This document shows, piece by piece, positions 1-64,000 of a stretch of DNA of 64,000 nucleotides. This DNA comes from a virus. The translations under genes were made by a program, and so were the position numbers. The DNA lies in IMG/VR virus record IMGVR_UViG_3300043424_000514, positions 1-64,000 of that record, one strand, 5' to 3'. Below the pieces are notes generated by a model, which ran no database searches, was not told where the DNA came from, and saw only the letters and a program-made list of their open reading frames with translations. Numbering within the stretch: position 1 is the first letter of the stretch; every line of letters begins with the position of its first letter.

Positions 1-737
1 TCCTTCGAGGTCGCGTTGAGTGAGATGATCGAGTGTGCCGACTCGTTGCCCGAAAGGGTTATTGAAATGATTGGGAGTGGGAGTTTCTTGAGTATCGTGA
101 GCCATAGATTTGTTGGGATGCGATCGCTTTCAACGAGCGCGTATTTGTAGTGGGAGATTGTTTCTTCGGCGCGGCGGCTGGCCTTACCGAGTCGTTCAAT
201 AAAGGTTTTGTCCCCGCTGACGGGGTTGAGGAGGAACCACGCGCCAACGCGGTTGTATTTGACGAGGCGGTCCACCATGCCGCGAGGCGTGGCGTATCCC
301 CAGACGAGTTGGCCTTGGCTACGCTCGTCGGTGAAAATAACGGTCTTCTCGCCCTCCGCGTAGAGCACGCGAAGATAGTCGTCCACCGTGACGCCGCGAG
401 GGTCCAGCGGGCTCAGAGCCTCGATCTCCTCGTAGGCGGTTTCGCCCTCGGCAGTGGCTTCTTTGATGGCCTCGGGGTCGATGTCGTGGCGCGGGATGTA
501 GTGTGCGCGGTTATTACACCCTCCTCCGCGGACCTTGCGAAGCGTGTTAGCCACTTCCCCCGGCTGGGCGGGGCGGGACATCCAATAGTCCACCCACGCC
601 TCGATGTCGTCATCCTCCAAGCCAGAGTTCACCAGCGAGTTTACGACGAGGTAAAGCCAGCGGTGGCAACCTTCGCCCGCCGCCGGAGACTCGGGAAGGC
701 CGATGCTACTTGGTTCCAGTTCCTTCGGGTCGATCAT
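1..737 (-). CDS. DNA primase (RepB/AEP-like), runs off window start
   Basis: Not in ORF track. Manual translation from ATG at 737 (ATGA overlap with upstream stop): MIDPKELEPSS...YALVESDRIP...LPIISITLSGNESAHSII, resembling RepB-type primase catalytic motifs; next to the DNA polymerase. Confidence 0.65.
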   Translation of the reverse strand, partial: MIDPKELEPSSIGLPESPAAGEGCHRWLYLVVNSLVNSGLEDDDIEAWVDYWMSRPAQPGEVANTLRKVRGGGCNNRAHYIPRHDIDPEAIKEATAEGETAYEEIEALSPLDPRGVTVDDYLRVLYAEGEKTVIFTDERSQGQLVWGYATPRGMVDRLVKYNRVGAWFLLNPVSGDKTFIERLGKASRRAEETISHYKYALVESDRIPTNLWLTILKKLPLPIISITLSGNESAHSIISLNATSK

Positions 738-864
738 TTGAGGTGGATGGGGATTTCTTGAATATCTGGTCGTAGTTCTCCCGATATTTCTTCCAATCGG
801 TTCCGGCGCGGGCCTGTGACCCTGTTCCAACTCTTACTTTTTTTAGCTCTATTGTTTTGCTCAT
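706..864 (-). CDS. small basic hypothetical protein (52 aa), overlapping both neighbours
   Basis: Manual translation MSKTIELKKVRVGTGSQARAGTDWKKYRENYDQIFKK...; resembles a common short phage peptide (GxGSxxR...ENYDxIFKK). Confidence 0.45.
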   Translation of the reverse strand: MSKTIELKKVRVGTGSQARAGTDWKKYRENYDQIFKKSPSTSNDRPEGTGTK

Positions 865-1066
865 AAATTTCTTGGCAGACGCGGCGGATGCGCTTTTCGT
901 TGAGCCCTAGCGCAAAGGCCGCGACCGCAAAGGCGTCGGAGTTGAAAAACCGCATTGCTGCATCCCTTTCGCTCTTGAGTTCCAGATCGGCACGGGCCTG
1001 TTCGATGATCGCGCAGAGGACTCGCCTGGCTCCAATCGTGTCCAGTGGCGGAAACTTATTTGACAT
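734..1066 (-). CDS. hypothetical protein
   Basis: 3' part of ORF 734..1309; likely start MSNKFPPL at 1066 overlapping polymerase stop; stop overlaps primase ATG. Confidence 0.55.
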   Translation of the reverse strand: MSNKFPPLDTIGARRVLCAIIEQARADLELKSERDAAMRFFNSDAFAVAAFALGLNEKRIRRVCQEIYEQNNRAKKSKSWNRVTGPRRNRLEEISGELRPDIQEIPIHLK

Positions 1067-2822
1067 AGCTTTTCGTGAGGTTCGCTTCGGCTCCGACGGG
1101 GAGATCGGCGCACCAGTCGGGTGCGGTTGCCATGATGGATTCGATGTCCTTGAGGGCGTCATCCGCTTTGTCCTCATCGACGAGGCAGACGACTTCGTCG
1201 TGGATTCGCATGATGACTTCGTAGCCCTTGCGATCGAGTTCCGACACGCGATCCATGAAGATGTCGCGGGCAAAAGCCTGCGTGAGGTTTTCGGCGAGGA
1301 GTCCGCCATAGAGCTTGCTCCGCATCATTTTTCCGTTGCGCGGAATCACGCCTGAAAACTCTCCGCGCTCCCCCTTGATCTCGCGGTAAACCAACTCGCG
1401 CCCCCGCGGGAGACGCACATTGAGGGTCGCTCCTGCACTTTTCTCCAACGCAGCTTGCAGCTTGCGCCAAAGGGTCACGATTCTTGGGTTCGAGGCGCGG
1501 TAGTCGGCGACAATGCGCTCCGCCTCGGCAGGCGCGATTTCCAGCCCCGCCATCATCTTTGCGACGACCTGGAATTTCTTAGCCCCACACCCAAAGCCGA
1601 GCCCTAGCACACGGGCCTTGGCGAGTTGGCGCATCGACTTGTCCACCTCTTTGAGCGGGCGCAAGTCGGAGTAGCCCATCGTGGCGCGAGCGTGTGCCTC
1701 GTAAACATCAACGCCAGTCCGCAAAAGATCGAGCGTCGCGTGGTCGCCAGCAAGCCACAGGATGCAGCGGGCTTCGATTTGCGCGAGGTCACAAACGACG
1801 AGCATCTTGCCCTCGGGCGCTTCGATCATCGAGCGGATGTCCACGCCAGAGACGATGTCCCTAGGGAGGTTCTGGGCGTTCCAGCCGCCACTGCCCGAGT
1901 CGCGCCCTGTAGTCGCGCCAAAGTATTTCAGGTCGTAACCCATCCTCCCGTCGGGGCGGGTGCGGGAGAGCATGGTCTGGATCGTTTTAAGGTGCTTGTT
2001 CGCCTTTCGGTGTTCGCGAATAGCGGATACCCATGGGAACTTGTCCGCGAACTCCTCCTCCCACTGCTGCGCTTGATCTTCTTTTTCGGCGAAGCTGTCG
2101 GGAGCCCAAATCCCCTCGACCGCGCACTGGTCGCGCACCGCATGGAGGCTCAAAGCGGGCCTCGCTGGGTGCCACGGCAACAGGTCGCGGGTTTCGTTGG
2201 AGGTCTGCTCCAAAGTTACGCTCGCATGGAATAATTTTTTGATATTTACCGGCACGCCGCGCATCGTCATTTCGCGGGTCATGCGGGAAATTTCGCGCTC
2301 GTGCTCCGGCCACTTGTCGCCGTGCCGGAGCCAAAGGTTCAAAGTGTTCTCTGCATCGCCGATCGCGTATTTCTCAACCTCGGCGCGGAAGTCCGCATCC
2401 ATCGTCTCCCAGCGTTTCCCCTTCATCTTGTCTCGAACATCCTTCGAGACTTCGGTGCCAAGCAGGAAGTGGCTCGCCTCTTTGAGTGAGCGGGGGAACC
2501 CGAGGAACGCCGTCATGTCGGCGGTGTCGAAGATGTCTTTCGCGATCACTAACGGGACGACCCGAGCTTCGATCAGTGCGCCTAGGAGCGTGAGGTCAAA
2601 GGCCGCGTTGTGCATCACCCAAGTTCCTCCGTTCACGCAGGGGCTTCCGTCTGTTGAATCCCACGGAGCACTTTTCGGGTGCCCGACATAACGGAGCCCG
2701 TCGTCTCCAACAATCGAGACGAGGTAGATGTCGGTGGCGCGGGCGTAGTGCCAAGCGCCCATGTCTCCCACGGTGCAGTCCTTGGAGTAGAACGATTCAA
2801 AGTCGATGGCGTAGGTCGGCAT
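1056..2822 (-). CDS. polA: family A DNA polymerase with 3'-5' exonuclease
   Basis: ExoI IDFES, ExoII HNAAFD, ExoIII YAIGD; motif A DLAQIEAR, motif B RQLAKARVLGLGFG, motif C RIHDEVV. Confidence 0.95.
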   Translation of the reverse strand: MPTYAIDFESFYSKDCTVGDMGAWHYARATDIYLVSIVGDDGLRYVGHPKSAPWDSTDGSPCVNGGTWVMHNAAFDLTLLGALIEARVVPLVIAKDIFDTADMTAFLGFPRSLKEASHFLLGTEVSKDVRDKMKGKRWETMDADFRAEVEKYAIGDAENTLNLWLRHGDKWPEHEREISRMTREMTMRGVPVNIKKLFHASVTLEQTSNETRDLLPWHPARPALSLHAVRDQCAVEGIWAPDSFAEKEDQAQQWEEEFADKFPWVSAIREHRKANKHLKTIQTMLSRTRPDGRMGYDLKYFGATTGRDSGSGGWNAQNLPRDIVSGVDIRSMIEAPEGKMLVVCDLAQIEARCILWLAGDHATLDLLRTGVDVYEAHARATMGYSDLRPLKEVDKSMRQLAKARVLGLGFGCGAKKFQVVAKMMAGLEIAPAEAERIVADYRASNPRIVTLWRKLQAALEKSAGATLNVRLPRGRELVYREIKGERGEFSGVIPRNGKMMRSKLYGGLLAENLTQAFARDIFMDRVSELDRKGYEVIMRIHDEVVCLVDEDKADDALKDIESIMATAPDWCADLPVGAEANLTKSYVK

Positions 2823-2834
2823 TCAGAAGTGTTC

Positions 2835-2864
2835 GGGTTGCGAGGTTAATACACCCCGCAACCC
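2835..2864. promoter_or_regulatory. inverted repeat GGGTTGCG/CGCAACCC enclosing a GGTTAATACACC motif variant
   Basis: 8-bp arms at 2835-2842 and 2857-2864, directly upstream of the polymerase start. Confidence 0.45.
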
Positions 2865-2871
2865 TTTTTGT

Positions 2872-3108
2872 TTACTCCTTGTGAGTTAATGCACGGCCAA
2901 GCTCGTGCCCGAAGTTTCCCGCGTTCTCTTCAGAGAACGGCGCAGCCCTTCCGATAGACGCGGCCAAAGCGAGGATTGCTGGGGCCAAGTCTCCGTCAAC
3001 TCCGTCAAACTGAACATTTGCGCGGAGCCAGTTAAAGTCTTCGATGACTGGGTCCATCTCACGCGAGGGTTCGTCAATCATGTAAAGCGAGGTTTGAGGC
3101 TGGTTCAT
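2872..3108 (-). CDS. hypothetical protein
   Basis: ORF 2872..3153; probable ATG at 3108 just after upstream stop. Confidence 0.6.
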   Translation of the reverse strand: MNQPQTSLYMIDEPSREMDPVIEDFNWLRANVQFDGVDGDLAPAILALAASIGRAAPFSEENAGNFGHELGRALTHKE

Positions 3109-3109
3109 A

Positions 3110-3874
3110 TCAAGCGAGGGTTGAGATGAGTTCCTTTTGAGCCTCGGTGACAAGGCCAGCCGAACGAATGGTCGGCGTCCACCACGACTTGTCGGCTTTT
3201 GTCATAATGACGCTGCCCAAGTCCCACTGCCCGCCCTTCAAGCCGGTAGCGGCAAGGTGGGTGCGGAGGCTGGTTGCGATCGGCACAGCCACGCCGCTGT
3301 AAGCGGTCGAAGCGAAGGTCGCCACGGCGCGGGTGTAGCGGGTGCCATCCGAAGCGATGTTGTAGAACAACGGTTCGGCGTCATCGCTGATGTCATCCAT
3401 CGCTTGAATCAAGAACTCAACCGTGGCGATCTCGGAGAAGAATCCGGCACCGCGGGTCCAGTGGACTTGACCACCGGCTTCGCGCACCTCGGAGGCGCTG
3501 TTAAAGAGCCTCGCGGGGTTCTGCTCGCGGTCGTCGTATGGGATATTCTCTTGATACTGCTTCATCATTTGAAGCGCGATGACGCGCATGGGAACGCCCT
3601 TCTTCTTGTCAGTAGGGTCGATTTTGGAAATCGCGTGTTGCTTGTCGAGAACCCAAGTGCCAGGGCTGAACTGGTCAGCGAGGACACCCGTTTTATTGAC
3701 AAGGTTGATGCGCGGGAGGCGTGTGTCTGAGGCACTCCAGTCGCCGACCAGTCCCTTCTCCGCGAGCGCGGTGGTGGTTGTGATGTTGGCGAGGGCGTTG
3801 CTCTCGGGTTTCGTGGTCGCGAGTTGTTTGGACTCGGTTGTCGTGGTGGTTTCGTCGAATGTTATTGTTGCCAT
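3110..3874 (-). CDS. putative single-stranded DNA-binding protein
   Basis: 254 aa between nuclease and polymerase; DTRLPRINLVNK N-terminal motif and aromatic C-terminus as in phage SSB-like proteins (inference). Confidence 0.5.
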   Translation of the reverse strand: MATITFDETTTTTESKQLATTKPESNALANITTTTALAEKGLVGDWSASDTRLPRINLVNKTGVLADQFSPGTWVLDKQHAISKIDPTDKKKGVPMRVIALQMMKQYQENIPYDDREQNPARLFNSASEVREAGGQVHWTRGAGFFSEIATVEFLIQAMDDISDDAEPLFYNIASDGTRYTRAVATFASTAYSGVAVPIATSLRTHLAATGLKGGQWDLGSVIMTKADKSWWTPTIRSAGLVTEAQKELISTLA

Positions 3875-3942
3875 TTTTGGTATTTTTCGGTTTTGGTTTT
3901 TGCTCTGGGGTGGGGGTTAGACCTTATGAGGTTATTACTCGT

Positions 3943-6321
3943 TCAAAAGTTTTTTGATTTTTTTAAGAACGAGATCGTGCCCTCGACTTTCGCTGCGTTG
4001 GCGTCGATCAGCTTGTCGCGTAGAGCCGCTTTGGCTTTAGCCATTTGCCCACGCTCCGCGGTGCGGGAGTAGGCTTTTTCCAACTCGCCGATTTTTAGTT
4101 TGGCGCAGGCCGCAAAAGCCTCCGGCGTGATTTTTTCTTTCACGACTTCCCAAGCGGCTTGCGGATCGGTGATCTCAAACGCGCTGCTCCGTTCGGCGAG
4201 TTCCCACCCTGGAATTTCCACGCCCGAGAGGCGAAGCTCCAAGGCCCGCGCATCCACTTTCTCAGCCCAGCCTTTGAGGATGGGAGCGAGCTTTTTGGCG
4301 AGTGCCATTTTCTCGGGATCGGTGATGACCGCAGGGTCGTATTCAGGTGGTAGCGCGAGTTCTTCCGGCTGATACTTGCTGGCGATCGTGAGCGCGAGGC
4401 TGTTGAGCTTGTGGCACTGTGCGCGGTTATTACACCAAGCGCAGTGACCGCCTGTCTGGTAGCTTGCGGGGTCGTTTCGTTTGGCGGCGGCGACGATGGC
4501 AGTGACCGCAGCGACAAGCCGGTCGTAATCCGCATCGCGAGTCCACTCCACGACATCAATGATGCCCTGGAAGGGGAGCAACACATGAACAGTTATTTTG
4601 TTTATGTTGGGGTGTGCATCCCAAATTCCGACGCTGTAAGCCCAAAATTGAGGCGAATCCGCTTCATATTTCCCCCATGCGAACTTGTAATCAACCAATT
4701 CGGCGGTGTCACCGTGAAGCATGATGTGGTCGATGTGCCCGAACTGATCGAGCACGATGTAGCGCCGTTCCCGAATTTCCTCCAGCCCTGCTCCGCACTT
4801 CTCGCGAAGCTGCCGGAGGTATTGCAGGCAGAGCCCCGCGCATTTGCGAAGGAACTCGTCATCGGCGGGGATGACATCGAGGTTCTCTTTTTCGATCGCG
4901 AGGTGCCCTAGGGTGCCGCGGTCAGCAGCGGTGGTGTCTCGCGTGTTGTCGTTGCGAAAGCCTGGGCATTTCGCTTTTTCTTTGAGTGACGACGGAGAAT
5001 GCTCCGCGTGTTCTTTTTCTGTTGGTGCCGCCGCGATCGACACCTCTGCTATGTCGCGGTTGGTTTCCTTTGTCATAATTCCTTCGTTCAAAATTTGCTG
5101 ATTCTCGCGCTTGTGGCGTGTGAGGTGCAGAGCGGCCTGCTCGACTGTTCCTGGCGCGTAAAGGCGCAGCGCCAGAGCGCGGTTTTTCGCCCCGACCCGC
5201 CGCACTCTCCCGATCGCTTGTTCCTCCGCGGTGCCTGAAAATTGCGGGCAAAGAAGGGCCGTGCGTGGCGCGTTACCGTGCGTGTCGTGGAGGTCGATGG
5301 ATTGACCTCCGGCACCGATTTGAACAACGAGACAGCGCAGCACATTGGCCTGAAATCTATCGCGGCTTGCCTGTCGCAATTCCTGCGACACCCTCCCGTC
5401 AATCGTCTCGCTCATCTCCCCCAGCAATGCGGCGGCTTTGTCGATCGACTCGTGGAAATTGAGAAACAACACAACGCTCCCGCCTTCTTCGACGATCTCT
5501 TTCGCTCGCTCCACGAGGTAGGGGACTTTGATGAGTTCGATCGCTTGGCGTTGCCGGAGGTTCTTCACCGCAGCGGGGTCTTCAATGTCGATCATCTCCG
5601 AGTAGAGTTTGAGGATTTCGTCGCGGTCCTCGCTCGAAAGATGGATCGGCTCATCGCAGAGCCGGAGTTCGGGGAGTTGGTCAGACAGCACGGCATCCAA
5701 GGTGCGGTTGCCGCGACTCGTAAAAATGGAATGGTGCAGATGCTCCATGCGGAGCTTGTTCTCGGGAGTCTTCGGGTCCCATTCTAGACCGCCCCAGCGC
5801 CCGTTCTCAGCCCCCATCTTTCGCACCCAGCCCCAGAACGCCCTAGGGTGAAACAAGCCGAGCTTCGCCCCGATCGCTTTCATGCGAAGCGGGCTCTCCG
5901 CTGCGGTTGCCGAGAGCATCAGCACGCGGTAGGGAGCGGCTTCGAGCATCTTGCTGTTCGTGCTTTTGTAGCCTGCGAAAACATGAACTTCGTCCACGAC
6001 CAGGAGGAGCGTTTCAGGAGTCCACTTAAAATCTTTGCCTGACTTTTTGACCCATGGGGTGTTTCCCGCACGGAGCTTTTCAGGGTTTTCGACAAACACC
6101 GGCTCGATGCCGAACGCCTCCAGAGTAGCTTGCCACTTGGCTTTAACGCTCTTGGGGCAGACGACCCCTACGGGGAGACCGTAGCGACGGGCTGTTTCGC
6201 AGGCGATGATTGTCTTGCCGCCCCCGCAGCCGGTCGCCTCCAGCGAGGCTCCGTTGGCGTCGAGACTCGCGAGGTTTTTCTCCACCGCGTCTTGCTGGAA
6301 TGGGTAGAGGGAAAACTTCAT
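3943..6321 (-). CDS. SF2 helicase fused to Cas4-like/DUF2800 PD-(D/E)XK nuclease
   Basis: Walker A GCGGGKT, DEVH, SAT, QAIGRVRR; C-terminal HSPSS..CPG, RGTLGH, GHID, VDYK, QFWAY, CAWC..C. Confidence 0.85.
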   Translation of the reverse strand: MKFSLYPFQQDAVEKNLASLDANGASLEATGCGGGKTIIACETARRYGLPVGVVCPKSVKAKWQATLEAFGIEPVFVENPEKLRAGNTPWVKKSGKDFKWTPETLLLVVDEVHVFAGYKSTNSKMLEAAPYRVLMLSATAAESPLRMKAIGAKLGLFHPRAFWGWVRKMGAENGRWGGLEWDPKTPENKLRMEHLHHSIFTSRGNRTLDAVLSDQLPELRLCDEPIHLSSEDRDEILKLYSEMIDIEDPAAVKNLRQRQAIELIKVPYLVERAKEIVEEGGSVVLFLNFHESIDKAAALLGEMSETIDGRVSQELRQASRDRFQANVLRCLVVQIGAGGQSIDLHDTHGNAPRTALLCPQFSGTAEEQAIGRVRRVGAKNRALALRLYAPGTVEQAALHLTRHKRENQQILNEGIMTKETNRDIAEVSIAAAPTEKEHAEHSPSSLKEKAKCPGFRNDNTRDTTAADRGTLGHLAIEKENLDVIPADDEFLRKCAGLCLQYLRQLREKCGAGLEEIRERRYIVLDQFGHIDHIMLHGDTAELVDYKFAWGKYEADSPQFWAYSVGIWDAHPNINKITVHVLLPFQGIIDVVEWTRDADYDRLVAAVTAIVAAAKRNDPASYQTGGHCAWCNNRAQCHKLNSLALTIASKYQPEELALPPEYDPAVITDPEKMALAKKLAPILKGWAEKVDARALELRLSGVEIPGWELAERSSAFEITDPQAAWEVVKEKITPEAFAACAKLKIGELEKAYSRTAERGQMAKAKAALRDKLIDANAAKVEGTISFLKKSKNF

Positions 6322-6614
6322 TCCTCCTCGAAGCCTGCAATCTGGGCGGCACAGCGGGCATAGCCCGCAATGTCCACATAGGAATCGCGAGTTGGCGTGT
6401 AAACAGCCCGTGCGATTTTGAGGAGAATCATCAGGTGAGCCACATCCAACGGCGAAAGCTGGGCATTCGGGTCTTTTCGGGCCTGAATATAGGCATTCCA
6501 GTGGGCCGCGATTCGCTCGTGGTTGGGCGTCGCTTTGTCGTAATCGCGGCGACGATCGCCGGTCGTCACTTCAATGGCGGTTTGAAGAATCGAGGTTGTG
6601 TGGTTATTACTCAT
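6318..6614 (-). CDS. DUF6378-like protein (putative nucleotide diphosphohydrolase)
   Basis: GDRRRDY...ERIAAHWNAY...MILLKIAR...DSYVDIAGYA signature. Confidence 0.8.
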   Translation of the reverse strand: MSNNHTTSILQTAIEVTTGDRRRDYDKATPNHERIAAHWNAYIQARKDPNAQLSPLDVAHLMILLKIARAVYTPTRDSYVDIAGYARCAAQIAGFEEE

Positions 6615-6954
6615 TCACCAAAGAAGACTCGCGGAGGATTTCGATAAATTTTTCGGCGGAGAGAACCACGATCCATTCGTGGTCGTTCCGCTTGTGAAAT
6701 ACGACAGGGATTTTCCCTGGCTTGGCGTCGCGCTGCGCCTGCTCAAGCCAGACATAAGGGTTCCCCGCCTCCACCCTTTTGCACTCGATGTGCAGCGGTA
6801 GAGAGTCGCACACGACATCGCTTTCGGTCAGACCGAAGCGCCCTTGCGAGAACTGGACCCCACGCTTCGCGGGGAACCCCTGATCGGTGAGAAATCCGGC
6901 AAGCTCGCGCTCGCCCCGTGCGCCCTTGGCGCGTGAATTGATTCGCTTGCTCAT
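6607..6954 (-). CDS. Hjc-like Holliday junction resolvase
   Basis: SRAKGARGERE, SDVV, IECKR PD-(D/E)XK motifs. Confidence 0.85.
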   Translation of the reverse strand: MSKRINSRAKGARGERELAGFLTDQGFPAKRGVQFSQGRFGLTESDVVCDSLPLHIECKRVEAGNPYVWLEQAQRDAKPGKIPVVFHKRNDHEWIVVLSAEKFIEILRESSLVNE

Positions 6955-7244
6955 ATATTAAAAAGTGAAGTTCGCCCTTTGCACCAGCGCACCAAGTCAG
7001 CTTCGCGATAGACGAATTTTTTGAGGCCCAGTTTTTTGTATGGGAGGTTCATAGCTTGACGCCAGTAAGCCAGGTTTCCCCGACTTACTGGACGACCTAA
7101 AAGCTCTGAAAGTCTTTCCAGAGCCCGATCCGCTTCGTAGCTCGTTTCCGCAGGAACTTCGGCGGGCTTTGCCCCGACAATTTCCAAACGGATTTTACCC
7201 CCTGGTCCCTGCTCTGCTTTGAAGTAGTCGCATTCCAGAATCAT
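6951..7244 (-). CDS. excisionase-like / winged-HTH DNA-binding protein
   Basis: LGRPVSRGNLAYWR...LPYKKLG..FVYREADLVRW resembles HTH_17; alternative start 7301. Confidence 0.55.
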   Translation of the reverse strand: MILECDYFKAEQGPGGKIRLEIVGAKPAEVPAETSYEADRALERLSELLGRPVSRGNLAYWRQAMNLPYKKLGLKKFVYREADLVRWCKGRTSLFNI

Positions 7245-7382
7245 AATCTTAAATAGCGATACCTCCTCAAATAGAGCCTGAGAGCCCTTCGGATGATCCA
7301 CGACGCGGTTTTTTTCATTCGTTTTTGTTCAAGCTCCAGACCCTTTTCGATGTCTGGCGCTGATGGAAAAGATCGAATCTGT

Positions 7383-7559
7383 TTAGGATTTCGAGGGTTC
7401 ATCATGCGGCAACCCAATCAACTCAGGGTCGTCCAAAGCGCACTCAGCGGAGTCTTTCAAAAACTCTAGGCTGAGAACATCAACGGAAGTTCCCGATTTA
7501 GCAGAAAGCTCCTTTAGGGTTTCGGCCAATTCATTGTCGATTGTCAGGGTTAATATCAT
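7383..7559 (-). CDS. small ribbon-helix-helix-like regulator (58 aa)
   Basis: Not in ORF track; MILTLTIDNELAETLKELSAKSGTSVDVLSLEFLKD has CopG/Arc-type strand-helix-helix pattern. Confidence 0.55.
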   Translation of the reverse strand: MILTLTIDNELAETLKELSAKSGTSVDVLSLEFLKDSAECALDDPELIGLPHDEPSKS

Positions 7560-7656
7560 ATACGGTTATATTATTTTTATTTTGATGGTTTGGTTATTAC
7601 ACGCCCTGGGGAGAAAGTGTTGAAATGGAGTGAAGTTCTGAGGGGAACGCTTGTTT

Positions 7657-7947
7657 TTACTTCGAGAGCTTTTTGTGAAGAACCTTGGCAAGCTCGATGA
7701 TCTTCGGGTCCATCCCGTCTTTAGCGCGTTCTCTTGGCGAATCGCTTTGCATGGTGAGGGATTTTTTGGCTTGCTCAAGGAAGACCCCACTCGGGTCTTC
7801 TTTTTCTAGGTATTGTTCGGTTGCTTGACGCATTAAGGCGCTAATTGAAACGCTTTTATATGCGGCCATAATTTTTAAGGCGTAGTGGACCTCGTTGCTT
7901 TCAACATACGAGACGCGACTTGTTCCTTCTTTTAGTTGGTTAGGCAT
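7657..7947 (-). CDS. ribbon-helix-helix-like regulator (candidate repressor)
   Basis: RVSYVES..HYALKIMAAYKSVSISALMRQATEQYL; SD GAAAGGA upstream; next to integrase. Confidence 0.6.
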   Translation of the reverse strand: MPNQLKEGTSRVSYVESNEVHYALKIMAAYKSVSISALMRQATEQYLEKEDPSGVFLEQAKKSLTMQSDSPRERAKDGMDPKIIELAKVLHKKLSK

Positions 7948-7972
7948 ATTGTTCCTTTCGTTGTTTTCGCTG

Positions 7973-7998
7973 TCGGGTTGTTAGACAACGCAACCCGA
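7973..7998. promoter_or_regulatory. inverted repeat TCGGGTTG/CAACCCGA between integrase and regulator
   Basis: 8-bp arms 7973-7980 and 7991-7998; related to the 2835 element. Confidence 0.45.
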
Positions 7999-8005
7999 AA
8001 AATGT

Positions 8006-9211
8006 TCACCAAGTTAATAACCCGTCAAGTTTATTTTCCCTCGCATACCTCCGAACCCGTTCGGGGGTTATTGAAAACCAACCTTCTGCGCTGACTTTTG
8101 AGACGAGGGCTTTGTAGTGTTTATTGAGCATGGCGGGAGAGTTCCCCGCAATTTCCGCTGTCATCGCGGCGTTCCGGTGCAGAGCCAGGTGGTATGAGCA
8201 GAACGAGTGCCGCAGTGCGTTTTGTTTGGTCTCCACCCCGCAGGCTTTCAATCGAGCTTCATCGAGACTCTCGATTTTGTGTGTCGGGACGATAGGCCCT
8301 GCCTGCGGCCCGAACTCTTTCAGCCATTGCTTGAGGCACTCGGGGATGTCCAGAGTCCGCCCAGTGCGGGTTTTTGTGATTTCAGGGCCGAGGCGGATCA
8401 TTTTTTCGTCGAACAAGACATCAGCCATCGTGAGTTTTTTGTTCGAGGCTTCGGAGCGTCTTGTTCCTCCGAACGCCATCAGCGCCACATATGGCAGATA
8501 TTTTCTGTCAGTCGCGATGAAGAGGCGGCAAAGCTCCGGTGGGGTGTAGAACACCGGCGTCTCGTCGCGCAGAGCGGGAAGGTCGCAGTCGATATTGACT
8601 TTGTCCTCGGAAACAAACCGCTGTTTTCTTGCGAACCGAAGCATCGCCAAGAGCGTCCCGAACAAATTGTGCTTCGACCTCGCGTTGTATTTTGAGGCTC
8701 TCAGGAAGGCCAGGTATTCTTCGGGCGCAATCGTGTCGATGTGCCGCTTGCCGAACTCCGGCTCCCATACATTCCGGTGGTGGCGTAGCGTCTGGTAGTA
8801 ACGCTGCGAAAGTCCTCGCTCCTCGGCGCGGGCGTAGAACGCATCATAGACCTCGGAAAAACTTTTGGGATTCGCCGAAGTGTATTCGTGGAATTTCAAG
8901 TAGAACTCGACCGCGACATGGAGCGGGATTTTGCCGAGGCGTTGGCGGCACTCGTTGAAATAAACGATGTCTTCCCCGCAGAGCATCGTGGCTGCTCCGT
9001 CGCTAGTCGCGAGATGTTTCACGATTCGCTCCGCCTCTATCATAGCCGCGGCTTCTTTGTTGTAGGATTTGTTGTAGGTCTTCTTGCCTACTTTCCATTT
9101 TAGGCGGTGCGTTGTGTATCCGTTGCGAAGCAGTTTTGAGATTCTCACTACGGCGTGTCCGCAGCGCATGACCGAGTTTTTTTCGTCGATGTTTTCAATT
9201 TGGGTTTTCAT
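8006..9211 (-). CDS. int: tyrosine recombinase / integrase
   Basis: GTRRSE (R), TKTR (K), NALRHSF (HxxR-like), AGNS, KHY (Y); 401 aa. Confidence 0.9.
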   Translation of the reverse strand: MKTQIENIDEKNSVMRCGHAVVRISKLLRNGYTTHRLKWKVGKKTYNKSYNKEAAAMIEAERIVKHLATSDGAATMLCGEDIVYFNECRQRLGKIPLHVAVEFYLKFHEYTSANPKSFSEVYDAFYARAEERGLSQRYYQTLRHHRNVWEPEFGKRHIDTIAPEEYLAFLRASKYNARSKHNLFGTLLAMLRFARKQRFVSEDKVNIDCDLPALRDETPVFYTPPELCRLFIATDRKYLPYVALMAFGGTRRSEASNKKLTMADVLFDEKMIRLGPEITKTRTGRTLDIPECLKQWLKEFGPQAGPIVPTHKIESLDEARLKACGVETKQNALRHSFCSYHLALHRNAAMTAEIAGNSPAMLNKHYKALVSKVSAEGWFSITPERVRRYARENKLDGLLTW

Positions 9212-9226
9212 TTTTTCCTTTCTGGT

Positions 9227-9377
9227 TTTGTCCCAAAAATTGGGACAAAGTGTGTTTTGCGGTGTAATAACCTATACAAAGAATAATACACCGCAACGAA
9301 AAAACCCGTAGGCTTGCGTAGGAGAACCAGAAATTTGTCCCCGAAAAATTAGGACAAAAAAGAACGGAGCCTACGGG
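9227..9377. promoter_or_regulatory. divergent control region / candidate attP with four inverted repeats
   Basis: IRs at 9227-9249, 9257-9296, 9305-9377 and 9334-9358; AT-rich; between divergent int and terL. Confidence 0.55.
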
Positions 9378-9477
9378 GCTCGAATTCGTGTATGAAATTG
9401 TATAAGGTATTACCAAAAAATATATTGTGTAAAAGCGAAATTGACTGTGTCCCAAGTTAGACCTACCTTGTCCTGAA

Positions 9478-11247
9478 ATGGTTCAAAATAAAGTTGGGAT
9501 TTTTGTCGATGACGGCAAAACACCGGTCCCAAAAAATAGCATTGTTCGCTATGGCTATGTTTATCCTCCGGGCACCGCGGATTGGACGATCGAGCTTCAC
9601 GCTTACCGAGCATTAGCAAAAGACGGCACGCCGCGAGAGGAAAATTTCAAGCGGGCCGCAATGATGTTTTTCTCGAAAAACTCGGAGCCGTTTATCTGGC
9701 ATCCGTGGGCCGACGATATGCTCTATGAGTGCTGCTACTCGCAGTTCGTGGGCTTTGCGGGCTGCGGTTCGTCGGGCAAGTCGGATTTCATGGCGGTTTG
9801 GATTTTGCTCAACTGGCTCGCCGCGCCTTATCACACGCTGGGGCTTCTGACCTCGACTTCAATTCGCGATTCCAAGAAGCGCGTTTGGGGTGCGGTGGCC
9901 CGCTATTGGCCTGCGATTGCACCTGTCGCGCCTGCGAAGCTCACGGACACGCCGACTCCGGCGATCTATGTGATGCGCGACAAGGTTCGCATGGAGCAGG
10001 CAGGCGTGTATCTCATCCCTGCCGAAGCGAAGAAGACCAATGAGGTGACGGGCAAGATGCGAGGCATGAAAGCGCCGCGAGTCTTTCTGGCAGCGGATGA
10101 GTTGTCGGAGCTTTCCCACTCGCTCCTAGACACGGCGATGAGCAACCTCGCGAACAACGCGGTGCTCCACATCTGCGCGGCGGCGAACCCTGTTTCTTAC
10201 TACGATCCTTTCGGAAAATTCGCGGAGCCGCAAAACGGATGGGGCAGTATCACGGTGAACGACGATCGCTGGGAAACCAAGCTGGGTGGGGTTTGCCTGC
10301 ACTTCGACGCGATGCGGAACCCGAATTATTTGGCGAAGGAAAATCTTTGGCCGATTCAAAAATGGGAAAAGATCGAGGAAGCGGTGGAGCGCCTTGGCGA
10401 GGATTCACCGATGTTTTGGCGCGACTACCGCGGCTTCTGGCCCCCGCAGGGCGTGAGCAAAGCGATCTACTCGGAGAGCGAGATCATCAAGTTCAAGGCG
10501 GATCAGCCGCCGGTCTGGCAAGGCGCGACGACGCGGATCGCGGGCGTTGATCCCTCGTTTGTTTCGGGTGGAGACCGCTGCGTGCTGTTCGTTGGGAGCT
10601 ATGGCTTGAACAAAGACGGGGTAGAGCAGGTATCATTTGATACCTTCCATTTTGTCGAGGACGACGCGACCTCGAACGAGCCGCGCACCTTTCAGGTGGC
10701 GGCGAAGATCGCCGAAATTTTGCGGCGCGAGCGGGTGCAGTCTTACCACCTCGGAGTCGATGTGACGGGCGGGGGCGTGCCGTTTTGCGATGCGTTATCC
10801 CGCGTTCTAGGTAGCAATGATTTTCTTCGGGTGCATTTCGGCGGGTCTCCGAGCGATCGGTCTCTCTCGGCTTACGATGCGACGAAAGCCAACGACAAGT
10901 ATGTGAACCGCGTCACCGAGCTTTGGTTCGGTGCCAAGGAGTATTTACAGAATGGGCAACTGCGCGGCATTGGCCCCGACCTCGCCCAGGAAATGACGGC
11001 CCGCAATTTCGAGACTCGCAAATCGGGCGGGATGAAATTGTGCGTCGAGCCGAAAGCGGACATGAAAGCGCGGATGGGGCGCTCCCCCGACATCGCCGAC
11101 GCGGCGTTTGTTTTATTGGAGGTGGTGCGCGAGCGGATGGGCCTTCGACCGCCCCAGGAGAGCGGATCGCGGGTTGCCCGCCCTTGGCGCAAGATGATGG
11201 GGCGCTTCGATGTCAAGCGTAATTCGCCTTGCCTTTTGGACGCCTAG
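9478..11247 (+). CDS. terL: terminase large subunit
   Basis: Walker A GCGSSGKS, Walker B LAADE, AANP coupling motif, nuclease AGVDPS...GD and SPDIADA. Confidence 0.92.
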   Translation: MVQNKVGIFVDDGKTPVPKNSIVRYGYVYPPGTADWTIELHAYRALAKDGTPREENFKRAAMMFFSKNSEPFIWHPWADDMLYECCYSQFVGFAGCGSSGKSDFMAVWILLNWLAAPYHTLGLLTSTSIRDSKKRVWGAVARYWPAIAPVAPAKLTDTPTPAIYVMRDKVRMEQAGVYLIPAEAKKTNEVTGKMRGMKAPRVFLAADELSELSHSLLDTAMSNLANNAVLHICAAANPVSYYDPFGKFAEPQNGWGSITVNDDRWETKLGGVCLHFDAMRNPNYLAKENLWPIQKWEKIEEAVERLGEDSPMFWRDYRGFWPPQGVSKAIYSESEIIKFKADQPPVWQGATTRIAGVDPSFVSGGDRCVLFVGSYGLNKDGVEQVSFDTFHFVEDDATSNEPRTFQVAAKIAEILRRERVQSYHLGVDVTGGGVPFCDALSRVLGSNDFLRVHFGGSPSDRSLSAYDATKANDKYVNRVTELWFGAKEYLQNGQLRGIGPDLAQEMTARNFETRKSGGMKLCVEPKADMKARMGRSPDIADAAFVLLEVVRERMGLRPPQESGSRVARPWRKMMGRFDVKRNSPCLLDA

Positions 11248-11257
11248 GTGTAATAAT
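11229..11257 (+). promoter_or_regulatory. sigma70-like promoter candidate
   Basis: TTGCCT-17 nt-AATAAT with TGn extension; similar geometry at 12904, 16805 and 34653. Confidence 0.45.
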
Positions 11258-11266
11258 TCTGCAACC

Positions 11267-11608
11267 ATGGAAGCTGTTGAATACCCTTTGACGATCGAGC
11301 AAGGTTCCACTTTTCAGAAGCAATTTCGCTGGAAGGTGGACGGGCAGGTTATGAACCTGACGGGTTACACGGCCAAGATGCAGGCCCGCAAGAGCTACGG
11401 CGGTGCGGTTGGTTTTGAACTCAGCACCGAGAACAGCCGGATTTTGTTGGGCGGCGCGGGGGGAACGGTCTCATTGGAGATGGCTCCTGAAGAAACGGCG
11501 GCGCTCCCTGTGGGAAATTTTGTTTACGATTTGGAACTGACGACCGGCGGCGTGGTCCGCAAACTTATTCGCGGCACGGTGGTTGTGCTGCCGGAGGCAA
11601 CGATCTGA
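11267..11608 (+). CDS. tail-fibre attachment / BppU-like Ig-fold protein
   Basis: LTIEQGSTF...NLTGYTAKMQAR...VYDLEL...G.V pattern; ATG 11267. Confidence 0.65.
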   Translation: MEAVEYPLTIEQGSTFQKQFRWKVDGQVMNLTGYTAKMQARKSYGGAVGFELSTENSRILLGGAGGTVSLEMAPEETAALPVGNFVYDLELTTGGVVRKLIRGTVVVLPEATI

Positions 11609-11609
11609 T

Positions 11610-12143
11610 ATGGCGGAGATTATCGAAATTATTGGCTCGGGATTGACTGGCCCCCAGGGGCCCCGCGGGTTGCCTGGGTTGAACGGAGCCCCTGGAGCCG
11701 CTGGGGCGCAAGGTCAGATTGGCCCCGTCGGCCCCGTCGGCCCTGTCGGCCCTCAGGGTTTGCAAGGCGACAAGGGCGACCGCGGGCTGCAAGGTCCTAA
11801 AGGCGATAGCATTGTCGGTCCCCAGGGCGAGCGCGGGTTAAAGGGCGACAAAGGCGACCGCGGCGTGGAAGGTCCTATGGGCCCCGTCGGCCCCGTCGGC
11901 CCGTCTGGCGGACCAGGCCCCGCTGGGGCGATGGGCCCCCGTGGTTTTCAAGGTTTGCGCGGCGACCCAGGCCCCCAGGGCATCGAAGGCCCCCGCGGAT
12001 TGCAGGGCGTGCAGGGCAATAAAGGCGATACCGGCGCAGTCGGGCCCGCAGGTCCCCGCGGTTATACCGGCCCGCAAGGCCCCCAGGGCGAGGTTAGCAA
12101 AGGGTCAGTTATGGCTTTTAGCATCGCTCTTGGAGGCGTGTGA
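11610..12143 (+). CDS. collagen-like fibre protein
   Basis: long G-X-Y run; C-terminal AFSIALG motif. Confidence 0.85.
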   Translation: MAEIIEIIGSGLTGPQGPRGLPGLNGAPGAAGAQGQIGPVGPVGPVGPQGLQGDKGDRGLQGPKGDSIVGPQGERGLKGDKGDRGVEGPMGPVGPVGPSGGPGPAGAMGPRGFQGLRGDPGPQGIEGPRGLQGVQGNKGDTGAVGPAGPRGYTGPQGPQGEVSKGSVMAFSIALGGV

Positions 12144-12907
12144 AACAGCAATACACCGGCCCTTACACCTTCGACCTCGCCACGCGCACGATTACGCTGG
12201 CGGGTATTGAGGTTCCCCAGGAGCGATTGGCACTGATCGTTAATTCGACGGTCGGGTTTATTTACCACAACCTCGAACACGAACCGACGGCGCAGGTCAC
12301 GATCTCTGGCGGCGACACGACGATTGTTTTTCCGCAATACAAGGACTGCGAGACGCATCGCGATTCCGACGCGTTGTCGATTTTTTATGACGATGGCGTC
12401 GATCTTGGACAGTTGATTAAGGACGAGTCGGACGAGACGCAGGCGTTGTTGCAGGCCGAGTTTGACGAGACGCAGACTTTAGTTTCTGCGTTCAAGGACG
12501 AGTTCAAGGACGAGATTGACCACACCCAATCGGTTTTAGAGACGCGGCTGGAGGCCATCGACATTACTCTTGCAGACTTTCAAGCCGAGGCTTTGGCCGA
12601 GTCCAATGCTACGCAGAATTTTTTGAGCGATACTCTGCGTCCTGTTTTGGATGGTTTTAAGACCGAAGCGAAAAGCGAGTCGGATGCGACGCAGACGCTT
12701 TTGAACCTCAAGCTCTCGGGGCTGATTAACGGGTTTTTGGGGCTGGACGCCCTCGCCAAGTATTCTGCGGAAAATGGGGTCGAGATTGATTTCACCCCCG
12801 GGGGATACGGCCCGTCGCAGATTGTGTTTTCGCAAGGCGGCACCCCTATTAAAACGATCAATCTCACTTATGACGCGAGGGGGGCTTTGGTTTTAGTTTC
12901 CGCTTGA
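12140..12907 (+). CDS. putative virion protein, paralogue A (ESDxTQ repeats)
   Basis: 255 aa; clearly homologous to 12943..13710. Confidence 0.75.
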   Translation: MKQQYTGPYTFDLATRTITLAGIEVPQERLALIVNSTVGFIYHNLEHEPTAQVTISGGDTTIVFPQYKDCETHRDSDALSIFYDDGVDLGQLIKDESDETQALLQAEFDETQTLVSAFKDEFKDEIDHTQSVLETRLEAIDITLADFQAEALAESNATQNFLSDTLRPVLDGFKTEAKSESDATQTLLNLKLSGLINGFLGLDALAKYSAENGVEIDFTPGGYGPSQIVFSQGGTPIKTINLTYDARGALVLVSA

Positions 12908-12942
12908 TTTTTCGCTTGTTTGATGTAATAACCACATAACCC

Positions 12943-13710
12943 GTGAAGCAACAATACAAAGGCCCTACACTTTTCGATGTCGCCACGCGCACGATCACGA
13001 TGCTGGGCATCGAGGTGCCGCCGGAGCGGGTGTTGCTGGTGGTTAATTCCACGGTTGGTTTCGTTTATCACAATTTTGCGATTGAGCCGAATGGGGATAT
13101 TTCGATCTCCGGCGGGAATACGGTCATTGTTTTTCCGCCGTATAAGGATTGTGACACACACCGGAATACCGACGCACTTTCGATTTTTTACGACGACGGG
13201 GTCGATCTCGGGAAGCTCATTAAGGACGAGTCGGACGAGACTCAGACGCTCGTTCAAAACGAATTTAACGAGACACAAACGCTGCTGACCGCTTTCAAAG
13301 AGGAGGTCAAAGCAGAGTTCGACGAGACTCAAGCCATCATCGAGCCGCGTCTGGAGTCGATCGACACGGTTCTTACGGCATTCAAGGCCGAAGCCAAGAC
13401 GGAGTCCGATGCCACCCAAGTAATCCTTGAAAATCTTTACACGAAGGTTTCGGATTTTAAGACAGAGGCAAAGAGCGAGTCGGACGACACGCAGAGCATT
13501 TTAACGACAAAGCTCCCCGATCCGGTGAACGGGCGCATCCCTGTCGAAACGGTGGGGGCTTTTGACCCGACCAACGGGGTGTCGATCGCGATGGATTATG
13601 GTGCTTACGGCCCCACCCAAGCGAGGTTTTCCCGCAGTGGATCGGTGGTTAAGACCGTGAATTTGATTTACGACCTCAACGGAAACCTGACTTCCGTGAT
13701 CCCAGGATGA
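12943..13710 (+). CDS. putative virion protein, paralogue B (ESDxTQ repeats)
   Basis: 255 aa; same MKQQY start and DALSIFYDDGVDLG core as the preceding gene. Confidence 0.75.
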   Translation: MKQQYKGPTLFDVATRTITMLGIEVPPERVLLVVNSTVGFVYHNFAIEPNGDISISGGNTVIVFPPYKDCDTHRNTDALSIFYDDGVDLGKLIKDESDETQTLVQNEFNETQTLLTAFKEEVKAEFDETQAIIEPRLESIDTVLTAFKAEAKTESDATQVILENLYTKVSDFKTEAKSESDDTQSILTTKLPDPVNGRIPVETVGAFDPTNGVSIAMDYGAYGPTQARFSRSGSVVKTVNLIYDLNGNLTSVIPG

Positions 13711-15401
13711 GATTTTTATTCAACCCTATCACCTCGCAGTTTAATGCGGCTCCTCCTAGGGAGATCGTTTACTCTGACACGGCCCCTGCGTTTCCTGTTG
13801 AGGGCACTCGCTGGGTCAATACGCTGGAGATTCGCGAGTATGTATTTACCTTCGATGCCAGCGGCACGGGGTATTGGGTGGAAGTGGGCGTCGGATCGAC
13901 CGGCCCCCAGGGGGAGCAGGGAATCCAAGGCATCCAGGGAATCCAAGGCATCCAGGGAATCCAAGGCGAACAAGGCCCTGCTGCCACGGTAGCTGTTGGC
14001 ACCGTCACGACTGGTGAGCCTGGAACGAGTGTTTCGGTCTCGAATGCAGGCACAAGCGGAGCCGCGGTTTTAGATTTTACAATCCCTAGGGGCGCAGTCG
14101 GGCAAACCGGCGCAGTCGGCCCCCAGGGGCCACAGGGCATACAGGGGCCGAAAGGCGACGACGGCGCAAGCGTCGTGCTCAAAGGCGCAGTGAATTTTTA
14201 TTCTGATCTTTCTGCAATCACTAACAAGACCCAAGGCGATCTGTATGTCGTCCAAAGCGACGGCAACGGGTATGTGTGGAGTGGATCGGGCTGGGTAAAT
14301 GTCGGGCAAATCCGCGGACCGAAAGGCGACACCGGAGCGCAAGGCCCCGCAGGCCCCGCGCCAGCGGGAACCGGTGCGGTGGTTGTGAGTAACGGTGTTG
14401 TGGGAACGCCCGTCGGTTACGGCACCACCAATGTCGCCAGCACACTCGTTCAGCGTGACGCCAGTGGAAATTTTTCGGCAGGCACGATCACAGCGAATAT
14501 CACCGGCAATGTCACGGGGAGCGTGACTGGCGGCGTATCCGGCAACGCAGGCACCGCGACCAAACTCGCCACGGCCCGCACGATCAATGTCTCCGGCGAT
14601 GTCACGGGGACGGCGCAGAGTTTCGACGGCTCGGCGGACATTTCGATCCCAACGGCGATTACGGCGGGTTCGATTGTCGATGCTGACATCAATACCGCAG
14701 CGAACATTTCCGACACAAAGCTCGCGACGATTTCAACGGCGAATAAGGTAAGCAACTCCGCCACCACGGCGACAAGCGCGAACACCGCTTTTGCAATCGT
14801 GGCGCGGGATGCAAACGGCAATTTTTCTGCAAACCAAATCACCGCGAATCTCACGGGCAATGTTACCGGCAACGCTACGAATGTTTCTGGAACGGTAGCA
14901 ATTCTTAACGGCGGCACGGGGGCGAGCACGGCGGCAGGTGCGTTGGTTAATCTCGGAGCAGCGGCAAGTTCCCACGCGCATGGGAACATTACCAATGCAG
15001 GAGCGATCGGAACGACTGCGAGCTTACCGATTATTACTGGCGCGAGCGGCGTCCTCCAAGCAGGGGCTTTTGGAACGACTGCGGGGAGTTTCTGCCAAGG
15101 TAATGACCCCCGCCTTCAAACCCCGTGGGTTTCAAAGACCACTTCCTACACCGCAGTCGCAGGCGACCGGATCAGCGCCAACACCACGGCGGCAGCGTTT
15201 ACGATCACCCTCCCAGCCTCCCCCGCTGCGTTCACTGAAATTGTTTTTGCTGACCATTACAACCAGTGGGCAACTCGCAATCTCACGATTGCCCGTAATG
15301 GGCAAAACATCGAGGGGCTCGCTGAAGACCTTGTGTGCAATGTCGCCGGATTACAAATCACCTTACGATATGAAGGAACAACCTGGAGAGTCTATACATG
15401 A
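13707..15401 (+). CDS. tail fibre protein with collagen segments
   Basis: GIQ repeats, Gly/Thr/Ala-rich shaft (RDASGNFSAGTITA), C-terminal TITLPASP domain. Confidence 0.85.
   Translation: MRFLFNPITSQFNAAPPREIVYSDTAPAFPVEGTRWVNTLEIREYVFTFDASGTGYWVEVGVGSTGPQGEQGIQGIQGIQGIQGIQGEQGPAATVAVGTVTTGEPGTSVSVSNAGTSGAAVLDFTIPRGAVGQTGAVGPQGPQGIQGPKGDDGASVVLKGAVNFYSDLSAITNKTQGDLYVVQSDGNGYVWSGSGWVNVGQIRGPKGDTGAQGPAGPAPAGTGAVVVSNGVVGTPVGYGTTNVASTLVQRDASGNFSAGTITANITGNVTGSVTGGVSGNAGTATKLATARTINVSGDVTGTAQSFDGSADISIPTAITAGSIVDADINTAANISDTKLATISTANKVSNSATTATSANTAFAIVARDANGNFSANQITANLTGNVTGNATNVSGTVAILNGGTGASTAAGALVNLGAAASSHAHGNITNAGAIGTTASLPIITGASGVLQAGAFGTTAGSFCQGNDPRLQTPWVSKTTSYTAVAGDRISANTTAAAFTITLPASPAAFTEIVFADHYNQWATRNLTIARNGQNIEGLAEDLVCNVAGLQITLRYEGTTWRVYT
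13917..13967 (+). repeat. 18-bp coding tandem repeat (GIQGIQ)
   Basis: CAGGGAATCCAAGGCATC about 3 times. Confidence 0.8.
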
Positions 15402-16054
15402 ACCTAAGTAGCATTAAACCAAATTTTAGCGCGTCCGCTGTGGCTAACACTTTAGTCTTGCGCGACGCAAATAATAGAATGGTCGGCAAGGCAAGTGAGT
15501 TGCATCCCGATGGGATTCATACCATGACTGCGGCAACCACCCTCGCTGACGCGGATGAGTTGCTGGTTTGGGAAGCCTCAACATCCACATTAAAAAGAAT
15601 CACAAAATCTGCTTTTAATTTATCTATGAACACTAATAACCCTGTCGCCAGATGGAGCGGAATTTCTGGGGCTCACGCACTTCAGTATGAATATGGTGGA
15701 AGCTCAAATAATACTTCTTGGGCATCTACTAGCGGAGGAAACATACAAATACTACAAGCAGGAACTTATAGGGCAGTAATAGGACATGGTAACAGTTACT
15801 TAACTGGCTATATGGCAAGTGGAACTGCTGAAATCAGGTTCGTTCAAAAAACTCCTTCTGCGGGGACCCTAGTCGCTGTTCGGGCTGGAATTGGGAGCGG
15901 TCAGTCTATTTTTACTGCTTGCAATGGGTCTGGGGAGCTAAGTTGCACTTTTACAGCCGCAGCGAACGCTACTTTCGCTTTGGAACACGCTGCTGTATCA
16001 GGTAGCGCGGTTTACGGAGGTGGGGGGTATGTCGAGATTGAAAAATTAAGCTAA
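15398..16054 (+). CDS. short tail fibre / receptor-binding protein
   Basis: ANTLVLRDA fibre motif, beta-rich C-terminus, lower GC; followed by a chaperone. Confidence 0.6.
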   Translation: MNLSSIKPNFSASAVANTLVLRDANNRMVGKASELHPDGIHTMTAATTLADADELLVWEASTSTLKRITKSAFNLSMNTNNPVARWSGISGAHALQYEYGGSSNNTSWASTSGGNIQILQAGTYRAVIGHGNSYLTGYMASGTAEIRFVQKTPSAGTLVAVRAGIGSGQSIFTACNGSGELSCTFTAAANATFALEHAAVSGSAVYGGGGYVEIEKLS

Positions 16055-16058
16055 ATAT

Positions 16059-16466
16059 ATGAAATACACGCCAATTTTTAAGCAATCTGAGGGTAAATTC
16101 TTTTTGGAATTAAAAGACCCCGACACTTACGATTTGATATATTCTATCCCCGAAAGTTATGACAGCCCAGATGACGCATGGTTAAGGTTGCCGTATTGGT
16201 TAGAAAAATTAACCCCTTCTACATGGGAAAGAGTGCGTTTTGAGCGGAACGCTAAACTTACCAAAAGCGATTGGACTCAACTCGCCGACGCACCATTGAG
16301 CCCTGAACAAAAGCAGGCTTGGACCGTTTACCGTCAAGCCTTGCGCGATCTGCCTTCGAGTTTTGCTACGCCTGAAGAAGTTGTGTGGCCTTCTTCTCCG
16401 CAGGAGCAAATTCCTGCGTGGTCTTGGGATCAAACATCCCCGCCATGGGAGCGAATTAACGAGTAA
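16059..16466 (+). CDS. tail fibre assembly chaperone
   Basis: RFERNAKLTKSDWTQLADAP...W..YRQALRDLP...WP signature. Confidence 0.85.
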   Translation: MKYTPIFKQSEGKFFLELKDPDTYDLIYSIPESYDSPDDAWLRLPYWLEKLTPSTWERVRFERNAKLTKSDWTQLADAPLSPEQKQAWTVYRQALRDLPSSFATPEEVVWPSSPQEQIPAWSWDQTSPPWERINE

Positions 16467-16808
16467 ATGTTCACTTTTCCCACAAGCCCGCAACTTGGCG
16501 ATACCGTCCAACTCGTAGATCGCATCTACCAGTGGAACGGCGCGGTGTGGCGGTCGATTCCGGTTACGGGGGCGCAAGGCCCCCCTGGGGCCCCAGGGCC
16601 CGCCGGACCCGCAGGCCCAGCCGGTCCCCAAGGGCAGCGAGGCGAGGCTGGCCCCGCCGGTCCAGTTGGCCCAGCAGGCCCCGCTGGGGCGAGCGGCGCA
16701 CCAGGCGATCCAGGGCCTCCAGGCCCTGCCCCTTCGGGCACCGGCTTTGTTTTTGTGGAGAGCGGCGTGGCCTCCTCCACTTTGGACTTTGATGCCGGAA
16801 CTTTTTGA
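16467..16808 (+). CDS. collagen-like protein
   Basis: FPTSP...YQWNGAVW N-terminus, G-X-Y run, C-terminal DAGTF. Confidence 0.8.
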
Positions 16809-16858
16809 CTTTTCCCAGAACTAGCAGTAATAACCACATAACCCAACCCAATTAAAAC

Positions 16859-17893
16859 ATGGCTAATCCCAACCTCAAAGTAGTCCGCCGCCGCCTTACT
16901 GGCGCAGCCGGAGCCCCTTCCGACATGGAAGCGGGACAAATCGCAATAAATTCCGTTGACGAAAAAGTCTATATCCACAACGGCACTTCCGCAATCCCCG
17001 TTGCGGGTAAGGGCGAGTTCGTGGACAAAGGCTCCGAGCAGAGCGTCACCGGCAAAAAGAATTTCACCTCGGCGACCGTCTCCACCGCGCCAAGTGCTAC
17101 GACCGATGTCGTTCGTAAAACCGATCTCGACACCGAAGTCACTGCACTTCAAGGTGCCATCACGACTGAGGCGACGACGAGAGCCTCGGCAGACACCGCT
17201 CTTGGTCTCCGCATCGACGCCCTAGGGAGCGCGCTGAACTATGTTGGCACTGTCAACGGTGGTGCAAACTCTGGCGCGGCGACTAACCTTGCCTCGCTGA
17301 CCGAGAAGGACGCGGGCGATTACTACAAAGTAGGCACGGCAGGACACTTCGTTCTCGCTCCCGCAGCTTCGTTCTTCGCCAATAGCGGAGACGGCCTCGT
17401 CTTCAACCTCACTGGTGGAATCGACAAGATCGACAATACCAACAGCACTGTTGCAGGCACGGCGAACTACATTTCCGTTTCTGGTAGCACCGACACCGGC
17501 TACACGGTGGACATCGACAGCGCCTTCAAGACCCGTCTCACAACTGCGGAGACCACTCTTGCAGGGCTCGGCACCATGTCCACGCAGAATGCCAACAGCG
17601 TTGCCATCACCGGCGGCACGGTTAATGGCACGGCGATCGGCGGCACGACTGCTGCGGCTGGCGCGTTCACCACGCTCACAGCTTCCTCGACCGCGACCCT
17701 GAACACCCTGGCCAGTTCCGGCGCTACCCTCACGGGCGGCACGATCAATGGCATGGCGATCGGCGGCACGACTGCTGCGGCTGGCGCGTTCACCACGGTT
17801 TCGGCTTCTGGCAATGCGACCTTCAATGGCAACATTGTGGGTGACGGCTCGACCGAAATCACGGACTGCATCATTGACGCTGGAACATTCTGA
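16859..17893 (+). CDS. tail fibre-like protein
   Basis: GQIAIN..DEKVY N-terminus, [12 protein letters not shown] repeats, C-terminal DAGTF. Confidence 0.75.
17632..17797 (+). repeat. 43-bp direct repeat within fibre gene
   Basis: identical copies at 17632-17674 and 17755-17797. Confidence 0.8.
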
Positions 17894-17896
17894 CGA

Positions 17897-18205
17897 ATGG
17901 CTGATCCAGTCCTCAAACTGAGACGCACAGATGTCGTGGGGCGAATCCCCACGGCATCTGACCTCCCCCCAGGGGCGATCGGCTACAATATCGCCGACAA
18001 AAAAATCTACGCTCGGCACGATGACCCGATGGGGGCTGTCGTTCAGATCGCCGCTTCGGTCGCTCAAGGGGAAAAGGCGGACATCTCGATTTCCAAAAAC
18101 CCCTCGGACGCCACGCCCGTCAATACCATTCGGGTTCTTACGCAGGCGGAATATGACGGCATAGTTCCGAAAGACGCGACCACCCTTTATTTTATTAAGT
18201 CGTAA
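17897..18205 (+). CDS. small fibre adaptor protein
   Basis: LKLRR...GAIGYNIADKKIY N-terminus; LTQAEYD...DATTLYFI C-terminus. Confidence 0.7.
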   Translation: MADPVLKLRRTDVVGRIPTASDLPPGAIGYNIADKKIYARHDDPMGAVVQIAASVAQGEKADISISKNPSDATPVNTIRVLTQAEYDGIVPKDATTLYFIKS

Positions 18206-19548
18206 TGCCTGAATTTATTAAAGCGTATCTTGGAACGACTCCTTTGTTTTCAAACGAAGCGCCTAAAACATACCGCTCGTCGGATTCATACACCCGCCCT
18301 GCTGAATGGTTGGCCCTCCCGTCTGCCGCCGCGAACGAGGTTCGCGCCCTCCACGCTGTTTTCGACAATACGGAAAATTTTTGCACGGTTCGGATGAATA
18401 CGACCGATGCCTCGACTTATTTTATTGATTGGGGCGATGGGCAAATAGAAACCGCAACATCCAATTCGCTTCGCACTCATGTCTATGACTATTCTAATGC
18501 GGCTTTGGATTCTGCAACCGTAACCAAGTTCGGTTACAAGCAATGCTTAGTTCGCATCTATCCTCAAGCCGGGAAAACTTTTTCCAGATTTGACCTCGGC
18601 GTGAAGGCTACTTCCCCAGCAGGTTTGCAAACCTACTCAAGTGGATGGTTGGACATGAATATCAACCTGCCGAATCTTGTGGCTGGACTTAATCTAGTCC
18701 TCGGAAGCAGTGCAATTAGGCATGGTTTCTTGGAAAGAGTCAACATCACATCTTGGGGCGCGATAACCTCATTGAACGGAGCTTTTAGGCTATGCGTTCG
18801 GCTTCGTTCCCTAAACGAGCATGAATGGAACACGACTAATATCACAAGTCTTAATGGGGCGTTTTTTTCATGTTGGGCTTTAACGACCCTTGATGCTTCA
18901 AACTGGAACACGGCAAATGTCACGAACTTTGGGGATATGTTCCGTGACGCTATCGCAATCACCGCCATAAAAATGCCCCCTCAATTCATCACCCAGACTG
19001 CAACCGTGATGGTGAATATGTTTTTTGGTGCGAATAGTCTGCAAGAGCTGGATTGCTCGAATTGGGACACACAAAATGTAACCTCGCTCGCTTATGTTTT
19101 CAACGGATGCGCCCTACCGCGAGTTGATGTTTCAAACTGGAACACTGCCAAGGTCACCACGATCAACAATATGTTTCAAGGTTGTATTTTATTGCAATCA
19201 ATAAATTTAACAAACTGGAACTTGAATCTCTGCACCAATGCTACCACGGCTTTTAACAACTGTCCCAGCCTTCGTGAATTGCTGGGGTGCAACATTTCTG
19301 CCGCAACCTCCCTCGGCACTCCGTTTCTTGCAGGATGCAACTCGCTTTCCAAGATGACTTTAACCGGCATGAATGCGACATTTAATGTGACTAACTGCAA
19401 TTTGAGTGGCGCGGCGCTGAATACGATTTACGCCAACCTCTCATCAAATGGAACGGGCAAAACGATTGGCGTAGCTGGGAACCACGGCATCGCAACTCAC
19501 GACACCTCAATCGCGACCGCAAAAGGCTGGACCGTAGCAATAGTTTAA
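18205..19548 (+). CDS. BspA/DUF285-like leucine-rich-repeat protein
   Basis: repeats of LDxSNWNTxxVTxxxxMF; IDWGDG motif; ends AKGWTV. Confidence 0.8.
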   Translation: MPEFIKAYLGTTPLFSNEAPKTYRSSDSYTRPAEWLALPSAAANEVRALHAVFDNTENFCTVRMNTTDASTYFIDWGDGQIETATSNSLRTHVYDYSNAALDSATVTKFGYKQCLVRIYPQAGKTFSRFDLGVKATSPAGLQTYSSGWLDMNINLPNLVAGLNLVLGSSAIRHGFLERVNITSWGAITSLNGAFRLCVRLRSLNEHEWNTTNITSLNGAFFSCWALTTLDASNWNTANVTNFGDMFRDAIAITAIKMPPQFITQTATVMVNMFFGANSLQELDCSNWDTQNVTSLAYVFNGCALPRVDVSNWNTAKVTTINNMFQGCILLQSINLTNWNLNLCTNATTAFNNCPSLRELLGCNISAATSLGTPFLAGCNSLSKMTLTGMNATFNVTNCNLSGAALNTIYANLSSNGTGKTIGVAGNHGIATHDTSIATAKGWTVAIV

Positions 19549-19549
19549 T

Positions 19550-19729
19550 ATGGACGATACATCCGGCTTTTACAAAAACGATAACGGCGAGCTATTATAT
19601 GGCACTAAAATTTACGGGCCATACGAGCAATACCTCCTAACCAAACAGGAAAAAAATAATCATTCGTATCCTGTGGACGGGTGGCATTGGTTCGACAGCG
19701 AAGAGGAAGCGCGAGGAGCTTTGCTATGA
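19550..19729 (+). CDS. hypothetical protein (59 aa)
   Basis: Not in ORF track; MDDTSGFYK...YPVDGWHWFDSEEEA; ATGA-coupled to next gene. Confidence 0.7.
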   Translation: MDDTSGFYKNDNGELLYGTKIYGPYEQYLLTKQEKNNHSYPVDGWHWFDSEEEARGALL

Positions 19730-20043
19730 CGCCCGACGCCGCTCTTAACACGATCTCGCACATCAGTAGTCAAAGCGATCGGTGGATATTTGTCGCTTTG
19801 TTGGCGATCGGGATTTTTGCCGCGTGGATGTTATTCAAGCATTTCACTGCCCGCGAGCAAGCCCTCGAAGCCAAAATCGACCGGATCGGCGCGGAGAGTC
19901 GGGAGCAAAACCAGCAGTTCATCACTCACTTGCAGACGGCCAACCGCGAACTCACCCAAATCCTCACCGAGACCAACGCCACGCTCCACCGGAACGCGAC
20001 GCTCATGGAGCGGGTCGAACGAAAGCTCGAAAAGAGTTTATGA
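19726..20043 (+). CDS. membrane protein with coiled coil (holin/i-spanin-like)
   Basis: one TM segment WIFVALLAIGIFAAWMLF then coiled coil; first gene of lysis block. Confidence 0.55.
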   Translation: MTPDAALNTISHISSQSDRWIFVALLAIGIFAAWMLFKHFTAREQALEAKIDRIGAESREQNQQFITHLQTANRELTQILTETNATLHRNATLMERVERKLEKSL

Positions 20044-20264
20044 ATAGAGCCCTACTATTTTGTATCACATTAGTATTTACCGGCTGTGTCAGCGTCCCCA
20101 TCCCTCCGATCGGCGATCGCGTGGGAGAATTAGGCAACCTCAAACTCAGCGTCAAAGTTTCCTACGAACCCAAATCCTCCCCCGAACGACCGCCGAGCGA
20201 TTCCATGGCTTTTGCCTGGGAGCAATTCGGCTTAACGCAACCCAAACTGTTAAAAGACAAATGA
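20040..20264 (+). CDS. lipoprotein (o-spanin candidate)
   Basis: MNRALLFCITLVFTG-C lipobox, Pro-rich mature part. Confidence 0.55.
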   Translation: MNRALLFCITLVFTGCVSVPIPPIGDRVGELGNLKLSVKVSYEPKSSPERPPSDSMAFAWEQFGLTQPKLLKDK

Positions 20265-20434
20265 AAATAGTAAACATCGTCATCGAACGACTCAGTGAAA
20301 ATTCCACCTGGCGCGGGCTCATCCTCGTCGTCACCGCCCTAGGGCTCCGTTTGGAGCCAGAGCTTCAGAATCAGATCGTTGCGGCGGGCCTCTCACTCGT
20401 CGGCCTCATCAACATCGTTCGCAAGGGTAAGTGA
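20261..20434 (+). CDS. holin
   Basis: 57 aa, ERLSENSTWRG, two hydrophobic segments, basic tail, abuts endolysin. Confidence 0.7.
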   Translation: MKIVNIVIERLSENSTWRGLILVVTALGLRLEPELQNQIVAAGLSLVGLINIVRKGK

Positions 20435-21015
20435 CCCAAGAGCAAATCCAGCGGATGCAACGGCGCATTGGCGTCGTGCCGGACGGGTTCTGGGGCCCCA
20501 AGTCCCAGGCCCGTTGCCGCGAGCATCTGCGCTCGCTGATGCCGAGCCCGAACCCATGGCCGCACTCCACGCAAGCGGCGCTCCGTGAGTTCTATGGCGA
20601 GCCAGGGGATGAATCGAACCTCGTCACGATCGAGTTTCCCTTCCCCATGTATTACGATGGGAAGCTCGTCAAAAAATCCCGCTGCCATCTGAAGGTCGCG
20701 CCTTCCCTGACGCGGATTCTCCAAGCGATCGGGAGCCTGCACGGCAAAGATCGCGAGGTCATGGAAGAGGCCGAGGACTACGGCGGTATCTTCAACTTTC
20801 GACAAAAACGCGGCGGAAACTCGTTTTCTGTCCATGCTTGGGGGGCGGCAATCGACCTCGACGCCGACGACAACACTTTTCGCGACACCTGGCCGCTGAA
20901 GGCCGATATGCCCCTGGAGATCATGGAGGCTTTCGCCCGCGAAGGCTGGCAGAGCGCCGGAGCCTTCTGGGGCTACGACGCCATGCACTTCGAGGCGACC
21001 CGCCCTAGGGCTTGA
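20431..21015 (+). CDS. endolysin, peptidase M15 family
   Basis: R...SVHAWGAAID...DAMHFE zinc-peptidase motifs. Confidence 0.9.
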   Translation: MTQEQIQRMQRRIGVVPDGFWGPKSQARCREHLRSLMPSPNPWPHSTQAALREFYGEPGDESNLVTIEFPFPMYYDGKLVKKSRCHLKVAPSLTRILQAIGSLHGKDREVMEEAEDYGGIFNFRQKRGGNSFSVHAWGAAIDLDADDNTFRDTWPLKADMPLEIMEAFAREGWQSAGAFWGYDAMHFEATRPRA

Positions 21016-21019
21016 ATTT

Positions 21020-22057
21020 ATGCCAAAAAAACAACCCGCAGCCAACAATGTTTGGCAGGAGATCGAACGCTCCTCCACGACTCGCGCCCACCGCTCCGAG
21101 GTGGACGACCTGAAGAAACAGATCGCAAGCTACCAGCAGGCGATCGAAGAGTTGAGCGCCAGCATGGATGTCGCGTCCCTGCTGAAGGAGTCGCCCGCAA
21201 GCAACCGCACCTACGCCATCGAGCGCAAAGGCAAATCCTCCACGGAATCCGCCGCGGTTGTCGTAGCGAGCGATTGGCACTGCGAGGAATCGGTCGATCC
21301 CCGCACGGTCTCGCACCTCAACACCTTTAACTTGGAGGTGGCCGATCAACGCATCGAGCGGTTTGCCAAGTCGGCGATCCGACTCCTCGAAATCCAGCGC
21401 GGTGGCTGCGACATCCCGATTTGCATTCTCGCGCTGTTGGGAGATTTGATGTCCGGTTTTATTCACGAGGAATTGCGGGAGGAAAACGAACTCACTCCCA
21501 CCCAAACCGTTCTGTGGCTCAAAGAGCGCGTGGCGAAATTCATCAACACCTTCCGCAAAGAGGGAGGCTTTGACCACATCATCATTCCCTGCTCGGTGGG
21601 CAACCACGGTCGCACCACAGTCAAGCCCCGCCATGGGACGAGTTGGAAGAACTCCTACGAGTGGCTCCTTTACAAAATCTTGGAGCAAGAGATCACTGAC
21701 AAGGTGACATGGGTTATTGGGGAGTCGTATCACACCTACCTCGATGTCTATGGCAAGACCTTCCGCCTGCACCATGGGGACGGATTGAAATTTCAGGGGG
21801 GCGTGGGCGGGCTCACCATACCCGTCGAGAAAGCCATCTCAAACTGGAACAAGGGCCGCGTAGCGGACCTCGATATTTTCGGGCATTGGCATCAGAGCCA
21901 ACAAAATCCGAAGTGGGTATCAAACGGGAGCCTCATCGGCCACAACGCCTACTCCATCGCCATCAAAGCGCCCTATGAACCGCCCCAGCAAACGCTCTTT
22001 CTTTTCAATGCGAAGCGCGGACGCACCGGCACCTGGCCCATCTTTTTAGAAGATTAA
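21020..22057 (+). CDS. calcineurin-like metallophosphoesterase
   Basis: SDWH, GD, GNHG, HHGD, GHWH motifs. Confidence 0.85.
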   Translation: MPKKQPAANNVWQEIERSSTTRAHRSEVDDLKKQIASYQQAIEELSASMDVASLLKESPASNRTYAIERKGKSSTESAAVVVASDWHCEESVDPRTVSHLNTFNLEVADQRIERFAKSAIRLLEIQRGGCDIPICILALLGDLMSGFIHEELREENELTPTQTVLWLKERVAKFINTFRKEGGFDHIIIPCSVGNHGRTTVKPRHGTSWKNSYEWLLYKILEQEITDKVTWVIGESYHTYLDVYGKTFRLHHGDGLKFQGGVGGLTIPVEKAISNWNKGRVADLDIFGHWHQSQQNPKWVSNGSLIGHNAYSIAIKAPYEPPQQTLFLFNAKRGRTGTWPIFLED

Positions 22058-22069
22058 CCCTGTAAACTT

Positions 22070-22486
22070 ATGAACCCTTGGAAAGCCCTCGTCGTTAAAC
22101 ACAAAGCCAAAAGCGTAAAGCCCATCCCCGAGGGGTGGCTCACCCGCGCCCAAGTCGCCGAAAAACTCGGATGCTCCGAGTCCCGAGTGAACGAAAACCT
22201 CCGCTCGGCGATCAAGGCCAAAGATGTTTTGATGGATAAATTTGCGGTGTGGGACGCGCTCGAAGGCAAGGTCGTTTCGATCCCCTGTTATTCGATCGCA
22301 ACCCGCAAATCCTCGGAATCGGCTCCTGCGAAAAGCAAACGCTGGCCTTACCCCGTGGGAACCAAGGTTCGCCGGTATGACAGCACCCAAACGGGGGTGG
22401 TGATTTCAGGCGGGCGCATCGAGTGGGCGAACGGGCACATCAGCACGCCAAAAGGTAGCTCGACTCAAAAGATTCTCGCAGTGTGA
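22070..22486 (+). CDS. hypothetical protein with HTH-like segment
   Basis: WLTRAQVAEKLGCSESRV. Confidence 0.55.
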   Translation: MNPWKALVVKHKAKSVKPIPEGWLTRAQVAEKLGCSESRVNENLRSAIKAKDVLMDKFAVWDALEGKVVSIPCYSIATRKSSESAPAKSKRWPYPVGTKVRRYDSTQTGVVISGGRIEWANGHISTPKGSSTQKILAV

Positions 22487-22770
22487 AAAAAACCTCCGGC
22501 AGAGTCCGAATCCGTGGCAAGTGGTGGAAAATCGAAATAAAGCGGCTCGCGCCTATCAAAAAAGAAGGCGGCTGGTCCTCGCTCCACGGACTCTGTGATT
22601 ATTCCAAGCGAACGATTTACTTGAACCCGCAATTCAACATGAAGGCGACTCTGCGGCATGAAGTAACCCACGCCTGCCAGCCCGACCTGGACGAGCCCAC
22701 GGTGGAGGAGATCGAGGACGCCCATGAAAATGCCGACAAAGTTTTTGAAAAACTGGTTGCCGAATGTTAA
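22483..22770 (+). CDS. small HExxH metallopeptidase-like protein
   Basis: GLCDYSKRTIYL...TLRHEVTHA. Confidence 0.65.
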   Translation: MKKTSGRVRIRGKWWKIEIKRLAPIKKEGGWSSLHGLCDYSKRTIYLNPQFNMKATLRHEVTHACQPDLDEPTVEEIEDAHENADKVFEKLVAEC

Positions 22771-22792
22771 TAACCTTGTAGAATAATAACCC

Positions 22793-23560
22793 ATGCTGCT
22801 TGTCATCCCGTTTGCCGAAAAGTCTCTGCCTCTGTATCAGCACCTTTTTTCCCTAGGGGGCGTGGCGATGCACGATGTTTTGCTGGTCGGCGGGAACCGC
22901 GATGTCGCCGAGATCGAGAAGGCGCTCAACATTTTGAAGGGAGCTTTTGCCAACGCGGATGTTTTCACAGGCGACCATGTTTACACCTCGCGGAACAAAC
23001 TCTTTCACGACACGGCGCACTACCTCGACCTCGTGGGCTGCACCGATCCGTGGTATTGGTTCGACGAGACCTGCTGCCCGCTGCGCCCTTCATGGCTGAC
23101 GGAGATCGCAAAGGAGTATTTCGCCGCGAAGATGCCCTACCTCGGAGCCACCGAGCGTAGCGTGGAGCGCAACCCTGCCACGGGGAAGCCCTATGAGGAG
23201 CCGCCGCGCCTGATCGCTTCGTCGATCTACCCGCCCGATCTTTACCTGCGGAGCACGCTGATCCGCCGCTTGGGCTACGGTCCGAAGGAGACGCCGTGGA
23301 ATGTGACGATGCGGTTCGAGATTCGCAAGGAAGCCGCGACTTCCAAGCTCATCCAAAACCAAGCGGGCACCTCGAATTATCGGGGTGGTCCTGATGGGAA
23401 GTATTTTTTCAAAGAAGCCCCTGGGGTGAACGCCGAGCCGATTGCCCCGCACACGGCAGTCGTCGCCGGAGTCTCCGATGGGTCTGTGCTCGAAGTCCTC
23501 AACCCCAAGCCCAAACCGGCCAAGAAAAAATCCGATGAATCTGAACCACTCTCCGCTTGA
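22793..23560 (+). CDS. hypothetical protein (possibly glycosyltransferase-like)
   Basis: 255-aa ORF in operon; WYWFDETCCPL..WL segment only weakly GT-A-like. Confidence 0.55.
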   Translation: MLLVIPFAEKSLPLYQHLFSLGGVAMHDVLLVGGNRDVAEIEKALNILKGAFANADVFTGDHVYTSRNKLFHDTAHYLDLVGCTDPWYWFDETCCPLRPSWLTEIAKEYFAAKMPYLGATERSVERNPATGKPYEEPPRLIASSIYPPDLYLRSTLIRRLGYGPKETPWNVTMRFEIRKEAATSKLIQNQAGTSNYRGGPDGKYFFKEAPGVNAEPIAPHTAVVAGVSDGSVLEVLNPKPKPAKKKSDESEPLSA

Positions 23561-25865
23561 ACTGAAGGGGCTCGACCCCGTGACCGGCGAAGTCCCTTGC
23601 GCCCGCGTGGGCGATGTGGACGCCGCCCGCTCGATTTACCTCTCGCTGAAAAAAGCCGACGAAGGCAGCAGCCGCAACCGCGCTTTGATCGACGGGATGT
23701 TCAACGGAGCGCCGCCCTTCAACGCCAACGATCTGAAAGAGGTCGGGCAAGGCGAGCGCACGAATCTGGATTTCGGCGAAGCCGCCGCGCTCAAGGATCA
23801 AGCCCTCGCAGGCTACTACGATCTGACGAACTCGGTCGATATGCTCGCCCGCGTTCGCACCACTTACGGAAGCCCCGAGCAAGCCGCCGAGTGGAGCGAA
23901 ATCATCGGCGAGGAGTTCCACCGCACCCTTCGCGGATGGAGCGAGTTTGAATTTAACCACCAGCGGCTCTCGGATTATTTCGTGAGCCACGGCGTCGGTG
24001 TCTCGTATTTCGAGGACGAACTGGATTGGCGCTGGCGCGTAACGGGGCTCAATGAATTTCGCATCCCCCGAGGCACGCGGGCGAGCGAGGCCGAGATCGA
24101 GGTCGCCACAGTGGACCGCGAATACCGCGCCGACGAGCTTTACGGATTTATCCGCGACCCTGAGATCGCCGCCTCCCTGGGGTGGGATGTCGCCACGGTC
24201 AAAGAAGCCCTGAAGCGGGCTTGCGCTCAAGACACCACAACCTCCCTGGGGGACTGGGAGAAATTGGAGGTAGAGCTAAAAAACAACGACATCCTTTACG
24301 GCACTGCCAAGAGCAAGGTCGTTAAAGTCGTTCATATGTGGGTGAAGGAATTTTGCGGCTGTGTGTCGCATTTGATTTTCCTGCAAGAGCCGCTTCCCAC
24401 CGATGTCGGCGCGATCAAGGAGAGCTTCCTTTACCGAAAAGAAAAACGCTTCGACACGCCGACGCAATGCTGGGTGACATTCACCTACGGCGTCGGCAAC
24501 GGCACCTACCACGGCATCCGCGGGCTGGGCTTCAAAATCTACCCGCACATTCAAGTGCTCAACCGCCTGCGTTGCGGCATGGTGGATGGGGCGCTGCTCT
24601 CCTCCTCGCTCATCGTGCAGCCGAGCGACAGCAGCACTCGCGCTCTCGATGACCTGACACTCACCTACTACGGCCCTTACGCCCTGTTCCCGCCTGGCTT
24701 GAAGATCGTGGACAAAGCCGTCCCGAACCTTCAGCAGAACATCATCCCCGTGATTAACGACATGGCGATGCAGATGAGCAACAACACGGGGGCCTACCAG
24801 ACCCGTGCCAACACGGGCGACAGCAATCAAGCCCGCACCGCCTACGAGGTGAAGGCGCAGTTGCAGAAAGAGGCCGTGCTGTCCAACGCCTCGATCAACC
24901 TTTTCTACCACCCGTGGAAGCGGCTTCTCACCGAGGTCTTCCGCCGCCTCACACGCCGCGATTACAACGCCCGCGAGCCAGGCGGCAAGGAAGCGGTAGA
25001 GTTCCGCAAACGCCTTCTTAAACGCGGCGTGCCTGAAGAAGCGATTCACCGCGTCATCAATGTCGAGCCAGTGCGGGCGATCGGCTACGGAAGCCCCGCG
25101 ATGCGAATGGCGGCGATTGACGAGACCATGTCGATCTTCGGCTCGCTCGATGAAATGGGCCGCATCAACCTGCTCCGCGACCGCGTGGCGGCTCGTTTCG
25201 GACAGGAAGTGGTGGACCGCTACATTCCTTCCCCGCAGACGACGCTCCGCCCGCCATTGGATTTCAAGATCGCGGTCTTGGAGAACGCAACGATGTCCAC
25301 GGGAAGCCCGATCCCCGTGAGCCCTGGGGAAAATCATTTCATCCACGCCTCCACCCACCTCAACGCGATGGACCAACTCGACCGCGCCGTGGCCGAGGGA
25401 GCAAGCAACCCGATGGAAGCATTGAGCGCCTTCAAAATGTTCTTGCCGCATTTGGGCGAGCATTTGTCCCAGTTGGGCAGCGACCTCGTTCGCAAAGACC
25501 AGGTCGCCCTCATGCGCCAGCGCCACCAGCAACTCAGCGCCAGCGCCCAACGCCTCGCTGACGAGTTGCAGGCGATGCAGGAGAACCAGCAGAAAGCCCA
25601 ACAAGCCGAAGCCGAGCGCCAACAGACCGCCCTCATGGCCGAGTATCAGGCGATGCAGAAGAAGCTCGCCGAGTCCGAGCAGTTGAGCCCTGAGGCCCAG
25701 CAACGGCTTCTGGAGCGCCGCGCCGAACTGCAAATGAAAATCGAGAAGCACCAAGCTGACCTGCAAATGAAGGACGCGCAGACCGCCCAGAAGCTCGCTT
25801 TGGAAGACGCCAAAGCCGCCGCGAAGATTCGCTCGATGACGACTCCCGCCACTCCACAACCATGA
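23535..25865 (+). CDS. portal protein
   Basis: about 776 aa from ATG 23535, Gln-rich coiled-coil C-terminus, upstream of scaffold and capsid. Confidence 0.75.
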   Translation: MNLNHSPLELKGLDPVTGEVPCARVGDVDAARSIYLSLKKADEGSSRNRALIDGMFNGAPPFNANDLKEVGQGERTNLDFGEAAALKDQALAGYYDLTNSVDMLARVRTTYGSPEQAAEWSEIIGEEFHRTLRGWSEFEFNHQRLSDYFVSHGVGVSYFEDELDWRWRVTGLNEFRIPRGTRASEAEIEVATVDREYRADELYGFIRDPEIAASLGWDVATVKEALKRACAQDTTTSLGDWEKLEVELKNNDILYGTAKSKVVKVVHMWVKEFCGCVSHLIFLQEPLPTDVGAIKESFLYRKEKRFDTPTQCWVTFTYGVGNGTYHGIRGLGFKIYPHIQVLNRLRCGMVDGALLSSSLIVQPSDSSTRALDDLTLTYYGPYALFPPGLKIVDKAVPNLQQNIIPVINDMAMQMSNNTGAYQTRANTGDSNQARTAYEVKAQLQKEAVLSNASINLFYHPWKRLLTEVFRRLTRRDYNAREPGGKEAVEFRKRLLKRGVPEEAIHRVINVEPVRAIGYGSPAMRMAAIDETMSIFGSLDEMGRINLLRDRVAARFGQEVVDRYIPSPQTTLRPPLDFKIAVLENATMSTGSPIPVSPGENHFIHASTHLNAMDQLDRAVAEGASNPMEALSAFKMFLPHLGEHLSQLGSDLVRKDQVALMRQRHQQLSASAQRLADELQAMQENQQKAQQAEAERQQTALMAEYQAMQKKLAESEQLSPEAQQRLLERRAELQMKIEKHQADLQMKDAQTAQKLALEDAKAAAKIRSMTTPATPQP

Positions 25866-26080
25866 GAGACTACCGCGCCGAATACGACAACTACCACGCC
25901 CGCCCCGATCAGAAAAAGAAACGGGCGAATCGCAACGCCGCCCGCCGGAAGCTGGCCCGCGAGGGCCGCGTGAAGAAAGGCGACGGGATGGATGTCCACC
26001 ACAAGGACGGCAACCCGCTCAACAACAACCCTGGCAACCTGCAAGCCCTGCGGGCGAAAATCAATCGCTCCTTGAAATAA
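25862..26080 (+). CDS. small HNH endonuclease-like protein
   Basis: GDGMDVHHKDGNPLNN..NL...NRS. Confidence 0.8.
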   Translation: MRDYRAEYDNYHARPDQKKKRANRNAARRKLAREGRVKKGDGMDVHHKDGNPLNNNPGNLQALRAKINRSLK

Positions 26081-26317
26081 ATGCCGAGCGCCTTCGACAT
26101 GGCGAAAAGTTTGCTTACCGACACCGCGAAGTGGGCCAAGAAAGGCTTCAAGCTCGCCTCGGGCGAGGTCATCACGAACCGGTTCGAGCAGTGCCAAGCG
26201 TGTCCATTTTGGAACTCGAAGGCATGGGGTGGCTCCGGCAAATGCACGGTCTGCGGCTGCTCGACCAAGGCCAAGCTCGTTCTCGAAACCTCCAAATGCC
26301 CGAAAGGGAAATGGTAG
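26081..26317 (+). CDS. small Cys-rich zinc-binding protein
   Basis: CQAC...CTVCGC...CPKGKW. Confidence 0.7.
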   Translation: MPSAFDMAKSLLTDTAKWAKKGFKLASGEVITNRFEQCQACPFWNSKAWGGSGKCTVCGCSTKAKLVLETSKCPKGKW

Positions 26318-26800
26318 ATGGGCCGATTTCTTTTCAATCCCTTCACGCAGAATTTCACGGTGATCCCGAAGCCGCAGGCCGAAGGGTTTTTCCTGCTCGC
26401 GGCCCGCAATGGCAAGCTGGAGTGGGTGGAGCGGGAAGACCCGATGGCAAAGACCGTGACGATCGGCTTCACCACCACGGCGACCCGCGAGGTGTCCTCT
26501 GTGGGAATCCTCCCCAGGGTGGTGATCGCCCGCGCCGATGCGGCCTATGTGAAAACGATCGAAGACCCAGGCACCTACACGCACGAGGTCTTGATCGACG
26601 ACACGGCCAGCAGCACCGCCTCCTACGCGGTGGGCGTGTATCTCGCCCCCGACCAAGCCGCCGCCATCACCACGCTCCCCAGCACCGCCATCACCGCGTC
26701 CCCTGTGGCCGACAGCAACGGCGACAATGTCGCGTTTATTTATGTGATGACCTTCACGGGTGACGCCTCCGTGAACATCGACGCCTACGACTCACCATGA
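26318..26800 (+). CDS. putative virion protein
   Basis: N-terminus RFLFNP..NF shared with fibre 13707. Confidence 0.6.
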   Translation: MGRFLFNPFTQNFTVIPKPQAEGFFLLAARNGKLEWVEREDPMAKTVTIGFTTTATREVSSVGILPRVVIARADAAYVKTIEDPGTYTHEVLIDDTASSTASYAVGVYLAPDQAAAITTLPSTAITASPVADSNGDNVAFIYVMTFTGDASVNIDAYDSP

Positions 26801-27084
26801 CCACGATTGAAACCTTCCGATCCAGCGAGGTGCTTACGAGCGCCTTCGCCGACCTACTGAAACGCCCCGAGATGAAAGCCGCCATCGAGGCGCTGCGCCA
26901 GTTGGGGTGCCCCAGGGAGATCGCTCCGCCGACCGGCGTGGGCTTCTCCGAATGGAACTCGCACCAGAACACGCGCTTCGAGGGCTTCAACCAAGCGATC
27001 GACGCGCTCCTCGCCCTCGGCGTGCCGATCAAGCCGCGCAAGAGCGATAGCGACCTCATGCCCAGCCTCGAACCCGAGGATTGA
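26797..27084 (+). CDS. hypothetical protein
   Basis: coupled ORF before scaffold. Confidence 0.65.
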   Translation: MTTIETFRSSEVLTSAFADLLKRPEMKAAIEALRQLGCPREIAPPTGVGFSEWNSHQNTRFEGFNQAIDALLALGVPIKPRKSDSDLMPSLEPED

Positions 27085-27089
27085 ACTTT

Positions 27090-28328
27090 ATGTCAGACAC
27101 CACCGAAACCACACAGACAACACCCGCGCCCGAGGGGGAACCCCAAGGCAAGGGAGGAATGATGAGCTTCGACGCCGCCGCGAGTATCGCGGACGCCTTC
27201 GCCAAGCTCAAAGACGGCGACGCCGCCCCCGACGCGCCGATCGAAACCGAGCCCACAGGGCCCACAAACCACTCTGGGGACAAAGGGCCCGAGGGTGAGG
27301 CAGGCAAGCCCGAATCCGAGGAGAAGGAGATCAAAGTCCCCACCTCCGACGACCTCGCCAAGCTGCGCGGGAAAAAAGCCCCCGCGAAGAAAAAAGAGGA
27401 GACCCACGAGCCTTCGGAAGATCGGGGCTTGGAGAATGCCAGTGAGAGCGCGAAGAACGCTTTTGCCGCCATGCGAAAAGACCTGAAGGCCGAGCGGGAA
27501 AAAGCCGCCGCGCTGGAGGCCCGCCTCGCCGAGTTGGAGAAATCCAAATCCGAGACCGACCCCGAGGAGGTGCAACGCCTGCGCTCGCAGAACGAGGAGT
27601 ATGAGCGCGAACTCCAAGTCGCCCGCGTCGAGGCCACCAAGGAGTTCAAGGACGCCGTGGTCGCCCCCATGCAGGCGATCCGCGAGTCGATCAGCCAGAT
27701 CGCCTCGAAATACGAGATTGTGGAAGCCGACATCGTGAACGCCTTCGCTGAGTCCGATGCCAGCGCCCGCGCTGACAAACTCAGCGACATCGCCGCCGGA
27801 ATGAACGACCGCGACAAATTCGCCCTCTACGACTTGGAGACCCGCTTCGCCAAGGTGCAGAGCACCCGTCAGAAAGTGGTCAACAACGCCAAGCTGGCGC
27901 TGGAAAAAATCGAGCAACACCGTGAGGAGCAGTCCAAACTTCAAAAAGAGGAATACGGCAAGCGATACAACGGCGTGGTGGACAAGGTCATCGAGGAAGG
28001 CCGACAGGCTGTGCCGCTCCTGCGCCCGATCGACGGCGACGACGAGTGGAACGGCCAACTCGCCGGAGCCGAGAAATTCGTGCGCGAACTCGACTTCGAG
28101 GGGCTGAACGAGGATTCCCGCGCCCGTGTGGCTTATCGCTCCGCGGTGGCCCCGATCATCTACGGCCAATTCGTCTCGCTCTACAATCGGTATCAGGAAC
28201 TTGAGAAGTCCCTGGAGAAATACCAGAAAGCGACCCCCAAGGCGGGCGGAGGCGGCAGCGCCCCAGCGGCCCCAGCCAAGGAGGAGTTTGACGACTTCAT
28301 GTCGGCGCTTAAAGCCAATCTGCGCTAA
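27090..28328 (+). CDS. capsid scaffolding protein
   Basis: acidic disordered N-terminus, coiled coil, directly before capsid gene. Confidence 0.7.
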   Translation: MSDTTETTQTTPAPEGEPQGKGGMMSFDAAASIADAFAKLKDGDAAPDAPIETEPTGPTNHSGDKGPEGEAGKPESEEKEIKVPTSDDLAKLRGKKAPAKKKEETHEPSEDRGLENASESAKNAFAAMRKDLKAEREKAAALEARLAELEKSKSETDPEEVQRLRSQNEEYERELQVARVEATKEFKDAVVAPMQAIRESISQIASKYEIVEADIVNAFAESDASARADKLSDIAAGMNDRDKFALYDLETRFAKVQSTRQKVVNNAKLALEKIEQHREEQSKLQKEEYGKRYNGVVDKVIEEGRQAVPLLRPIDGDDEWNGQLAGAEKFVRELDFEGLNEDSRARVAYRSAVAPIIYGQFVSLYNRYQELEKSLEKYQKATPKAGGGGSAPAAPAKEEFDDFMSALKANLR

Positions 28329-28346
28329 GAGCTTCCCCTCCCCATG

Positions 28347-28385
28347 ACCCCACAGGGACTTAGTCTCTGTGGGGTTTTTCTTTTT
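28347..28385 (+). terminator. intrinsic terminator
   Basis: ACCCCACAGGGAC-TTA-GTCTCTGTGGGGT followed by T tract. Confidence 0.8.
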
Positions 28386-28564
28386 CGCAACCTCTTGAAA
28401 ATTGTCTGTTGACTTTGCGGGATTGCAGGGTTATTACATTCCTGACGCTGCTTGCAGGCGGTAACTGCATGGACATTACTTGCGTGTAATTCCGATCCCC
28501 GCACGGAAAAAACGAACGAGGTGTAACAACCTCACAACCTCAACTTTTTGTTTTTTCTAATCCT

Positions 28565-29896
28565 ATGGCAGCACTACAAAACATCGAACAACTTTTCGTG
28601 GAGTGGGGCGGTTTGATCCGCAACAATGTCGCGAAGAACATCGTAACCTCCGACTTCTACCTCAAATATCTTCCTAAAGATAAGTGGGTGGATGGTCAGG
28701 GCAACCAAGTCAGCTATCCTATTTTCGAGCGTTCGCTTTCCAGCGCCGCGGTCTCGACTCCAGGTGGCGTGATTTTTGAGAACTGGACCTCCTCGGGCGG
28801 CGATGGCGACAACGCCACCAAGAGCGGCACTTACACCGCTTCCCCGAACAACTCCAACCTCGTTGGAGCCAATGGCGGTTCTCTCTCCCGCAGCGGTATG
28901 CTCGGCGGCGGAAGCCACATCGTCGGTCAAAAGATCGACAGCTTCGGCGTGACCGTTCGCACCATGTCGCTCAAAAAGGCGGCTCTCAACAGCCCCGACA
29001 TCAACCTCGATGACCTCCAATTCGCTTGGCAGGTCGAGGACCAGGTCAAGAATGTGATCCGTGTCCTTTCCGAGAACACCAAGTATGTCTGGACCAACAC
29101 CTACCAGGACGAGTATGTCAACGCCTGCGGACAAAAATCCGTGGCGGTTGCCAACTTCGACCCCACCACGACCGACTTCGCGGCCACTCCGGCGACCTCG
29201 AAGCTCACCTGGGGCATCCTCGAAGCGATCTACGAGCAACTCGGCTACAACGGCGGGTCGATCAACCCGTTCGCCCGCGTGGACGAGATGACTCCGATCT
29301 ATGCCGCTGTCGGCGAGCGTTACACCTTCTCGGACCTCAAGCGCCAAGACGCCAATGTCCGCGACGACTTCCGCTATGCCTACATGGGCAACGGTGACAG
29401 CAACCCGATGCTTTCGGCCCCAGGGCTGAACGCCATCTACCGTGGCTTCAAGTTTTTCACGGTTGAGTTGCCTCCTCGCTACACCTTCGACGCTGTGGCT
29501 GGTGACTGGGTCCGCGTGTTCCCCTACGAGCCCATCGCGACTTCGCGTGGTATGCGTTGGGAGATCAGCGCCGCCTACAAGGCCGCTCCTTACACCGACA
29601 CCGTGATCTACCACCAGGATGTGATGAAAGTCCTCACTCCTTCGCCCCGCACCAGCAAGGGCGGCATGACCTACAACCCTGCTTATAGCTGGGCTGGCGA
29701 GTTCGTGTGGAGGAACATCCCTGACCGCGAGAGCAACATCGACGGCAACACCGGCTTCTTCCGTGCGCTCTACGCCTACGGCTCGAAAGTCGAGCGCCCC
29801 GAGTTGGGCTTTGTGGTCCGCCACCTCCGTTGCGTGGATCGTGCGAACGATCTCACCGACTGCGACGGCGACCATGTCTGCCCTCCGGCTCCTTGA
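28565..29896 (+). CDS. major capsid protein
   Basis: 443 aa after scaffold, strong C-ending codon bias, flanked by promoter-like leader and hairpin. Confidence 0.8.
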   Translation: MAALQNIEQLFVEWGGLIRNNVAKNIVTSDFYLKYLPKDKWVDGQGNQVSYPIFERSLSSAAVSTPGGVIFENWTSSGGDGDNATKSGTYTASPNNSNLVGANGGSLSRSGMLGGGSHIVGQKIDSFGVTVRTMSLKKAALNSPDINLDDLQFAWQVEDQVKNVIRVLSENTKYVWTNTYQDEYVNACGQKSVAVANFDPTTTDFAATPATSKLTWGILEAIYEQLGYNGGSINPFARVDEMTPIYAAVGERYTFSDLKRQDANVRDDFRYAYMGNGDSNPMLSAPGLNAIYRGFKFFTVELPPRYTFDAVAGDWVRVFPYEPIATSRGMRWEISAAYKAAPYTDTVIYHQDVMKVLTPSPRTSKGGMTYNPAYSWAGEFVWRNIPDRESNIDGNTGFFRALYAYGSKVERPELGFVVRHLRCVDRANDLTDCDGDHVCPPAP

Positions 29897-29914
29897 TTAG
29901 GTAAGCCTCAAACC

Positions 29915-29946
29915 CCGCCTCCGGTTCCCTAGGGGATCGGGGGCGG
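29915..29946 (+). terminator. GC-rich hairpin after capsid gene
   Basis: CCGCCTCCGGTTCC-CTAG-GGGATCGGGGGCGG; weak T tract. Confidence 0.55.
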
Positions 29947-29986
29947 TCTTGAGGTTTGACCAACACATCAAACCCGACCAACCCAC

Positions 29987-30238
29987 ATGATTAAATTCCC
30001 GATGCCGGAAGGCTACACACTCCCCGAGGGGGCCGACAAAGGCACCTTCGAGGCCCTTGCAACTTTGGAAGTCGATGGCGAAAACCTCGTGCTCACCGCG
30101 ATCGACGGCCTCCCCGTCGGCGGCGAGGGTGATGAATCGAAGGAGACGGACGAAGAAGACGAAGCCTACGCCGAGGCCACCAACCCCGACACAGGGGATT
30201 TCCAAAAGGCCATGGCGATGGGCATGATGGGACGGTAG
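29987..30238 (+). CDS. acidic hypothetical protein
   Basis: 83-aa ORF with genome-like codon usage. Confidence 0.65.
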   Translation: MIKFPMPEGYTLPEGADKGTFEALATLEVDGENLVLTAIDGLPVGGEGDESKETDEEDEAYAEATNPDTGDFQKAMAMGMMGR

Positions 30239-30244
30239 TTCTCC

Positions 30245-32455
30245 ATGATCGCCGACAAGCTCAGGCTCGTAGATGGGTTTCGAGGGCTTCCCGGCGGAAT
30301 GGACGGGAGCCAAGACCCTGTCTTGACGCCCGAGACTTCGGTTTACTACGCCGAAAATGTGGTCTTCCGCGGAGGGGCGGGGCCAAGGACGCGCCCTGGG
30401 TTTCATTATGTGGACCTCTTCGGCACTTTCACCGCCATCAACGGCGGAACGGGGCTTCTGACAGGAGCCACGGTCGTTCAATGCGCGACGGTCTTCAACC
30501 CTCCGAACCGCGAGCCCGTGATGGTCTTTGTGGCGGACGGCAATGTGATCGCGGTCGATCTGGTCGGGAAGGAAGTGACCTATGTGAACACCGACCAAAA
30601 CAACGCCATCGTGCCGGTCTTCACGAACCGCACGAACCCGTGCTACGCCTGCCAAGTCGAAGAGTTCTTGGTGATCCAAGATGGGGTTTCGACGCCTCGG
30701 GTTTTGGTTTTTACCGACTCCACAACGATGCGGTTGAATCTAGCGACCTATTATTCGGCAGAGACGCCGATCCCAACTGGGAAGCAGATGGCTTACGGGC
30801 ATGGGCGGTTGTTTGTGACCACTCCGAACGGGCGGGAAATCACAGCGGGCGACATCGCTTTTGGCGGAAGCCTGACCTCGAAGGACATCGTCTCCTCCTC
30901 CGACGACGACCAAGTCGTCATCACGACCGCGACGGCGCATGGCTGGAATGTCGGCGACTATGTGACGATCTCGGGGCATAGTTCGCTCCCCGCGATCAAC
31001 GGCACTTTCAAAATCGAATCCAAGCCCGCGACTGACAAGTTCACGATCGCAGCAGCGGTCGGCGTGCCAGGCTCGGGCGGGCAGGCGACGAAGTTCAATG
31101 CAGGCACTTCCTCCGACGCGCTCAATTTCAGCGAAAACACTTTTATCAACGAGGGCGGGAATTTTGTGATCCCGCTGGAGATGGGGCCTGTGAAGACGAT
31201 GGAGTTCCTCCCGATCCAGGATGTGAGCACGGGGCAGGGCGACTTGATTGTCTTTGGCGAACGGGCGGCGACGAGTTTCGCGGTCTCCACGCCGCGCACG
31301 CAATGGAAGGAGACGGCAGGGTTCCAGCGGGTGCTGTTCTCCAACATCGGCTCACTGGCCGAGACAACCTGCACGATCAACGGCGACATCTTTTTCCGTT
31401 CTCGCGAGGGGAATGGCATTCGCTCCTACCGCAATGCGAGGGCGGAGTTCAGTTCCTTCGGGCAGACGCCAATCTCCGCCGAGATGGACCCGATCTTTGA
31501 CAAAGAGGATTTGAGCAAGCTCTCCCGCGTCTCGATGATTTATTTCGACGACCGTCTGCTTATGACCTGCAAGCCTGCCACGGTGGATGGGCGGCAGGTC
31601 TACCGCGGAATCACGGCGATGGATTTCCGCCCCGTGTCGGCCAACAGTGGCAAAGGGTATGCGATCTACGATGGCGTGTGGGGCGGGCTGCAAGTGGTGA
31701 CGCTGCTCACGGGGGTATTCAACGACACGCCCCGCGCTTTTGCCCTCTGCTACCACGGCGACGACATCGACCAGCATCAACTCTGGGAGATTACGAAGAA
31801 CGAAGTTCAAGACAAAAATTCCTATCAAGGTAACGAGTATCGCTTCATCCGCTCGCTGGTGCTGACGAAAGCCTACGATTTCAAATCCCCCTACTCGGAA
31901 AAGAAACTCATCCACGGTGATCTGTGGTTCAGCGAGGTGGGCGGGTGGAGCCAGGAGAATAAAAAATTCACCGCCGACTTGAAATTCCGGCCTGACAACA
32001 ACCCCAACTGGACGGATTGGGGTGACTGGGAACTTTGTTTTTCGGAGGACAACCCAAACGATCCGGGCGATGAACCTAGGGCGCTCCGGGGATACGCGCC
32101 ACAACTTCGCGCCGTGGTGCCCGAGGTGACGACCAATGACTTCACCGACCGCACGATCGGGCGTGGGTATGACTTCAAGCTGCGCGTCGAATGGCGCGGG
32201 CGGGCGAAGCTGGAAAAACTCCTCGTTCACTCTTTGCAACTCGTCGAGCCCGTGGGCGCTGGGGTGCAACGCGACACGGGGGGCTGCGTTTTGGTTTTGC
32301 CCGACAGCGTCGAGGAGACTTTGGAAAACACCTACAAGGCGTGGGAGCCCGACGGGCAGACGCTCGACTACTTCATTCAACTCACAACCGGCGGCGTGGA
32401 CTACCTCTCCACTGAAACCGGCGGTTTACTCATCGGCTACCAGAAATACATCTAA
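30245..32455 (+). CDS. tail nozzle / DNA stabilisation protein (P22 gp10 / T7 gp12-like)
   Basis: 736 aa beta-rich, ENV.FRGG..RTRPG start, HGWNVGDYVTISG insert; position after capsid. Confidence 0.65.
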   Translation: MIADKLRLVDGFRGLPGGMDGSQDPVLTPETSVYYAENVVFRGGAGPRTRPGFHYVDLFGTFTAINGGTGLLTGATVVQCATVFNPPNREPVMVFVADGNVIAVDLVGKEVTYVNTDQNNAIVPVFTNRTNPCYACQVEEFLVIQDGVSTPRVLVFTDSTTMRLNLATYYSAETPIPTGKQMAYGHGRLFVTTPNGREITAGDIAFGGSLTSKDIVSSSDDDQVVITTATAHGWNVGDYVTISGHSSLPAINGTFKIESKPATDKFTIAAAVGVPGSGGQATKFNAGTSSDALNFSENTFINEGGNFVIPLEMGPVKTMEFLPIQDVSTGQGDLIVFGERAATSFAVSTPRTQWKETAGFQRVLFSNIGSLAETTCTINGDIFFRSREGNGIRSYRNARAEFSSFGQTPISAEMDPIFDKEDLSKLSRVSMIYFDDRLLMTCKPATVDGRQVYRGITAMDFRPVSANSGKGYAIYDGVWGGLQVVTLLTGVFNDTPRAFALCYHGDDIDQHQLWEITKNEVQDKNSYQGNEYRFIRSLVLTKAYDFKSPYSEKKLIHGDLWFSEVGGWSQENKKFTADLKFRPDNNPNWTDWGDWELCFSEDNPNDPGDEPRALRGYAPQLRAVVPEVTTNDFTDRTIGRGYDFKLRVEWRGRAKLEKLLVHSLQLVEPVGAGVQRDTGGCVLVLPDSVEETLENTYKAWEPDGQTLDYFIQLTTGGVDYLSTETGGLLIGYQKYI

Positions 32456-33048
32456 TGGCAAACTCGACAATCAACGGACTCTCGGAAGTCACAACCCTCG
32501 CAACGAACGATCAGTTCGTGGTCTGGGCGACTTCGGCAAACGGAACGCGAAAAGTCAAAGGGGAGAACCTCGACAAGCTGATCTTCCGGCAACGGTCGGC
32601 GGCGACCGATCCTTCGGGAAAGATCGTCCCCATTGTTTCTTATGCGGGCGGAGTTCCGGTGGTGGAGGGAATCACTTTTGAAAATTTCACTGCCCCGCTA
32701 GGCATCGCCGACAACGCTGTGACATCCGCGAAGCTCGCGCCTTCGGTTCGCGTGAACGCTTGGGCGAAAAAAACCGCCAACTACACGGCTATCGCGTGCG
32801 ACCGGATTGCGGCGGATACGACAGCGGGGGCTTTCACGATCACGCTCCCCGCCAGCCCTGCCGCGTTGGATTGGGTGCTGATCTCCGACATCGCGCAAAA
32901 ATGGGGCACCAACAATTTAACGGTAGCTCGAAACAACAGCCTCATCAACGGGCTGGCGGAGAACCTCGTTTGTGACACCACAGGGGAAATACTGCTGCGC
33001 TACGAAGGAACTACTCAAGGCTGGAGGGTTTTTGCTTATGGCTACTAG
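32455..33048 (+). CDS. short tail fibre protein
   Basis: IADNAVTSAKLA and C-terminal domain homologous to fibre 13707. Confidence 0.7.
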   Translation: MANSTINGLSEVTTLATNDQFVVWATSANGTRKVKGENLDKLIFRQRSAATDPSGKIVPIVSYAGGVPVVEGITFENFTAPLGIADNAVTSAKLAPSVRVNAWAKKTANYTAIACDRIAADTTAGAFTITLPASPAALDWVLISDIAQKWGTNNLTVARNNSLINGLAENLVCDTTGEILLRYEGTTQGWRVFAYGY

Positions 33049-34666
33049 CTTTCAAGCCGCCAAAGCGGCGCTCGCGCCGTATGTGGACAACGGGATTGAC
33101 CCAGAGAATGCCCGCGTCACGGCAAGGATCAATGAGGCCCAGCGCCGGTTGATCGACCACTACAACTTTCTCTCCCGCCGCGAGGAGTTGGAGAAGGACC
33201 CGTTGGTCTATGTAGAAAATGGAACCAGTGGATACCTCACCCTTGATGATCTCGACGCGACCAAGGTGATGATCCTCGCCCTATGGCGCGAGGAGAACAA
33301 CGAACTGGAAATTGCGACAGGGCTGGAGCAAAAGGCTCTGGCTTTTGTGGAGCGCAATCTCATGGCCGAGGTGCAACGCGCCCGCCGCGTCGTCACAGGC
33401 GAAGTGGGGCGGCTGCACAACGAGCTTCCCGAGGGGTTGAAATTCTCGACTTCGCGGTTGACGACTTTGCTCGGGCAGGCGGCGACGGAGGCAACGGCTC
33501 ATTTGGAGTTCCTCCAAAGACGCGAGGAATTTGAGGGGCCGACTTTGACAGCCTCTTTCGAGGTGAGGAAAAAACTCGTCGAATCCTACCTCGCCACTTC
33601 CCAAGCGGCAGTCGAGCCTGCGATGGCGCTTAAAAAAGACGCGCTCGATCTGCTCGAACGCGACACGATCGCGGCGGTTCACCAACTCCGCAAAGCCACC
33701 ACGGGCGAGGTGGGGCGGCTGCACAACGAGCTTGCCACAGGGTTGAAGGTGCCGACTTCGCGCATGACGACCCTGCTGAACCAGGCTGTGAATGATGCGA
33801 TCGCCCATCAGAAATTCCTGCAAAAGCCGGATGACGACGACTTCGCCGCGCCGCCGATCACTTTTGAAATCAAGCGGGCGCTCGTGGAGAGTTATCTGGC
33901 CGCGATGGAGGGAGCCGCAGAGGTCGCCCTAGGGTTGAAGAAAACCGCGCTCGACCTGATCCAGCGCGATGTGGAGGCGCACGACCAGACGCTCCGCCGC
34001 ACCACACGCTACGATCTCTCGCTCACCTCGCCGAACAGCTTCGGCTACCACTGGGGCCGCGTGGGGCTGGGCTTCGAGAACTCGCTCACCTTTTCCAACA
34101 ACGCGATCAAGCGGGCGGTGACGAGCGCCGAGGAATCCCTGATGAACTCTGGCAAGTGGGTCGGCACGATTGCCGAATACACCTTGACCCTCTCGAACTC
34201 CGGCGAGGTTTTTCTCCCCAGGGAAATCGAGACTGTGCTGTTCGTCTCCTTCGACGGCGACCCGCGCCCCGTCCACGATCGGTTCGCCGAATACATGACC
34301 GGCGGCACCGGCATCCGCACGACGGAGAACCCTGGGCGCAGTGGCTTCTCCGACCTTGGCGACTCGGTGGACTCCGTGGATGGCAAGACGAAACGAAAAT
34401 ACTTTGTGACTGTGCCACAGGAGGACAAGGCGACCGTGATCCGCTACCTCGCCAAACGCCGTTTCGTGCCGCACACGAGCGATTCGGAGCCCATGTATCT
34501 GAACAACTACGAGGCGATCGCCCAAGCGGCGATGGCGATTCTGACCAACGGGCAGCAAGGGAACTTTGAAGCGGCGAAGCAACTCCTCGCCGCGCAGGTT
34601 TACCAGCAATACTTCAAGCCACAACTTTATGGGGTTCACAACAAACCTGTCCTTGCCTTGCGCTAG
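33038..34666 (+). CDS. putative head-tail adaptor with internal ~102-aa repeats
   Basis: RINEAQRRL start; duplicated TGEVGRLHNEL; ATG 33038. Confidence 0.55.
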   Translation: MATSFQAAKAALAPYVDNGIDPENARVTARINEAQRRLIDHYNFLSRREELEKDPLVYVENGTSGYLTLDDLDATKVMILALWREENNELEIATGLEQKALAFVERNLMAEVQRARRVVTGEVGRLHNELPEGLKFSTSRLTTLLGQAATEATAHLEFLQRREEFEGPTLTASFEVRKKLVESYLATSQAAVEPAMALKKDALDLLERDTIAAVHQLRKATTGEVGRLHNELATGLKVPTSRMTTLLNQAVNDAIAHQKFLQKPDDDDFAAPPITFEIKRALVESYLAAMEGAAEVALGLKKTALDLIQRDVEAHDQTLRRTTRYDLSLTSPNSFGYHWGRVGLGFENSLTFSNNAIKRAVTSAEESLMNSGKWVGTIAEYTLTLSNSGEVFLPREIETVLFVSFDGDPRPVHDRFAEYMTGGTGIRTTENPGRSGFSDLGDSVDSVDGKTKRKYFVTVPQEDKATVIRYLAKRRFVPHTSDSEPMYLNNYEAIAQAAMAILTNGQQGNFEAAKQLLAAQVYQQYFKPQLYGVHNKPVLALR

Positions 34667-34697
34667 GGCATGGTGTAATAACAGCAAAGGTTATTAA

Positions 34698-35789
34698 ATG
34701 GAAACCCGATCCGAACGCCAATTTCTAATTCTAGGACAGCCTAGGTCCCGCACGGCGTGGCTTGCAAATTTCCTTACGCGGGGGGATTCCATTTGCCACC
34801 ATGAACTTAGCGGTCGTGGGCTGAATGCCGCCGCCATGGCCGCAGAGATGTCGAGGGGGGCTCGGTTCGTAGGGAACTCCGACAGCGCCGCGTCGCCAAT
34901 CGTAGCAGAGTTATTGAGGCTTTTGCCTGAGCTAAAGCTAGTCGTCATCAAGCGCCCTATGGAGGAAGTTTTATCTTCCTACCAAAAAGTTGCCGGAGAA
35001 AAGCTAGAAAAACTACGGTCTTTTTTGGAAATCAACCAAAAGATTTTGGAAGGCTTGGAGCCGCAGGCGCTTGTCGTAAATTTCCACTCACTGTCTTCTG
35101 CCGAGACGGCAAAGAAAATTTGGAACCATTGTCTCGGGGGCTACATGGAATTTCCTACGGACCAGTTTGATTTGTTGCGGACTCTGAATGTGCAAATGGA
35201 GCCGCAGTTCATTCGAGGTGCTTTGAGAGGCGGTATGGAACTCCCTGGTCGCGTGGCCCCGCTTACAGAAAAAGAAACGCAGTTATTGGCACTGGTGTTA
35301 GAGGCGCACGCTAAAAGCGCCCTCCGGCAGAACATTTCTACGACCACGGTTTTGCAATGCGCGGCGGGCAACGGCACCTTGACCAATAGCATTGCGGCAG
35401 GGCTGCTAACTCTGGGCGGAACCCACGCTCCTTTAGAGCAATCCTGCGAGGTGCTGATGGCTAGTAACCCCGTCGAAGGGGCTCGGCTACTCGTTGCCGA
35501 CGGTTACAAAGTTCCTGGCTGGGGCAACTCGTTTCATCGCGGAGAGCCCGACCCGTGCTGGGCTGAAGTCGATCAATGGCTCCAAGAGAATCGCCCAGAT
35601 TTGTATGCAAAAATTCAAGCCGTCACCGATTTTCTCCGCTCAACTGGAAAGCCTGTGATGCCAAACCCTTCGACCTACACCGCAGCCGCCGCTTTGGCAC
35701 TCGGAATCCCGCCTCGTTGCGCCGCTTTTTTGTTCATTCAAGGTCGTCTTTTGGAGTGGGTTAAAATTTTTATGAGAGGAGAAATCTAA
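34698..35789 (+). CDS. sulfotransferase-like P-loop domain fused to citrate-synthase-like domain
   Basis: GQPRSRTAWLANFL..CHHE; then NIST, AAGLLTLGGTH, KVPGWGN..DP, PN, LF..GR..W. Confidence 0.7.
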   Translation: METRSERQFLILGQPRSRTAWLANFLTRGDSICHHELSGRGLNAAAMAAEMSRGARFVGNSDSAASPIVAELLRLLPELKLVVIKRPMEEVLSSYQKVAGEKLEKLRSFLEINQKILEGLEPQALVVNFHSLSSAETAKKIWNHCLGGYMEFPTDQFDLLRTLNVQMEPQFIRGALRGGMELPGRVAPLTEKETQLLALVLEAHAKSALRQNISTTTVLQCAAGNGTLTNSIAAGLLTLGGTHAPLEQSCEVLMASNPVEGARLLVADGYKVPGWGNSFHRGEPDPCWAEVDQWLQENRPDLYAKIQAVTDFLRSTGKPVMPNPSTYTAAAALALGIPPRCAAFLFIQGRLLEWVKIFMRGEI

Positions 35790-35790
35790 C

Positions 35791-37110
35791 ATGGGCTTAA
35801 TCGCAGGAGCACTCGTTGGGGGCGCGGTGATCGCAGCCGGAGGAGCCGTCGCCGCAGGAGCCATGCAGGCCGACGCTACGAACAGGGCCAATGCCTCATC
35901 CGCCGCGGCCACCAAGAAATACATGAAGCTGGCCTCGGCGGAAGCCGAGCGGGGCTACGGCGACATGATGGCGGCGATCGGGAAGCTGGGGGGATCGCAG
36001 TCGGGGCTTTCAAACACTTACATCGACCGCACGGGAAAGCTCGTGGATCAATACGGGCAGCAAGTTAAAGAAGCCCTGGGGAATTTTCCTGATTACTTCA
36101 CCGGATGGAGTGGGGTCGTTGACAAAGCCGATCAAAATGTCACGGACTTTGAGACCCGCTCCCGAAATGTCATTAAGGAATCGGCGGATCAGACTTACGA
36201 TTACAACCTCGGAAGGTTCGACGATTTCACCAATTTCGCGACCCGACTGAGCGAGGAGAACCAGAAAATCCGGTTGAACCTTGCCAGAGCGGCGACCCCG
36301 CTCTTTGACGAGACCCGCTCGCAGATGGCGCTCAACGACCTCCAGCTAACCCAGGGAATCGTGCCCGCCTCGGTGCAAGCCGAGATCGAGCGTGCAGCCG
36401 CCCAACGCGCCCTAGGGGCGGGAACCGGCGCGGGGAGCCAACTTAAAAACAACCTGTCGATGCGTGACTTGGGGCTTTCCTCCATGGCGGGGATTCAGCA
36501 GGGGCAGCAGAATTTCCAAAACCGCCAGCTTCAAGATTACAACACGCTCGTCGCTGGAACGCAGGTCGGGGTCGAAAATGTTTACAACTGGATGGGGCTC
36601 AATACCAACAAGGTCATTGATGTCAATAACGAGAACAGTTGGAAGCTCTTTGAGGCCCAGAAAGTGCCGCTCGACTACAAGATGGTCGGGCTCAACACCG
36701 CGCTGGACAAGAGGTTCGACCTCGCCACGAACCAAGCGAGCTTCCTCCACACGACTTACTCCAATGTCTATGGGCAAGAGAGCGAGACGGCTCGCGCCAT
36801 GGCCGCGATGGAAGCGGCAGCAGCAGAGGCCCGCACGAATGCCAAACTCGGCATCGCGGGTCAAGGGCTCTCCAATGCTTACGCCAGCGCCAACCGCTCC
36901 ATGGCTTCGGGGCTCGCCAACGCGCAACTCGTGAGCAACGCCTCGTCGCAGATCGGCGGGTCTTTAATGGGATTTGGAATGGCGGGCATGACTGGAGGGG
37001 GGTCAGGAGGGTTTTCGTCTTACGGACAGATGACTCAACACACCGCCCCCGGCACAACGGGAAGCTATGTCCAGGGATCAGGGTGGGTTCCTAGGGCGAC
37101 AGCCGCTTAA
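35791..37110 (+). CDS. DNA ejection / pilot protein
   Basis: Gly/Ala hydrophobic N-terminus, Ala/Gln-rich helices; position before large internal proteins. Confidence 0.65.
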   Translation: MGLIAGALVGGAVIAAGGAVAAGAMQADATNRANASSAAATKKYMKLASAEAERGYGDMMAAIGKLGGSQSGLSNTYIDRTGKLVDQYGQQVKEALGNFPDYFTGWSGVVDKADQNVTDFETRSRNVIKESADQTYDYNLGRFDDFTNFATRLSEENQKIRLNLARAATPLFDETRSQMALNDLQLTQGIVPASVQAEIERAAAQRALGAGTGAGSQLKNNLSMRDLGLSSMAGIQQGQQNFQNRQLQDYNTLVAGTQVGVENVYNWMGLNTNKVIDVNNENSWKLFEAQKVPLDYKMVGLNTALDKRFDLATNQASFLHTTYSNVYGQESETARAMAAMEAAAAEARTNAKLGIAGQGLSNAYASANRSMASGLANAQLVSNASSQIGGSLMGFGMAGMTGGGSGGFSSYGQMTQHTAPGTTGSYVQGSGWVPRATAA

Positions 37111-37113
37111 TTT

Positions 37114-37581
37114 ATGAGAGGATTCGATGTTCCAATAATCAACCCCACCACAGGGGCCAGTGAATACGGGGCCAATCTCGCCCAGTGGGATTGGAAGCCT
37201 TTTGACACGGCCATGAAAGCGGCCAAGACGACCTACGACATGGTCCAAGGCAACAAGGAAGAAAAGCGCCAGCAGGAGGAGTTCGAGTTGGAAAAACTCC
37301 TCTTTCCTTCCAAGCAGAAGGCCGCAGAGCTTCAACTCACCAAGCTGCAAAGCGAGATCAACGAGAATAACGCTAGGGCCGAGGCTTTGTTAGGTCAGGC
37401 AGATGCGGATGGTTTGGCCGAATATGGTGGTTCGTTACACCCTGAACGCTATGCCCCTCTCGGCATCAATGCCCCGTCATCGGTATTCAGGCCATTCATT
37501 TCAAAACAAAAATCGTCTGCATCGTCCGACGCGGTTTCACTAAATCTGGGCACTAACGCAGCGCAATACTTCCCACAATAA
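37114..37581 (+). CDS. putative internal virion protein
   Basis: coiled-coil ORF in ejection cluster. Confidence 0.55.
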   Translation: MRGFDVPIINPTTGASEYGANLAQWDWKPFDTAMKAAKTTYDMVQGNKEEKRQQEEFELEKLLFPSKQKAAELQLTKLQSEINENNARAEALLGQADADGLAEYGGSLHPERYAPLGINAPSSVFRPFISKQKSSASSDAVSLNLGTNAAQYFPQ

Positions 37582-39080
37582 TGGCTATTACCGCTTCTAC
37601 CGCTCCTTCATTCGATCTTAATACGGTATTTGACCCTAACTGGGAGGAGGATTCCGCTCAAAGAATTTTTTCCGGCATGGCCGACCCAGAAAAGAAGCAG
37701 GTCGATCAAACAGTTGTCGAAACTGGGGTCAAGTCGCTTCAACCTGAAAGGAGCTACACCCCTGCAAAAGAGGGCAGCGGACGATTGACCTCTGACATGA
37801 CAGGAAATCCACTTGATGACTTTGAAGCCCCGCTAAAAAAAGAGGCCCCGAAAGAAGCCCCAGTAGTGGAATCCGAACAAGACGAGCAACCGTCTATCGG
37901 TAAAATTATTGCGGACGGCCACAATTATATTTCCCAAATTAAAGCGGTGCAGTCGGGGCGCTTTGGAAAAACAAGAGAAGTTCAACGAGAAAAGGCTCTC
38001 GATAACCAAGCGATTTTTCAGGCTTACTCGGCTATGCAGGCGCGGCTCTCGGAGCGCGGCTATGATGATCCTACTTTGGTGGCTACGCTAGGGACTTACA
38101 AAGGGGGAGGTCTCCGATCCGCGGAAGACATCGACCGGCTTTTCGAGATCAAGAAGAACGGGCTGCAATACCAGACCAAAGAAGGAAACATTGCCAAACT
38201 CGAAAAGAACGCCCCGTGGAGCGCTATCGTGGACGCAGCCGATGAAGTCGGAGGCATCACGATAATGAAGCCGAGTGATCCTGGTAAGGACTTCGGGCAG
38301 TTGGCAGATAACCTTAAAAAAGCTGAAGACAGTTACACAGCCGTGAAAGACTCTGATGATGAAAGCGCAAAAGCGAGGGCAAAGTCGATTGTGGAGCTTT
38401 ACGAGGGTCAACTAAACGCTGCAACGGAGGGTAAGTTTTTCAGAGACCGACACGCGGGCATTCAACAGAATCTCTTAACGGCGATAAACCACTTGAATAA
38501 TCCGAAGGTGAATTACAAGGGTGTGGCTTACGACCAAGTCGATAAATCTAAACCGGAGGACAATTTATCAAGCAATGATTTCTTTGAGCAAGCGGCTACG
38601 AAGGGGATGATGCCCACCGTTACAATGACGCCTACGGGCTTCAATACTGACGCGGTTGAAGAGTATGTAAATTATTACGGTGTCGATAAAACACTAGCCG
38701 CTGCATACAATAAAAAAGGCGGGTTTGATTTTTTTGAATACTCCCACAAAGATAAAAAACTCACACCCCTTTTAGGAAAAGCGGCTGAAGCCCCTTTGCC
38801 AAAAACCGAAAGCACTTCAGGGATTGATAAAGCCCTTCAAGAAATCGAAGCCCGTGAAGCGGTAAGCTCTGCAAAGAGCCGCGAAGCGGAAATCGCAGAG
38901 ATTGACGCGGAAATTGCAAGAGTTTCTTCCCTTATGACAGAGCGGCGTGAAGGCGGATTTATGCCGTCTGGATACTCGGCCCCTGTTTCGGGCCGCGCAA
39001 AAACTAAAGAAGAATTGCAGCAATCAAAACTGAAGATTCAAAAATTGGAGCAACGCAGAGCAATGCTTCGAGGCAAATAA
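37581..39080 (+). CDS. putative internal virion protein
   Basis: 499 aa charged helical ORF coupled to previous gene. Confidence 0.6.
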   Translation: MAITASTAPSFDLNTVFDPNWEEDSAQRIFSGMADPEKKQVDQTVVETGVKSLQPERSYTPAKEGSGRLTSDMTGNPLDDFEAPLKKEAPKEAPVVESEQDEQPSIGKIIADGHNYISQIKAVQSGRFGKTREVQREKALDNQAIFQAYSAMQARLSERGYDDPTLVATLGTYKGGGLRSAEDIDRLFEIKKNGLQYQTKEGNIAKLEKNAPWSAIVDAADEVGGITIMKPSDPGKDFGQLADNLKKAEDSYTAVKDSDDESAKARAKSIVELYEGQLNAATEGKFFRDRHAGIQQNLLTAINHLNNPKVNYKGVAYDQVDKSKPEDNLSSNDFFEQAATKGMMPTVTMTPTGFNTDAVEEYVNYYGVDKTLAAAYNKKGGFDFFEYSHKDKKLTPLLGKAAEAPLPKTESTSGIDKALQEIEAREAVSSAKSREAEIAEIDAEIARVSSLMTERREGGFMPSGYSAPVSGRAKTKEELQQSKLKIQKLEQRRAMLRGK

Positions 39081-39090
39081 TTTAATTAAA

Positions 39091-42000
39091 ATGATTATTC
39101 CTTACGACCAAGTTGAGGGCTATGAAAACTACACTCCAACCCTTAACGAAGAGGAAGATAAAGAAAACCTAGTCCCTATCTCCAGCGTCCCCATGAAAAT
39201 GCGGGAGGACCTTTCCCTAGGGGAGGAATTCGGGCGCGGGTTTGACCGCGGGTTGCTCCAAACCAAGGGCCTTGGCCTCGGGTTGGTGGGGGCCCTCGGC
39301 GAGGCGGCGGGGTTGGATGATGTCGAGGAGTATGGCTACACCGGAGCGCAAGAGGCGATGCAGGCTGCGTCGGCTCCTGAACTCGCAGGTGAGGTGGAGA
39401 GTATTTTCGATGTGGGGTCCCCTGGGGACTTTATGAGCTATGCCGCGGGGCTGATGGGGTCGCAGGTTCCGAACCTGGCGATCTCGGCTGTGACCGGCGG
39501 CGTGGGCGGTATGGTCGGCAAACGGGCTGTCTCCGCGGCGATCACCGAGGCTTTGGAAGCGAAGACGGCGCAACTCGTGGGCGAAGGCGTGGCGAAGGAA
39601 GTCGCCAAGCGGCAGGCGCAAGTGGCGCTCTCCCGCGAGATGGGCGTGAACATGGCTGAAAAACTTGCTGCCGAGAAAGCGGCGCAGATTGCCGCGACGA
39701 AGACGGGCATCGGCGTGGGCACGGCGGTATCCGGCGTAGGCATGGAAGTCGGCTCGATCTACTCCGAGACTCGCGATCTGGGGCTGGCTGTGAAATACGG
39801 CGTGCCTGCCGGATTGGTGGAAGGTATCGCTGACCGATACTTTGGCGGCAAGATCGTGGACGCCATCGAGGGGACGAGCGGGACGAAGGGGCTCAAAGCA
39901 GCGGGTAAAGAATTTGTAAAAGGCATCGGGGTCGAAGGCGGCGAAGAAGGCGTGCAGACCGCGCTGGAGTTGCAGGCTCTCGAAGAATCCGGCGTGGAGC
40001 CAGGGTTCGAGTTGTTCTCGAAAGAGGGTGCCAAGCGTGTCACGGAAGGCGTGGCGGCTGGCGCAGTGATGGGCGGTGGCATGGCTACAGGGGTGCAAGG
40101 CTTGAAGCTGGGCCTGACTCCGCTGACACAGCGGGCGCTACAAGATGTCGAGACGGGGCTTCCCCCAGGAACCGAGACCCCAGGAACCGAACAGCAGGAC
40201 ACGACCGACGAGGAGAAATTTTACAACTTCTCACCAGACGCGGTGACGATCGACGACGGTGACGATGACCCGATCACGGCCCGTCGTTTTACGATCGGCA
40301 CTGAGAAGGGTTGGGCAATCGACAACCCGACCGAGGAGATGCAGCGCCGACTGGTTCCCCTAGGGAACACCGGCAAAGTGGCTCTTGTGGACGGGGGTAA
40401 AGGTTACGGCGATGCGCTCAAACACATCCTCAACAACGGCGGTCGGGTTCGTAACATCGACCCCTCGATTCTGGACAACGAGATCGCGGATGATGACGGG
40501 GAGTATGTGGGCTTGTCCTCGTTCACACAGGACAACAAGCTGGCTGCGGGCACGGGGCAGCAGCAGGGGAAAGTGCAGGGCACGGACCTTGAGATCGACG
40601 CGGAGCAGCGTGCTTTCGAGGATCAGTTAATTTCAAAATACGGCCAGCTAAACAATGTGCTGAATGCTACGGAGTTGTTGGAATCCACAGGGGCGATGCC
40701 CCAGGGATCGTTCACCGGCTCTGAACGGGAGGCTTTGGGGGGAGGTCTGAATCAAGACGAGCGAAACGCGATTCTTGCGGCGGTGCCTTCAAGGGAACTG
40801 ACAAAATCCAAAGCCCAAGTGGAGCGACTGATCCGAGAAACGGAAGAAGCTGCGGCGAAAGAGGGGACGACCCCAGAGCTTGAGCGCCGGTTGAACTTCC
40901 TCGCCGATGTGCAGGGGAGGATCGCGGATTTCGAGAACCTCAAGACGATGCAGCAAACCCTAGGGCGCAAGCCGCTGGAGGGTGGAGCCGCAGGGGAATT
41001 ATCGGCAGGCGTTTCCAAGACTGACCCCGTAGAAGAAAAGCTCGCAGAGTGGAGCCGGATCGTGGAGGAGCGGGGGAAAGTCGATACCGAAATATCTTCA
41101 CTACAAAAGCTAACTGCTCCTTCTGGTGGAGGTTCTATTTTTGATGCTCTCGACGCCTACGAGATGATGCTGTCAGATAGTCAGAAAGTTTCACAAGAAA
41201 TTGCGGCGCTCAAAAAAGCAAAAGCCGACAAGAATCAAATCCAGGCGAAAATGCAGGAGCTTCGGAACATTGAGGAGTCCGCAAGGGGGTTGATTAGTGA
41301 ATCAGGCAACCAAGATTTGTTTGCAAATGAAGTTCGCAAGCAGGTTGTGGTAGAAGAAAGAAACAACTCAGCGGCTTACAAGGCATGGGACGCTTTAGTT
41401 CAGGAAGCTGACGCGCTACAAGCTGAACGGGATACTCTTGTTACTGAGGAGGACATCAAAAATTTTGACGAATCGTCAAAGGGAAAAAAACTAGAGACGA
41501 TTGCTCAAAAAATCGACAAGGCTTACGAGCAAGTAGTCCCAACAGCACGACTCGCGGAGTTTTACAAAAACGCTGCAAAAGTAGCTACTGCGAAAAGAGA
41601 TGAACAGCGTCAAGTTGACCAAGCATCTCAAGAGCAAAGACTCGCTGCGGAAAATAACTTGAAGTCCGCGACAGAGAAAAGCCGAGGACTGAACACAGAT
41701 GTCGTCTATAAAACTCCTGATGGCAACACAGTCGTTGGAACCTTGGTGCCCGACCCCGAGACGGGGCGTGCATTGGACCAAAACGGGAATCTCGTTATCG
41801 CGCCGAAATCTTTTGAAGGCAGCGACAAAAGCGATTTAGTAGATACAAGAACTCAATACGGCGACCGCTTCATCCGAGTCCCCAGGGAAAATGTCTTGAA
41901 CATTGTTCCAGACAAAACGGTGGGAGTGAAAACACAAGCGGCCAGCCAGGCAAAAGCCTTGGGCGTGGAAAACGCCGACCAGAATTCTCTGGCTCAGAAC

Positions 42001-45000
42001 GCCACGGCGATTGCGGCCAAGCTCAATGAGCAATCGGAAGCCCGAGAGAAGGAACTGGAGAACTCTTTGGAGCCTGTCTTTACGAGAGACAACAAGGGCA
42101 AGTTGGTCCCAAGCGCGGTGCGTCGCGGGGAGACTGTCGGCTTGCGTTTAGAGGGTCGTGAGGCTTTGCACAAGACGATGTATCTGCCAGACGGCACGAC
42201 GCTCGTGCCCACCAACGCGGGAATCTTCCGTGGTGTGGAGGGGGCTGGAGTGGATCAACGAGTCGTCTTCGACCGCTACTATGTCGCCAAGCCCAAAGGG
42301 GCCAAAGCGCCTACCGCTACGAACACAGTATCGCTCCCAGTGTTGCGCCCTGGGGAGACGCTCATCACGCTAAACGACCTCTCGGACGAGCAGAAAACAA
42401 GCACTGGGATAACCCGCGCCAAAGGGGGCAAATGGAGAACCAGCGAACTTGTTTCCGAGGACCTTTGGGACAACCTCTACAAAGCTCCTAAAGCTGCCGT
42501 CTTCGGAACAGCGAAGACGCCGGTGGGTGGAGTGCTTGCCCCTACTCAAAAGCCAACCCGCTCGGGGACCCGCATGACCCAGACGCCCAGCGTCGCGGAG
42601 ACGGAAAGTGGAGACTTGGAACTTCAGGATGTTTTCACTTTTGAAGGCGACCTCACCGACGCGGAAAGAATCTTGACTACCGCCCTGGGGAAATTTTCCG
42701 CTACCCCGACCCGCGAGGAATTGATCTCGGCGGGGTTCACGCCGACGAATGAGAAGGCGGAGTTCGAGGTGGCGCGTGGGAAGTATGCTCTGGAGGAGGT
42801 TCAGGATGTAACCATCAAAGACCCGCTCTCAGGGTCGGGCTTGGACATCCCCGTCAAAGCAGGGGTTTTCAAAGACTCCAAGAACCCCGACGCTCCGGCG
42901 CAAGTCAAGCTGTATGCCCAGTTCGACCTGAGCAAGGTGTATGCCGCGATGGAAGAATTGGAGGCCAAGCGCAAGGCCCCCGACACAGCGCAGAAAAACG
43001 CCAATATCGTCAGGGCCGAGCAATCCCTAGCCCGAGAGGTTCAGGACTTGCAGCGCCTCACGCTGGCTCAAATGAACATGGGCCTTGATGTTCGTGTCCG
43101 CGAAATCAATGGGGTGCCGGAGGCGCAGTTTCTTTCTGACTATGGGTTTGTCGCGTCGCGGAATGCGAGAGCTTCTGGAAATAAAGGGGCGTTCGGAAAC
43201 CACATCATCACCGAAGTCACCTACAACCCGAACCCTGATTTCAAAAAGGGGGGAGACACTTTCCGTCGAAAGGCGCAGAGCCCAAGACAGACGCAGCAAC
43301 AAGCCGCCGCAACGCTTACCAATACGACACTGCGAGGCCGCGGGTTCGACTTCAAAAAGACGGGGCTCGGGTCGGCGAATCAAATCTTAGGGAACTTCCG
43401 CCGCCAGATGCTCGACCGAGCGCAAGAGGCAAAAGAAAAAGAAGCAGAAGCAATCGAGAGTGGCTCCGACCTTGCCGCTCGGCACGCCGAGGCTTTGGTC
43501 AAGCTCACCGCGTTCACCCGCCCGATGTTTGAACGCTACGCGGTGCCAATTCGTAAACATATCGAAGAGGCCCCAGGCTCGACGCCAGAGTTCAAAGACC
43601 GTTGGCGTATGCAAACCGAACTCTTCTTGGCGCGTGAGTTGAACAAGACGCAACTGCGGGCAATGCCTGACTCTGTTGCGGCAGAGATGCAAAAACAGAT
43701 CGAGACTAAAAAACGCAATGCTGATAAAATAGAACCTGTCCGCGGGAAGCGCCGAGTTAAAAAGAAAGGCAAGAACTACGGGCAGTTGGTCGATGATCCT
43801 TACCAGTCCGAGCGTCAATTCAAAATCCGCCGCAGAGAGTGGCAACAAAAACTCGATAGCGAAATTGCGGAGATAGAAGAAAAATTCTTTCGGCAAATGC
43901 TCCCCAGGGCGACCCGCGGCAATACGGGGGTTTCTGAAGTAAATCGCCTCACGAAAGAGATCGAGGATAAGAAAACAGCAATCCGCCAAAGCGTAGCCGC
44001 CACGAAGATCAAAGAAAAGCCGAGCGCCGAAGAAATCAAAAAGCAAATCAGCGCCGACTCAGAGGTTAAAAAACTAACCGCTTCTTTTCAACAAGCTAAA
44101 GGGGACGCAGCAAAAAAGCGTTGGAAGACCAAGCTGGAAGCTAGAAAAGCGCAGATTGAAAACAACGCAATCGTCGAGCGCGACCCGACCGAGGGAGAGA
44201 TTGAGACCGAGACCCGCAATCGAGTTCAAAAAGACCAAGACATCTACAATTTGGAGCGGAAGATCGAAAAGCTCGGGGAGTTCACGACAGCGCAAGACGC
44301 GATGATTGACGAGTTCTTGGGCTTCATACAAGCCGAGGCAGAAAAAAGCGGGAACCAAAATCAAAAAGCCCTGACAGAGAACCTTCGCCGATTGCTCGCT
44401 CGCAAAGAAGAAGCCGCAAAGGGAGGTAGAAAAGTATTTATCAATGTCCGCAAAGAGGTTGAAAAATCAGAGTCTTTTGCAGACCGCCAACTGCAAAAAC
44501 AAATTAAGGCCGAAGCTAAAAAACTAGAAGCCACGGATGAAAGGGTAAAAGAACTCAAGGAAAAGCTCAAAAACGCGAAGCCTGGAAATGTTCTGCAACT
44601 AGAAAAGAAACTGCGGCTGCGAAAAGAAGCACTTCTCGAAGAAGCGGAATACCGTCTTTCCAAACAAGGGTTATTTATAGGACAAAACGACCAAAAAGCC
44701 GCCGAATCCGAAGAGCTTCTCGACTCCGCAGCTAAAGCGATGGATTCTGCACAAATCAGCGGCAACGACCGGATGTTCGAGGGTGCGGCTCAAAATTTTG
44801 CAGACCGGCAACAAGCCAATGAGGCAGAGAAGTTCTCCGACGCTGACCGAGCGATCGTCGAAGCCTTTGGCAAGATGATGGATGAGGTGAAAACCTTGAA
44901 CATCTTTGGCACCACAGGGAGGGTTAAAGGCATCTTGCGACAAGGCTTCAATGAAGCAAGCAAGTTCAAAGGAGCTATCGAGAAGCAGGAGTTCGTTGAC

Positions 45001-48000
45001 CCACAGACGGGAAAAGCTGCCGACGCGGGGAGCGACCTCGTGCAGGGAATGATCCGCGGGCAAGAAGACCCGCTGGCCTTTGAGAACTACCGCGAGCCTC
45101 GCAAGAAGGATGACGCGAAGCGGCAGGAATACCTAGAAGACCTCGCCGCCCTCAAACTCAGAGAACTCGCGAGGGAGGCAAATGACAAAACCAAAGGTGA
45201 TGTTGACCCCAATATCGTAGAACTTGCCCTCGTAAAGCTCTTTGGCGGTAAGTTTGAAGGAGAAGTTGAGGGCAACTACATCAATGAGACTTTCGAGCCA
45301 TTGGCAAAAGAATACGCCGATGTCATGGAAGACTTTTTCGCGGGCACAACCGCAAGGAAAGAACAACAAAGAATAGCTGAGATTGAAGCTGCCCGCGGCA
45401 AAGGCGAAAGGTCCACTCTGACAAAAGAAGAGTTGGAGCCGCTCAGAAAAGAATCGAGCCGCATATCGAAAATCGCCTTTGGCGTCATAGAGAATTATCT
45501 GTTCAACCCGAATACAAAACGAACCCTGTCGGGCAAGTCTTTACCGACGACTGAAAAGGTTTCTCTCGGAATCCCAGGTGCTCCCCTTGCCAGCGCCCCA
45601 GGGGCGAACGGCACTGATGTAGCCCAGAGTAATAAAAACGCAACCGCTCAACCTGACCGCAACCCGACAAGGGAAGGATCAAAAGCGGCGGTGCAATCAT
45701 TCGTGCAAGGTTATGCAGGGCTAACCGACTCCGACATGGTCGGACTTGATGATAGAGAAATCGACGCGATCTACCAAGCGGCGACCTCGAAGGCCGATGC
45801 CGACATGGCGGCTGGCGCAGTGGACTCTGTCGTAGCTGCCACCCCAGGGATGAACGCGCTCCTCGAAATGAGCGGCAAGGATTTGATGCGCGGGTATCTC
45901 AGGGAACTCGAAGCAGAGCAGACCCGTGGAGATGCCGAGACGATCCTTCGCGAGAACCTCCGCAGGGCGGCGACAACGAAGATGTTCAAGTCGAACACCG
46001 ACTTTCTGGAGTATGTCTCCAAGATGCCCCAGGGGATCAAGCGGGCGGCTGCACTTCGAGCGAAGGAATTCCTCAAGCTCAACGAGCAGCGCGGGTTCAA
46101 CTGGAACAAGATCGCTACGCAGATCGCGGCGTTCGGCAAAGACGGCAAGCAGGCCACATGGGCGGGGCTCCTAGGGACCGACATGGAAACCGGCGGGCAC
46201 GCCATCTTCCTGAACCTCGATCAGATTCACGAGGGCGACATCGTGGAGACGATGCTGGAGGAGATGGACCACGCGCTCACCCACCGGATCATCAACGCGG
46301 AAGCCTTCGGCATGAAGCTGAACTCTGTTCAGCAAAGCGCCCGTGATCGTTTGAGAACGGATTTCAAACGCGCTGTGCTGAAAGCCGGAGAAGGCATGAC
46401 CGAATTGGCCGAAGGAGCCCGTGGGTTGACGCCGGAGCAGAAGGTGGCGTTCTACTCGAACGCCTTCAAAGACATGGTGGCGGAAAGCCCCGATCAATTC
46501 CGTGCCTACTACAACCTTACGAACCTCGACGAGTTCGTGGTGGGCATCAAGAAGGACGGCAGCTTTATCGACTTGCTCAAGGAACTTGGCTTCAGTGAAA
46601 AAGCCGAGGGCGGCTTCTCGATCTCGCAGCTCCTCAAAGACATTTTCACCTCGCTGGCGGAACTCGTCACAGGGCGCAGGCTGGATGCAAACTCCGAGCT
46701 TGCCCGTGCGTTCTCCGACGCTTGGACCCTCTCCACAGGGCGCGATGCGAAGCAATGGACGGTGCCCCCGACCCAGCTATCCATGGCCCTAGGGGTCGAG
46801 GCGGCAAGCACCAGCAAAGCGACCGGCAGCAATGAAACCGTGCGGATGCGTAAGGACGGCGGCACCGCCGTTTACAACGCCTACCTGCAACAGAACGAAG
46901 ACGGGTCGTGGTCGGTCTTTGGAGAATTCGGAGACCCCACTAGGAAGCTCCAGCGTGCCGAGAAAAGCAAAGGCAAGCTCGATTACGAACAAGCCAAGGC
47001 GGTTTTCGACAAGACGGTTGAAGCCAAGTCCAAGAAATACTCGGTGATTCCTGAAGGACCAGAAGGACCTCAAGGACCAACGGGACCGAACGAAGGTCCT
47101 CAAGGCCCCCAAGGGCCACAAGGTCCACAAGGTCCCGCCGTGACTCCGCGGGCGCAGAGAACCCCAGGGGAATATGGTCGCAGCTTCCTGCCGCAATCCG
47201 CCCCAGGGCGGCGGTCGAATGTGACCAGGTTCAACGAACTCACCGCCGATCTGCAAGGGCGCAATCTTACTCAAACCGACCTCGATGCTTGGAAGAACGC
47301 TAACCCTGAGAAGTATGCAGAGCTTGAAAAAATGCGGGAGGATGCGATTAAGTCCTCGGCAAGCAATAACGGGCAAAAGGTATTCGGCCCGCTGTGGCAC
47401 ATTTCCAGTGAGACAGGACTTTCCGAAAACAGGTTTGACCCGAATAAAATAGGGAGCCAAACAGATAGCGGGTATTTAGCCAGAGGGTTTTATTTTGCCG
47501 GAAGTGAAGATGAGGCAAGAAACTCTGTCGGCCTCCAAACATCGAGGTCGGGAAAAGCATACCGAGTATTTGTAGGGTTCAAAAATCCTTTAGAAGTAAC
47601 CCTACAGTCAAATTCGGTTGGAAACTGGCAATACAACGATGCTAATAAATCAGTTATAGAACAGCTTGCAAAAATCGTAACGCCTCAAAAATGGAATGAA
47701 TTCTTAACCAAGTATAATTATAGCGCAGAAGAACTCAAAGAGCTTGGGTTAAGGCCCCCCTCCGAAATAAAAAATAGAGATTTAAGTTTCTATAATTTTT
47801 CGCTCAACGCTTACAACGAGTTGTTCAACTTTTTAGGGATAGATGGGATTGTTACTAAACTTAAAAATGGGGCTCCATTTGAAGTTGTAGGACTATCCAC
47901 AGTAAAAAACCCAACCTTCAACCCTAACCAAATCAAGTCCGCCGAGCCGCTTAACCTTGAAAACGGACGGCTCATTCCGCCGACCGAGTGGGCGCAGCCG

Positions 48001-51000
48001 GAGAATCCAAACATCCTATACTCCGCCCCAGGGCGGCGGTCGAATGTGACCAGGATGCTCCTAGGGAAAAAAGAGGGGACGACTTACACCGGCAAGAAGG
48101 TGGAGACCGGTGGCTGGTTCGCCTCCGACGCCTTGGCGACGGATGGAGTGACCGCGATGTTCGATCGCAAGACGAACCGCGAGTCCTTCGGCAAGCAGCA
48201 GGCCGAATTTTATGACAAGGCCCTGGGCAGGGCGCTGAAGAAATACGAGGGCCAGTTCAACCCCAAAGATGTCAACGACGCCCTGGGGAATATCGAAAAC
48301 CCGCTCACCGAGGCGCAGGCCAGGGAGATCGACGAACTCGTGGCGACCAACCAAGAGGCGGATGCCGCCGTGCTGAAGAACGATTACATGGAGGCTAACC
48401 GCGCCGACTTCCGCAGGCGGCAGGCCGAGGCCCGCAAGCGTCTGCCCGAGGAGGTCGTGAAGATCATCGAGGAGATGCGCGACACGGTCGATCCGCTCAG
48501 TAGCTACGCCGACGAGAAGATGGGCTTCTCGACCGCCGCCAACCAAGGAATCTACCTGAACCGCGCTTACCTGATTTTCGGGGACGAGAAGACAAGAGAG
48601 CTTCACCAAAAACAAATCCGCGAGAACCCTGTGGTGATGGAGAACCTAAAGAACTACCTCTCCCGACAACTCGCGGAGCAGGACGCCGAGGCTTTGATCC
48701 GCCGAGCCACCCGCGAAGGGCGAATCCTCCCTAGGGAAGAAGCCTTGGTCCAAGCCACCGCCAATTTGTCGCCGACAGATTTGGGCGCGGCGATCGAGCG
48801 CGTGCTCAATGCGGGGGATAAAGGAGTCGGCTCCTTGTTTGTCTCGGGGCGCATCCCTGGGCAAAAGAACCTGAAAATCTTTGATGCCCGCGGCAACATC
48901 GCCAAGGAAATCCAAGCGGCCTGGGGCGTGGTCGAAGACCCTGGCACGAACTACGCGAACACCGTCATCAAGCTCGCGAACCTGGTCGCCAACGACAAGT
49001 TCTTGCAAGAACTCAAGGCGGCGGGGCTGGAGTCGGGCACGCTCTACGACCCTAGGGACCCGAAGAACCTGAACGAGGAGGACGGGCAACGACTCGCTGA
49101 CGCCCGCTCGGCGGCTCTGGAGGCCGATCCGACACTGGCGGCGCGGTCGCGCTTCAAGCCAGAGTTGCTCGATCGGGCAATGATCGCCCAAGACCCTGTG
49201 GTGGCGAGCATCCTCGAACAGGCTGAAAGCAAAGTCCCTTCAAAATATGTAAAGCTATCCAGCGAGACGAACAAATCGTTCGCTCCCGTCTCGGGTATGT
49301 ATGCGGAGCCGCTCTTGTTCGAGTGGTTGACCACGAAGTTCCCGCCGAGGGGCGAGGAGAGTTGGTGGATGAAAGCCCTTACGCAGGCAACGCTCGTCCC
49401 TATGGCGATGAAGACCGTAGGCAGCGTGACAGGGCAATTCCGAAACTACTACTCGGGCTATATGTCGCTGCTTTCTAATAGCAACTTGAGGTTTTGGGAC
49501 CCTGAGTGGCGGGAGGATTTCAAAGCCGCGCACCGCATGACCTTCGGAGAAATCTATCGGGATGTGCGGGGAATCTCTACCGATGCCACAGCTCGCAAGG
49601 CGATGATGAAAGCCCGCGAAAGGCTTTCGGAGTTGGGAGTGACCGGCCAATCCGTGACGATGAACTTCATGCAGGACTTGGCGCGGCTGAACTCTGGCAA
49701 GGAGAACGGCATCGTCAAAGGAATCGACGGGCTGGTTCAGAAATTCATCCAGACCTACGGAGCATCGGACGACAATTTCAAAATCATCCACTACTTCAGC
49801 GAGCTTGGCAAATACCGCAGGGCGTTCCCTGATATGCCGCAGGCACAGCTTGAGGAAAAAGCCGCCGCGATCGCCCGCGGGATTCATCAAACTTACGGAG
49901 ACACTTACTCGGCGGTGAAGTCGTTGAAGAAAGTTCCGTTCATCGCGCCGTTCATCAGCTTCACCTCGGAGGTGATTCGCAATACGATTTATTCAGGGCG
50001 CTTGGCGTGGAACGAAGTCAAAGAAGGCCGTGCCACAGGGAATCGGGAACTCGAACGAATCGGGCTCCAAAGATTCGCCGGAATGAGCATTGCGGGCTTT
50101 GGCACCTTTGCATTGACGAGCATCAGCGCATCTCTTGTAGGGATCAGCGGCGAGGAGGAGCGGGAGTTCCGAAAGCTGCTGCCGGAGTGGCAGCGCAACA
50201 GCCAACTTCTTTTCACAGGGAAAGAAAACGGGAAGATTAGATTCGCTGATTTCAGTTTTAGTGACCCGCTATCGTATCTGAAAACCCCTGCGATCGCTTT
50301 TAGCAGAGAAATCTGGAGCGGCGACGAACGCTCGTTCAACGAGAAAGTCGGTAAGGGAATTCTAAACGCCATGCAAACCCTCGCGTCTCCGTTCGTCTCG
50401 GAGCAGTTGTTCTCGGGTTCTTTGATGCAGCTTTACTCGAACAAGGACGGATCAGGCAGGGAGATCGTGAACTGGCAAGACGACCCCGCCGCGATTGCAG
50501 GGGCGGTAGGAGGGCACCTAATCCAGCCATTCCTGCCAGGAACATTCGACTCCCTAGGGCGCATTGGCAAAGCCTTTACCGGCTATGTCAGCCCGAGCGG
50601 TCGCTCCTATGACAAGGGGAACGAAATTATGAGCTTCTTCGGAGCGCGTATCTCCGAGGTGGATGTGCGCCAATCCCTAGGGTTCAAGACCAAGGCGTTC
50701 ATGCAGAACTACCGCGAGGCGGCAGAACTGTTCACAGGGCCGTTCTTGTCCCGCGGCACGCAGGATAGCGAGAGCATCGTGGAAGGATACGAAAGCGCCA
50801 ACAGCGCGGTTCAGCGGTTGTTCGGAGAACTGCGGGGAATCTACCTCGGGGCGGTTCGACTCGGCGTTCCTCAACGGGAAGTCCTCTCGATCCTCAAGGC
50901 AAACGGACTTTCAGAAGAAAATCTCGCGATGCTTCGCAGCGGCAAGTTCAAGCCCTACCAAGCCAGCAAGCAGGCAATCACAAAGAACAGGGAGGCGGGG

Positions 51001-51057
51001 ATGCAAACCCGAATCTCAGACTACAACAAAGCGTATGCGGCGGCTCAAAGACCCTAA
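39091..51057 (+). CDS. giant polyvalent internal virion (ejection) protein, 3988 aa
   Basis: hydrophobic Gly-rich N-terminus, long coiled coils, zincin-like EEMDH, WGR-like domain, collagen linker, ART-like domain, LPD38-like C-terminus. Confidence 0.85.
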   Translation: MIIPYDQVEGYENYTPTLNEEEDKENLVPISSVPMKMREDLSLGEEFGRGFDRGLLQTKGLGLGLVGALGEAAGLDDVEEYGYTGAQEAMQAASAPELAGEVESIFDVGSPGDFMSYAAGLMGSQVPNLAISAVTGGVGGMVGKRAVSAAITEALEAKTAQLVGEGVAKEVAKRQAQVALSREMGVNMAEKLAAEKAAQIAATKTGIGVGTAVSGVGMEVGSIYSETRDLGLAVKYGVPAGLVEGIADRYFGGKIVDAIEGTSGTKGLKAAGKEFVKGIGVEGGEEGVQTALELQALEESGVEPGFELFSKEGAKRVTEGVAAGAVMGGGMATGVQGLKLGLTPLTQRALQDVETGLPPGTETPGTEQQDTTDEEKFYNFSPDAVTIDDGDDDPITARRFTIGTEKGWAIDNPTEEMQRRLVPLGNTGKVALVDGGKGYGDALKHILNNGGRVRNIDPSILDNEIADDDGEYVGLSSFTQDNKLAAGTGQQQGKVQGTDLEIDAEQRAFEDQLISKYGQLNNVLNATELLESTGAMPQGSFTGSEREALGGGLNQDERNAILAAVPSRELTKSKAQVERLIRETEEAAAKEGTTPELERRLNFLADVQGRIADFENLKTMQQTLGRKPLEGGAAGELSAGVSKTDPVEEKLAEWSRIVEERGKVDTEISSLQKLTAPSGGGSIFDALDAYEMMLSDSQKVSQEIAALKKAKADKNQIQAKMQELRNIEESARGLISESGNQDLFANEVRKQVVVEERNNSAAYKAWDALVQEADALQAERDTLVTEEDIKNFDESSKGKKLETIAQKIDKAYEQVVPTARLAEFYKNAAKVATAKRDEQRQVDQASQEQRLAAENNLKSATEKSRGLNTDVVYKTPDGNTVVGTLVPDPETGRALDQNGNLVIAPKSFEGSDKSDLVDTRTQYGDRFIRVPRENVLNIVPDKTVGVKTQAASQAKALGVENADQNSLAQNATAIAAKLNEQSEAREKELENSLEPVFTRDNKGKLVPSAVRRGETVGLRLEGREALHKTMYLPDGTTLVPTNAGIFRGVEGAGVDQRVVFDRYYVAKPKGAKAPTATNTVSLPVLRPGETLITLNDLSDEQKTSTGITRAKGGKWRTSELVSEDLWDNLYKAPKAAVFGTAKTPVGGVLAPTQKPTRSGTRMTQTPSVAETESGDLELQDVFTFEGDLTDAERILTTALGKFSATPTREELISAGFTPTNEKAEFEVARGKYALEEVQDVTIKDPLSGSGLDIPVKAGVFKDSKNPDAPAQVKLYAQFDLSKVYAAMEELEAKRKAPDTAQKNANIVRAEQSLAREVQDLQRLTLAQMNMGLDVRVREINGVPEAQFLSDYGFVASRNARASGNKGAFGNHIITEVTYNPNPDFKKGGDTFRRKAQSPRQTQQQAAATLTNTTLRGRGFDFKKTGLGSANQILGNFRRQMLDRAQEAKEKEAEAIESGSDLAARHAEALVKLTAFTRPMFERYAVPIRKHIEEAPGSTPEFKDRWRMQTELFLARELNKTQLRAMPDSVAAEMQKQIETKKRNADKIEPVRGKRRVKKKGKNYGQLVDDPYQSERQFKIRRREWQQKLDSEIAEIEEKFFRQMLPRATRGNTGVSEVNRLTKEIEDKKTAIRQSVAATKIKEKPSAEEIKKQISADSEVKKLTASFQQAKGDAAKKRWKTKLEARKAQIENNAIVERDPTEGEIETETRNRVQKDQDIYNLERKIEKLGEFTTAQDAMIDEFLGFIQAEAEKSGNQNQKALTENLRRLLARKEEAAKGGRKVFINVRKEVEKSESFADRQLQKQIKAEAKKLEATDERVKELKEKLKNAKPGNVLQLEKKLRLRKEALLEEAEYRLSKQGLFIGQNDQKAAESEELLDSAAKAMDSAQISGNDRMFEGAAQNFADRQQANEAEKFSDADRAIVEAFGKMMDEVKTLNIFGTTGRVKGILRQGFNEASKFKGAIEKQEFVDPQTGKAADAGSDLVQGMIRGQEDPLAFENYREPRKKDDAKRQEYLEDLAALKLRELAREANDKTKGDVDPNIVELALVKLFGGKFEGEVEGNYINETFEPLAKEYADVMEDFFAGTTARKEQQRIAEIEAARGKGERSTLTKEELEPLRKESSRISKIAFGVIENYLFNPNTKRTLSGKSLPTTEKVSLGIPGAPLASAPGANGTDVAQSNKNATAQPDRNPTREGSKAAVQSFVQGYAGLTDSDMVGLDDREIDAIYQAATSKADADMAAGAVDSVVAATPGMNALLEMSGKDLMRGYLRELEAEQTRGDAETILRENLRRAATTKMFKSNTDFLEYVSKMPQGIKRAAALRAKEFLKLNEQRGFNWNKIATQIAAFGKDGKQATWAGLLGTDMETGGHAIFLNLDQIHEGDIVETMLEEMDHALTHRIINAEAFGMKLNSVQQSARDRLRTDFKRAVLKAGEGMTELAEGARGLTPEQKVAFYSNAFKDMVAESPDQFRAYYNLTNLDEFVVGIKKDGSFIDLLKELGFSEKAEGGFSISQLLKDIFTSLAELVTGRRLDANSELARAFSDAWTLSTGRDAKQWTVPPTQLSMALGVEAASTSKATGSNETVRMRKDGGTAVYNAYLQQNEDGSWSVFGEFGDPTRKLQRAEKSKGKLDYEQAKAVFDKTVEAKSKKYSVIPEGPEGPQGPTGPNEGPQGPQGPQGPQGPAVTPRAQRTPGEYGRSFLPQSAPGRRSNVTRFNELTADLQGRNLTQTDLDAWKNANPEKYAELEKMREDAIKSSASNNGQKVFGPLWHISSETGLSENRFDPNKIGSQTDSGYLARGFYFAGSEDEARNSVGLQTSRSGKAYRVFVGFKNPLEVTLQSNSVGNWQYNDANKSVIEQLAKIVTPQKWNEFLTKYNYSAEELKELGLRPPSEIKNRDLSFYNFSLNAYNELFNFLGIDGIVTKLKNGAPFEVVGLSTVKNPTFNPNQIKSAEPLNLENGRLIPPTEWAQPENPNILYSAPGRRSNVTRMLLGKKEGTTYTGKKVETGGWFASDALATDGVTAMFDRKTNRESFGKQQAEFYDKALGRALKKYEGQFNPKDVNDALGNIENPLTEAQAREIDELVATNQEADAAVLKNDYMEANRADFRRRQAEARKRLPEEVVKIIEEMRDTVDPLSSYADEKMGFSTAANQGIYLNRAYLIFGDEKTRELHQKQIRENPVVMENLKNYLSRQLAEQDAEALIRRATREGRILPREEALVQATANLSPTDLGAAIERVLNAGDKGVGSLFVSGRIPGQKNLKIFDARGNIAKEIQAAWGVVEDPGTNYANTVIKLANLVANDKFLQELKAAGLESGTLYDPRDPKNLNEEDGQRLADARSAALEADPTLAARSRFKPELLDRAMIAQDPVVASILEQAESKVPSKYVKLSSETNKSFAPVSGMYAEPLLFEWLTTKFPPRGEESWWMKALTQATLVPMAMKTVGSVTGQFRNYYSGYMSLLSNSNLRFWDPEWREDFKAAHRMTFGEIYRDVRGISTDATARKAMMKARERLSELGVTGQSVTMNFMQDLARLNSGKENGIVKGIDGLVQKFIQTYGASDDNFKIIHYFSELGKYRRAFPDMPQAQLEEKAAAIARGIHQTYGDTYSAVKSLKKVPFIAPFISFTSEVIRNTIYSGRLAWNEVKEGRATGNRELERIGLQRFAGMSIAGFGTFALTSISASLVGISGEEEREFRKLLPEWQRNSQLLFTGKENGKIRFADFSFSDPLSYLKTPAIAFSREIWSGDERSFNEKVGKGILNAMQTLASPFVSEQLFSGSLMQLYSNKDGSGREIVNWQDDPAAIAGAVGGHLIQPFLPGTFDSLGRIGKAFTGYVSPSGRSYDKGNEIMSFFGARISEVDVRQSLGFKTKAFMQNYREAAELFTGPFLSRGTQDSESIVEGYESANSAVQRLFGELRGIYLGAVRLGVPQREVLSILKANGLSEENLAMLRSGKFKPYQASKQAITKNREAGMQTRISDYNKAYAAAQRP
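47197..48054 (+). repeat. 33-bp perfect direct repeat flanking ART-like domain
   Basis: TCCGCCCCAGGGCGGCGGTCGAATGTGACCAGG at 47197-47229 and 48022-48054. Confidence 0.95.
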
Positions 51058-51259
51058 CCTATGGCCCCCTGGGGGCTGGCAATTTGAAGAACTTTGCACC
51101 GGCTGTAAGTTCCGCGGCAACTCGCTGGCCGACCTAGCCGAGAAGGTGCGCCTCCACAGGGAATCCAACGCCCTAGGGCGGGAGGACCTGGCGCTGGAGG
51201 ACATCCAAGAACAGATCATCCTGCGAGCGCCGGAAGAATTCGACGGCTGGGAGGAGTAG
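51035..51259 (+). CDS. hypothetical protein
   Basis: 74 aa, PPGGWQF motif, overlaps end of giant gene. Confidence 0.65.
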   Translation: MRRLKDPNLWPPGGWQFEELCTGCKFRGNSLADLAEKVRLHRESNALGREDLALEDIQEQIILRAPEEFDGWEE

Positions 51260-51302
51260 TTCTTAATTGAACGATCAGGGGGTTCAGGTGTCTAATACCC
51301 CC

Positions 51303-51764
51303 ATGAAAAAACTTGCTTTGATTCTTGGGCTCTTGGCTGCACCTGCTCTCCATGCGGACGATGACGCGGTGGCGACGGCGGTGAACGGAAACACCTTCTT
51401 CTCCAGCGGAGAGTCGGCAACGACTGTGGGAAAGAATACTTTTTTCTCGGACGGGGAGAGCGCCACGACAGTCGGGAAGAACACTTTTTATTCGGATGGC
51501 GAGACAGCCACGGTAGTCGGGAAGAATACCTTTTATTCGGACGGGGTGACTGCGACAACCGTGGGAAAGAATACTTTTTATTCGGACGGCACGGTGGCGA
51601 CTCAAGTGGGCAAGAACACCTTCGTCGATAGCGACGATGAGGAGGGGGCCGAGCGGGCGCTCAAGGCGGTGGCGATCCCGAGCGCGATCGAGTCCAATGA
51701 GGATTCATACAAAGGATACGAGGGGTTCAAGGGATACGAGGGTTATTCCTACGACGAAGAGTAA
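51303..51764 (+). CDS. secreted tandem-repeat protein
   Basis: signal peptide MKKLALILGLLAAPALHA; six 15-16-aa repeats ATTVGKNTFYSDG. Confidence 0.8.
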   Translation: MKKLALILGLLAAPALHADDDAVATAVNGNTFFSSGESATTVGKNTFFSDGESATTVGKNTFYSDGETATVVGKNTFYSDGVTATTVGKNTFYSDGTVATQVGKNTFVDSDDEEGAERALKAVAIPSAIESNEDSYKGYEGFKGYEGYSYDEE

Positions 51765-52020
51765 AAGACGGCAGGGACGAGTTCGCGACCTCTTTTCAGG
51801 TGTGGGCTTTCGGGAGTCTAGGGTGCTCATGCACCGCCCATCCCGCCATGTTCCTTCACGCCGCAAGGACGGAGAGGGATTACGCTGGCCGTAAATTAAA
51901 CACCTGCCTGCCGAAAAATATAGGGGGTGCCGCCCTTCCGTGGTTAGAGGTTCTGCGGGCGGCTTGCAGTATAGAAAGCGGGGTAACATGAAAGACACAA
52001 AACCCCCTCCCTCAAGACAC

Positions 52021-52551
52021 TCACGGCTTGTCTGTTTCTTCAAACACTGCGTCAATTTCACTGAGCGAGCGTCGTTTGTAAAGTTTGGCTTCCGAGTTCA
52101 AAAAATCAATATCTGACAGAACTGCGATGTTGACCGCGTTTGCGTTGGTCTGCTTCTCATCGAGGCCCGTGGCTCGACGCCCCATGTCCGCAGCCGTCTT
52201 CACTTTCTCAACCTTGAGAAGAAGGTCTTCCTCGGTCATTAGCTCAGTGAACTCCAAAATTCGATTGGCCGCGGTGTATTCCCGTTCGCGAATCTGATCG
52301 GCGCGTTCTTTCCACATCGCCTCATTCGCCTCGACGGCGTTCTGTTTAAGCTGTTTCTCGACCTTCTTGATAACCCGAGGCGACAGTTCTTTGCCCAGCC
52401 AGTTCTGCCGGTAAGCGCGGGTTTTAATAGTGCCCTGCGGAACCTTGAACTTCTTGGAAAGCTCTTTGAAAGTCGTTCCGGCAATAAACATTCCCTTGAT
52501 TGTCTTCCAATCAATCGCGTCCCTGCCCGTCAATGGGTCTTTCTTGGGCAT
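52021..52551 (-). CDS. terS: terminase small subunit-like protein
   Basis: DWKTIK..F.AG.TFKELSKKFKVPQGTIKTRAYRQNW HTH typical of TerS; helical middle, GLD motif. Confidence 0.65.
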   Translation of the reverse strand: MPKKDPLTGRDAIDWKTIKGMFIAGTTFKELSKKFKVPQGTIKTRAYRQNWLGKELSPRVIKKVEKQLKQNAVEANEAMWKERADQIREREYTAANRILEFTELMTEEDLLLKVEKVKTAADMGRRATGLDEKQTNANAVNIAVLSDIDFLNSEAKLYKRRSLSEIDAVFEETDKP

Positions 52552-52552
52552 A

Positions 52553-52798
52553 TTAAGGAATTATGATAGACCTTTTCTCCTCGGGCTCGGCCTTTAACTC
52601 CTCGCGTTGCTTGGATATAAAAGCCTCCATCGTCGTCTCAACGATGGCTTGGCATTCGGGGTTGCTCTCGATGGCGTTGAGCAGGAAAGCGTGTTGCACG
52701 AAGAGGCGGCGCAGGAAGTCGCGGTCTTCGTTGTCGTTGCCCTTGGGGTCAACGGCGTTGAGGTGGTTGGCGACGGCTTCGAGGAGATAGCTTTTCAT
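52553..52798 (-). CDS. hypothetical protein
   Basis: 81 aa, coupled to neighbours. Confidence 0.65.
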   Translation of the reverse strand: MKSYLLEAVANHLNAVDPKGNDNEDRDFLRRLFVQHAFLLNAIESNPECQAIVETTMEAFISKQREELKAEPEEKRSIIIP

Positions 52799-52977
52799 TT
52801 GATGGTCTTGCCCACGCTGGGCAGAGCTTTGACTTTATTGATAATCAGGTTGCGGACTTCGCGGTCCAGTTGCTCCAAGAACTCCTTGGAGACTCGTTCA
52901 AAGGGGTGGGCGGGGCGATGGGTCTTGGCGGCTTCGAGTGTGAAGTCGCGGCAGTTTTTTTGATTGATGTATTTCAC
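52795..52977 (-). CDS. histone-fold-like small protein
   Basis: helix - ERVSKEFLEQLDREVRNLIINKVKAL - GKTIK pattern. Confidence 0.5.
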   Translation of the reverse strand: MKYINQKNCRDFTLEAAKTHRPAHPFERVSKEFLEQLDREVRNLIINKVKALPSVGKTIK

Positions 52978-53237
52978 CAGAGATTTTTACACGCCCAATA
53001 ACCTGCTTTGGTTTTGTCTTTCTTGTCCTTGCAGTTGTGTCGGGCGTGGAAGTTTTTTCTACGCTTTTCGTTGTGGTGCTGCGTGAAGTCGGACATCGAG
53101 CTATCGCCGAAGTGAACCACTTTGACATTGCCCTTGTCCGACTTCACGAACACGGATTTCTTTTTACCTGCGGGAGTTACCCCCGCGATCTTTCGAGGGG
53201 AGTTGAGCGTGACTTTCTTGCCTTTCCATGTAGCCAT
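52974..53237 (-). CDS. basic DUF5754-like protein
   Basis: KVVHFGD..M.DFT.H...RRKNFHARH.C....AGYW. Confidence 0.65.
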   Translation of the reverse strand: MATWKGKKVTLNSPRKIAGVTPAGKKKSVFVKSDKGNVKVVHFGDSSMSDFTQHHNEKRRKNFHARHNCKDKKDKTKAGYWACKNLW

Positions 53238-53274
53238 GGGAGCAAGGTTGCACGGTTAATAATCTGATGCAACA

Positions 53275-53469
53275 TCAGAACGAGGCGCGGCGCAAAGGTT
53301 GTTGAACCGGCACCACGACGCCCCGATCCGTTACCTGATACACTACCTGGCTGGAGGGGCTAACGCTCTTGGGCGTTGATGACTTGCGGCAACCGCCACC
53401 AGCGGTGCAAAAGATTATGATTGGTGCGGACAAAACAATAAGTGCGGTGAATAGTCTTTCAGTAAACAT
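53275..53469 (-). CDS. small membrane/secreted protein
   Basis: hydrophobic N-terminus; preceded by conserved spacer. Confidence 0.6.
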   Translation of the reverse strand: MFTERLFTALIVLSAPIIIFCTAGGGCRKSSTPKSVSPSSQVVYQVTDRGVVVPVQQPLRRASF

Positions 53470-53505
53470 AAGGTTAGTTTCTTTCTATGGTTGGTTGTTG
53501 GGTTA

Positions 53506-53988
53506 TTATCTCTGCTCCTCAAGCCACTCGGCGATGTTGTCGTAGTAGGCCCAATGCAGCAGGGAAATGGCTTGATCCTCCTCCAAGGCGGAGGGGAGGG
53601 GAGCGCATCGGCGCTCGCTCTGGGAGAGCAAAGCGTGGGTGAGAGCAGGGATCATTTCCCTCCACTGGAAAGGAAAGAGCCGGTGCATCACCGTCGCAAC
53701 GAATCGGTCGGCCAGAACGAACGCATCAGCAAAATGCCTTGCGTCAGCGCCCCAGTGGGAACGATCCGCGCTCCAGTCAATCGTGGGGTAATCCTCCTCG
53801 AACGCCTCGTCCCCAAAGATCAGGCGGAAGGCGGCTTCCCACTCTCGGGTGTGGGCGACCCATGCACCAAGTTCAACCAGCAGGCCCTCGATCTTGGGGT
53901 CCCCTGGAGCTTGGAATCTTGGCTGCACCCTGGGGGTGTTGCGGTTGATGTGGTAGTAGGCTTCGGTTGGTAGGCAGGTTTGTGTCAT
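53506..53988 (-). CDS. hypothetical protein
   Basis: start MTQTCL at 53988 after SD GAAAGGA. Confidence 0.7.
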   Translation of the reverse strand: MTQTCLPTEAYYHINRNTPRVQPRFQAPGDPKIEGLLVELGAWVAHTREWEAAFRLIFGDEAFEEDYPTIDWSADRSHWGADARHFADAFVLADRFVATVMHRLFPFQWREMIPALTHALLSQSERRCAPLPSALEEDQAISLLHWAYYDNIAEWLEEQR

Positions 53989-54025
53989 GTGGTTCCTTTC
54001 GGTTGTGTGTTTTGTTGTTGGGTTA

Positions 54026-54292
54026 TTACGATTCGGCATGAGTCATAACCGTTGTGCAGAGGCCGTCCTCGGCGCAGTTTTCGGTGATGATCCAGATTGC
54101 TCCGAGGGGAGTATCGAAACAAGAAACGGCGCGGTCGGGATCGACGGGGCCTTCCACGCATCCCCTGTCACCCCGCCAGTGGCGGTCGATGTAGAGGTGG
54201 GCGAGCAGGCCGTCTTCGACGAGTTGGTGGGCCGCTTCGGTGAAGCGCATCATCCCCAAATCGAATTGTGGTTCTCCGAGTATGTCAGTCAT
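54026..54292 (-). CDS. conserved plasmid/phage hypothetical protein
   Basis: RHWRGD.G...IWIITE...TTV pattern. Confidence 0.65.
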   Translation of the reverse strand: MTDILGEPQFDLGMMRFTEAAHQLVEDGLLAHLYIDRHWRGDRGCVEGPVDPDRAVSCFDTPLGAIWIITENCAEDGLCTTVMTHAES

Positions 54293-54603
54293 GGCAGATG
54301 GTCCTTGTGGATCAGCAGAGCGGTTCCGAAGAACTCATGCTCCCCCGCCAGCACGACCGCCAGCAGGTTCTCCTCGCCGATCTTGTTGGCGTCCGCCACT
54401 ACGACATAGTCCTCGACCCGATACTGCGGGCCGCTTCCGTCCTCCTCCAAAGAAAAGAACGGGCCGCTCCCGTCGTCCGTCACAGGAGCCGTGATCCGCA
54501 CGGGCCCGACATAGGAGCAAAGCTCCTCCTCGGTGAACCTCCCGTTTTCGGGGGAGATGTCCTCGATTGTCGCATCGGTGTATAGTATTTTTGATATGGT
54601 CAT
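54289..54603 (-). CDS. DUF3846-like hypothetical protein
   Basis: ISPENGRFTEEELCSYVG...GTALL. Confidence 0.55.
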   Translation of the reverse strand: MTISKILYTDATIEDISPENGRFTEEELCSYVGPVRITAPVTDDGSGPFFSLEEDGSGPQYRVEDYVVVADANKIGEENLLAVVLAGEHEFFGTALLIHKDHLP

Positions 54604-54647
54604 GGTTGAGTTTAGACATGGGTTGTGTCGTTTCGTTCAATAAAAAA

Positions 54648-56261
54648 TTATGCTTTTACTGAACGCAACAACCTCACAAGCGCATCGGCCAGCCCCCACA
54701 GGCTTTCGCGGCTGATGTAATAATCGAAGTGCTCCTTCAAGTTCTTCGTCCGGTCGATGGAAGAACAGCACAGGCCGAGGGTTTGCAGCCCCCGCTCGCG
54801 CAGCGCAGCGCGGTCGATCGGGTTATCGGTGATCTCGCCGTCGGTGTAGATGATGGCGAGCCTGTCCTTGGACACCTCGTCGAAGCAGTTCTTCGAGGTC
54901 TTGCGGTGGGCGGGGCTGGGGCTCAAGGCCAGACCGAACCCCTCGGCTGAACTCCAACCGCGGGCCAACTGCGCTTGCGCGTAGCTCTTGATGGGCAACT
55001 CCGTCTTGTAGTTCACGCCGCCCTCGGAGCAGAAGTAGGCCGTGCATTTGATCTTCTTCTTGCCTGCGAGGATCGACAGCGCCATGAGCAAGACGCGGCC
55101 TGCACGATCGGTCGGGAGCGAGGTCGTCTTCTCCCGATCAACGAAGCAGTTGTAATACGCCATCGAGCCCGAGCAGTCGATGAGCAAAGACAAATGCGGG
55201 ACGCCGTTGTTGCCGATGACCTTGCCGATGTAGGGCAGGTCGTAGCATTTGCGGAGGATCGCCCGCAGGTTGAGCTTGGAGGTCGGTCGGCTGGTCGCCC
55301 CCTTGGTGGTGCCCACCCCCTTGAAGGCGGTGGCAAGCATTCGGGCGAGGCGGACGGCGAGGTAGTGCTCCCGCTTCTGGTCGTCTCCACTGACGCCTGA
55401 CAGCGACTCTTCCTCGGAGAGGGAGGACAGGGTTCCGTGGGCCTTCATCTCCTCCCCTTTGCTGGTGCCTGTCGTCTCGCCTTCCTCGTCGCCTGGCTTC
55501 TTGGGGACATGGAGCACGGCTTCACCGCAAGCAGTCATAGCGTCCTTGAGGTCGCCGGTGCCGAGCCCGCCCGCTTTCTCGATCGAGTCGTCGCTGGTGC
55601 GAGGGAACTCTTTGAGCCAGTCGATTAGCACGGGGATCAAATTCTCGGTGCTAGAAGTCCTGCGAATGCGGTTGAAGTATTTCAAAACCGTATCGAAGAA
55701 CGGTAGCACTCGGAAGGTCGCCTGAAACTTTCGGGACAACTTGCGGGAGAATCCCGAGCAGTCGTTCTTCATCCAGTAGAGCAGCGCCGAGGGTGTGACT
55801 TTCGAGATGTCCTCGGGATACTTCTCCCAAGTCATCCACTTGAAGGCCCGCCTGCGGAGGCGGGACCAGATGGTCTCGATGCGGATGTCCTCGAAGAGGT
55901 TCATCAAACGCCAAGGGATGTTGTGTTTCTTGAGCGCATCGTTGAGTTCCTTGAGGTTCTTGGTGGTGAAGCGGGAGTGCGCCGCCTCGTGCTCATAGAC
56001 CTCGGTGAACAGCTTGGGCACCGACCGGCGAACGCCGCTCCCTAGGGAGGGGGTGGCGATCGTATCGTAGGCCAGAGGCGAGATCATAATCTCATGCTTC
56101 TTGGTGTCGTGGTTGTAGGTCCAGCACCCCGTCTTGCAGGGGTGGGACGGCGGGAGAACTCCGAGCGAGTAAGCCTCGGTCAGGGTTCCCTTGGAGCGGA
56201 GCTTGATGTGAGCCGCTTCGACGAGCGAGCGGATGTGTGTGGTCAGTTTGATCTTGGACAT
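54648..56261 (-). CDS. CobT-like VWA protein with N-terminal HExxH domain
   Basis: HEAAH, NLFEDIRIE, MIDAS DCSGS, YTDGE. Confidence 0.85.
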   Translation of the reverse strand: MSKIKLTTHIRSLVEAAHIKLRSKGTLTEAYSLGVLPPSHPCKTGCWTYNHDTKKHEIMISPLAYDTIATPSLGSGVRRSVPKLFTEVYEHEAAHSRFTTKNLKELNDALKKHNIPWRLMNLFEDIRIETIWSRLRRRAFKWMTWEKYPEDISKVTPSALLYWMKNDCSGFSRKLSRKFQATFRVLPFFDTVLKYFNRIRRTSSTENLIPVLIDWLKEFPRTSDDSIEKAGGLGTGDLKDAMTACGEAVLHVPKKPGDEEGETTGTSKGEEMKAHGTLSSLSEEESLSGVSGDDQKREHYLAVRLARMLATAFKGVGTTKGATSRPTSKLNLRAILRKCYDLPYIGKVIGNNGVPHLSLLIDCSGSMAYYNCFVDREKTTSLPTDRAGRVLLMALSILAGKKKIKCTAYFCSEGGVNYKTELPIKSYAQAQLARGWSSAEGFGLALSPSPAHRKTSKNCFDEVSKDRLAIIYTDGEITDNPIDRAALRERGLQTLGLCCSSIDRTKNLKEHFDYYISRESLWGLADALVRLLRSVKA

Positions 56262-56295
56262 GGTTGTGTTTCCTTTCTTGTTGGTTGTTTGGTTA

Positions 56296-57717
56296 TTACT
56301 TGGCGGACGGGCCGAACGCTTTGGCGAGGGCTTCGTTCACCTTCTTGACTTGCTCGGTTTCGGGCAGGCCCTCGATCGTCTCGGCGACCCAGATGTTCAT
56401 ACCCAGCAGGCGCAGGGATGTCGGGACATCGGCCTCGTCGATCGCATACAGCAATGCTTCGGAGAGGATGCGAGTGGTGGGGCGCACCTCGATGAAGCTA
56501 TCGGCGGCAAGCACGCCGCACTCTTTCCAGAAGGCGATGATCTTATCGACCACGGCGGGGGTGAACCCTTTCGCCTTGGCCGCAGCCGACAGGACAGCAC
56601 GCAGCTTGGCCTCCTCGACCTCGACATGGACGATGACGAAGCGTTCTTTGCCAGCAGGGCAGTCGGCATTGACATCGAACTTCGCGCCGACATTGGTGGT
56701 GGCGGCGACGGCGAGGTTCTCCTTGGGGCACAGGATTTCCTCGGTGCTCTCGACGCCGGTGACGGGATCGACAATCGGGCGACCCGTGTTGAGTGCGTAG
56801 TAGAGCTTGCCGTCGATCTCACGGGCGCTGAACGGGGTCAGCAACGACTGGCGGGCGGCACCTTGGGCGCGGTAGATTTCGTCAAGCAGAACGAATACCT
56901 TCTTGCCCGCGGCGGCGAGTCGCCATGCACGGGTGAGCGGGCCGTCCACCCAATCGGTCTTGGCTGTGCCGAAGCCGAACATATCCGACGGCATCGTCTC
57001 AGGCTGGAAGCCGAACTCGATGTAGGCATCGAACTTCTTGCCCCATGCACGAGCGCCGTAGGTCTTGCCACTGCCCTGCCCGCCCTTGATGAGCACCGGC
57101 TTGAGGGCGGCACCAGGCTGGCAGAATCTCTCGAAGCACAGGGTTGTCGTGTCTTCGCTTGTCGGCGCAGTTGTGATCCCTAGGACAGGGGCAATCACGG
57201 CGGTAACGGCGGAGTTGCCCCGCTCGATGGCGTCTTTGACGAGGTCGGTCAACTCGTCGAGCTTGTTGTTGCGCTTTGCCAGCGAGTCGGACATGACGCG
57301 GTGCCCTTCCTTCAAAGCCTCGATGTCGGGGAGCAGGGTCGGAGGTAGCTCCACTGCGGCAGGCGAGTGCGCCTTCATCTCCACGCGGACCGAGAGTTCG
57401 TCGATTGCTTCAGCGAAGGTGGTGCTGGCCGACTCGATGCGGGAGGTCAACTCGTCAAGCTGCGGTTGCACTGCGGCCTTGAGGGCGGCGGCAAGCAAGG
57501 CGGTCTCTCCCCCTGTGGGCGAGGTAGGGGCTGACGCGCCGAAGGTGCGGGCCTTGGCCTCGTCGCCTGTGATCTCCCCCTTGAGGTAGGCTTTGAGGAT
57601 TCCGCTATTGGCGGTGCTCACCCAAGTTCCGGTGGCGGTGGCTTTCACAGCCTTGCGGGCTTCGGTGTAGCCGAGGGCGTCGATTTGTGCGGTGGTGAGT
57701 GTCGTTAGCTTTGTCAT
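56296..57717 (-). CDS. MoxR/CbbQ/CobS-like AAA+ ATPase
   Basis: GGQGSGKT, WVDGPL, LLDEIYR, ATTN, ERF. Confidence 0.88.
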   Translation of the reverse strand: MTKLTTLTTAQIDALGYTEARKAVKATATGTWVSTANSGILKAYLKGEITGDEAKARTFGASAPTSPTGGETALLAAALKAAVQPQLDELTSRIESASTTFAEAIDELSVRVEMKAHSPAAVELPPTLLPDIEALKEGHRVMSDSLAKRNNKLDELTDLVKDAIERGNSAVTAVIAPVLGITTAPTSEDTTTLCFERFCQPGAALKPVLIKGGQGSGKTYGARAWGKKFDAYIEFGFQPETMPSDMFGFGTAKTDWVDGPLTRAWRLAAAGKKVFVLLDEIYRAQGAARQSLLTPFSAREIDGKLYYALNTGRPIVDPVTGVESTEEILCPKENLAVAATTNVGAKFDVNADCPAGKERFVIVHVEVEEAKLRAVLSAAAKAKGFTPAVVDKIIAFWKECGVLAADSFIEVRPTTRILSEALLYAIDEADVPTSLRLLGMNIWVAETIEGLPETEQVKKVNEALAKAFGPSAK

Positions 57718-57756
57718 GTTGTTGGTCTTTCTATTGTTGGTTTGGTTGTTTGGTTA

Positions 57757-58428
57757 TTATTCTGCGGGGTTAATCTTTGTTTTCTTGGGGCGCAAGCGGT
57801 TGACCATCTTGCGGAGATATTTGATGTTGTCTTGTGCCGCCTCGATGCAGTTCTCTGGGGTGGCTGATTTGCCGTAGCGCCAGTTGTTAAGCTGGTCTTG
57901 TCCGGTGCTGGCGCAGTCCAGGCAATACTCTGCCCATCCTGCGAAGTGTTCGATGCTCCGGCCTTCGAGGTGATACCAAAGGTCGTCGAGTATAGACTCG
58001 CAGACTTCGTCGCCTTCGCGTTCATCCCATCCGGCAACAGGTTCGTAGTCGCCGCATCCGGCGATGCTGTCCTCACGGACAACGAACCAAGTCTTGCCGT
58101 CCTTCCTGCCCTGTTCGATAGCCTGAACGCTCTCGTGCCACCCCGTTTCGCAGTCCGACTCGCCGCAGTTCCATGCGTTGCCGACATCCTCGGCCTCACC
58201 ATCCCACTCGAAGTCGCCTTCTGGGCAATGAGCAAACAAGGACTCCTCGGTGATCTTGGTGCGGTTGACTGGCTTGAACAGCTTGGCCTTGAGCTTATAG
58301 ATTTCAGACTGTAAGCGGGCGACTTGCTTCTCCTGTTCTGGGGTTAGGGGGTTCTCCGCTTCTTCCTCTTGATTGTAGAGGTGCTTGTCGGGGTCGAGGT
58401 AGTCGTTATGTGCAGATGTGAATGACAT
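57757..58428 (-). CDS. hypothetical protein
   Basis: acidic Cys/Trp-rich ORF bounded by spacers. Confidence 0.7.
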   Translation of the reverse strand: MSFTSAHNDYLDPDKHLYNQEEEAENPLTPEQEKQVARLQSEIYKLKAKLFKPVNRTKITEESLFAHCPEGDFEWDGEAEDVGNAWNCGESDCETGWHESVQAIEQGRKDGKTWFVVREDSIAGCGDYEPVAGWDEREGDEVCESILDDLWYHLEGRSIEHFAGWAEYCLDCASTGQDQLNNWRYGKSATPENCIEAAQDNIKYLRKMVNRLRPKKTKINPAE

Positions 58429-58467
58429 GGTTTGGTTTCTTTCTTTGTTGGTTTAGTTGTTGGGTTA

Positions 58468-58857
58468 TTATTCTCCGAAGTAAAAGCAACGGGAGTAATC
58501 AAGAAGCACTCTCTCGTCGTCGTTGGTGATGGGAAGTCGCTCCCATGAGGTGAACCAATCTTGATACTCCAAGGTGGCGCTTTCAGGATCGCCGAAGCAA
58601 TCAAGCTGACCGAGGATTCGGACGGCGGGGCCTCCGGTGCAGAGGAGAATTTGGAACTCTCCAGCTTTTAACTCGCTTGGAGTTGAGGCCCAATCGGAGC
58701 GCACCTCTACGGACAAGGGGTCTTCTTGGATGGATGTCATTGCATCCTCGCGGGCGTCCTCGTCGGGGGAATTGAGGGCGGCGACCATCTCTCGGATGGA
58801 GTCAAGTTGCGAGGCGGCTTGTTGTTGGGCGCGGTTGTTTTCAGTGTCTTTGTTCAT
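58468..58857 (-). CDS. conserved phage hypothetical protein
   Basis: EDPLSVEVR...ILLCTGGPAVRI...YQDW. Confidence 0.75.
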   Translation of the reverse strand: MNKDTENNRAQQQAASQLDSIREMVAALNSPDEDAREDAMTSIQEDPLSVEVRSDWASTPSELKAGEFQILLCTGGPAVRILGQLDCFGDPESATLEYQDWFTSWERLPITNDDERVLLDYSRCFYFGE

Positions 58858-58892
58858 GGCTATGTATCCTTTCTTTGTTGGTTGTTGGGTTA

Positions 58893-59117
58893 TTATTCTG
58901 CGGGGGAATCAAGGGCGGCGAGGAATTCGCGGGCGGCATCGACATCGGTGTCGTCCGCCGCAGGGTGGATCAGACGGGAGACAATGGACTTCGTCTCAGT
59001 AAGCAAGAGCAGCCACGCCTTCTCGGCATGGAGCCCTTCCCTGTGGTGGTCTTCGCAATACTCGGACAAGGCCCAGTGGAGGGTGTCGAGTGCGCCGGTA
59101 AGTTTATGTTTGCTCAT
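58893..59117 (-). CDS. hypothetical protein
   Basis: bounded by spacers with SD. Confidence 0.7.
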   Translation of the reverse strand: MSKHKLTGALDTLHWALSEYCEDHHREGLHAEKAWLLLLTETKSIVSRLIHPAADDTDVDAAREFLAALDSPAE

Positions 59118-59139
59118 AGGTTGTTTCCTTTCTTGTTGG

Positions 59140-59475
59140 TTAGCGGTATCGGGAGAGAGTTGAATACATAGGCTTTAATGTGGCTTGGACAGCCCAATGG
59201 TGTAGACCTGCCAAGTCGTCATACTCGTGTTCCACGAGCTTCCCGAATCGTTTGAAAGGGGCGCTCGCCTCAACTTGCTGAATTAAGTTAAGCAACTTTT
59301 CATTTTTGTATTCCCCGTAATAAATGTGCTGCGGTCCAGATATTACGAGTATCCACTTATTAGGTGCCCACGAGTGAGTCACTTGTCTGATGCTGAAACC
59401 ATTAACGCCACGGGGCATCTCCTTGTTTGCGGCTCGGACTAAATCAAGCGCGGTGTCGATGGGGTCTATGCTCAT
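59140..59475 (-). CDS. hypothetical protein (lower GC)
   Basis: bounded by spacers; AT-richer than neighbours. Confidence 0.7.
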   Translation of the reverse strand: MSIDPIDTALDLVRAANKEMPRGVNGFSIRQVTHSWAPNKWILVISGPQHIYYGEYKNEKLLNLIQQVEASAPFKRFGKLVEHEYDDLAGLHHWAVQATLKPMYSTLSRYR

Positions 59476-59505
59476 TGGTTTGTTTCCTTTCTTGTTGGTT
59501 GGTTA

Positions 59506-59913
59506 TTACTCGTAACGAGGGGCTGATTCTTTGCTGTTGTCTGATTGCCCTGGGGAGGATTCGACTGTGACCCACAGGTCTCCGCCATCGCTCCACCCTA
59601 GGGGGATATACCCCTCGTCATGGTAGGCGGTGTCGATGTCGGGCAGGTTAGCCATGGCAGCATGGCGGGACGGGGCCTCGGCGCGGTTGGCCTTGGCGAC
59701 AAGGGCCTTGGCTACTTCGAGCCACTTCTCGGCGACGCTGCGGGTGGCAAAGGGGACGGTGCCGTGAAGGGCGTTCACGGTATACCACCACCCGCCTTCT
59801 TCTGGCCCGCCGTAGCAGCGTTCTCTCCGATACACGGAGACCCAAGCGGGGCTGGCTTGCTCGAATTCGGTGTGGGCTTCGATCTTTTCTACGAGTTGTT
59901 CGATGAGGTTCAT
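59506..59913 (-). CDS. conserved phage hypothetical protein
   Basis: YGGPEEGGWWY motif, ends PRYE. Confidence 0.75.
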   Translation of the reverse strand: MNLIEQLVEKIEAHTEFEQASPAWVSVYRRERCYGGPEEGGWWYTVNALHGTVPFATRSVAEKWLEVAKALVAKANRAEAPSRHAAMANLPDIDTAYHDEGYIPLGWSDGGDLWVTVESSPGQSDNSKESAPRYE

Positions 59914-59939
59914 AGGTTGTTTCCTTTCTTGTTGGGTTG

Positions 59940-60128
59940 TTACTTGGATGCTTTTGCGATGCGATAAAGGAGTATCTCGCGCAAGGTCGATCCCCTAGGG
60001 AGGTCTCGCACGAACTCAAACGCACGGCTTAACTCCTCGACGCTGGGTAAAGGGGCGTCGTGCGACAGGTGGTTGGCGACATTGATGTGACCAGCCTCAA
60101 TGAGCAATGGTATGTGTGGGTGTTTCAT
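59940..60128 (-). CDS. hypothetical protein
   Basis: start MKHPHIP at 60128 after SD. Confidence 0.65.
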   Translation of the reverse strand: MKHPHIPLLIEAGHINVANHLSHDAPLPSVEELSRAFEFVRDLPRGSTLREILLYRIAKASK

Positions 60129-60151
60129 TTGTTTCCTTTCTTGGTTGGTTA

Positions 60152-60448
60152 TTACTCTTCGTTTTCTGCGGCTTCCTCTGCGGTGCGCCAGCATTCTTCG
60201 TAGTAGGTGTTGTTGTCGTGCCGCTCCTTGGTAGCCAGATGACCGAGGTGGTTACAGAAGTGGTGCGGCGGGCCGATAATGATCCACTCGGAGCCGTCGT
60301 CTCCTTCGGATGTTGTGACTGACCATATCTGGTCGTCGTCAAAGCCTGCGTCTTTGGCTTCCTTCCAACTTTGGAAGTAGTCTCCGTCTGGTCGCCGGAT
60401 TTCTTCATAGGGGAAGTCGCAATCAAAGCAGATGTTCATTGGTTTCAT
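60152..60448 (-). CDS. hypothetical protein
   Basis: start MKPMN at 60448 after SD; QIWSV...HFCN.LG. Confidence 0.7.
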   Translation of the reverse strand: MKPMNICFDCDFPYEEIRRPDGDYFQSWKEAKDAGFDDDQIWSVTTSEGDDGSEWIIIGPPHHFCNHLGHLATKERHDNNTYYEECWRTAEEAAENEE

Positions 60449-60467
60449 TTGGTTGTTTCCTTTCTTG

Positions 60468-60722
60468 TTATCCTTCAACGATTCGGAAGTCGTCGGCATC
60501 TTGCCAGTAGGGTTGGAAGACCAAGTCCTGCCAGAAGGGGCTGTCCCAAACACCGCACTCAAAAGAGTCTTCACACTCATCGAGTTCCTTGGCGACCGCT
60601 TGCTCGGCGGCGGCTTGGGACTCGGCTTCGATCTCGATCTCGGCGTAGGCCGGAACGGTTACTGCTACGGTTACTTTGTATTTTTTAGGTGCCCAAATAG
60701 TTTCTATTTTATCGAGTTGCAT
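60468..60722 (-). CDS. hypothetical protein
   Basis: KKYKVTV...IEIEAES..AAE pattern; SD present. Confidence 0.7.
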   Translation of the reverse strand: MQLDKIETIWAPKKYKVTVAVTVPAYAEIEIEAESQAAAEQAVAKELDECEDSFECGVWDSPFWQDLVFQPYWQDADDFRIVEG

Positions 60723-60741
60723 ATTGGTTAGTTTCCTTTCT

Positions 60742-60999
60742 TTAGTTTGCTGCGTCTCTAACTCGATCCCAGTTCGTGCCGTAGTTGGCGTCGAAGTAGT
60801 GATCTAGGTTGTCTGCGGTTGCGATATGGGCAGGATCGTTCCAGTCAACGGGGTCGGGTGAGGCGTCCCCATCCTCATCGACGGAGAAATCCTCTGGAGT
60901 CCAAGCCTCCAGATAGACCATCGGATACTTCGCTCGGAAGACTTTGAGGTCTTCGTAGAAGGTGTCGGCGGGGTTGTTGGGTTTGGTTTTCTTGCTCAT
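60742..60999 (-). CDS. hypothetical protein
   Basis: acidic ORF, FDANYGTNWD. Confidence 0.7.
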   Translation of the reverse strand: MSKKTKPNNPADTFYEDLKVFRAKYPMVYLEAWTPEDFSVDEDGDASPDPVDWNDPAHIATADNLDHYFDANYGTNWDRVRDAAN

Positions 61000-61114
61000 T
61001 GGTTTGTTCTTTCTATTGTTGGTTGTTGATGTGGATGTTCTGGAGGGAACAAAGGGTTTCTGTTATTCGATAACAGGCTCCCTAGGGAACGAGGTTACTC
61101 TCCCTAGGGAGGGG

Positions 61115-62296
61115 TTAAGACACCGCTGCCGCTGATCCGTTCAATCCTTTTTTGTTTAGGAATGCGACGAGTTCTCGGTAGCGGTTGCGCCGTGAGGGGT
61201 GGTTGACGAAATCGCAGAAGCACTCGGCGGTGATGTCACGCAGGCTGACGACACGGACAAACTCGACGAGGGCCGCAACGAACTGGACATTCTTGAGGAA
61301 GCTGGACTTCTTGAGTGTCGCACGGAAGGCACGAACCTCGATGCGGTCGCCCTCACGAATGGCGGCGGCGGCATAGCGTCCGGTGTAGGGGTCGCGAGCC
61401 CAAGGAACTACGACATCATAGTTTGCGAACCCATTGGACCCACGGCCTGTGACCTTCTCGCAGAACTTCCGATTGACAGGGAAGAACCGGAGGAACTTGA
61501 CCTGTTGCAAGCGGGTCAGCGAACTGCGGCGGATGCTGATGTGGATGCCGTAGCCTGTGCCTGCATCCCATCCGATTGCCTTGCCCCGTATGTCGTCGAG
61601 GAACCCAGACCAATTCCCTTTGCGGTAGGTGCGGAGGCCGAGAGGCGGGGCGACAATCTCCACGCCAAGCTGCTCATGCAACGAGCCGTCCCTCTCGGGG
61701 ATGAATCCGTGATCCTTTGCGGCAAAGCAAATGTCGTTTAGGGATTCTTTGTTGCTGGCGCATATCTCCAACTCGACACCGAACAAGTCGGCGAGGGGGT
61801 CGTGTTTCTTCCACAGGTTTCGAGTGTATTGATCCCCGTGGTATTGCCCTCGACCTGATGATTCCTCATCCTCATCCTCCGGCTCTGGCTCCCAATGGTA
61901 GTCGCCATCGCTGTCCCAGTGGTAGAGGTCGTCTTGGTGTTCTTCATAGCAGACGGTGTAGCCGTCCACCTCGACGCTACTAAAATTATTATCGCTGAAA
62001 TAATTATCGGAGTGTTCGCAGAAGAAGGCGTTGTTGCCAGTGCAACAACCGCACCATTGCTCCTCGTGACCACGACGGTTGACAATGACGGTCCGGCTGT
62101 CATCGGAAGGGTGGCAATCACCGCAATGGCCGCAGTCGAAGGTGTCCTCCGTGTAGTGAATGTCGCCATCGTAGGTGGTGCAATAGTCGCTCCCGTCGAT
62201 GATGCCTTGAGCCACGAGCCAGTCGCAGAGTTCCTCGGTTCTCTTGCTGGGGCGGGTGTTCTGCCAAACTTTGCGGATGTAGTCTTTGAGTTTCAT
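61115..62296 (-). CDS. amidoligase (COOH-NH2 ligase) with N-terminal Cys-rich region
   Basis: FGVELE, ERDGSL, GVEIVAPP, GIHISI, GRY, IEVRAFR; CxxC repeats. Confidence 0.85.
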   Translation of the reverse strand: MKLKDYIRKVWQNTRPSKRTEELCDWLVAQGIIDGSDYCTTYDGDIHYTEDTFDCGHCGDCHPSDDSRTVIVNRRGHEEQWCGCCTGNNAFFCEHSDNYFSDNNFSSVEVDGYTVCYEEHQDDLYHWDSDGDYHWEPEPEDEDEESSGRGQYHGDQYTRNLWKKHDPLADLFGVELEICASNKESLNDICFAAKDHGFIPERDGSLHEQLGVEIVAPPLGLRTYRKGNWSGFLDDIRGKAIGWDAGTGYGIHISIRRSSLTRLQQVKFLRFFPVNRKFCEKVTGRGSNGFANYDVVVPWARDPYTGRYAAAAIREGDRIEVRAFRATLKKSSFLKNVQFVAALVEFVRVVSLRDITAECFCDFVNHPSRRNRYRELVAFLNKKGLNGSAAAVS

Positions 62297-62326
62297 AATG
62301 TCTCCTTTGGTTGTTGGGTTATTACA

Positions 62327-63193
62327 TCAAAGCGGGATCGAACTGCCGTAGGTTCGATAATTGAAATCGTCGCAGGAGAAGACTGCCTCGTAGAGGTCAT
62401 CGAATCTGTCGGAGTAGGCGAGGATTTCCTCGGGCAACATCCCGATCTTTAGCGCGTCATCGACGAGCCACTCACCATCGACGCCGAGCTTTTCCCGTGC
62501 CCTTGCTAGTCGGCGGATGTCTTTCTTGCCATACTCAAGGGCGGTCGATGCGCTCCAGCCGGTGCATGACCAATCCTCCCTGTTATCGGATAACAGAGGG
62601 CGATTGAATCCGTAGCCGTAGCAGACCTTCTCGTAGCTGTCGTTGCTATACCAGATGCTCGGAGACTTCTCGTCGTCCCAATGCCCAGCCTCCTCGTTGA
62701 TGAGGAGGTAGCGTCCGTCCTCGTGGAGGAAGGCGAGCTTCGATCCCCCGATGCTCTGGGCAAAGAGGAACTGGATCGCGTTGCAATTCCACAGGGACTC
62801 AGGGTCGCGATCGGCAATGGGCTTGATGACCTGCTCGACATAGTGCCAGGTGTCCGAGTGTTCTTTGGATATGCTCTGTGCAATCGGGATGATCCCGTTG
62901 TGCGCCATGTGAACGGCGCTCGATACCTCGAAGGGGTGGCAGTTGGCTTCGTTCTTCAGGCCCGCTGTGGCGAGTCGGAAGTGGACGATGCCTTGCTCCA
63001 TTGCGAAGGGTCGGTATGCCTCGATGAAGTCGGAGTATTTGAAGAAGCCACGCTCCCTGTGGAGGTAGCTTGTCCCGTCCTCGTTGACCATGCGGACGAC
63101 GAAGCCTGCGCCGTGTGGGTTGGCGCTGAAGGCGGTCTCCAAGTGATCCTCGGGGATGGTGATGTTGGCATTTTTATAGATGAGTAGGCACAT
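62327..63193 (-). CDS. class II (Ntn) glutamine amidotransferase
   Basis: N-terminal Cys (MCLL), NPHGAG, HFRLAT, NCHPF, HNG, SDT. Confidence 0.9.
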   Translation of the reverse strand: MCLLIYKNANITIPEDHLETAFSANPHGAGFVVRMVNEDGTSYLHRERGFFKYSDFIEAYRPFAMEQGIVHFRLATAGLKNEANCHPFEVSSAVHMAHNGIIPIAQSISKEHSDTWHYVEQVIKPIADRDPESLWNCNAIQFLFAQSIGGSKLAFLHEDGRYLLINEEAGHWDDEKSPSIWYSNDSYEKVCYGYGFNRPLLSDNREDWSCTGWSASTALEYGKKDIRRLARAREKLGVDGEWLVDDALKIGMLPEEILAYSDRFDDLYEAVFSCDDFNYRTYGSSIPL

Positions 63194-63229
63194 ATTATTT
63201 ATCTTTCTTTTTGTTTGGTTTGCGGCGGT

Positions 63230-63261
63230 AAAACAAAAGGGAGTTACACCATGTAACTCCC
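63230..63261 (-). terminator. intrinsic terminator
   Basis: minus strand GGGAGTTACA-TGG-TGTAACTCCC then TTTTGTTTT. Confidence 0.7.
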
Positions 63262-63321
63262 CTTCGTGCAGCCTTGCCGCTTGGCTACAAAGTTTCTTTG
63301 TTTAAGGTTTTCTTAAACGGG

Positions 63322-63735
63322 TTAGTAGAGGTCGCGATCAGCAGGGGTTCCCGCATCGACTACTCGGAACTCCGTTGAATACTCGCCTCGGTAGTCAGCC
63401 AAGGCGTCAACTTCAGTAGCATAGATCGCAGTTTCATACTCCCCTTTCATCTTGAAATCAGCCCATCCGTCAAGGTAGCGGACCTGAACCTTGAACCTAG
63501 TCAACTTGACTGCTTCATAGTCAGGGCGGTTCAAGGTATAAAGCAAGTAGTCCTGATTGGATTTCGTTGCTTCGAGCAGGGTCCCGCAGTTATGCCAAGA
63601 GGATGATTCGATTGGGCACATCCACGACTCACCTGTGATTAGGTTTGTCACTCGGTAAGGGCAGTCAGTTGCATTGATGTCCACGATTTCAACTTTGAGG
63701 TCGTGGATGTAGTGGGTTATGTTAGTCTTGCTCAT
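63322..63735 (-). CDS. hypothetical protein
   Basis: start MSKTNITH at 63735 after AAGAAAGGAAAC. Confidence 0.65.
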   Translation of the reverse strand: MSKTNITHYIHDLKVEIVDINATDCPYRVTNLITGESWMCPIESSSWHNCGTLLEATKSNQDYLLYTLNRPDYEAVKLTRFKVQVRYLDGWADFKMKGEYETAIYATEVDALADYRGEYSTEFRVVDAGTPADRDLY

Positions 63736-63754
63736 AATCAGTTTCCTTTCTTTG

Positions 63755-64000
63755 TTAGTGACCTCCCTCGTAAGTGCGGCCTGCTTTGATGGTGCCGTCG
63801 GACAGGAAATGAATGATGAACCCATCCCCCAAGTCATTGCTCGGCATGACATCCGCTATGTGGTAAACCCCATCGGGGCGGCAACCTACATACTGCCCGT
63901 AAGGCCAGATTCTAACGGTCGTCCCACCAAATTGCGTTTCCACATACCACTCTCGCGGCTTGACCGAACCCCTGAACCCAGCAACCGAGCCTATTTTGAA
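63755..64000 (-). CDS. hypothetical protein, start outside window
   Basis: frame of ORF 63755..63943 stays open to 64000. Confidence 0.55.
   Translation of the reverse strand, partial: FKIGSVAGFRGSVKPREWYVETQFGGTTVRIWPYGQYVGCRPDGVYHIADVMPSNDLGDGFIIHFLSDGTIKAGRTYEGGH

Follow-up and report, generated by a model that had tools for sequence, protein, structure and literature searches.

Our analysis confirms that an asymmetric octamer, TAATAACC, is scattered across the two arms of a temperate-type phage genome, where it is oriented with transcription and lies mostly where genes meet; it is conserved in an uncultured freshwater phage family and, in outgroup clades, is fused to canonical promoters. 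The reading that we favor, at a probability of roughly 0.55, is that this word would be a core promoter independent of a -35 box and possibly an operator as well. R-N-G TAATAACC N3 Y-A-A would then be the conserved core of the family's own transcription start signals: the word may act as an AT-rich -10-type element that works without a -35 box, and transcription would begin at the A five bases past it, so that mRNAs of many relatives would have a very short leader or no leader. The conservation of AACC and Y-A-A exceeds what a host sigma-70 promoter requires, and for this reason a second reader, which would be a conserved protein of the phage or of its host, may bind the same site and give it an operator role. 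We infer, from sequence patterns, a start of RNA polymerase at the word, a factor that reads it and any repression through it. The word begins with TAA, so that it often overlies the stop codon of the preceding gene, which accounts for its "double stop" appearance.

An oriented octamer on both arms of the genome

In the window, by which we mean the whole 64,000-nt stretch that was analyzed, TAATAACC has 23 exact matches on the two strands, whereas 100 dinucleotide shuffles of the window gave a mean of 0.37 and at most 2. A first-pass annotation had listed these 23 copies, and all of its coordinates and strands are exact. The 72.9-kb virus record holds 24, the one beyond the window lying on the minus strand; 8 one-mismatch variants in sense intergenic DNA stand beside them (71.7 kb), and the word read backwards has 1+1 matches in the whole record. 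On our own gene map, the sense strand carries 20 of the 23 copies in the window, the same number that had been estimated earlier, and 21 of the 24 in the record; the copies against transcription are 8015 (plus), 28429 (minus) and 34689 (minus). Non-coding DNA, which amounts to 5,045 nt (about 7% of the genome), is touched by 19 of the 24 copies, in agreement with the earlier placement of most copies at gene junctions, and TAATAAC is the top intergenic 7-mer, found in 17 of 50 gaps. The truly intragenic copies are those at 509, 4425 and 8015.

The first-pass annotation had proposed a comparison with codon-preserving shuffles and had allowed that double TAA stops might explain the excess. Shuffling of synonymous codons and intergenic DNA (200 shuffles) gave a mean of 1.42 and a maximum of 4 against the 24 real copies, and codon shuffles that also left untouched the three bases following each stop codon gave 2.45 and 7, so that double stops do not explain the enrichment; in 14 of the 24 copies the TAA is not used as a stop codon at all, and in 10 it is. 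TAATAA occurs at 11 of the 40 TAA stops, and CC comes next in 10 of these 11. The extended motif proposed earlier, GGTGTAATAACC, fared less well: it is exact at only three places (509, 4425 and 9261), and the extension seen in the family differs.

Table 1. Copies and variants of the word and other features, in window coordinates
Feature	Position	Strand	Context
Exact TAATAACC	509..516	-	intragenic, sense, codons C-N-N
One-mismatch TATTAACC + N3 + CAACC	2844..2851	-	precedes DNA polymerase gene
Exact TAATAACC	3930..3937	-	5 nt past helicase-nuclease TGA stop; next ATG 55 nt on
Exact TAATAACC	4425..4432	-	within helicase-nuclease gene, sense
Exact TAATAACC	6602..6609	-	first TAA is stop of 6607-6954; overlaps start of 6318-6614 (stop/start overlap)
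116-aa protein	6951..7301	-	conserved in 31/31 loci
RHH2, 58 aa, weak Arc/CopG-like	7383..7559	-	RHH_1 E 0.004 (below cut-off); Arc-like E 0.006
Exact TAATAACC	7592..7599	-	57 nt past RHH1 stop, 32 nt before RHH2; most conserved site of family
RHH1, 96 aa, ribbon-helix-helix-like	7657..7947	-	conserved; 74 loci
Variant TAACAACC	7976..7983	-	RHH1 start 28 nt on
Tyrosine integrase	8006..9211	-	phrog_1, E 5e-20
Exact TAATAACC, antisense	8015..8022	+	complement of integrase C-terminal codons G-L-L
attP-like region	9228..9475		TTGTCCC/GGGACAA repeats around tRNA 3'-end-like core (9362-9388)
Exact TAATAACC, GGTG-extended	9265..9272	+	head of rightward block, in attP-like region, 205 nt before 589-aa gene
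Exact TAATAACC	12926..12933	+	between two tandem paralogues; GTG 9 nt on
Exact TAATAACC	15634..15641	+	stretch with uncertain coding status
Exact TAATAACC	16828..16835	+	19 nt past a stop; 344-aa gene 23 nt on
Exact TAATAACC	22768..22775	+	first TAA is stop codon; first member of tandem pair
Exact TAATAACC	22784..22791	+	ATG of 22793-23560 1 nt on
Strong intrinsic terminator	28346..28386	+	14-bp stem, U run; -26 kcal/mol, z = -4.4; 0/200 shuffles as stable
Exact TAATAACC, antisense	28429..28436	-	in 237-nt gap past terminator; divergent pair with variant 28524
Variant TAACAACC + N3 + CAACC	28524..28531	+	ATG 28565 33 nt on
Variant TAATAACA	34676..34683	+	ATG 34698 14 nt on
Exact TAATAACC, antisense	34689..34696	-	faces sense variant 34676 across 5 nt
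Variant TATTAACC + N3 + CAACC	53254..53261	-	precedes ATG 53237
Exact TAATAACC	53501..53508	-	TAA is stop; A/C-rich leader + GAAAGGA; ATG 31 nt on
Exact TAATAACC	54021..54028	-	TAA is stop; A/C-rich leader + GAAAGGA; ATG 32 nt on
Exact TAATAACC	56291..56298	-	TAA is stop; A/C-rich leader + GAAAGGA; ATG 29 nt on
Exact TAATAACC	57752..57759	-	TAA is stop; A/C-rich leader + GAAAGGA; ATG 34 nt on
Exact TAATAACC	58463..58470	-	TAA is stop; A/C-rich leader + GAAAGGA; ATG 34 nt on
Exact TAATAACC	58888..58895	-	TAA is stop; A/C-rich leader + GAAAGGA; ATG 30 nt on
Exact TAATAACC	59501..59508	-	TAA is stop; A/C-rich leader + GAAAGGA; ATG 25 nt on
Variant TAACAACC	59935..59942	-	TAA is stop of 59940-60128; precedes ATG 59913
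Exact TAATAACC	60147..60154	-	TAA is stop; A/C-rich leader + GAAAGGA; ATG 18 nt on
Exact TAATAACC	62317..62324	-	2 nt past TGA stop; ATG 20 nt on
Exact TAATAACC	70015	-	outside window; 8 nt before a better ATG

Conservation and start-site geometry in the family

This large family includes upward of 100 IMG/VR contigs; nearly all of its genes lack a known function, and its helicase is 25% identical to the best match in a cultured phage. Of 31 helicase-relative loci, 30 carry the word. With at most one mismatch allowed, 59 of 71 loci have it 26 to 121 nt after RHH1, and orthologous sites retain it between clades whose helicases are 62% identical. The octamer is constant across clades in which RHH1 is 38 to 85% and the integrase 39 to 86% identical (38 to 86% overall), and this fixity while integrase and RHH proteins diverge suggests a reader that is itself conserved, for example RNA polymerase. 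Among individual sites, the junction at 3930 also bears the word in relative G5 and in L121, and L121 has the variant TATTAACC at the same place before its DNA polymerase gene; among the alignable regions listed, 9 of 11 relatives have either TAATAACC or TATTAACC at the 9265 site, the 16828 copy is present in all six close relatives, orthologues of gene 22793-23560 have the word upstream in all clades, and the 28524 variant is an exact TAATAACC in relative G4. The copy at 4425 was created by amino acid changes, as our phage has CAWCNNRAQC where G5 has CAWCDHRAEC, and neither G5 nor the diverged copy at the end of the record has the one at 509. At the position of the antisense copy at 8015, relatives carry GGGTTAATAAC (G-L-I-T-W), and this copy is probably due to chance.

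The family-wide consensus is R(-3) N G(-1) TAATAACC N3 Y12 A13 A14. When contexts were counted as distinct at flank identity below 67% (sets of 85 to 116), Y12-A13 was found in 78 of 116 (67%), compared with 4 to 32% at other offsets from 9 to 30. The A is the seventh base after TAATAA, a spacing that, in sequence, matches the geometry of a -10 element and its start site. Letters 1, 2 and 5 to 8 of the word are fixed and letters 3 and 4 vary (TATTAACC and TAACAACC stand at orthologous sites), which speaks for a promoter; the matching two places are the least constrained ones of a -10 hexamer. The A-rich strand, our proxy for sense, carries the word in 92 of 116 family contexts. An open-frame start lies within 12 nt in 34 of the 92 sense contexts, compared with 15 of 116 when a control anchor is used, as would fit leaderless transcripts, and in 4 contexts the A of the ATG is exactly position 13. 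The word is also the point at which composition switches from coding-like to that of a G-poor leader, and these leaders are without stable structure, both again in favor of a promoter.

Terminators add to this picture. The one at 28346-28386 ends the upstream unit, so that the genes beyond it need a start signal, and the variant at 28524 is the only one that intervenes before a 23-kb gene run. In outgroup clades, where the word is rare, a terminator hairpin and T run precede the post-RHH1 site by 9 nt, and TTGnnn-N17-TATAAT|AACC is found in 4 of 12 distinct contexts, before three different genes; the -35 hexamer occurs only in those four TATAAT contexts.

Several observations count against a promoter. 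By its letters, the word is faulty as a sigma-70 -10 element in both registers: TAATAA has the expected bases at -12 (T) and -11 (A) and A instead of T at -7, and the alternative register nnTAAT keeps T(-7) and has G as its -11 base in 59 of 111 contexts. At least four matches to the -35 box TTGACA at 16 to 18 nt were found in 19 of 85 contexts, which is the control range. In 7 of the 92 contexts the start codon is only 0 to 1 nt past the word, too near for the proposed start site unless these codons were mis-called. The antisense intergenic copies (28429 and 34689) and the recent intragenic ones (509 and 4425) serve no evident gene. L122 retains the gene order, yet has no word in 14.5 kb. Finally, a search of approximately 85 proteins with Pfam and PHROGs found neither a sigma factor nor an RNA polymerase, the DxDGD motif is absent from the large proteins, and no PDB relative was found for the 3,988-aa protein. 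Most proteins of the phage are without any family, so that a novel factor could escape such a scan. The RNA data covered seven short contigs.

A bolder form of the promoter reading, which we regard as unlikely, holds that TA-nn-AACC with a fixed start would be a new self-sufficient promoter element, read by RNA polymerase with an undescribed specificity (an unrecognized phage factor or an unusual host sigma) and doubling as the operator of one conserved RHH repressor. If this were true, nearly every transcription unit of an uncultured freshwater temperate-phage family would be wired to one on/off word, a promoter-embedded analogue of a stoperator network built from unrelated parts.

Less favored readings: repressor network, RNA signal or mobile cassette

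The main alternative, which had been suggested by analogy with mycobacteriophage L5, is a purely stoperator-like network: the word would be only a docking site, and the phage repressor that docks there, for which the 96-aa RHH protein is the most plausible choice, would occlude a few promoters, block elongating polymerase elsewhere and so silence the prophage; the word would have no promoter activity of its own. We consider this doubtful. About 24 asymmetric sites are aligned with transcription on both arms, as in L5 according to excerpts of PMC9283540, and this part of the analogy (asymmetric, oriented, dispersed sites in a temperate-type phage) stands. The conservation of AACC and Y-A-A exceeds the needs of a -10 box, the most conserved site comes directly after the gene for RHH1, a protein with an invariant beta-strand (R-V-S-Y-V-E), and new intragenic copies were gained at the expense of amino acid changes. 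AACC recurs at letters 5 to 8 and 13 to 16, an 8-bp period that resembles the RHH operators of ParG or MetJ, and copies are paired both in tandem (22768/22784) and inverted (34676/34689, which gave no stable hairpin on folding, and 9261 with a degenerate partner at 9281-9292). The dense network is restricted to the clade whose RHH1 begins MPNxLKxG, and L122 has lost both this type of N terminus and the word; however, these two correlations are single phylogenetic events, and clades with the same RHH1 beta-strand hold 0 to 2 copies of the word per 10 kb.

The sequence evidence does not support the rest of the analogy. The octamer is steady while RHH1 and the integrase diverge, whereas stoperator motifs track their repressors in the excerpts of PMC6550527. 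No relative of a Cluster A repressor was found among the approximately 85 proteins with Pfam and PHROGs, a search that a very divergent form could escape. A roadblock does not predict a Y-A at start distance, fusion to TATAAT or a terminator followed by the word. Furthermore, the genome would show no promoter anywhere if the word sites were not promoters: its sense intergenic DNA has no TATAAT and no TAnnTTTG (0 of 15 matches), and sigma-70-type matches in 1-20 kb number 10, with 8.7 expected.

It is quite improbable that the word acts in RNA, either as part of an intercistronic leader (double stop, unstructured A/C-rich spacer, ribosome site) or as a signal for processing or for the start of translation, comparable to the start-associated sequence (SAS) of Cluster K mycobacteriophages. 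Such a signal would suit the sense bias in 21 of 24 copies, the 10 copies that supply a stop codon and precede A/C-rich, G-poor leaders with GAAAGGA (18 to 34 nt in the leftward block), the unstructured nature of the leaders after the word and the many relatives in which a start codon follows 4 to 12 nt on without a Shine-Dalgarno sequence. Like the SAS, the word is repeated in one orientation, intergenic, conserved in its family and placed before many non-structural genes of different families; however, it lies 0 to 205 nt from the start codon and any ribosome site is separate from it, whereas the SAS, as excerpted in PMC3203893, is 13 bp long, holds the AGGAG ribosome site and lies 3 to 7 bp before the start. 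Leaders at 63-66 kb have the same ribosome site without the word, and Rfam has no family that matches it. In the frame of the TAA, only 29 of the 116 family contexts are open upstream (25 and 17 in the two remaining frames), and the word does not stop translation in all frames.

It is highly improbable that word and leader are a recombination scar or selfish junction cassette, spread by short-patch gene conversion with a role in module shuffling and not in expression. In favor of this reading, leader pairs are 84 to 95% identical (57726-57766/58438-58477 and 56259-56306/58855-58903), an identical 19-nt patch is shared by unrelated genes at 509 and 4425, and the copy at 12926 separates two tandem paralogues; against it, the octamer is invariant while flanks differ (85 to 116 contexts at <67% identity), orthologous sites persist at 62% helicase identity, and strict orientation with fixed flanking preferences suggests selection on the read-out.

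Known systems and the integrase neighborhood

To our knowledge, genome-wide silencing by dispersed oriented sites has so far been documented for Cluster A mycobacteriophages. Our phage resembles these temperate phages in having twenty-odd short asymmetric words on its two arms, most of them in short intergenic spaces and pointing with transcription, and an integrase located where the gene strand flips. According to excerpts of PMC6550527, stoperators are 13 bp long, lie mostly away from promoters and drift in consensus with their repressor between subclusters; the word, in contrast, has a core of 8 bp (about 14 to 16 with flanks), start-site geometry and promoter fusion in outgroups, and is invariant between clades. 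The reader of Cluster A stoperators (L5 gp71 and the TipsytheTRex repressor) is described in excerpts of PMC9283540 and PMC6550527 as monomeric, with HTH and stoperator domains, whereas the nearby regulators here are RHH proteins.

Among promoters, the late promoter of T4, TATAAATA, lies at -13 to -6 and is read by gp55 (excerpts of PMC1524935). The word has the same start layout and is likewise one near-invariant AT-rich 8-bp element, without a -35 box, a few bases before the start of many genes and beginning with TA, so that TAA stops can be overlapped. It differs in its last four letters (AACC, those of T4 being AATA), in preceding both replication-type and virion-side genes, with no clear single temporal class, and in that gp55-, gp33- and sigma-like genes were not detected among the approximately 85 proteins compared with Pfam and PHROGs. 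The -7 element of Bacteroidota promoters, TAnnTTTG, works without a canonical -35 hexamer and shares the plan of TA, two free letters and four fixed letters (here TA-wy-AACC), although the fixed letters differ. Operators of RHH repressors are built of short repeats, such as the heptads of omega, the ACTC boxes of ParG and the met-boxes of MetJ. The word has a similar sub-site period of 7 to 8 bp, tandem and inverted arrangements and RHH genes by its key site; unlike these local arrays, which are confined to one promoter or a few, it forms two dozen single sites over 70 kb, with binding putative.

As a mark of transcription units, the word can directly guide the annotation of operons, of genes with short leaders or none and of true start codons in the family. 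An 8-bp word and a 96-aa protein also bear on whether silencing through oriented sites arose independently with an RHH repressor, and a -35-independent promoter without a recognizable sigma, if true, would represent a way of directing RNA polymerase that is not yet known.

The two RHH genes adjoin the integrase gene, as the first-pass annotation had noted when it named three neighboring proteins as possible readers, and these fared differently. RHH2 is ruled out as a family-wide reader, since it was found in only 8 of 31 loci. RHH1, with invariant residues R11, S13, Y14 and E16, is the only candidate reader in view: the best matches in a fold search were all RHH repressors (omega, ORF56, CopG and Arc; weak E values of 1.3 to 9), and phmmer gave a CopG regulator at E 0.17. 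The 116-aa protein has no Pfam or PHROGs match, and its C terminus looks excisionase-like by eye. In the attP-like region, the TTGTCCC/GGGACAA repeats vary in step between relatives and are probably arm-type integrase sites.

The word in the record: counts, orientation and controls

The first-pass annotation had counted 23 copies of the octamer TAATAACC (here called the word; letters numbered 1 to 8, beginning with TAA), and all 23 are in the window, each where it had been placed, against 0.37 expected. The whole record holds 24 copies versus 1+1 of the reversed word. The annotation had also proposed that about 20 of 23 copies point with transcription and that most sit at gene junctions or over -10-like boxes. 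The observation was confirmed: 21 of the 24 record copies are on the sense strand, and 19 touch non-coding DNA, which makes up 5,045 bases, or 7% of the genome, in our own gene map. Copy 6602 (copies are named by their start coordinate) lies on a stop/start overlap, and copy 70015, beyond the window, lies 8 nt before a better ATG. A polar word of the Chi, KOPS or nick-site kind was ruled out because 19 to 21 of the 24 copies are in or at the non-coding 7% and their orientation flips with the genes.

The codon-preserving shuffles suggested as a check were run. Synonymous-codon and intergenic shuffles gave a mean of 1.42 copies and a maximum of 4, versus the 24 observed. The suspicion that double TAA stops or A/C-rich leaders create the excess was not borne out, since it persists against shuffles in which the triplet following a stop was preserved as well (mean, 2.45; maximum, 7). 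A double-stop artefact is ruled out by these shuffles together with three further counts: TAATAA double stops continue with CC in 10 of 11 cases, 14 of the 24 copies are not used as a stop codon, and the TAA frame is open upstream in only 29 of 116 family contexts (25 and 17 in the remaining two frames). Of 686 papers containing the letters TAATAACC, none of the 15 listed deals with phage regulation, which does not establish absence from print.

Several copies are unusual. Copy 8015, the complement of integrase codons G-L-L, is not conserved in relatives and was counted as chance. Copies 28429 and 34689 are antisense and intergenic; each has a sense variant as its partner, and close relatives retain both copies. 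One 19-nt patch is found unchanged, and in the same codon phase, at both copy 509 and copy 4425. These two copies are recent, because the residues replaced there differ in the strain-variant copy and in the 62.8-kb relative G5, and arose either via selection for more sites or via short-patch conversion.

Anatomy and conservation of the site

Before the word, only R at -3 and G at -1 carry information, and no -35 box was found there. Downstream, 85 contexts prefer a pyrimidine at position 12 (66/85), A at 13 (59/85) and A at 14 (56/85), and the Y-A pair peaks sharply at 12-13, in 78 of 116 contexts versus 4 to 32% at other offsets. One-mismatch variants in sense intergenic DNA have letter 3 or 4 changed (TATTAACC, TAACAACC) and keep their flanks, such as a preceding GGTG and a following N3-CAACC; in relatives, the exact word and these variants interchange at orthologous sites. 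The word forms the boundary between sequence of coding-like composition and a leader poor in G and rich in A. In the leftward block at 53.5 to 62.3 kb, nine junctions have an exact copy. In eight cases the word also serves as the stop codon of the preceding gene, and after it come an A/C-rich spacer, GAAAGGA and, 18 to 34 nt on, an ATG; at the ninth (copy 62317) it lies 2 nt past a TGA stop, AAAGGAG follows, and the ATG is 20 nt away. A role like that of a MotA box or a -35 box was ruled out because several copies are only 8 to 20 nt from the start codon.

The 344-aa protein (product of 16859-17893) led to six close relatives; these keep the word, including the copy directly before the gene for that protein. 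G5, with 66 to 76% nucleotide identity, has 13 copies, of which 8 in a block of the leftward type are clearly on the A-rich strand and the other 5 lie where skew is near zero. Among the loci found with the helicase (62 to 97% identity), 30 of 31 carry the word. The only one without it is L122, a 14.5-kb contig, in which the site after the gene for RHH1 (a 96-aa ribbon-helix-helix-like protein near the integrase) persists only with three additional A's inside and the RHH1 N terminus differs. In L122, a canonical TATAAT stands 5 nt ahead of the ATG at the junction after the helicase, and the polymerase gene is immediately preceded by a hairpin plus T run. The CCTTTATC words of this contig turned out to be collagen-like coding repeats.

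An alignment of RHH1 used as a query reached 74 loci. The word follows the RHH1 stop by 26 to 121 nt, in sense orientation, at 59 of 71 assessable loci (37 exact, 22 with one mismatch), a count that includes many near-duplicates, with 45 different contexts listed. This site, copy 7592 in the window, is the oldest and most stable one. The dense network, with 2 to 8 copies per 10 kb, is found only in the clade whose RHH1 starts with MPNxLKxG; with other N termini there are 0 to 2 per 10 kb. Of 12 distinct contexts in these sparse clades, 4 have the layout TTGnnn, 17 nt, TATAAT, AACC and lie upstream of three different genes; the copy after RHH1 lies 9 nt after a terminator hairpin with a T run; and 8 of 10 sense contexts have a start codon 4 to 12 nt past the word. 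In four contexts of the whole family, position 13 coincides exactly with the A of the ATG.

Promoter and repressor readings of the word

We give a probability of about 0.55 to the reading in which the word is a conserved core promoter that works independently of a -35 box and may double as an operator. It would be a -10-type element, AT-rich and free at its two middle letters, lacking a -35 box in the dense clade, and transcription would start at the canonical distance after it, yielding short-leader or leaderless messages. After the strong terminator at 28346-28386, the sole sense candidate is the variant at 28524, which is an exact copy in the related contig G4 and is followed by 23 kb of genes. 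No sense intergenic TATAAT or TAnnTTTG was found in the genome, there is no excess of sigma-70-type matches in 1 to 20 kb, and among intergenic 7-mers the word ranks first, before the ribosome site. Judged by these searches, the genome appears to have no other promoters apart from the word. Its layout is similar to that of the T4 late promoter, whose 8-bp element spans -13 to -6 (PMC1524935). The word fits a plain host promoter poorly, with A at -7 or, in the other register, mostly G at -11; AACC and Y-A-A are conserved too strongly for such a promoter; and family scans of about 85 proteins found no phage RNA polymerase or sigma factor gene. For these reasons we infer a second reader, and the same site is a possible operator. 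A search for RNA runs led to a single study, the best run of which contained 5% of the query words; three runs gave ten short contig pieces, 7 of them from the RNA run X1. One piece ends 12 nt downstream of copy 7592 and another reaches copy 6602. As contigs cannot show 5' ends, no conclusion was based on them.

That the word is purely a repressor roadblock is unlikely, although it is the strongest of the rival explanations. The first-pass annotation had proposed a system analogous to stoperators, the oriented asymmetric repressor sites of Cluster A mycobacteriophages. This is partly supported as an analogy, not as membership: copy number, asymmetry, orientation and dispersal are common to both (PMC9283540), but three defining features fail or point the opposite way. 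Stoperators are mostly not at promoters, and their consensus drifts with the repressor (PMC6550527), whereas the octamer is constant while RHH1 drops to 38% and the integrase to 39% identity. Unlike in Cluster A mycobacteriophages, no Cluster A-type repressor was found here by the same family scans. As to the proteins by the integrase that had been proposed as readers, RHH2 (58 aa) is present in only 8 of 31 loci, and RHH1 is still a fair candidate. Its candidacy is based on its presence in all 74 loci reached with its own alignment, an invariant N-terminal strand, a model whose best structural matches are all RHH repressors (E-values of only 1.3 to 9), its position beside the oldest site, and the different N terminus in L122, which lost the word. 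The co-occurrence of word and RHH1 type in L122 and in the dense clade reflects single evolutionary events, which do not prove a link.

An RNA-level leader signal is improbable. Five motif regions gave no stable fold, the leaders being unstructured, and no Rfam family matched in the window. A junction cassette is the least probable explanation.

Genome organization and other repeated sequences

The record is 72,870 bp long, and the window is its first 64 kb. Bases 1-1182 recur as a direct copy at 71698-72870 with 81% identity, reading frames run across the ends, and a gene spans the junction; the genome was therefore treated as circular or permuted, with about 71.7 kb unique, and the contig seems to wrap once around into a strain variant. 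Our gene map, built from ORF lists and a codon-usage score, has two blocks, rightward from 9478 to 51764 and leftward from 9211 down through base 1 to 52021.

Genes assigned in the phage genome
Feature	Position	Strand	Remark
RHH2, 58 aa	7383-7559	-	ribbon-helix-helix-like
RHH1, 96 aa	7657-7947	-	ribbon-helix-helix-like
Integrase	8006-9211	-	leftward block
Terminase-like 589-aa protein	9478		P-loop by eye; no family match
3,988-aa virion protein	39091-51057	+	single ORF; C terminus matches PHROG of virion structural proteins
Small-terminase-like protein	52021-52551
Family-A DNA polymerase			annotated gene
Helicase fused to DUF2800 nuclease			annotated gene
RusA-like resolvase			annotated gene
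Tail-fibre-type proteins			annotated genes

Most proteins of the phage have no family assignment, no cultured relative was found, and no tRNA gene was found in the window. Residues 2780-2952 of the 3,988-aa ORF have a weak, below-cut-off match to an ADP-ribosyltransferase "polyvalent protein" domain, and a sequence search found no PDB relative. The label "capsid protein" for 16859-17893 was dropped, as it has no Pfam or PHROG match; a host search over genomes with its 344-aa product gave only distant partial matches in assorted MAGs. Tandem 255-aa paralogues (12140-12907 and 12943-13710, plus strand; 70% nucleotide identity) have a copy of the word in the 35-nt gap between them, and collagen-like Gly-X-Y genes nearby account for many CCCCAGGG words. 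The 363-aa protein at 34698-35789 (plus strand), an unusual auxiliary gene product among the virion-side genes, shows weak similarity to citrate synthase (C-terminal; E = 1.8e-7) and to sulfotransferase (E = 3.4e-5).

Outside the window, record 68204-68500 (5204-5500 of segment L102, minus strand) encodes a 98-aa protein with an NrdR-type zinc ribbon (E = 2e-15) and no ATP-cone, which may be a phage DNA-binding regulator. Record 66,660-67,670 (L102:3660-4670) is probably an iteron-bearing replication origin: this 1 kb contains no gene, GGGGGTTTAGGGG / CTAAACCCCCC repeats are numerous in either orientation, and the centre is AT-rich. The genes at 63 to 66 kb have a second repeated leader type without the word: two 42-nt intergenic leaders (63293-63334 and record 64410-64451), 95% identical, carry TTTAAGAAAACCTTAAAC and then a ribosome site.

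The palindrome CCCTAGGG occurs 28 times in the 71.7-kb genome, 25 of them in the window (1859 to 61102), mostly intragenic and in varied frames. C...G flanks, as in CCCTAGGG, are present at 28 of 38 CCTAGG sites, and several other 6-bp palindromes are nearly missing (GGCGCC, 0; GGTACC, 0; CCCGGG, 1). There are 16 copies in G5 and 10 in the 35.8-kb relative G3, and none in the 62%-helicase clade. Such a pattern suggests a highly iterated palindrome or a word connected with methylation or restriction.

An attP-like region at 9228-9475 lies between the integrase and the first rightward gene. Within it, the 27-nt stretch 9362-9388 resembles the T-loop, T-stem and acceptor 3' end of a tRNA, with TTGTCCC/GGGACAA repeats on its flanks that vary in step with the integrase across relatives; other family members have a different tRNA-like core. 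The palindrome TTGTCCC-N-GGGACAA was rejected as a repressor operator and re-read as putative integrase arm-type sites, because it is confined to the surroundings of the tRNA-like core and changes with the integrase. Integration at this region would part copy 9265 from the rightward genes.

Follow-up and report, generated by a model that had tools for sequence, protein, structure and literature searches.

A lineage-specific, highly iterated palindrome on the genome of an uncultured freshwater phage

The window analysed here is a stretch of 64,000 nt, positions 1 to 64,000 of IMG/VR virus record IMGVR_UViG_3300043424_000514, which stems from an uncultured freshwater phage and measures 72,870 bp (72.9 kb) in full. 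It carries 25 copies of the 8-letter palindrome CCCTAGGG, all of which were recovered at the positions that a first-pass annotation had given. The copies are found in genes of both strands as well as between genes, as listed below in window coordinates.

1859-1866: CCCTAGGG, DNA polymerase gene, frame 2; retained in close relatives only
4906-4913: CCCTAGGG, helicase-exonuclease gene, frame 1 (Thr-Leu-Gly); same 8 letters in 10 of the 12 clade members aligned (nucleotide identity about 74%)
5841-5848: CCCTAGGG, helicase-exonuclease gene, frame 2
14084-14091: CCCTAGGG, tail-fibre-like gene, frame 2; unchanged in all aligned subclade members
17220-17227: CCCTAGGG, in a gene, frame 1; every aligned subclade member has it unaltered
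20337-20344: CCCTAGGG, intergenic; CCCTGGGG in relatives L290, L305 and G091
21003-21010: CCCTAGGG, end of endolysin gene, frame 2; CCCCAGGG in L289 (97.8% identical) and G091
22851-22858: CCCTAGGG, intergenic; TA/TG polymorphic among relatives
29927-29934: CCCTAGGG, intergenic, in an inverted repeat, rich in GC, that follows the 443-aa gene; present in all aligned relatives, including 72%-identical ones
33927-33934: CCCTAGGG, in a gene, frame 1
36410-36417: CCCTAGGG, in a gene, frame 1
39215-39222: CCCTAGGG, 3988-aa gene, frame 1
40358-40365: CCCTAGGG, 3988-aa gene, frame 1
40958-40965: CCCTAGGG, 3988-aa gene, frame 1
46787-46794: CCCTAGGG, 3988-aa gene, frame 1
48729-48736: CCCTAGGG, 3988-aa gene, frame 2
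49050-49057: CCCTAGGG, 3988-aa gene, frame 2
50552-50559: CCCTAGGG, 3988-aa gene, frame 1
50675-50682: CCCTAGGG, 3988-aa gene, frame 1
51171-51178: CCCTAGGG, small gene, frame 1
56040-56047: CCCTAGGG, 537-aa gene (minus strand), frame 1
59596-59603: CCCTAGGG, small early gene (minus strand), frame 1
59993-60000: CCCTAGGG, intergenic
61080-61109: two intergenic copies of CCCTAGGG, 22 bp apart, around a degenerate promoter-like AGAGTAACC (minus-strand reading; element read from sequence)

The whole record holds 28 copies, which corresponds to about one per 3 kb and to an observed-to-expected ratio (O/E) of 45 under an order-3 Markov model. Chance had been put at about two copies per window in the first-pass annotation; in 100 dinucleotide-preserving shuffles of the window the mean is 0.61 and the maximum 3. 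The annotation had further proposed Markov and codon-shuffle statistics as a check, with k-mer or dicodon bias as the outcome that would explain the count away, and here too the excess stands. Within genes, as defined by our own gene calls, 19 copies are observed, while 500 synonymous-codon shuffles give 0.47 (sd 0.65, maximum 3), and codon usage is thus not the cause of the count. Dicodon bias is not the cause either, because CC precedes 28 of 36 CTAGGG hexamers and nine copies are intergenic. A maximum-order Markov model seemingly explains the number of occurrences (52 expected, 56 observed on both strands), which it does only because the same cause also enriches the 7-mers contained in the word. 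The spacing of the copies fits random placement.

With respect to the reading frame, 13 copies of the record lie in frame 1 and six in frame 2; these are the two stop-free frames, as frame 0 would give a TAG stop. The preference for rare codons noted in the first-pass annotation is borne out, as CTA (6.6% of Leu codons) occurs in 13 copies and AGG (9% of Arg codons) in six. CCCTAGGG encodes 13 of 40 [S/P/T/A]-Leu-Gly tripeptides, i.e. one third, as well as 6 of 30 x-P-R-[VADEG] peptides, the latter likewise with rare codons. The sequence flanking the 28 copies is unrelated beyond positions -1 and +1, where a symmetric T/A preference is seen (TCCCTAGGGA, 7 copies, O/E 224). A dispersed repeat of the REP or MITE type was rejected, as the copies have no extended flanking sequence in common. 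Taken together, the data clearly favour a cause at the level of the DNA over codon or k-mer bias.

The phage genome is at the same time poor in other palindromes. Zero copies are present for 32 of 49 testable 6-bp palindromes, and CCSGG has an O/E of 0.05. One could thus assume that a purge of palindromes or restriction sites funnels the sequence into one of the few permitted palindromes, CCTAGG being among about ten that remain, and that the excess is a mere side effect. We regard this as highly improbable. CCTAGG is the sole enriched 6-bp palindrome, whereas other permitted ones are not enriched (CGATCG 1.15, CCGCGG 1.14, CCATGG 0.96, AAATTT 1.2), and outside the 8-mer CCTAGG itself is found at expectation (10 versus about 9). 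Moreover, using CTA for Leu or AGG for Arg avoids no purged site, and both the intergenic copies and the 10-bp symmetry would remain unexplained. Since CCTAGG alone is enriched while 32 other palindromes are absent, a positive force is needed.

Variants of the word are common as well, as had been noticed before: the record has 36 CCCCAGGG/CCCTGGGG sites (O/E 11.7) and 20 CCACAGGG/CCCTGTGG sites (O/E 10), and the class CCCYRGGG reaches 61 copies in the window compared to 4.9 in shuffles. Strong enrichment is restricted to pyrimidine-purine centres (TA 45-fold, CA/TG 12-fold). About six of the CCCCAGGG copies belong to tail-fibre genes, where they encode collagen-like Gly-Pro-Gln-Gly repeats. 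For the most part, CCCCAGGG and CCCTGGGG are CCCTAGGG sites with a central transition, as the following variant sites of the window illustrate.

24175-24182: CCCTGGGG; column is CCCTAGGG in G094, L292, L306 and L304
24244-24251: CCCTGGGG; five more distant members of the subclade have CCCTAGGG in this column
26512-26519: CCCCAGGG; column is CCCTAGGG in L291
26910-26917: CCCCAGGG; column is CCCTAGGG in L305, L306/G094 and L294

Given the state of the relatives, the focal line has undergone an A-to-G change at 24244-24251 (CCCTGGGG), and CCCCAGGG at 26910-26917 likewise derives from a T-to-C change. Among subclade genomes, 8 of 12 motif columns vary by the central transition alone, and the arms seldom change. 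Enrichment of CCCCAGGG/CCCTGGGG is confined to the focal subclade, which is higher in GC. In distant clade members the TA centre alone is enriched, and the CA/TG-centred forms may therefore represent decay under a GC-ward mutation bias.

The iteration of CCCTAGGG is a lineage trait restricted to a subclade. The word is present in all 13 relatives found via the DNA polymerase, at 42 copies in 195.7 kb, in 17 of 19 additional loci found via an 807-aa protein, and in all nine whole clade records; five of these whole records contain 50 copies in 196.6 kb, compared to zero for the reversed control word. Four relatives (G347-G350) have 15, 11, 7 and 10 copies, and only 2 are present in G346, a complete genome of equal size (72 kb) that is distantly related. 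The sites themselves are conserved above frame- and GC-matched 8-mers, with 8 of 9 retained where 3.65 were expected (p 0.004). Further comparisons with matched 8-mers gave 8 of 10 versus 4.7, 2 of 5 versus 0.23, 2 of 4 versus 0.21 and 1 of 3 versus 0.28, the five comparisons being small and mutually non-independent. Neither codon use nor a dispersed repeat accounts for CCCTAGGG, which we regard as a highly iterated palindrome specific to this phage lineage.

The first-pass annotation had named the cyanobacterial word HIP1 (GCGATCGC) as precedent, and the analogy holds for the size of the excess, for the placement across frames and between genes, and for site conservation. In the literature on HIP1 and alternate HIPs (Elhai 2015, PMC4390886; Xu, Lawrence and Durand 2018, PMC5861425), such a word is a GC-rich palindromic octamer, tens-fold over-represented at about one copy per 1-4 kb, located in and between genes whatever the frame and conserved above background, which related lineages may lack. 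Measured against a threshold of at least 15-fold over-representation, CCCTAGGG has an O/E of 45, is independent of frame and strand, occurs within and between genes, and is conserved above matched control words in the manner described by Xu et al. (PMC5861425). It thus appears to resemble the unexplained cyanobacterial highly iterated palindromes, with the difference that it resides on a phage instead of a cyanobacterial chromosome, the record being a virus record with phage genes. The word also differs in having as its core CTAG, a tetramer otherwise depleted, and GCGATCGC is not among the top octamers of the record. Unlike HIP1, moreover, CCCTAGGG has a subclade with many central-transition copies and sits in a genome that has lost almost all of its other 6-bp palindromes.

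The main rival to a selected word is a host-imposed by-product, in which a methyltransferase together with a mismatch-repair bias, or very-short-patch-like repair, would convert near-matches into CCCTAGGG with no function for the phage. Methyltransferase and mismatch-repair bias is the model of Elhai for HIP1 and alternate HIPs (PMC4390886). We consider this origin rather unlikely, although several observations agree with it. The pressure acts wherever coding permits, and the use of one third of the synonymous opportunities resembles a genome-wide drive more than placement at useful positions. It changes the amino acids little ([SPTA]LG 40 versus 35.4; PR[VADEG] 33 versus 20.6, z 2.9), and early and structural regions are alike in CCCTAGGG density. 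Changes at the motif concentrate at the central T/C and A/G position, which is the base that CCWGG-type cytosine methylation and T:G repair (Dcm/Vsr) would toggle. In addition, some cellular genomes hyper-iterate the same word: the 5.6 Mb of Hymenobacter polaris contain 3302 copies, compared to 0-117 in 80 other Hymenobacteraceae, and a Porphyromonas MAG has 432 in 2 Mb. Such sporadic iteration in bacteria is the pattern reported for alternate HIPs, which are tied to the strain's own methyltransferase according to Elhai (PMC4390886), and it supports biased repair.

Against this origin, no PF00145, PF01555 or PF03852 domain (C5 methyltransferase, N4/N6 methyltransferase, Vsr) was found in the phage, which for the two methyltransferase families searched is a possible difference from highly iterated palindromes whose word or core is recognised by a DNA methyltransferase (Elhai 2015, PMC4390886). 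H. polaris has no PF00145 match and a single PF01555 match, and neither family was found in the incomplete Porphyromonas MAG. Flank preferences differ too, GCCTAGGG being 7-fold enriched in H. polaris with 0 copies in the phage. Both bacteria were rejected as host because their restriction-avoidance profiles are unlike that of the phage: GATC is absent in H. polaris and normal in the phage, and CCSGG, GCGCGC and GAGCTC also differ. The integrase-like and primase proteins of the phage weakly indicate Verrucomicrobiota as host phylum, where, in contrast to HIP1, 0 of 251 sampled genomes are hyper-iterated (maximum 48 copies in 2.5 Mb). A search for the motif in candidate hosts, as suggested by the first-pass annotation, thus turns it up in a few unrelated bacteria and in none of the 251 genomes of this weakly indicated phylum. 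Finally, the conservation of HIP1 sites led Xu et al. to argue for selection of the word and against its replenishment by biased repair (PMC5861425), and CCCTAGGG shows the same kind of conservation. As ongoing biased repair would also yield conservation above background, this finding is compatible with repair as well.

Chi sites and DNA uptake sequences are likewise short words at about one copy per few kb, kept by a genome-wide benefit, but they are asymmetric, strand-oriented and common to the host chromosome. CCCTAGGG differs from them in being a palindrome and in that no sharing with a host was found in the 251 genomes of the weakly indicated phylum Verrucomicrobiota, and a word of this type was rejected on both grounds.

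We take the excess, its independence from coding, the subclade restriction, the site conservation and the central-transition pattern as observations, and we infer beyond them that a protein reads CCCTAGGG, which protein does so and what the reading achieves. The explanation that we tentatively prefer, at a probability of roughly 0.4, is that selection retains CCCTAGGG wherever it arises, as a tag on duplex DNA that a symmetric dimeric protein reads. Such a dimeric protein would contact the CCC/GGG arms and prefer T and A just outside, giving TCCCTAGGGA. It would need a pyrimidine-purine central step, with TA best and CA/TG tolerated; a CG centre is unavailable because CCSGG is purged from the genome. 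The dispersed copies could serve a genome-wide purpose, e.g. silencing or roadblocking, coating, or self-marking. The earlier proposals of binding, packaging or methylation/repair-driven sites are thus supported in part: binding and repair are both candidates, and nothing points to packaging. A candidate reader is a clade-conserved ribbon-helix-helix (RHH)-like protein encoded beside an integrase-like gene.

7657-7947, minus strand: 96-aa RHH-like protein, putative reader (Pfam Antitox_RHH, E 0.014, below cut-off)
8006-9211, minus strand: gene for a tyrosine recombinase (integrase-like), directly upstream of the RHH-like gene (PHROG phrog_1, E 5e-20)

The nearest Atlas clusters of the integrase-like protein carry PF00589. 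This recombinase with its adjoining RHH-like gene would fit a specific form of the tag explanation, namely stoperator-like operators, i.e. dispersed repressor sites that block prophage transcription. Stoperators of cluster A mycobacteriophages are described as "numerous binding sites distributed across the phage genome", 25-30 short sites for a single phage protein that also lie outside promoters (PMC9283540), and the 28 copies of CCCTAGGG are of the same order, although the reader is a candidate only in our case. Likewise, the CCCTAGGG pair at 61080-61109 flanks a promoter-like element, and a CCCTGGGG variant abuts an GTAATAACC element at 7592-7611. Stoperators, however, are described as asymmetric, oriented and bound by a monomeric repressor (PMC9283540), whereas CCCTAGGG is a perfect palindrome without orientation and lies mostly in coding sequence (19 of 28 copies), where operators of this type would be expected mainly between genes. 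The copies are generally not beside promoter-like GTAATAACC elements, only 1-2 of about 24 such elements having CCCTAGGG within 50 bp. Furthermore, lysogeny is putative: a DNA polymerase profile search of genome contigs found no prophage copy, and 401 Verrucomicrobiota genomes yielded no match to the capsid-like protein. We therefore judge this form improbable.

The assignment of the 96-aa protein to the RHH family is weak. Profile matches in the PDB to CopG and ORF56 are weak (E 0.075 and 0.11), a Foldseek search gave no match, and the monomer model (pLDDT 68) is without a strand. Residues R11-V-S-Y-V-E16 are invariant in 11 clade members, and in the predicted homodimer residues 10-16 pair in antiparallel fashion. 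The homodimer model scores 0.51, compared to 0.00 for the best control; among proteins of solved structure, 20 of 30 pairs and 1 of 23 single chains attain this mark. Between runs at least 88% of contacts agree, with a partner pLDDT of at least 74. As RHH dimers are well known, this pass may reflect likeness to solved structures. The putative link to CCCTAGGG is co-occurrence within one clade, in which many other genes are distributed alike. In RHH proteins an N-terminal strand, ahead of two helices, forms an antiparallel pair across the homodimer. RHH dimers of the MetJ/Arc/CopG type read a short, often 8-bp, symmetric site via a two-stranded ribbon, and their sites may be arrayed one or two helical turns apart. 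The RHH regulons known to us comprise a handful of operators and not, as for CCCTAGGG, dozens of copies written through coding sequence. The two CCCTAGGG copies at 61080-61109, at a distance of 22 bp, are similar to such operator arrays.

The palindrome CCCTAGGG is the commonest octamer of the phage genome and reaches an observed/expected ratio (O/E) of 45 under an order-3 Markov model. All 25 copies that the first-pass annotation had counted in the window were found at their positions, where shuffles give 0.61, and the whole 72,870-bp record holds 28. The excess also withstands the codon-shuffle check proposed there, with 19 copies in genes versus 0.47 in 500 synonymous-codon shuffles; 9 further copies are intergenic. 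The intragenic copies occupy the two stop-free frames (13 and 6 copies), while in frame 0 the word would create a TAG stop. As had likewise been noted, these copies use codons that are otherwise rare, namely CTA (6.6% of Leu codons) or AGG (9% of Arg codons). Thirteen of the 40 [S/P/T/A]-Leu-Gly tripeptides of the proteome and 6 of its 30 x-Pro-Arg-[VADEG] peptides are written as CCCTAGGG, and the amino-acid bias itself is slight (40 versus 35.4 for [S/P/T/A]-Leu-Gly; 33 versus 20.6, z 2.9, for Pro-Arg-[VADEG]).

CC precedes 28 of the 36 CTAGGG hexamers and CCTAGG that is not within the octamer occurs as often as expected; the unit is therefore the octamer. Codon or dicodon bias as the cause is ruled out by the synonymous shuffles and by this CC-CTAGGG context. 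Outside the word, CTAG is depleted (about 55 copies versus about 112 expected). Just beyond its ends a symmetric T/A preference is seen, with seven copies of TCCCTAGGGA. The remaining flanks are unrelated to one another, so that the copies do not form a repeat family and a dispersed repeat is ruled out as their source. An RNA hairpin would not be feasible with a 2-nt loop, and nothing was found in support of a packaging site. Being palindromic and located mostly inside genes, CCCTAGGG is also no set of stoperators.

The source of the window is a single IMG/VR virus record of 72,870 bp, classed as linear, which CheckV estimates to be 100% complete. Among its products are a family-A DNA polymerase, a helicase-exonuclease, a DUF5906 primase-helicase, a tyrosine recombinase, a Holliday-junction resolvase, an exonuclease, a small HNH protein, an M15 endolysin and tail-fibre-like proteins. 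Gene calls were made by a heuristic on codon log-odds, plus four hand-added ORFs. Three features of the window are needed below:

11583-15401, plus strand: tail-fibre-like genes with collagen-like Gly-Pro-Gln-Gly repeats
12140-12907 and 12943-13710, plus strand: paralogous 255-aa genes within the tail-fibre-like region
39091-51057, plus strand: a single ORF for a 3988-aa protein with a weak match to ART-PolyVal ('polyvalent protein' ADP-ribosyltransferase) at residues 2780-2952, below the Pfam cut-off

The giant ORF carries 9 of the 25 window copies of CCCTAGGG; a 1000-aa segment of its product found no relatives in the viral collection. Cultured relatives of the phage were found neither by megablast nor, for the giant gene, by tblastn, the AAA ATPase matched none, and the best match of the DNA polymerase among them reaches 27% identity at most. 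A sequencing-run search recovered near-identical DNA from freshwater and lake metagenomes of several studies. Positions 1-1182 of the window and 71698-72870 of the record are copies of one 1.2-kb segment (81.5% identical). Either an assembly that wrapped around a circular or permuted genome by way of two strain variants, or a terminal duplication that has since diverged, may account for this.

The word is a property of the lineage. A DNA polymerase search yielded 13 related IMG/VR loci (60-98% amino acid identity), all of which contain it (42 copies in 195.7 kb), and a search with an 807-aa protein added 19 loci, 17 of them with the word. Five whole clade records of 29-51 kb hold 10, 4, 12, 14 and 10 copies and none of the reversed control word; four further clade records hold 15, 11, 7 and 10. 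The distant relative G346, a complete genome of 72,081 bp whose core genes are shared with the focal phage at 27-42% amino acid identity, has only two, adjacent copies and no iterated octamer at all. Comparing gene presence and absence with G346 singled out no single factor, this genome being too diverged.

Conservation of individual sites was evaluated in five clade relatives by comparing motif sites with 8-mers matched for frame and G+C content; the five comparisons share phylogeny and are not independent.

Retention of CCCTAGGG sites in clade relatives of the focal phage
G094: 8 of 9 sites retained, 3.65 expected (p 0.004)
G091: 8 of 10 sites retained, 4.7 expected
G093: 2 of 5 sites retained, 0.23 expected
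G095: 2 of 4 sites retained, 0.21 expected
G092: 1 of 3 sites retained, 0.28 expected

In 10 of 12 genomes (about 74% identity) site 4906 is unchanged, and site 29927 is retained in all aligned relatives. Word sites also show turnover. At column 24065 the word stands in 8 of 9 distant relatives and CCCCCGAG in the focal subclade, and many word sites of distant relatives sit in unalignable DNA.

The variants described as common in the first-pass annotation are indeed enriched in the focal genome, with 36 sites for CCCCAGGG/CCCTGGGG (O/E 11.7) and 20 for CCACAGGG/CCCTGTGG. In distant, lower-GC clade members the same variants show no enrichment (O/E 0.97 and 1.17), and CCCTAGGG is nonetheless enriched 18-fold. 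Within the subclade (genomes at 85% identity or above), the word is present in one genome or more at twelve alignment columns. Three of these columns show no variation, eight differ in exactly the central transition, and the CCC/GGG arms seldom change. Most of the variants are thus word sites that have lost the word or alternate with it. At sites 24244 and 26910 the centre is TA in less close relatives and TG or CA in the focal genome and those closest to it; the TG and CA forms are thus derived losses. About 6 copies of CCCCAGGG are unrelated and represent collagen-like GPQG codons of the tail-fibre-like genes. Strong enrichment is confined to pyrimidine-purine centres, with the CG centre at expectation.

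This word stands in a genome from which other palindromes have largely been removed. Among 49 palindromic hexamers with an expectation of at least 8, 32 are missing altogether and another 6 occur once, and CCTAGG is the sole enriched 6-bp palindrome (38 versus 9.2). TTCGAA (32 in shuffles), CTCGAG, GAGCTC, GTCGAC, GGCGCC and CGGCCG are each absent from both window and record. CCSGG is nearly absent (11 copies versus 205 expected) and CTNAG is depleted too. Four-base cores are not avoided, GATC being present at 1.09 of expectation and TCGA over-represented. The purge is largely common to distant clade members, and G346 has only part of it.

We tentatively interpret CCCTAGGG as a tag that is read by a symmetric dimer, a reading to which we assign a probability of about 0.4. 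It is favored by the 10-bp symmetry, the constrained arms, the confinement of the centre to flexible pyrimidine-purine steps and the conservation of sites, as well as by the restriction of the word to the subclade and its survival in a palindrome-removing genome. The phage was found to have neither a methyltransferase of the C5 or N4/N6 kind nor a Vsr domain. One small gene product is a candidate for the reader:

7657-7947, minus strand: 96-aa candidate reader with weak ribbon-helix-helix (RHH) matches, adjoining the recombinase gene

The strand R11-V-S-Y-V-E16 of this protein is invariant among 11 clade members. Its homodimer model scored 0.51 versus 0.00 for the best control; 20 of 30 proteins solved as pairs reach this mark, compared to 1 of 23 solved as single chains. 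The homodimer runs agree in at least 88% of contacts with a partner pLDDT of at least 74, and the model pairs residues 10-16 in antiparallel orientation. This pass may reflect likeness to solved structures, RHH dimers being well known. A monomer fold search of the RHH model gave no match. In a specific extension of this reading, which we regard as quite improbable at present, the clade would own a genome-wide address system: the phage-encoded RHH dimer would read 25-30 TCCC-YR-GGGA copies at synonymous sites in genes, and in a genome purged of nearly all other 6-bp palindromes the word would be the lone symmetric DNA mark.

The word also occurs in bacteria. Among the matches listed in a triple-motif scan of species genomes was Hymenobacter polaris RP-2-7 (G001, locus L150), which has 3302 copies of CCCTAGGG in 5.6 Mb, i.e. 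one per 1.7 kb, dispersed and in unrelated contexts, compared to 0-117 copies in each of 80 other Hymenobacteraceae. In a 400-kb sample of this genome (L253-L272), CCCTAGGG is enriched 24-fold, GCCTAGGG 7-fold and CCTAGG 4-fold; GATC hardly occurs there and the transition variants show no enrichment. H. polaris looks like an unreported case, in Bacteroidota, akin to the highly iterated palindromes (HIPs) of cyanobacteria. At least one genome of Bacteroidota has amplified this word independently, which bears on whether words of this kind stem from transferable factors. Copies number 432 in 2 Mb for a Porphyromonas MAG and 114 for an Alloprevotella MAG, some of them in tandem arrays of 21-23 bp. 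Arrays of this kind, with spacers differing between genomes, dominate the matches listed and form at most a putative class; they were seen at L133, L159, L162, L163, L166, L171 and other loci (Porphyromonas MAG), and further ones at L145 (Alloprevotella MAG), L165 (Flavobacterium MAG), L229, L237, L239 and others. Spacings were most frequent at 21-23 bp (134 intervals) in a scan that selected for triple motifs and had no control word.

The sporadic bacterial cases fit the main rival explanation, a repair or methylation drive imposed by the host, as Elhai proposed for HIPs (PMC4390886), and so does the fact that one third of the synonymous opportunities are used. Neither a methyltransferase nor a host was found to go with such a drive, which we consider somewhat unlikely. 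The comparator bacteria share no detected C5 or N4/N6 methyltransferase, and H. polaris gave no PF00145 (C5 methyltransferase) match. The avoidance profiles of H. polaris and of the Porphyromonas and Alloprevotella MAGs differ from that of the phage; therefore the host is not among them.

The Atlas clusters closest to the integrase-like and primase proteins mostly carry the label Verrucomicrobiota, a phylum that may serve as a weak lead to the host. CCCTAGGG is rare in 251 sampled Verrucomicrobiota genomes (maximum 48 copies, none in 67), and the capsid-like protein was not found in 401 genomes of this phylum. In one mildly enriched member, G146, the 33 copies are spread across many contigs, so that this genome does not hold a binned phage. 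The DNA polymerase profile gave no match in genome_contigs. The phage has no tRNA genes or Rfam matches, and hence offers no att-site clue to the host. An integrase homologue search returned many metagenomic relatives, and the more distant integrase P0042 as query returned close clade members only.

Scanning viral contigs for paired motifs mostly gave chance pairs or one unrelated conserved 30-bp element, and independently recovered the clade members L045 and L037. The 30-bp element, in which two copies of CCCTAGGG surround a fixed 14-nt spacer, is shared by some 20 unrelated viral contigs with a GC content near 42% (L018, L022, L035, L043, L050, L052, L057, L063 and others). Two of them encode a DUF6378 protein like that of window positions 6318-6614.

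HIPs have been described in cyanobacterial chromosomes for decades, with no agreed function or origin. CCCTAGGG resembles HIP1 and the alternate HIPs in every feature that could be tested, except for its location in a phage and that no methyltransferase was found. In the papers searched, supplements aside, neither CCCTAGGG nor a word centred on CCTAGG was described as an iterated element of any genome; of 442 papers with the string, the 20 listed all dealt with other topics. One paper contains HIP1, cyanophage and GCGATCGC together. Compared to the cyanobacterial cases, the phage, a member of a clade of abundant lake phages, offers a small genome and graded relatives from 98% to about 30% identity, including one without the word. 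It further offers a background without other palindromes and a named candidate reader; the cyanobacterial cases lack all of these. If the improbable address-system reading is correct, HIPs would be a protein-plus-address device that mobile elements can own, and the 30-year-old HIP1 puzzle would gain a small tractable model, an 8-bp site plus a protein of 96 aa.

Some genomes of Verrucomicrobiota and Planctomycetota (e.g. G099, G285, G088 and G089) are rich in the reversed control word GGGATCCC, with up to 551 copies. In Elhai (PMC4390886) this word is given as an alternate HIP in two thermophilic Synechococcus strains.

A second iterated word of the phage, (T)GTAATAACC (GGTTATTAC on the other strand), has 24 copies versus 1 expected, e.g. 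at window positions 9265, 12926, 16828, 28429, 53501, 56291, 57752, 58463, 58888, 59501, 60147 and 62317. It lies mostly in short gaps before nearly every early gene. On these genes a conserved A/C-rich leader, CAACAAAGAAAGGAAAC, comes next, and after it ATG. The cassette looks like the phage's own promoter and translation-start element. The (T)GTAATAACC word is conserved in all clade relatives.

Follow-up and report, generated by a model that had tools for sequence, protein, structure and literature searches.

An ADP-ribosyltransferase module in a variable slot of a giant, polyvalent-type phage protein is probably traded in frame at short conserved junctions

Introduction

Head-packaged ADP-ribosyltransferases (ARTs) and polyvalent proteins are already known from comparative genomics, and changes in the domain set of such proteins have so far been treated only as 'architectural diversity'. 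In the portions of Iyer et al. (2017; PMC5512222) available to us, ART-PolyVal (PF18760) is placed in the Tox-ART-HYD2 clade with the virion RNA polymerase of Roseovarius Plymouth podovirus 1 as prototype, the ARTs of polyvalent proteins carry a His in strand 1, a Tyr in strand 2 and an Asp in strand 5, and a zincin-like metallopeptidase for self-processing is frequent among polyvalent proteins, not universal. In the same portions the ADP-ribosyltransferase Alt of phage T4, which is packaged in the head and injected, belongs to the R-S-E clade, and polymorphic toxin loci are cited as an analogy.

The ART module described here lies in the giant protein P0001, encoded in a window of 64,000 nt. 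Like the ARTs of polyvalent proteins, it scores above the Pfam cut-off when taken alone, has a His/Tyr/Asp site, forms part of a phage protein of very large size and ends in a QIKSA...DIRY-type tail; unlike the prototype, P0001 lacks a detectable N4-type polymerase and a zincin peptidase motif. The module is moreover a presence/absence polymorphism among near-identical alleles, of a kind not found in the available portions of PMC5512222 or of the literature searched. T4 Alt is a plausible functional model, namely a DNA-accompanying ART acting on host proteins early in infection, although Alt is a separate gene product rather than a module in a giant-protein slot, and the injection of P0001 is putative.

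Polymorphic toxins of the CdiA-CT and Rhs type combine a conserved boundary motif with exchangeable toxin tips. Here too a short conserved junction marks the swap site and the ancestry of the module differs from that of its carrier, but the P0001 slot lies within the protein and has a boundary at either end, no immunity gene came to notice next to it, and there are no orphan cassettes, the bounding 33-mer occurring only twice in the genome. Like integron cassettes, the P0001 units are bounded by repeats, can be there, missing or possibly stacked, and show faster turnover than the platform that carries them; in contrast to such cassettes, they are in-frame protein modules rather than genes, conservation of the junctions is at the peptide level, and the locus has neither an attC-like fold nor an adjacent integrase. 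The locus provides a natural one-site series (empty, two ART subtypes, LPD37 and other modules) with near-identical flanks and standard junctions, including an apparently datable transfer of one catalytic core, which makes it testable which junction sequences are enough for exchange, whether the spacers are where modules are released and what effect each module has on the host. Payloads could also be placed in frame in a virion protein of laboratory phages by the natural design rule that the locus offers.

Results and discussion

The giant protein and its repeat-bounded segment

By its open reading frame and homology, the P0001 gene (39091-51057; this and all features below are on the + strand) is a polyvalent-type virion protein gene, encoding 3988 aa with ART-PolyVal; among its homologues the slot can hold LPD37, and their C-terminal part matches LPD38 weakly. 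The C-terminal 600 aa resemble phrog_22602, a 'virion structural protein' (E 4e-24). The C-terminal module, which is conserved (48055-51054, beginning MLLGKKEGTTYTG; 97-99% identity among the closest relatives), matches gp123 of Cellulophaga phage phi18:3 (23% identity, E 2e-30), whose record is annotated as a virion protein from MS/MS. P0001 is thus a putative virion component that would be ejected with the DNA, the label 'injected' coming only from this distant homology. P0001 gave no Pfam peptidase match and no HExxH or HxxEH motif, an invariant DHALTH being the only related motif present, and an N4-type polymerase was not detected, a sequence search of the PDB having returned no match of any kind. 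Immediately before the slot comes a collagen-like Gly-Pro-X run (residues 2654-2682; 47050-47136), which drew many unrelated collagen-like contigs in read/contig mapping and collagen-repeat matches in another search.

The direct repeat TCCGCCCCAGGGCGGCGGTCGAATGTGACCAGG, 33 nt long, is present at 47197-47229 and 48022-48054 in copies that are 100% identical, start 825 nt (275 codons) apart and lie in frame in the giant ORF, each encoding SAPGRRSNVTR (residues 2703 and 2978); the pair described in an earlier note on this DNA is confirmed. Even with up to three mismatches allowed, the copy number is two in the window and likewise in the entire 72,870-bp virus record, and no match occurred in any of 100 shuffled sequences. 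The left copy codes for an 11-residue inter-module spacer and the right copy is the only one that empty alleles have. To judge from the sequences compared, SAPGRRSNVTR is a spacer separating a standard module end from a module start, an arrangement shared by many polyvalent proteins. An extra segment, VTPRAQRTPGEYGRSFLPQ (47139-47196), lies to the left of the left repeat and occupies the place of Pro-Glu (GCCAGAA) in empty alleles.

Between the repeats are an N-linker of 42 aa (FNELTADLQGR...AIKS; 47230-47355) recognised by sequence comparison, an AT-rich ART-PolyVal catalytic core of 191 aa (47356-47928) recognised from Pfam, alignment and model, and a C-tail of 31 aa (QIKSAEPLNLENGRL...NPNILY; 47929-48021) that is a standard ART-PolyVal module end. 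GC drops from about 0.60 to 0.36-0.46 across roughly 47300 to 47950, and GC3 is 0.41 for the core (about 190 codons) against 0.65 gene-wide, in agreement with the AT-richer interior (about 47340-47940) that had been pointed out before. The core is the lowest-GC part of the giant ORF, although other low parts exist, with GC3 of 0.44-0.45 also at residues ~676-900 and ~1726-1850; the N-linker (first 40 codons), at 0.55, is near the gene average.

Identity of the ART module

Searched by itself (286 aa), the insert scores 33.9 bits against PF18760 (gathering cut-off 31.2), so that the ART-type peptide pattern named in the earlier note indeed corresponds to ART-PolyVal; when the entire 3988-aa protein is scanned the score is 25.8 bits, below the cut-off. 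The predicted catalytic residues are His (47398-47400), Tyr (47491-47493) and Asp (47842-47844). In the module alignment His57 is invariant, Asp205 is nearly invariant and Tyr88 adjoins the invariant Phe89, and in an AlphaFold model of the insert (pLDDT 76.4, pTM 0.79) the strands that hold His57 and Tyr88 span residues 50-59 and 86-90, with Asp205 immediately ahead of the fifth strand (206-210). All 50 rows from a VIA structure alignment of the model were PARP, ART or ParT chains, with middling Z scores of 5.7-6.6 (below 8), while no Foldseek match reached E <= 0.001, the rows listed being mostly ART folds. The earlier reading had been made to depend on an ART fold, and in VIA the model does align solely with chains of this kind, albeit at moderate scores. 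Based on the Pfam score, the H-Y-D site and these moderate matches, the insert is a complete ART-PolyVal module, and it would modify a host target using NAD+.

Slot alleles among relatives

From 20 matches, the census took the 16 homologues (P0002-P0017) that are full-length and have both anchors; P0018 was left out for its weak anchors and P0019-P0021 for having none. The slot is empty in 7/16 and holds an ART in 4/16, an LPD37-type module in 3/16, a 276-aa insert without assigned family in one and a helical insert in another; the ARTs in the slot represent two subtypes. Single-repeat, insert-free alleles exist as proteins (P0002, P0004, P0005, P0093) and unrelated inserts stand at the same point in P0003, P0092, L003, P0010, P0013, P0017 and P0015, so that the homologue alignment proposed in the earlier note yields both empty and other-domain alleles rather than the same domain throughout. 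A junction regular expression matches once at the slot in every empty allele and twice, flanking the insert, in nine of ten filled alleles (window counted), P0010 having a variant left copy.

Empty alleles are also seen as DNA. The metagenome contig L002 is 96.7% identical to the window up to 47126 and 96.6% from 48022, with 10 nt between, and contigs from two other studies (one of 9,990 nt from run X7, one of 5,380 nt from run X10) connect 47138 or 47126 to 48022. Since empty alleles have GPAPE before the spacer where the window has ...SFLPQ, the known empty alleles are not the simple repeat-to-repeat deletion product of the window; that exact product was not seen, and, making no new 31-mer, it would be invisible in the contigs compared. 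In run X5, an 807-nt contig starts within the end of an L003-type insert, crosses the repeat and enters the ART module (24 differences in 755 nt); this single contig of low depth (6.5) is possibly a two-module array.

Ancestry of the module and its flanks

The slot is polymorphic and the ancestry of the core is discordant with that of its flanks. A tree of the C-terminal module contains four clades with support of 100/100, each with mixed slot states; the seven slot states need 10 changes (shuffled mean 9.6), and the empty state requires at least three changes on well-supported branches. The left flanks of P0008 (ART) and P0011 (empty) are identical over 454 aa. Between P0001 and P0006 the flanks are 65% and 56% identical and the ART core 97% (185/191), between P0006 and P0009 the flanks are 98% and 92% identical and the core 33%, and between P0001 and P0008 the core is 48% identical and the C-tail matches at 31/31 residues. 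Exchange of the AT-rich core apparently took place in the linker and tail, both conserved, rather than at the repeats. The payload slot postulated by the earlier note is hence upheld as regards its variable content, but core exchange is placed at linker and tail, which lie between the repeats.

Probable recombination at conserved junctions and its alternatives

We consider it likely that the ART module occupies a single variable in-frame slot whose modules are gained, lost and replaced by recombination at short conserved junctions; the differences among close relatives suggest that phages trade modules at standard junctions. The slot lies between the collagen-like run and the conserved C-terminal module, and the 825-nt unit comprises the N-linker, the H-Y-D ADP-ribosyltransferase core and the 'DIRY-type' tail. 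The 33-nt repeat codes for an 11-residue spacer ahead of the module start; an empty allele has one spacer and a filled allele a spacer on either side of the module. Co-infecting relatives would exchange modules by recombination, at the spacers for whole modules, where spacer homology is probably used, and for the catalytic core at its conserved linker and tail; recombination at conserved junctions would leave each product in frame.

The spacer might instead be chiefly a functional peptide, for instance a processing site that frees each module, duplicated because each module needs one, with recombination incidental and the nucleotide identity of the copies a mere sign of recent duplication. The junction peptide is kept where copies differ (in P0006, SLAGARANTQR and SLAGARTKVSK), junctions of Arg followed by an aromatic residue are seen again in unrelated giant proteins, and the available portions of PMC5512222 propose processing of polyvalent proteins into functional units. 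However, P0001 showed neither a peptidase domain nor an HExxH motif, and a functional peptide alone leaves the empty alleles and a 97% identical core within 56-65% identical flanks unexplained. We regard this as unlikely to be the main explanation, with which it is compatible rather than exclusive.

It is very improbable that a dedicated nuclease or recombinase recognising the enriched CCCYAGGG motif, present in each repeat, drives exchange. The octamer CCCCAGGG occurs in each repeat (47201, 48026), as had been stated before, and at 47162 within the extra left segment; it and CCCTAGGG, likewise enriched, are the two commonest 8-mers of the window (35 copies with 2.78 expected and 25 with 0.61 expected, respectively), with copies in all three frames of the giant ORF, and a tyrosine-integrase-like gene is present at 8006-9211. 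Yet SLAGAR spacers cannot encode the octamer and their clades show the same slot turnover, core exchange took place at motif-free linker and tail, the repeat region has no unusual hairpin and folds no better than shuffles (z -0.70), and the integrase is 38 kb away and resembles an ordinary phage integrase. An integron cassette was rejected on the same fold result, with no attC-like structure and the only integrase-like gene not beside the slot.

An assembly chimera, or a selfish element of transposon or intein type that duplicated a 33-nt target on insertion, could account for the foreign base composition and for the breaking of 31-mer contigs of the probable source run (X1) at the repeat, but we hold it to be extremely improbable, as four homologues from independent assemblies have the same module in the same position, the reading frame is preserved and the duplication differs in length between clades. 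A domain search of the insert returned ART-PolyVal only; intein, homing element and transposon were rejected, the 825 nt containing no transposase, endonuclease or HINT and ending in ...NILY, not His-Asn.

Standard junctions in other proteins

More tentatively, and with some doubt on our part, polyvalent virion proteins could be assemblies of standardised plug-in modules, their junctions forming an in-frame, protein-level counterpart of integron cassettes. Modules may then start with ...[DN][TV]xR followed by FNELT... and end in ...DIR[YF], each having a short spacer besides, and phage populations may empty, fill, replace or stack candidate ejected effectors at one slot in very little evolutionary time; the spacer might double as the place where modules are released following entry, and the genome-wide CCCYAGGG motif may take part.

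The duplicated junction in other clades measures 4-6 residues only, too short for ordinary homologous recombination, a length that suggests microhomology events or else selection acting on the peptide rather than the DNA. Among 69 other large proteins, 40 have the same N-linker; in the 33 rows starting at linker position 1-2, linker residue 1 is Phe (Trp in one row) and an Arg immediately precedes it in 31. The C-tail gave 73 matches in 60 of the 69, four of them at the protein C-terminus. Most matching rows end in a DIR[YF]-type motif, and four short proteins stop at such a motif or within two residues of it.

Slot contents across homologues

A sequence search of the 72,870-bp record that holds the window (rated complete by CheckV) located exact copies of the repeat TCCGCCCCAGGGCGGCGGTCGAATGTGACCAGG at 47197-47229 and 48022-48054, 825 nt apart and both in frame within ORF 39091-51057 (+), which encodes the 3988-aa protein P0001. 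Each copy encodes SAPGRRSNVTR, so that the search and the ORF translation bear out the identical in-frame 33-mers claimed by the earlier note. No further copy with up to three mismatches occurs in the record, and 0 of 100 shuffles matched.

A protein search with P0001 residues 2300-3500 returned 20 proteins, 16 of which have both anchors of the site between the collagen-like run and the conserved C-terminal module, hereafter the slot; P0018 (weak anchors) and P0019-P0021 (without anchors) were left out of the census. The slot is empty in seven homologues (P0002, P0004, P0005, P0011, P0012, P0014, P0016) and holds an ADP-ribosyltransferase (ART) domain in four (P0006-P0009), an LPD37-type insert of 550–590 aa in three (P0010, P0013 and P0017; tested directly in P0010 and taken from precomputed labels in the other two), a 276-aa insert of unknown type in P0003 and a helical insert in P0015. 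The earlier proposal of a slot with changing domains is thus supported, with alleles lacking the insert and alleles carrying other domains both present among the 16 homologues. A search for shorter fragments added an empty allele (P0093) and a second allele of the P0003 insert (P0092, 60% identical); the remaining 10 of its 13 matches comprised P0095, a fragment lying upstream of the slot, and nine proteins that do not belong to the family, of which at least eight were collagen-repeat proteins. The P0003-type insert matched no Pfam family, atlas leads for its P0092 copy were all below 0.9, and its model from a two-row alignment reached a pLDDT of 46.5. P0018 appears to carry two inserts in series in its slot (residues about 2900-3345), first a segment of ~270 aa of unknown type and then a helical insert of the P0015 type that begins ...GPKSLSRAMAS.

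Empty alleles have one occurrence of a junction pattern at the slot; in 9 of the 10 filled alleles there are two, one on each side of the insert. The N-terminal linker of the window's module (47230-47355) is also present in 40 of 69 other matched proteins, and by our own count from the alignment rows, Arg directly precedes the first linker residue (Phe, or Trp in one row) in 31 of the 33 rows starting at linker position 1-2, the typical junction being DTAR|FNELT and that of the window NVTR|FNELT. The C-terminal tail (47929-48021) gave 73 matches, spread over 60 of the 69 proteins; most of them end in DIR[YF], and four proteins terminate at that point. This recurrence of linker and tail therefore identifies the 33-nt repeat as an 11-residue spacer between module end and module start. 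The spacers of P0006 have diverged (SLAGARANTQR vs SLAGARTKVSK); those of the window are identical in nucleotides, indicating a recent event.

Identity of the insert

Scanned alone, the insert scored 33.9 bits against Pfam ART-PolyVal (PF18760; cut-off 31.2), compared with 25.8 bits in the whole-protein scan of P0001. Aligning the insert with two inserts of homologues and a further nine short match proteins (182–590 aa) showed that His57, Phe69, Gly86, Phe89, Pro120 and Ile235 (insert numbering) do not vary and that Asp70, Asp205 and the QIKSA tail are almost invariant. As described by Iyer et al. 2017 (PMC5512222), the His, Tyr and Asp of polyvalent-protein ARTs are located in strands 1, 2 and 5; in the AlphaFold model of the insert (pLDDT 76.4, pTM 0.79) these strands contain or border His57, Tyr88 and Asp205. 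All 50 rows returned by VIA-align for the model were PARP, ART or ParT chains with moderate Z scores (5.7–6.6). Foldseek gave no match at E ≤ 0.001, and the rows it listed were mostly ART folds; its best row, a pre-ejectosome chain of cyanophage A4 (E 1.8e-3, TM 0.26), was treated as weak because 'ADP-ribosyl' occurs 0 times in the text of PMC12002296. On the family score and the catalytic residues, the ART domain claimed in the earlier note holds, and we accept the insert as a member of the ART-PolyVal family and a predicted ADP-ribosyltransferase.

ART modules in phage polyvalent proteins, a feature that P0001 shares with the proteins of PMC5512222, are already known from that paper and from PMC9503650. 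In the passages of PMC5512222 consulted, variability of cassettes through recombination is suggested, as a possibility, for a kinase system only. Our literature search turned up no earlier account of a series of alleles that share one in-frame slot and standard junctions, with the proviso that the architecture supplements of PMC5512222 may list related architectures.

Turnover and transfer of modules

A tree of the C-terminal module resolved four clades with 100/100 support, and slot states are mixed in each. The seven slot states require 10 changes vs a shuffled mean of 9.6, which means that slot content is scattered like random labels. The 454-aa left flanks of P0008 (ART) and P0011 (empty) are identical.

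Among 1.84 billion cluster representatives, one protein matched the insert at E ≤ 1e-30, namely P0006, which is 90% identical over the insert and about 51% identical to P0001 overall. Between these two proteins identity is 65% in the left flank, 86% in the linker, 97% (185/191) in the ART core (47356-47928), 84% in the tail and 56% in the right flank; the corresponding values are 66%, 86%, 48%, 31/31 and 59% for P0001 and P0008, and 98%, 86%, 33%, 90% and 92% for P0006 and P0009. These identities therefore indicate that, at the sequence level, the AT-rich core has moved recently between diverged carriers, with breakpoints within the conserved linker and tail. Base composition is consistent with such breakpoints: against a GC3 of 0.65 for the whole gene, the first 40 linker codons have 0.55, the core 0.41 and the tail 0.71. 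GC content is 0.36–0.46 in the interval between the repeats vs about 0.60 outside, and the core is the lowest-GC3 stretch of the gene; the AT-richer interior noted previously is thus real but not unique, as residues about 676-900 and 1726-1850 are low as well. Likewise, the suggested domain exchange is upheld by a 97% core in 56–65% flanks, but the core breakpoints fall in linker and tail and not at the repeats.

Related metagenomic DNA also contains the alternative alleles. Locus L002 is 96.7% identical to the window as far as 47126 and 96.6% identical from 48022 onwards, the two stretches lying 10 nt apart in L002, and has a single copy of the 33-mer; since its slot region is identical to that of P0004, it is not an independent allele. 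In sequencing runs from two further studies, X7 and X10, contigs of 9,990 and 5,380 nt run straight from 47138 or 47126 into 48022, and nothing except these contigs covers 47210-48019. Locus L003 carries a fourth insert kind, ending ...NPSPQ, on the same spacer as the window, and P0092 was the sole match in a homology search with this fragment. In one 807-nt contig of run X5 (24 differences over 755 nt), the end of an L003-type insert is joined via the spacer to the ART module, which hints at a two-module array. In the probable source run, X1, the insert contig had a depth of 26, compared with 36.1 and 39.3 for the two contigs of the flanks; this could reflect genomes without the insert, but the difference was discounted because depths are not comparable between such contigs. 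IMG/VR searches by single proteins, family alignment and 27-mer found no relatives besides the window's own record, species genomes yielded no prophage relatives of the giant gene, and a GenBank phage DNA search gave collagen-like matches only.

We infer that modules would enter and leave the slot by recombination at the conserved junctions during mixed infection. Several observations weigh against this: the spacer is preceded by GPAPE in known empty alleles and by a 19-residue VTPRAQ...SFLPQ in the window; the exact deletion product is not among the known alleles, although 31-mer contigs cannot show it; the duplicated junction in other clades spans 4–6 residues only; and the repeat region folds without a special hairpin, in contrast to integron attC, so that an attC-like hairpin was rejected. 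Exchange driven by a motif-directed enzyme is unlikely, because turnover is the same in clades whose spacer cannot encode CCCCAGGG. The spacer might alternatively be a processing site, a reading compatible with recombination at the junctions.

The carrier protein

The last 600 aa of P0001 match phrog_22602 'virion structural protein'. In a tblastn search the C-terminal module had matches in two annotated phage proteins: gp123 of Cellulophaga phage phi18:3 (23% identity, E 2e-30), called a virion protein in the record of that phage on the basis of MS/MS proteomics, and a protein of Pseudoalteromonas phage vB_Pun_Y3 annotated as ADP-ribosyltransferase. Homologues of P0001 show LPD37 and weak LPD38 matches. 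Homology to virion proteins therefore makes packaging of P0001 in the virion plausible, and the protein may also be ejected. A PDB sequence search with whole P0001 returned no match and so lends no support to an N4-type polymerase; HExxH is absent from all of P0001. The motif EEMDHALTH..I..E (residues 2390-2404, about 46258-46302) is conserved in 17 of 17 family members, with eight positions invariant and His2398 nearly so, and could be metal-binding or catalytic. The segment adjoining the slot upstream (residues about 2601-2653, 46891-47049) is also conserved and aligns with the stretch of P0018 in which Pfam WGR is recognised (28.7 bits, cut-off 22), a domain of PARP-type enzymes; P0001 itself gave no Pfam match to WGR at E ≤ 1. 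Residues about 601-900 and 1801-2250 (about 40891-41790 and 44491-45840) are the most diverged between close relatives, at 47–70% identity vs 90–100% otherwise, and may be further exchanged segments because they overlap the other low-GC3 stretches of the gene.

Other features of the window

Most neighbouring ORFs matched no family in a PHROG/Pfam scan. A 401-aa ORF at 8006-9211 (-) matches phrog_1 integrase (E 5e-20), which by homology suggests a temperate phage. Two metabolic-looking ORFs were unexpected: 34698-35789 (+), with a citrate-synthase C-terminal domain (30.9 bits, cut-off 27) and a PHROG 'hydrolase' match, and 56296-57717 (-), with a weak PHROG 'porphyrin biosynthesis' match. The ORF downstream of the giant gene contains four tandem 45-nt units, 70–100% alike (51390-51622), and the region 51260-51900 is much longer than L002:4624-4757, indicating a second length polymorphism. 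The two commonest 8-mers of the whole window (e.g., at 1859, 4906, 46787, 48729 and 49050) are CCCTAGGG, with 25 copies vs 0.61 expected, and CCCCAGGG/CCCTGGGG, with 35 copies vs 2.78 expected; copies within the giant ORF occupy all three reading frames, which points to a signal at the DNA level.
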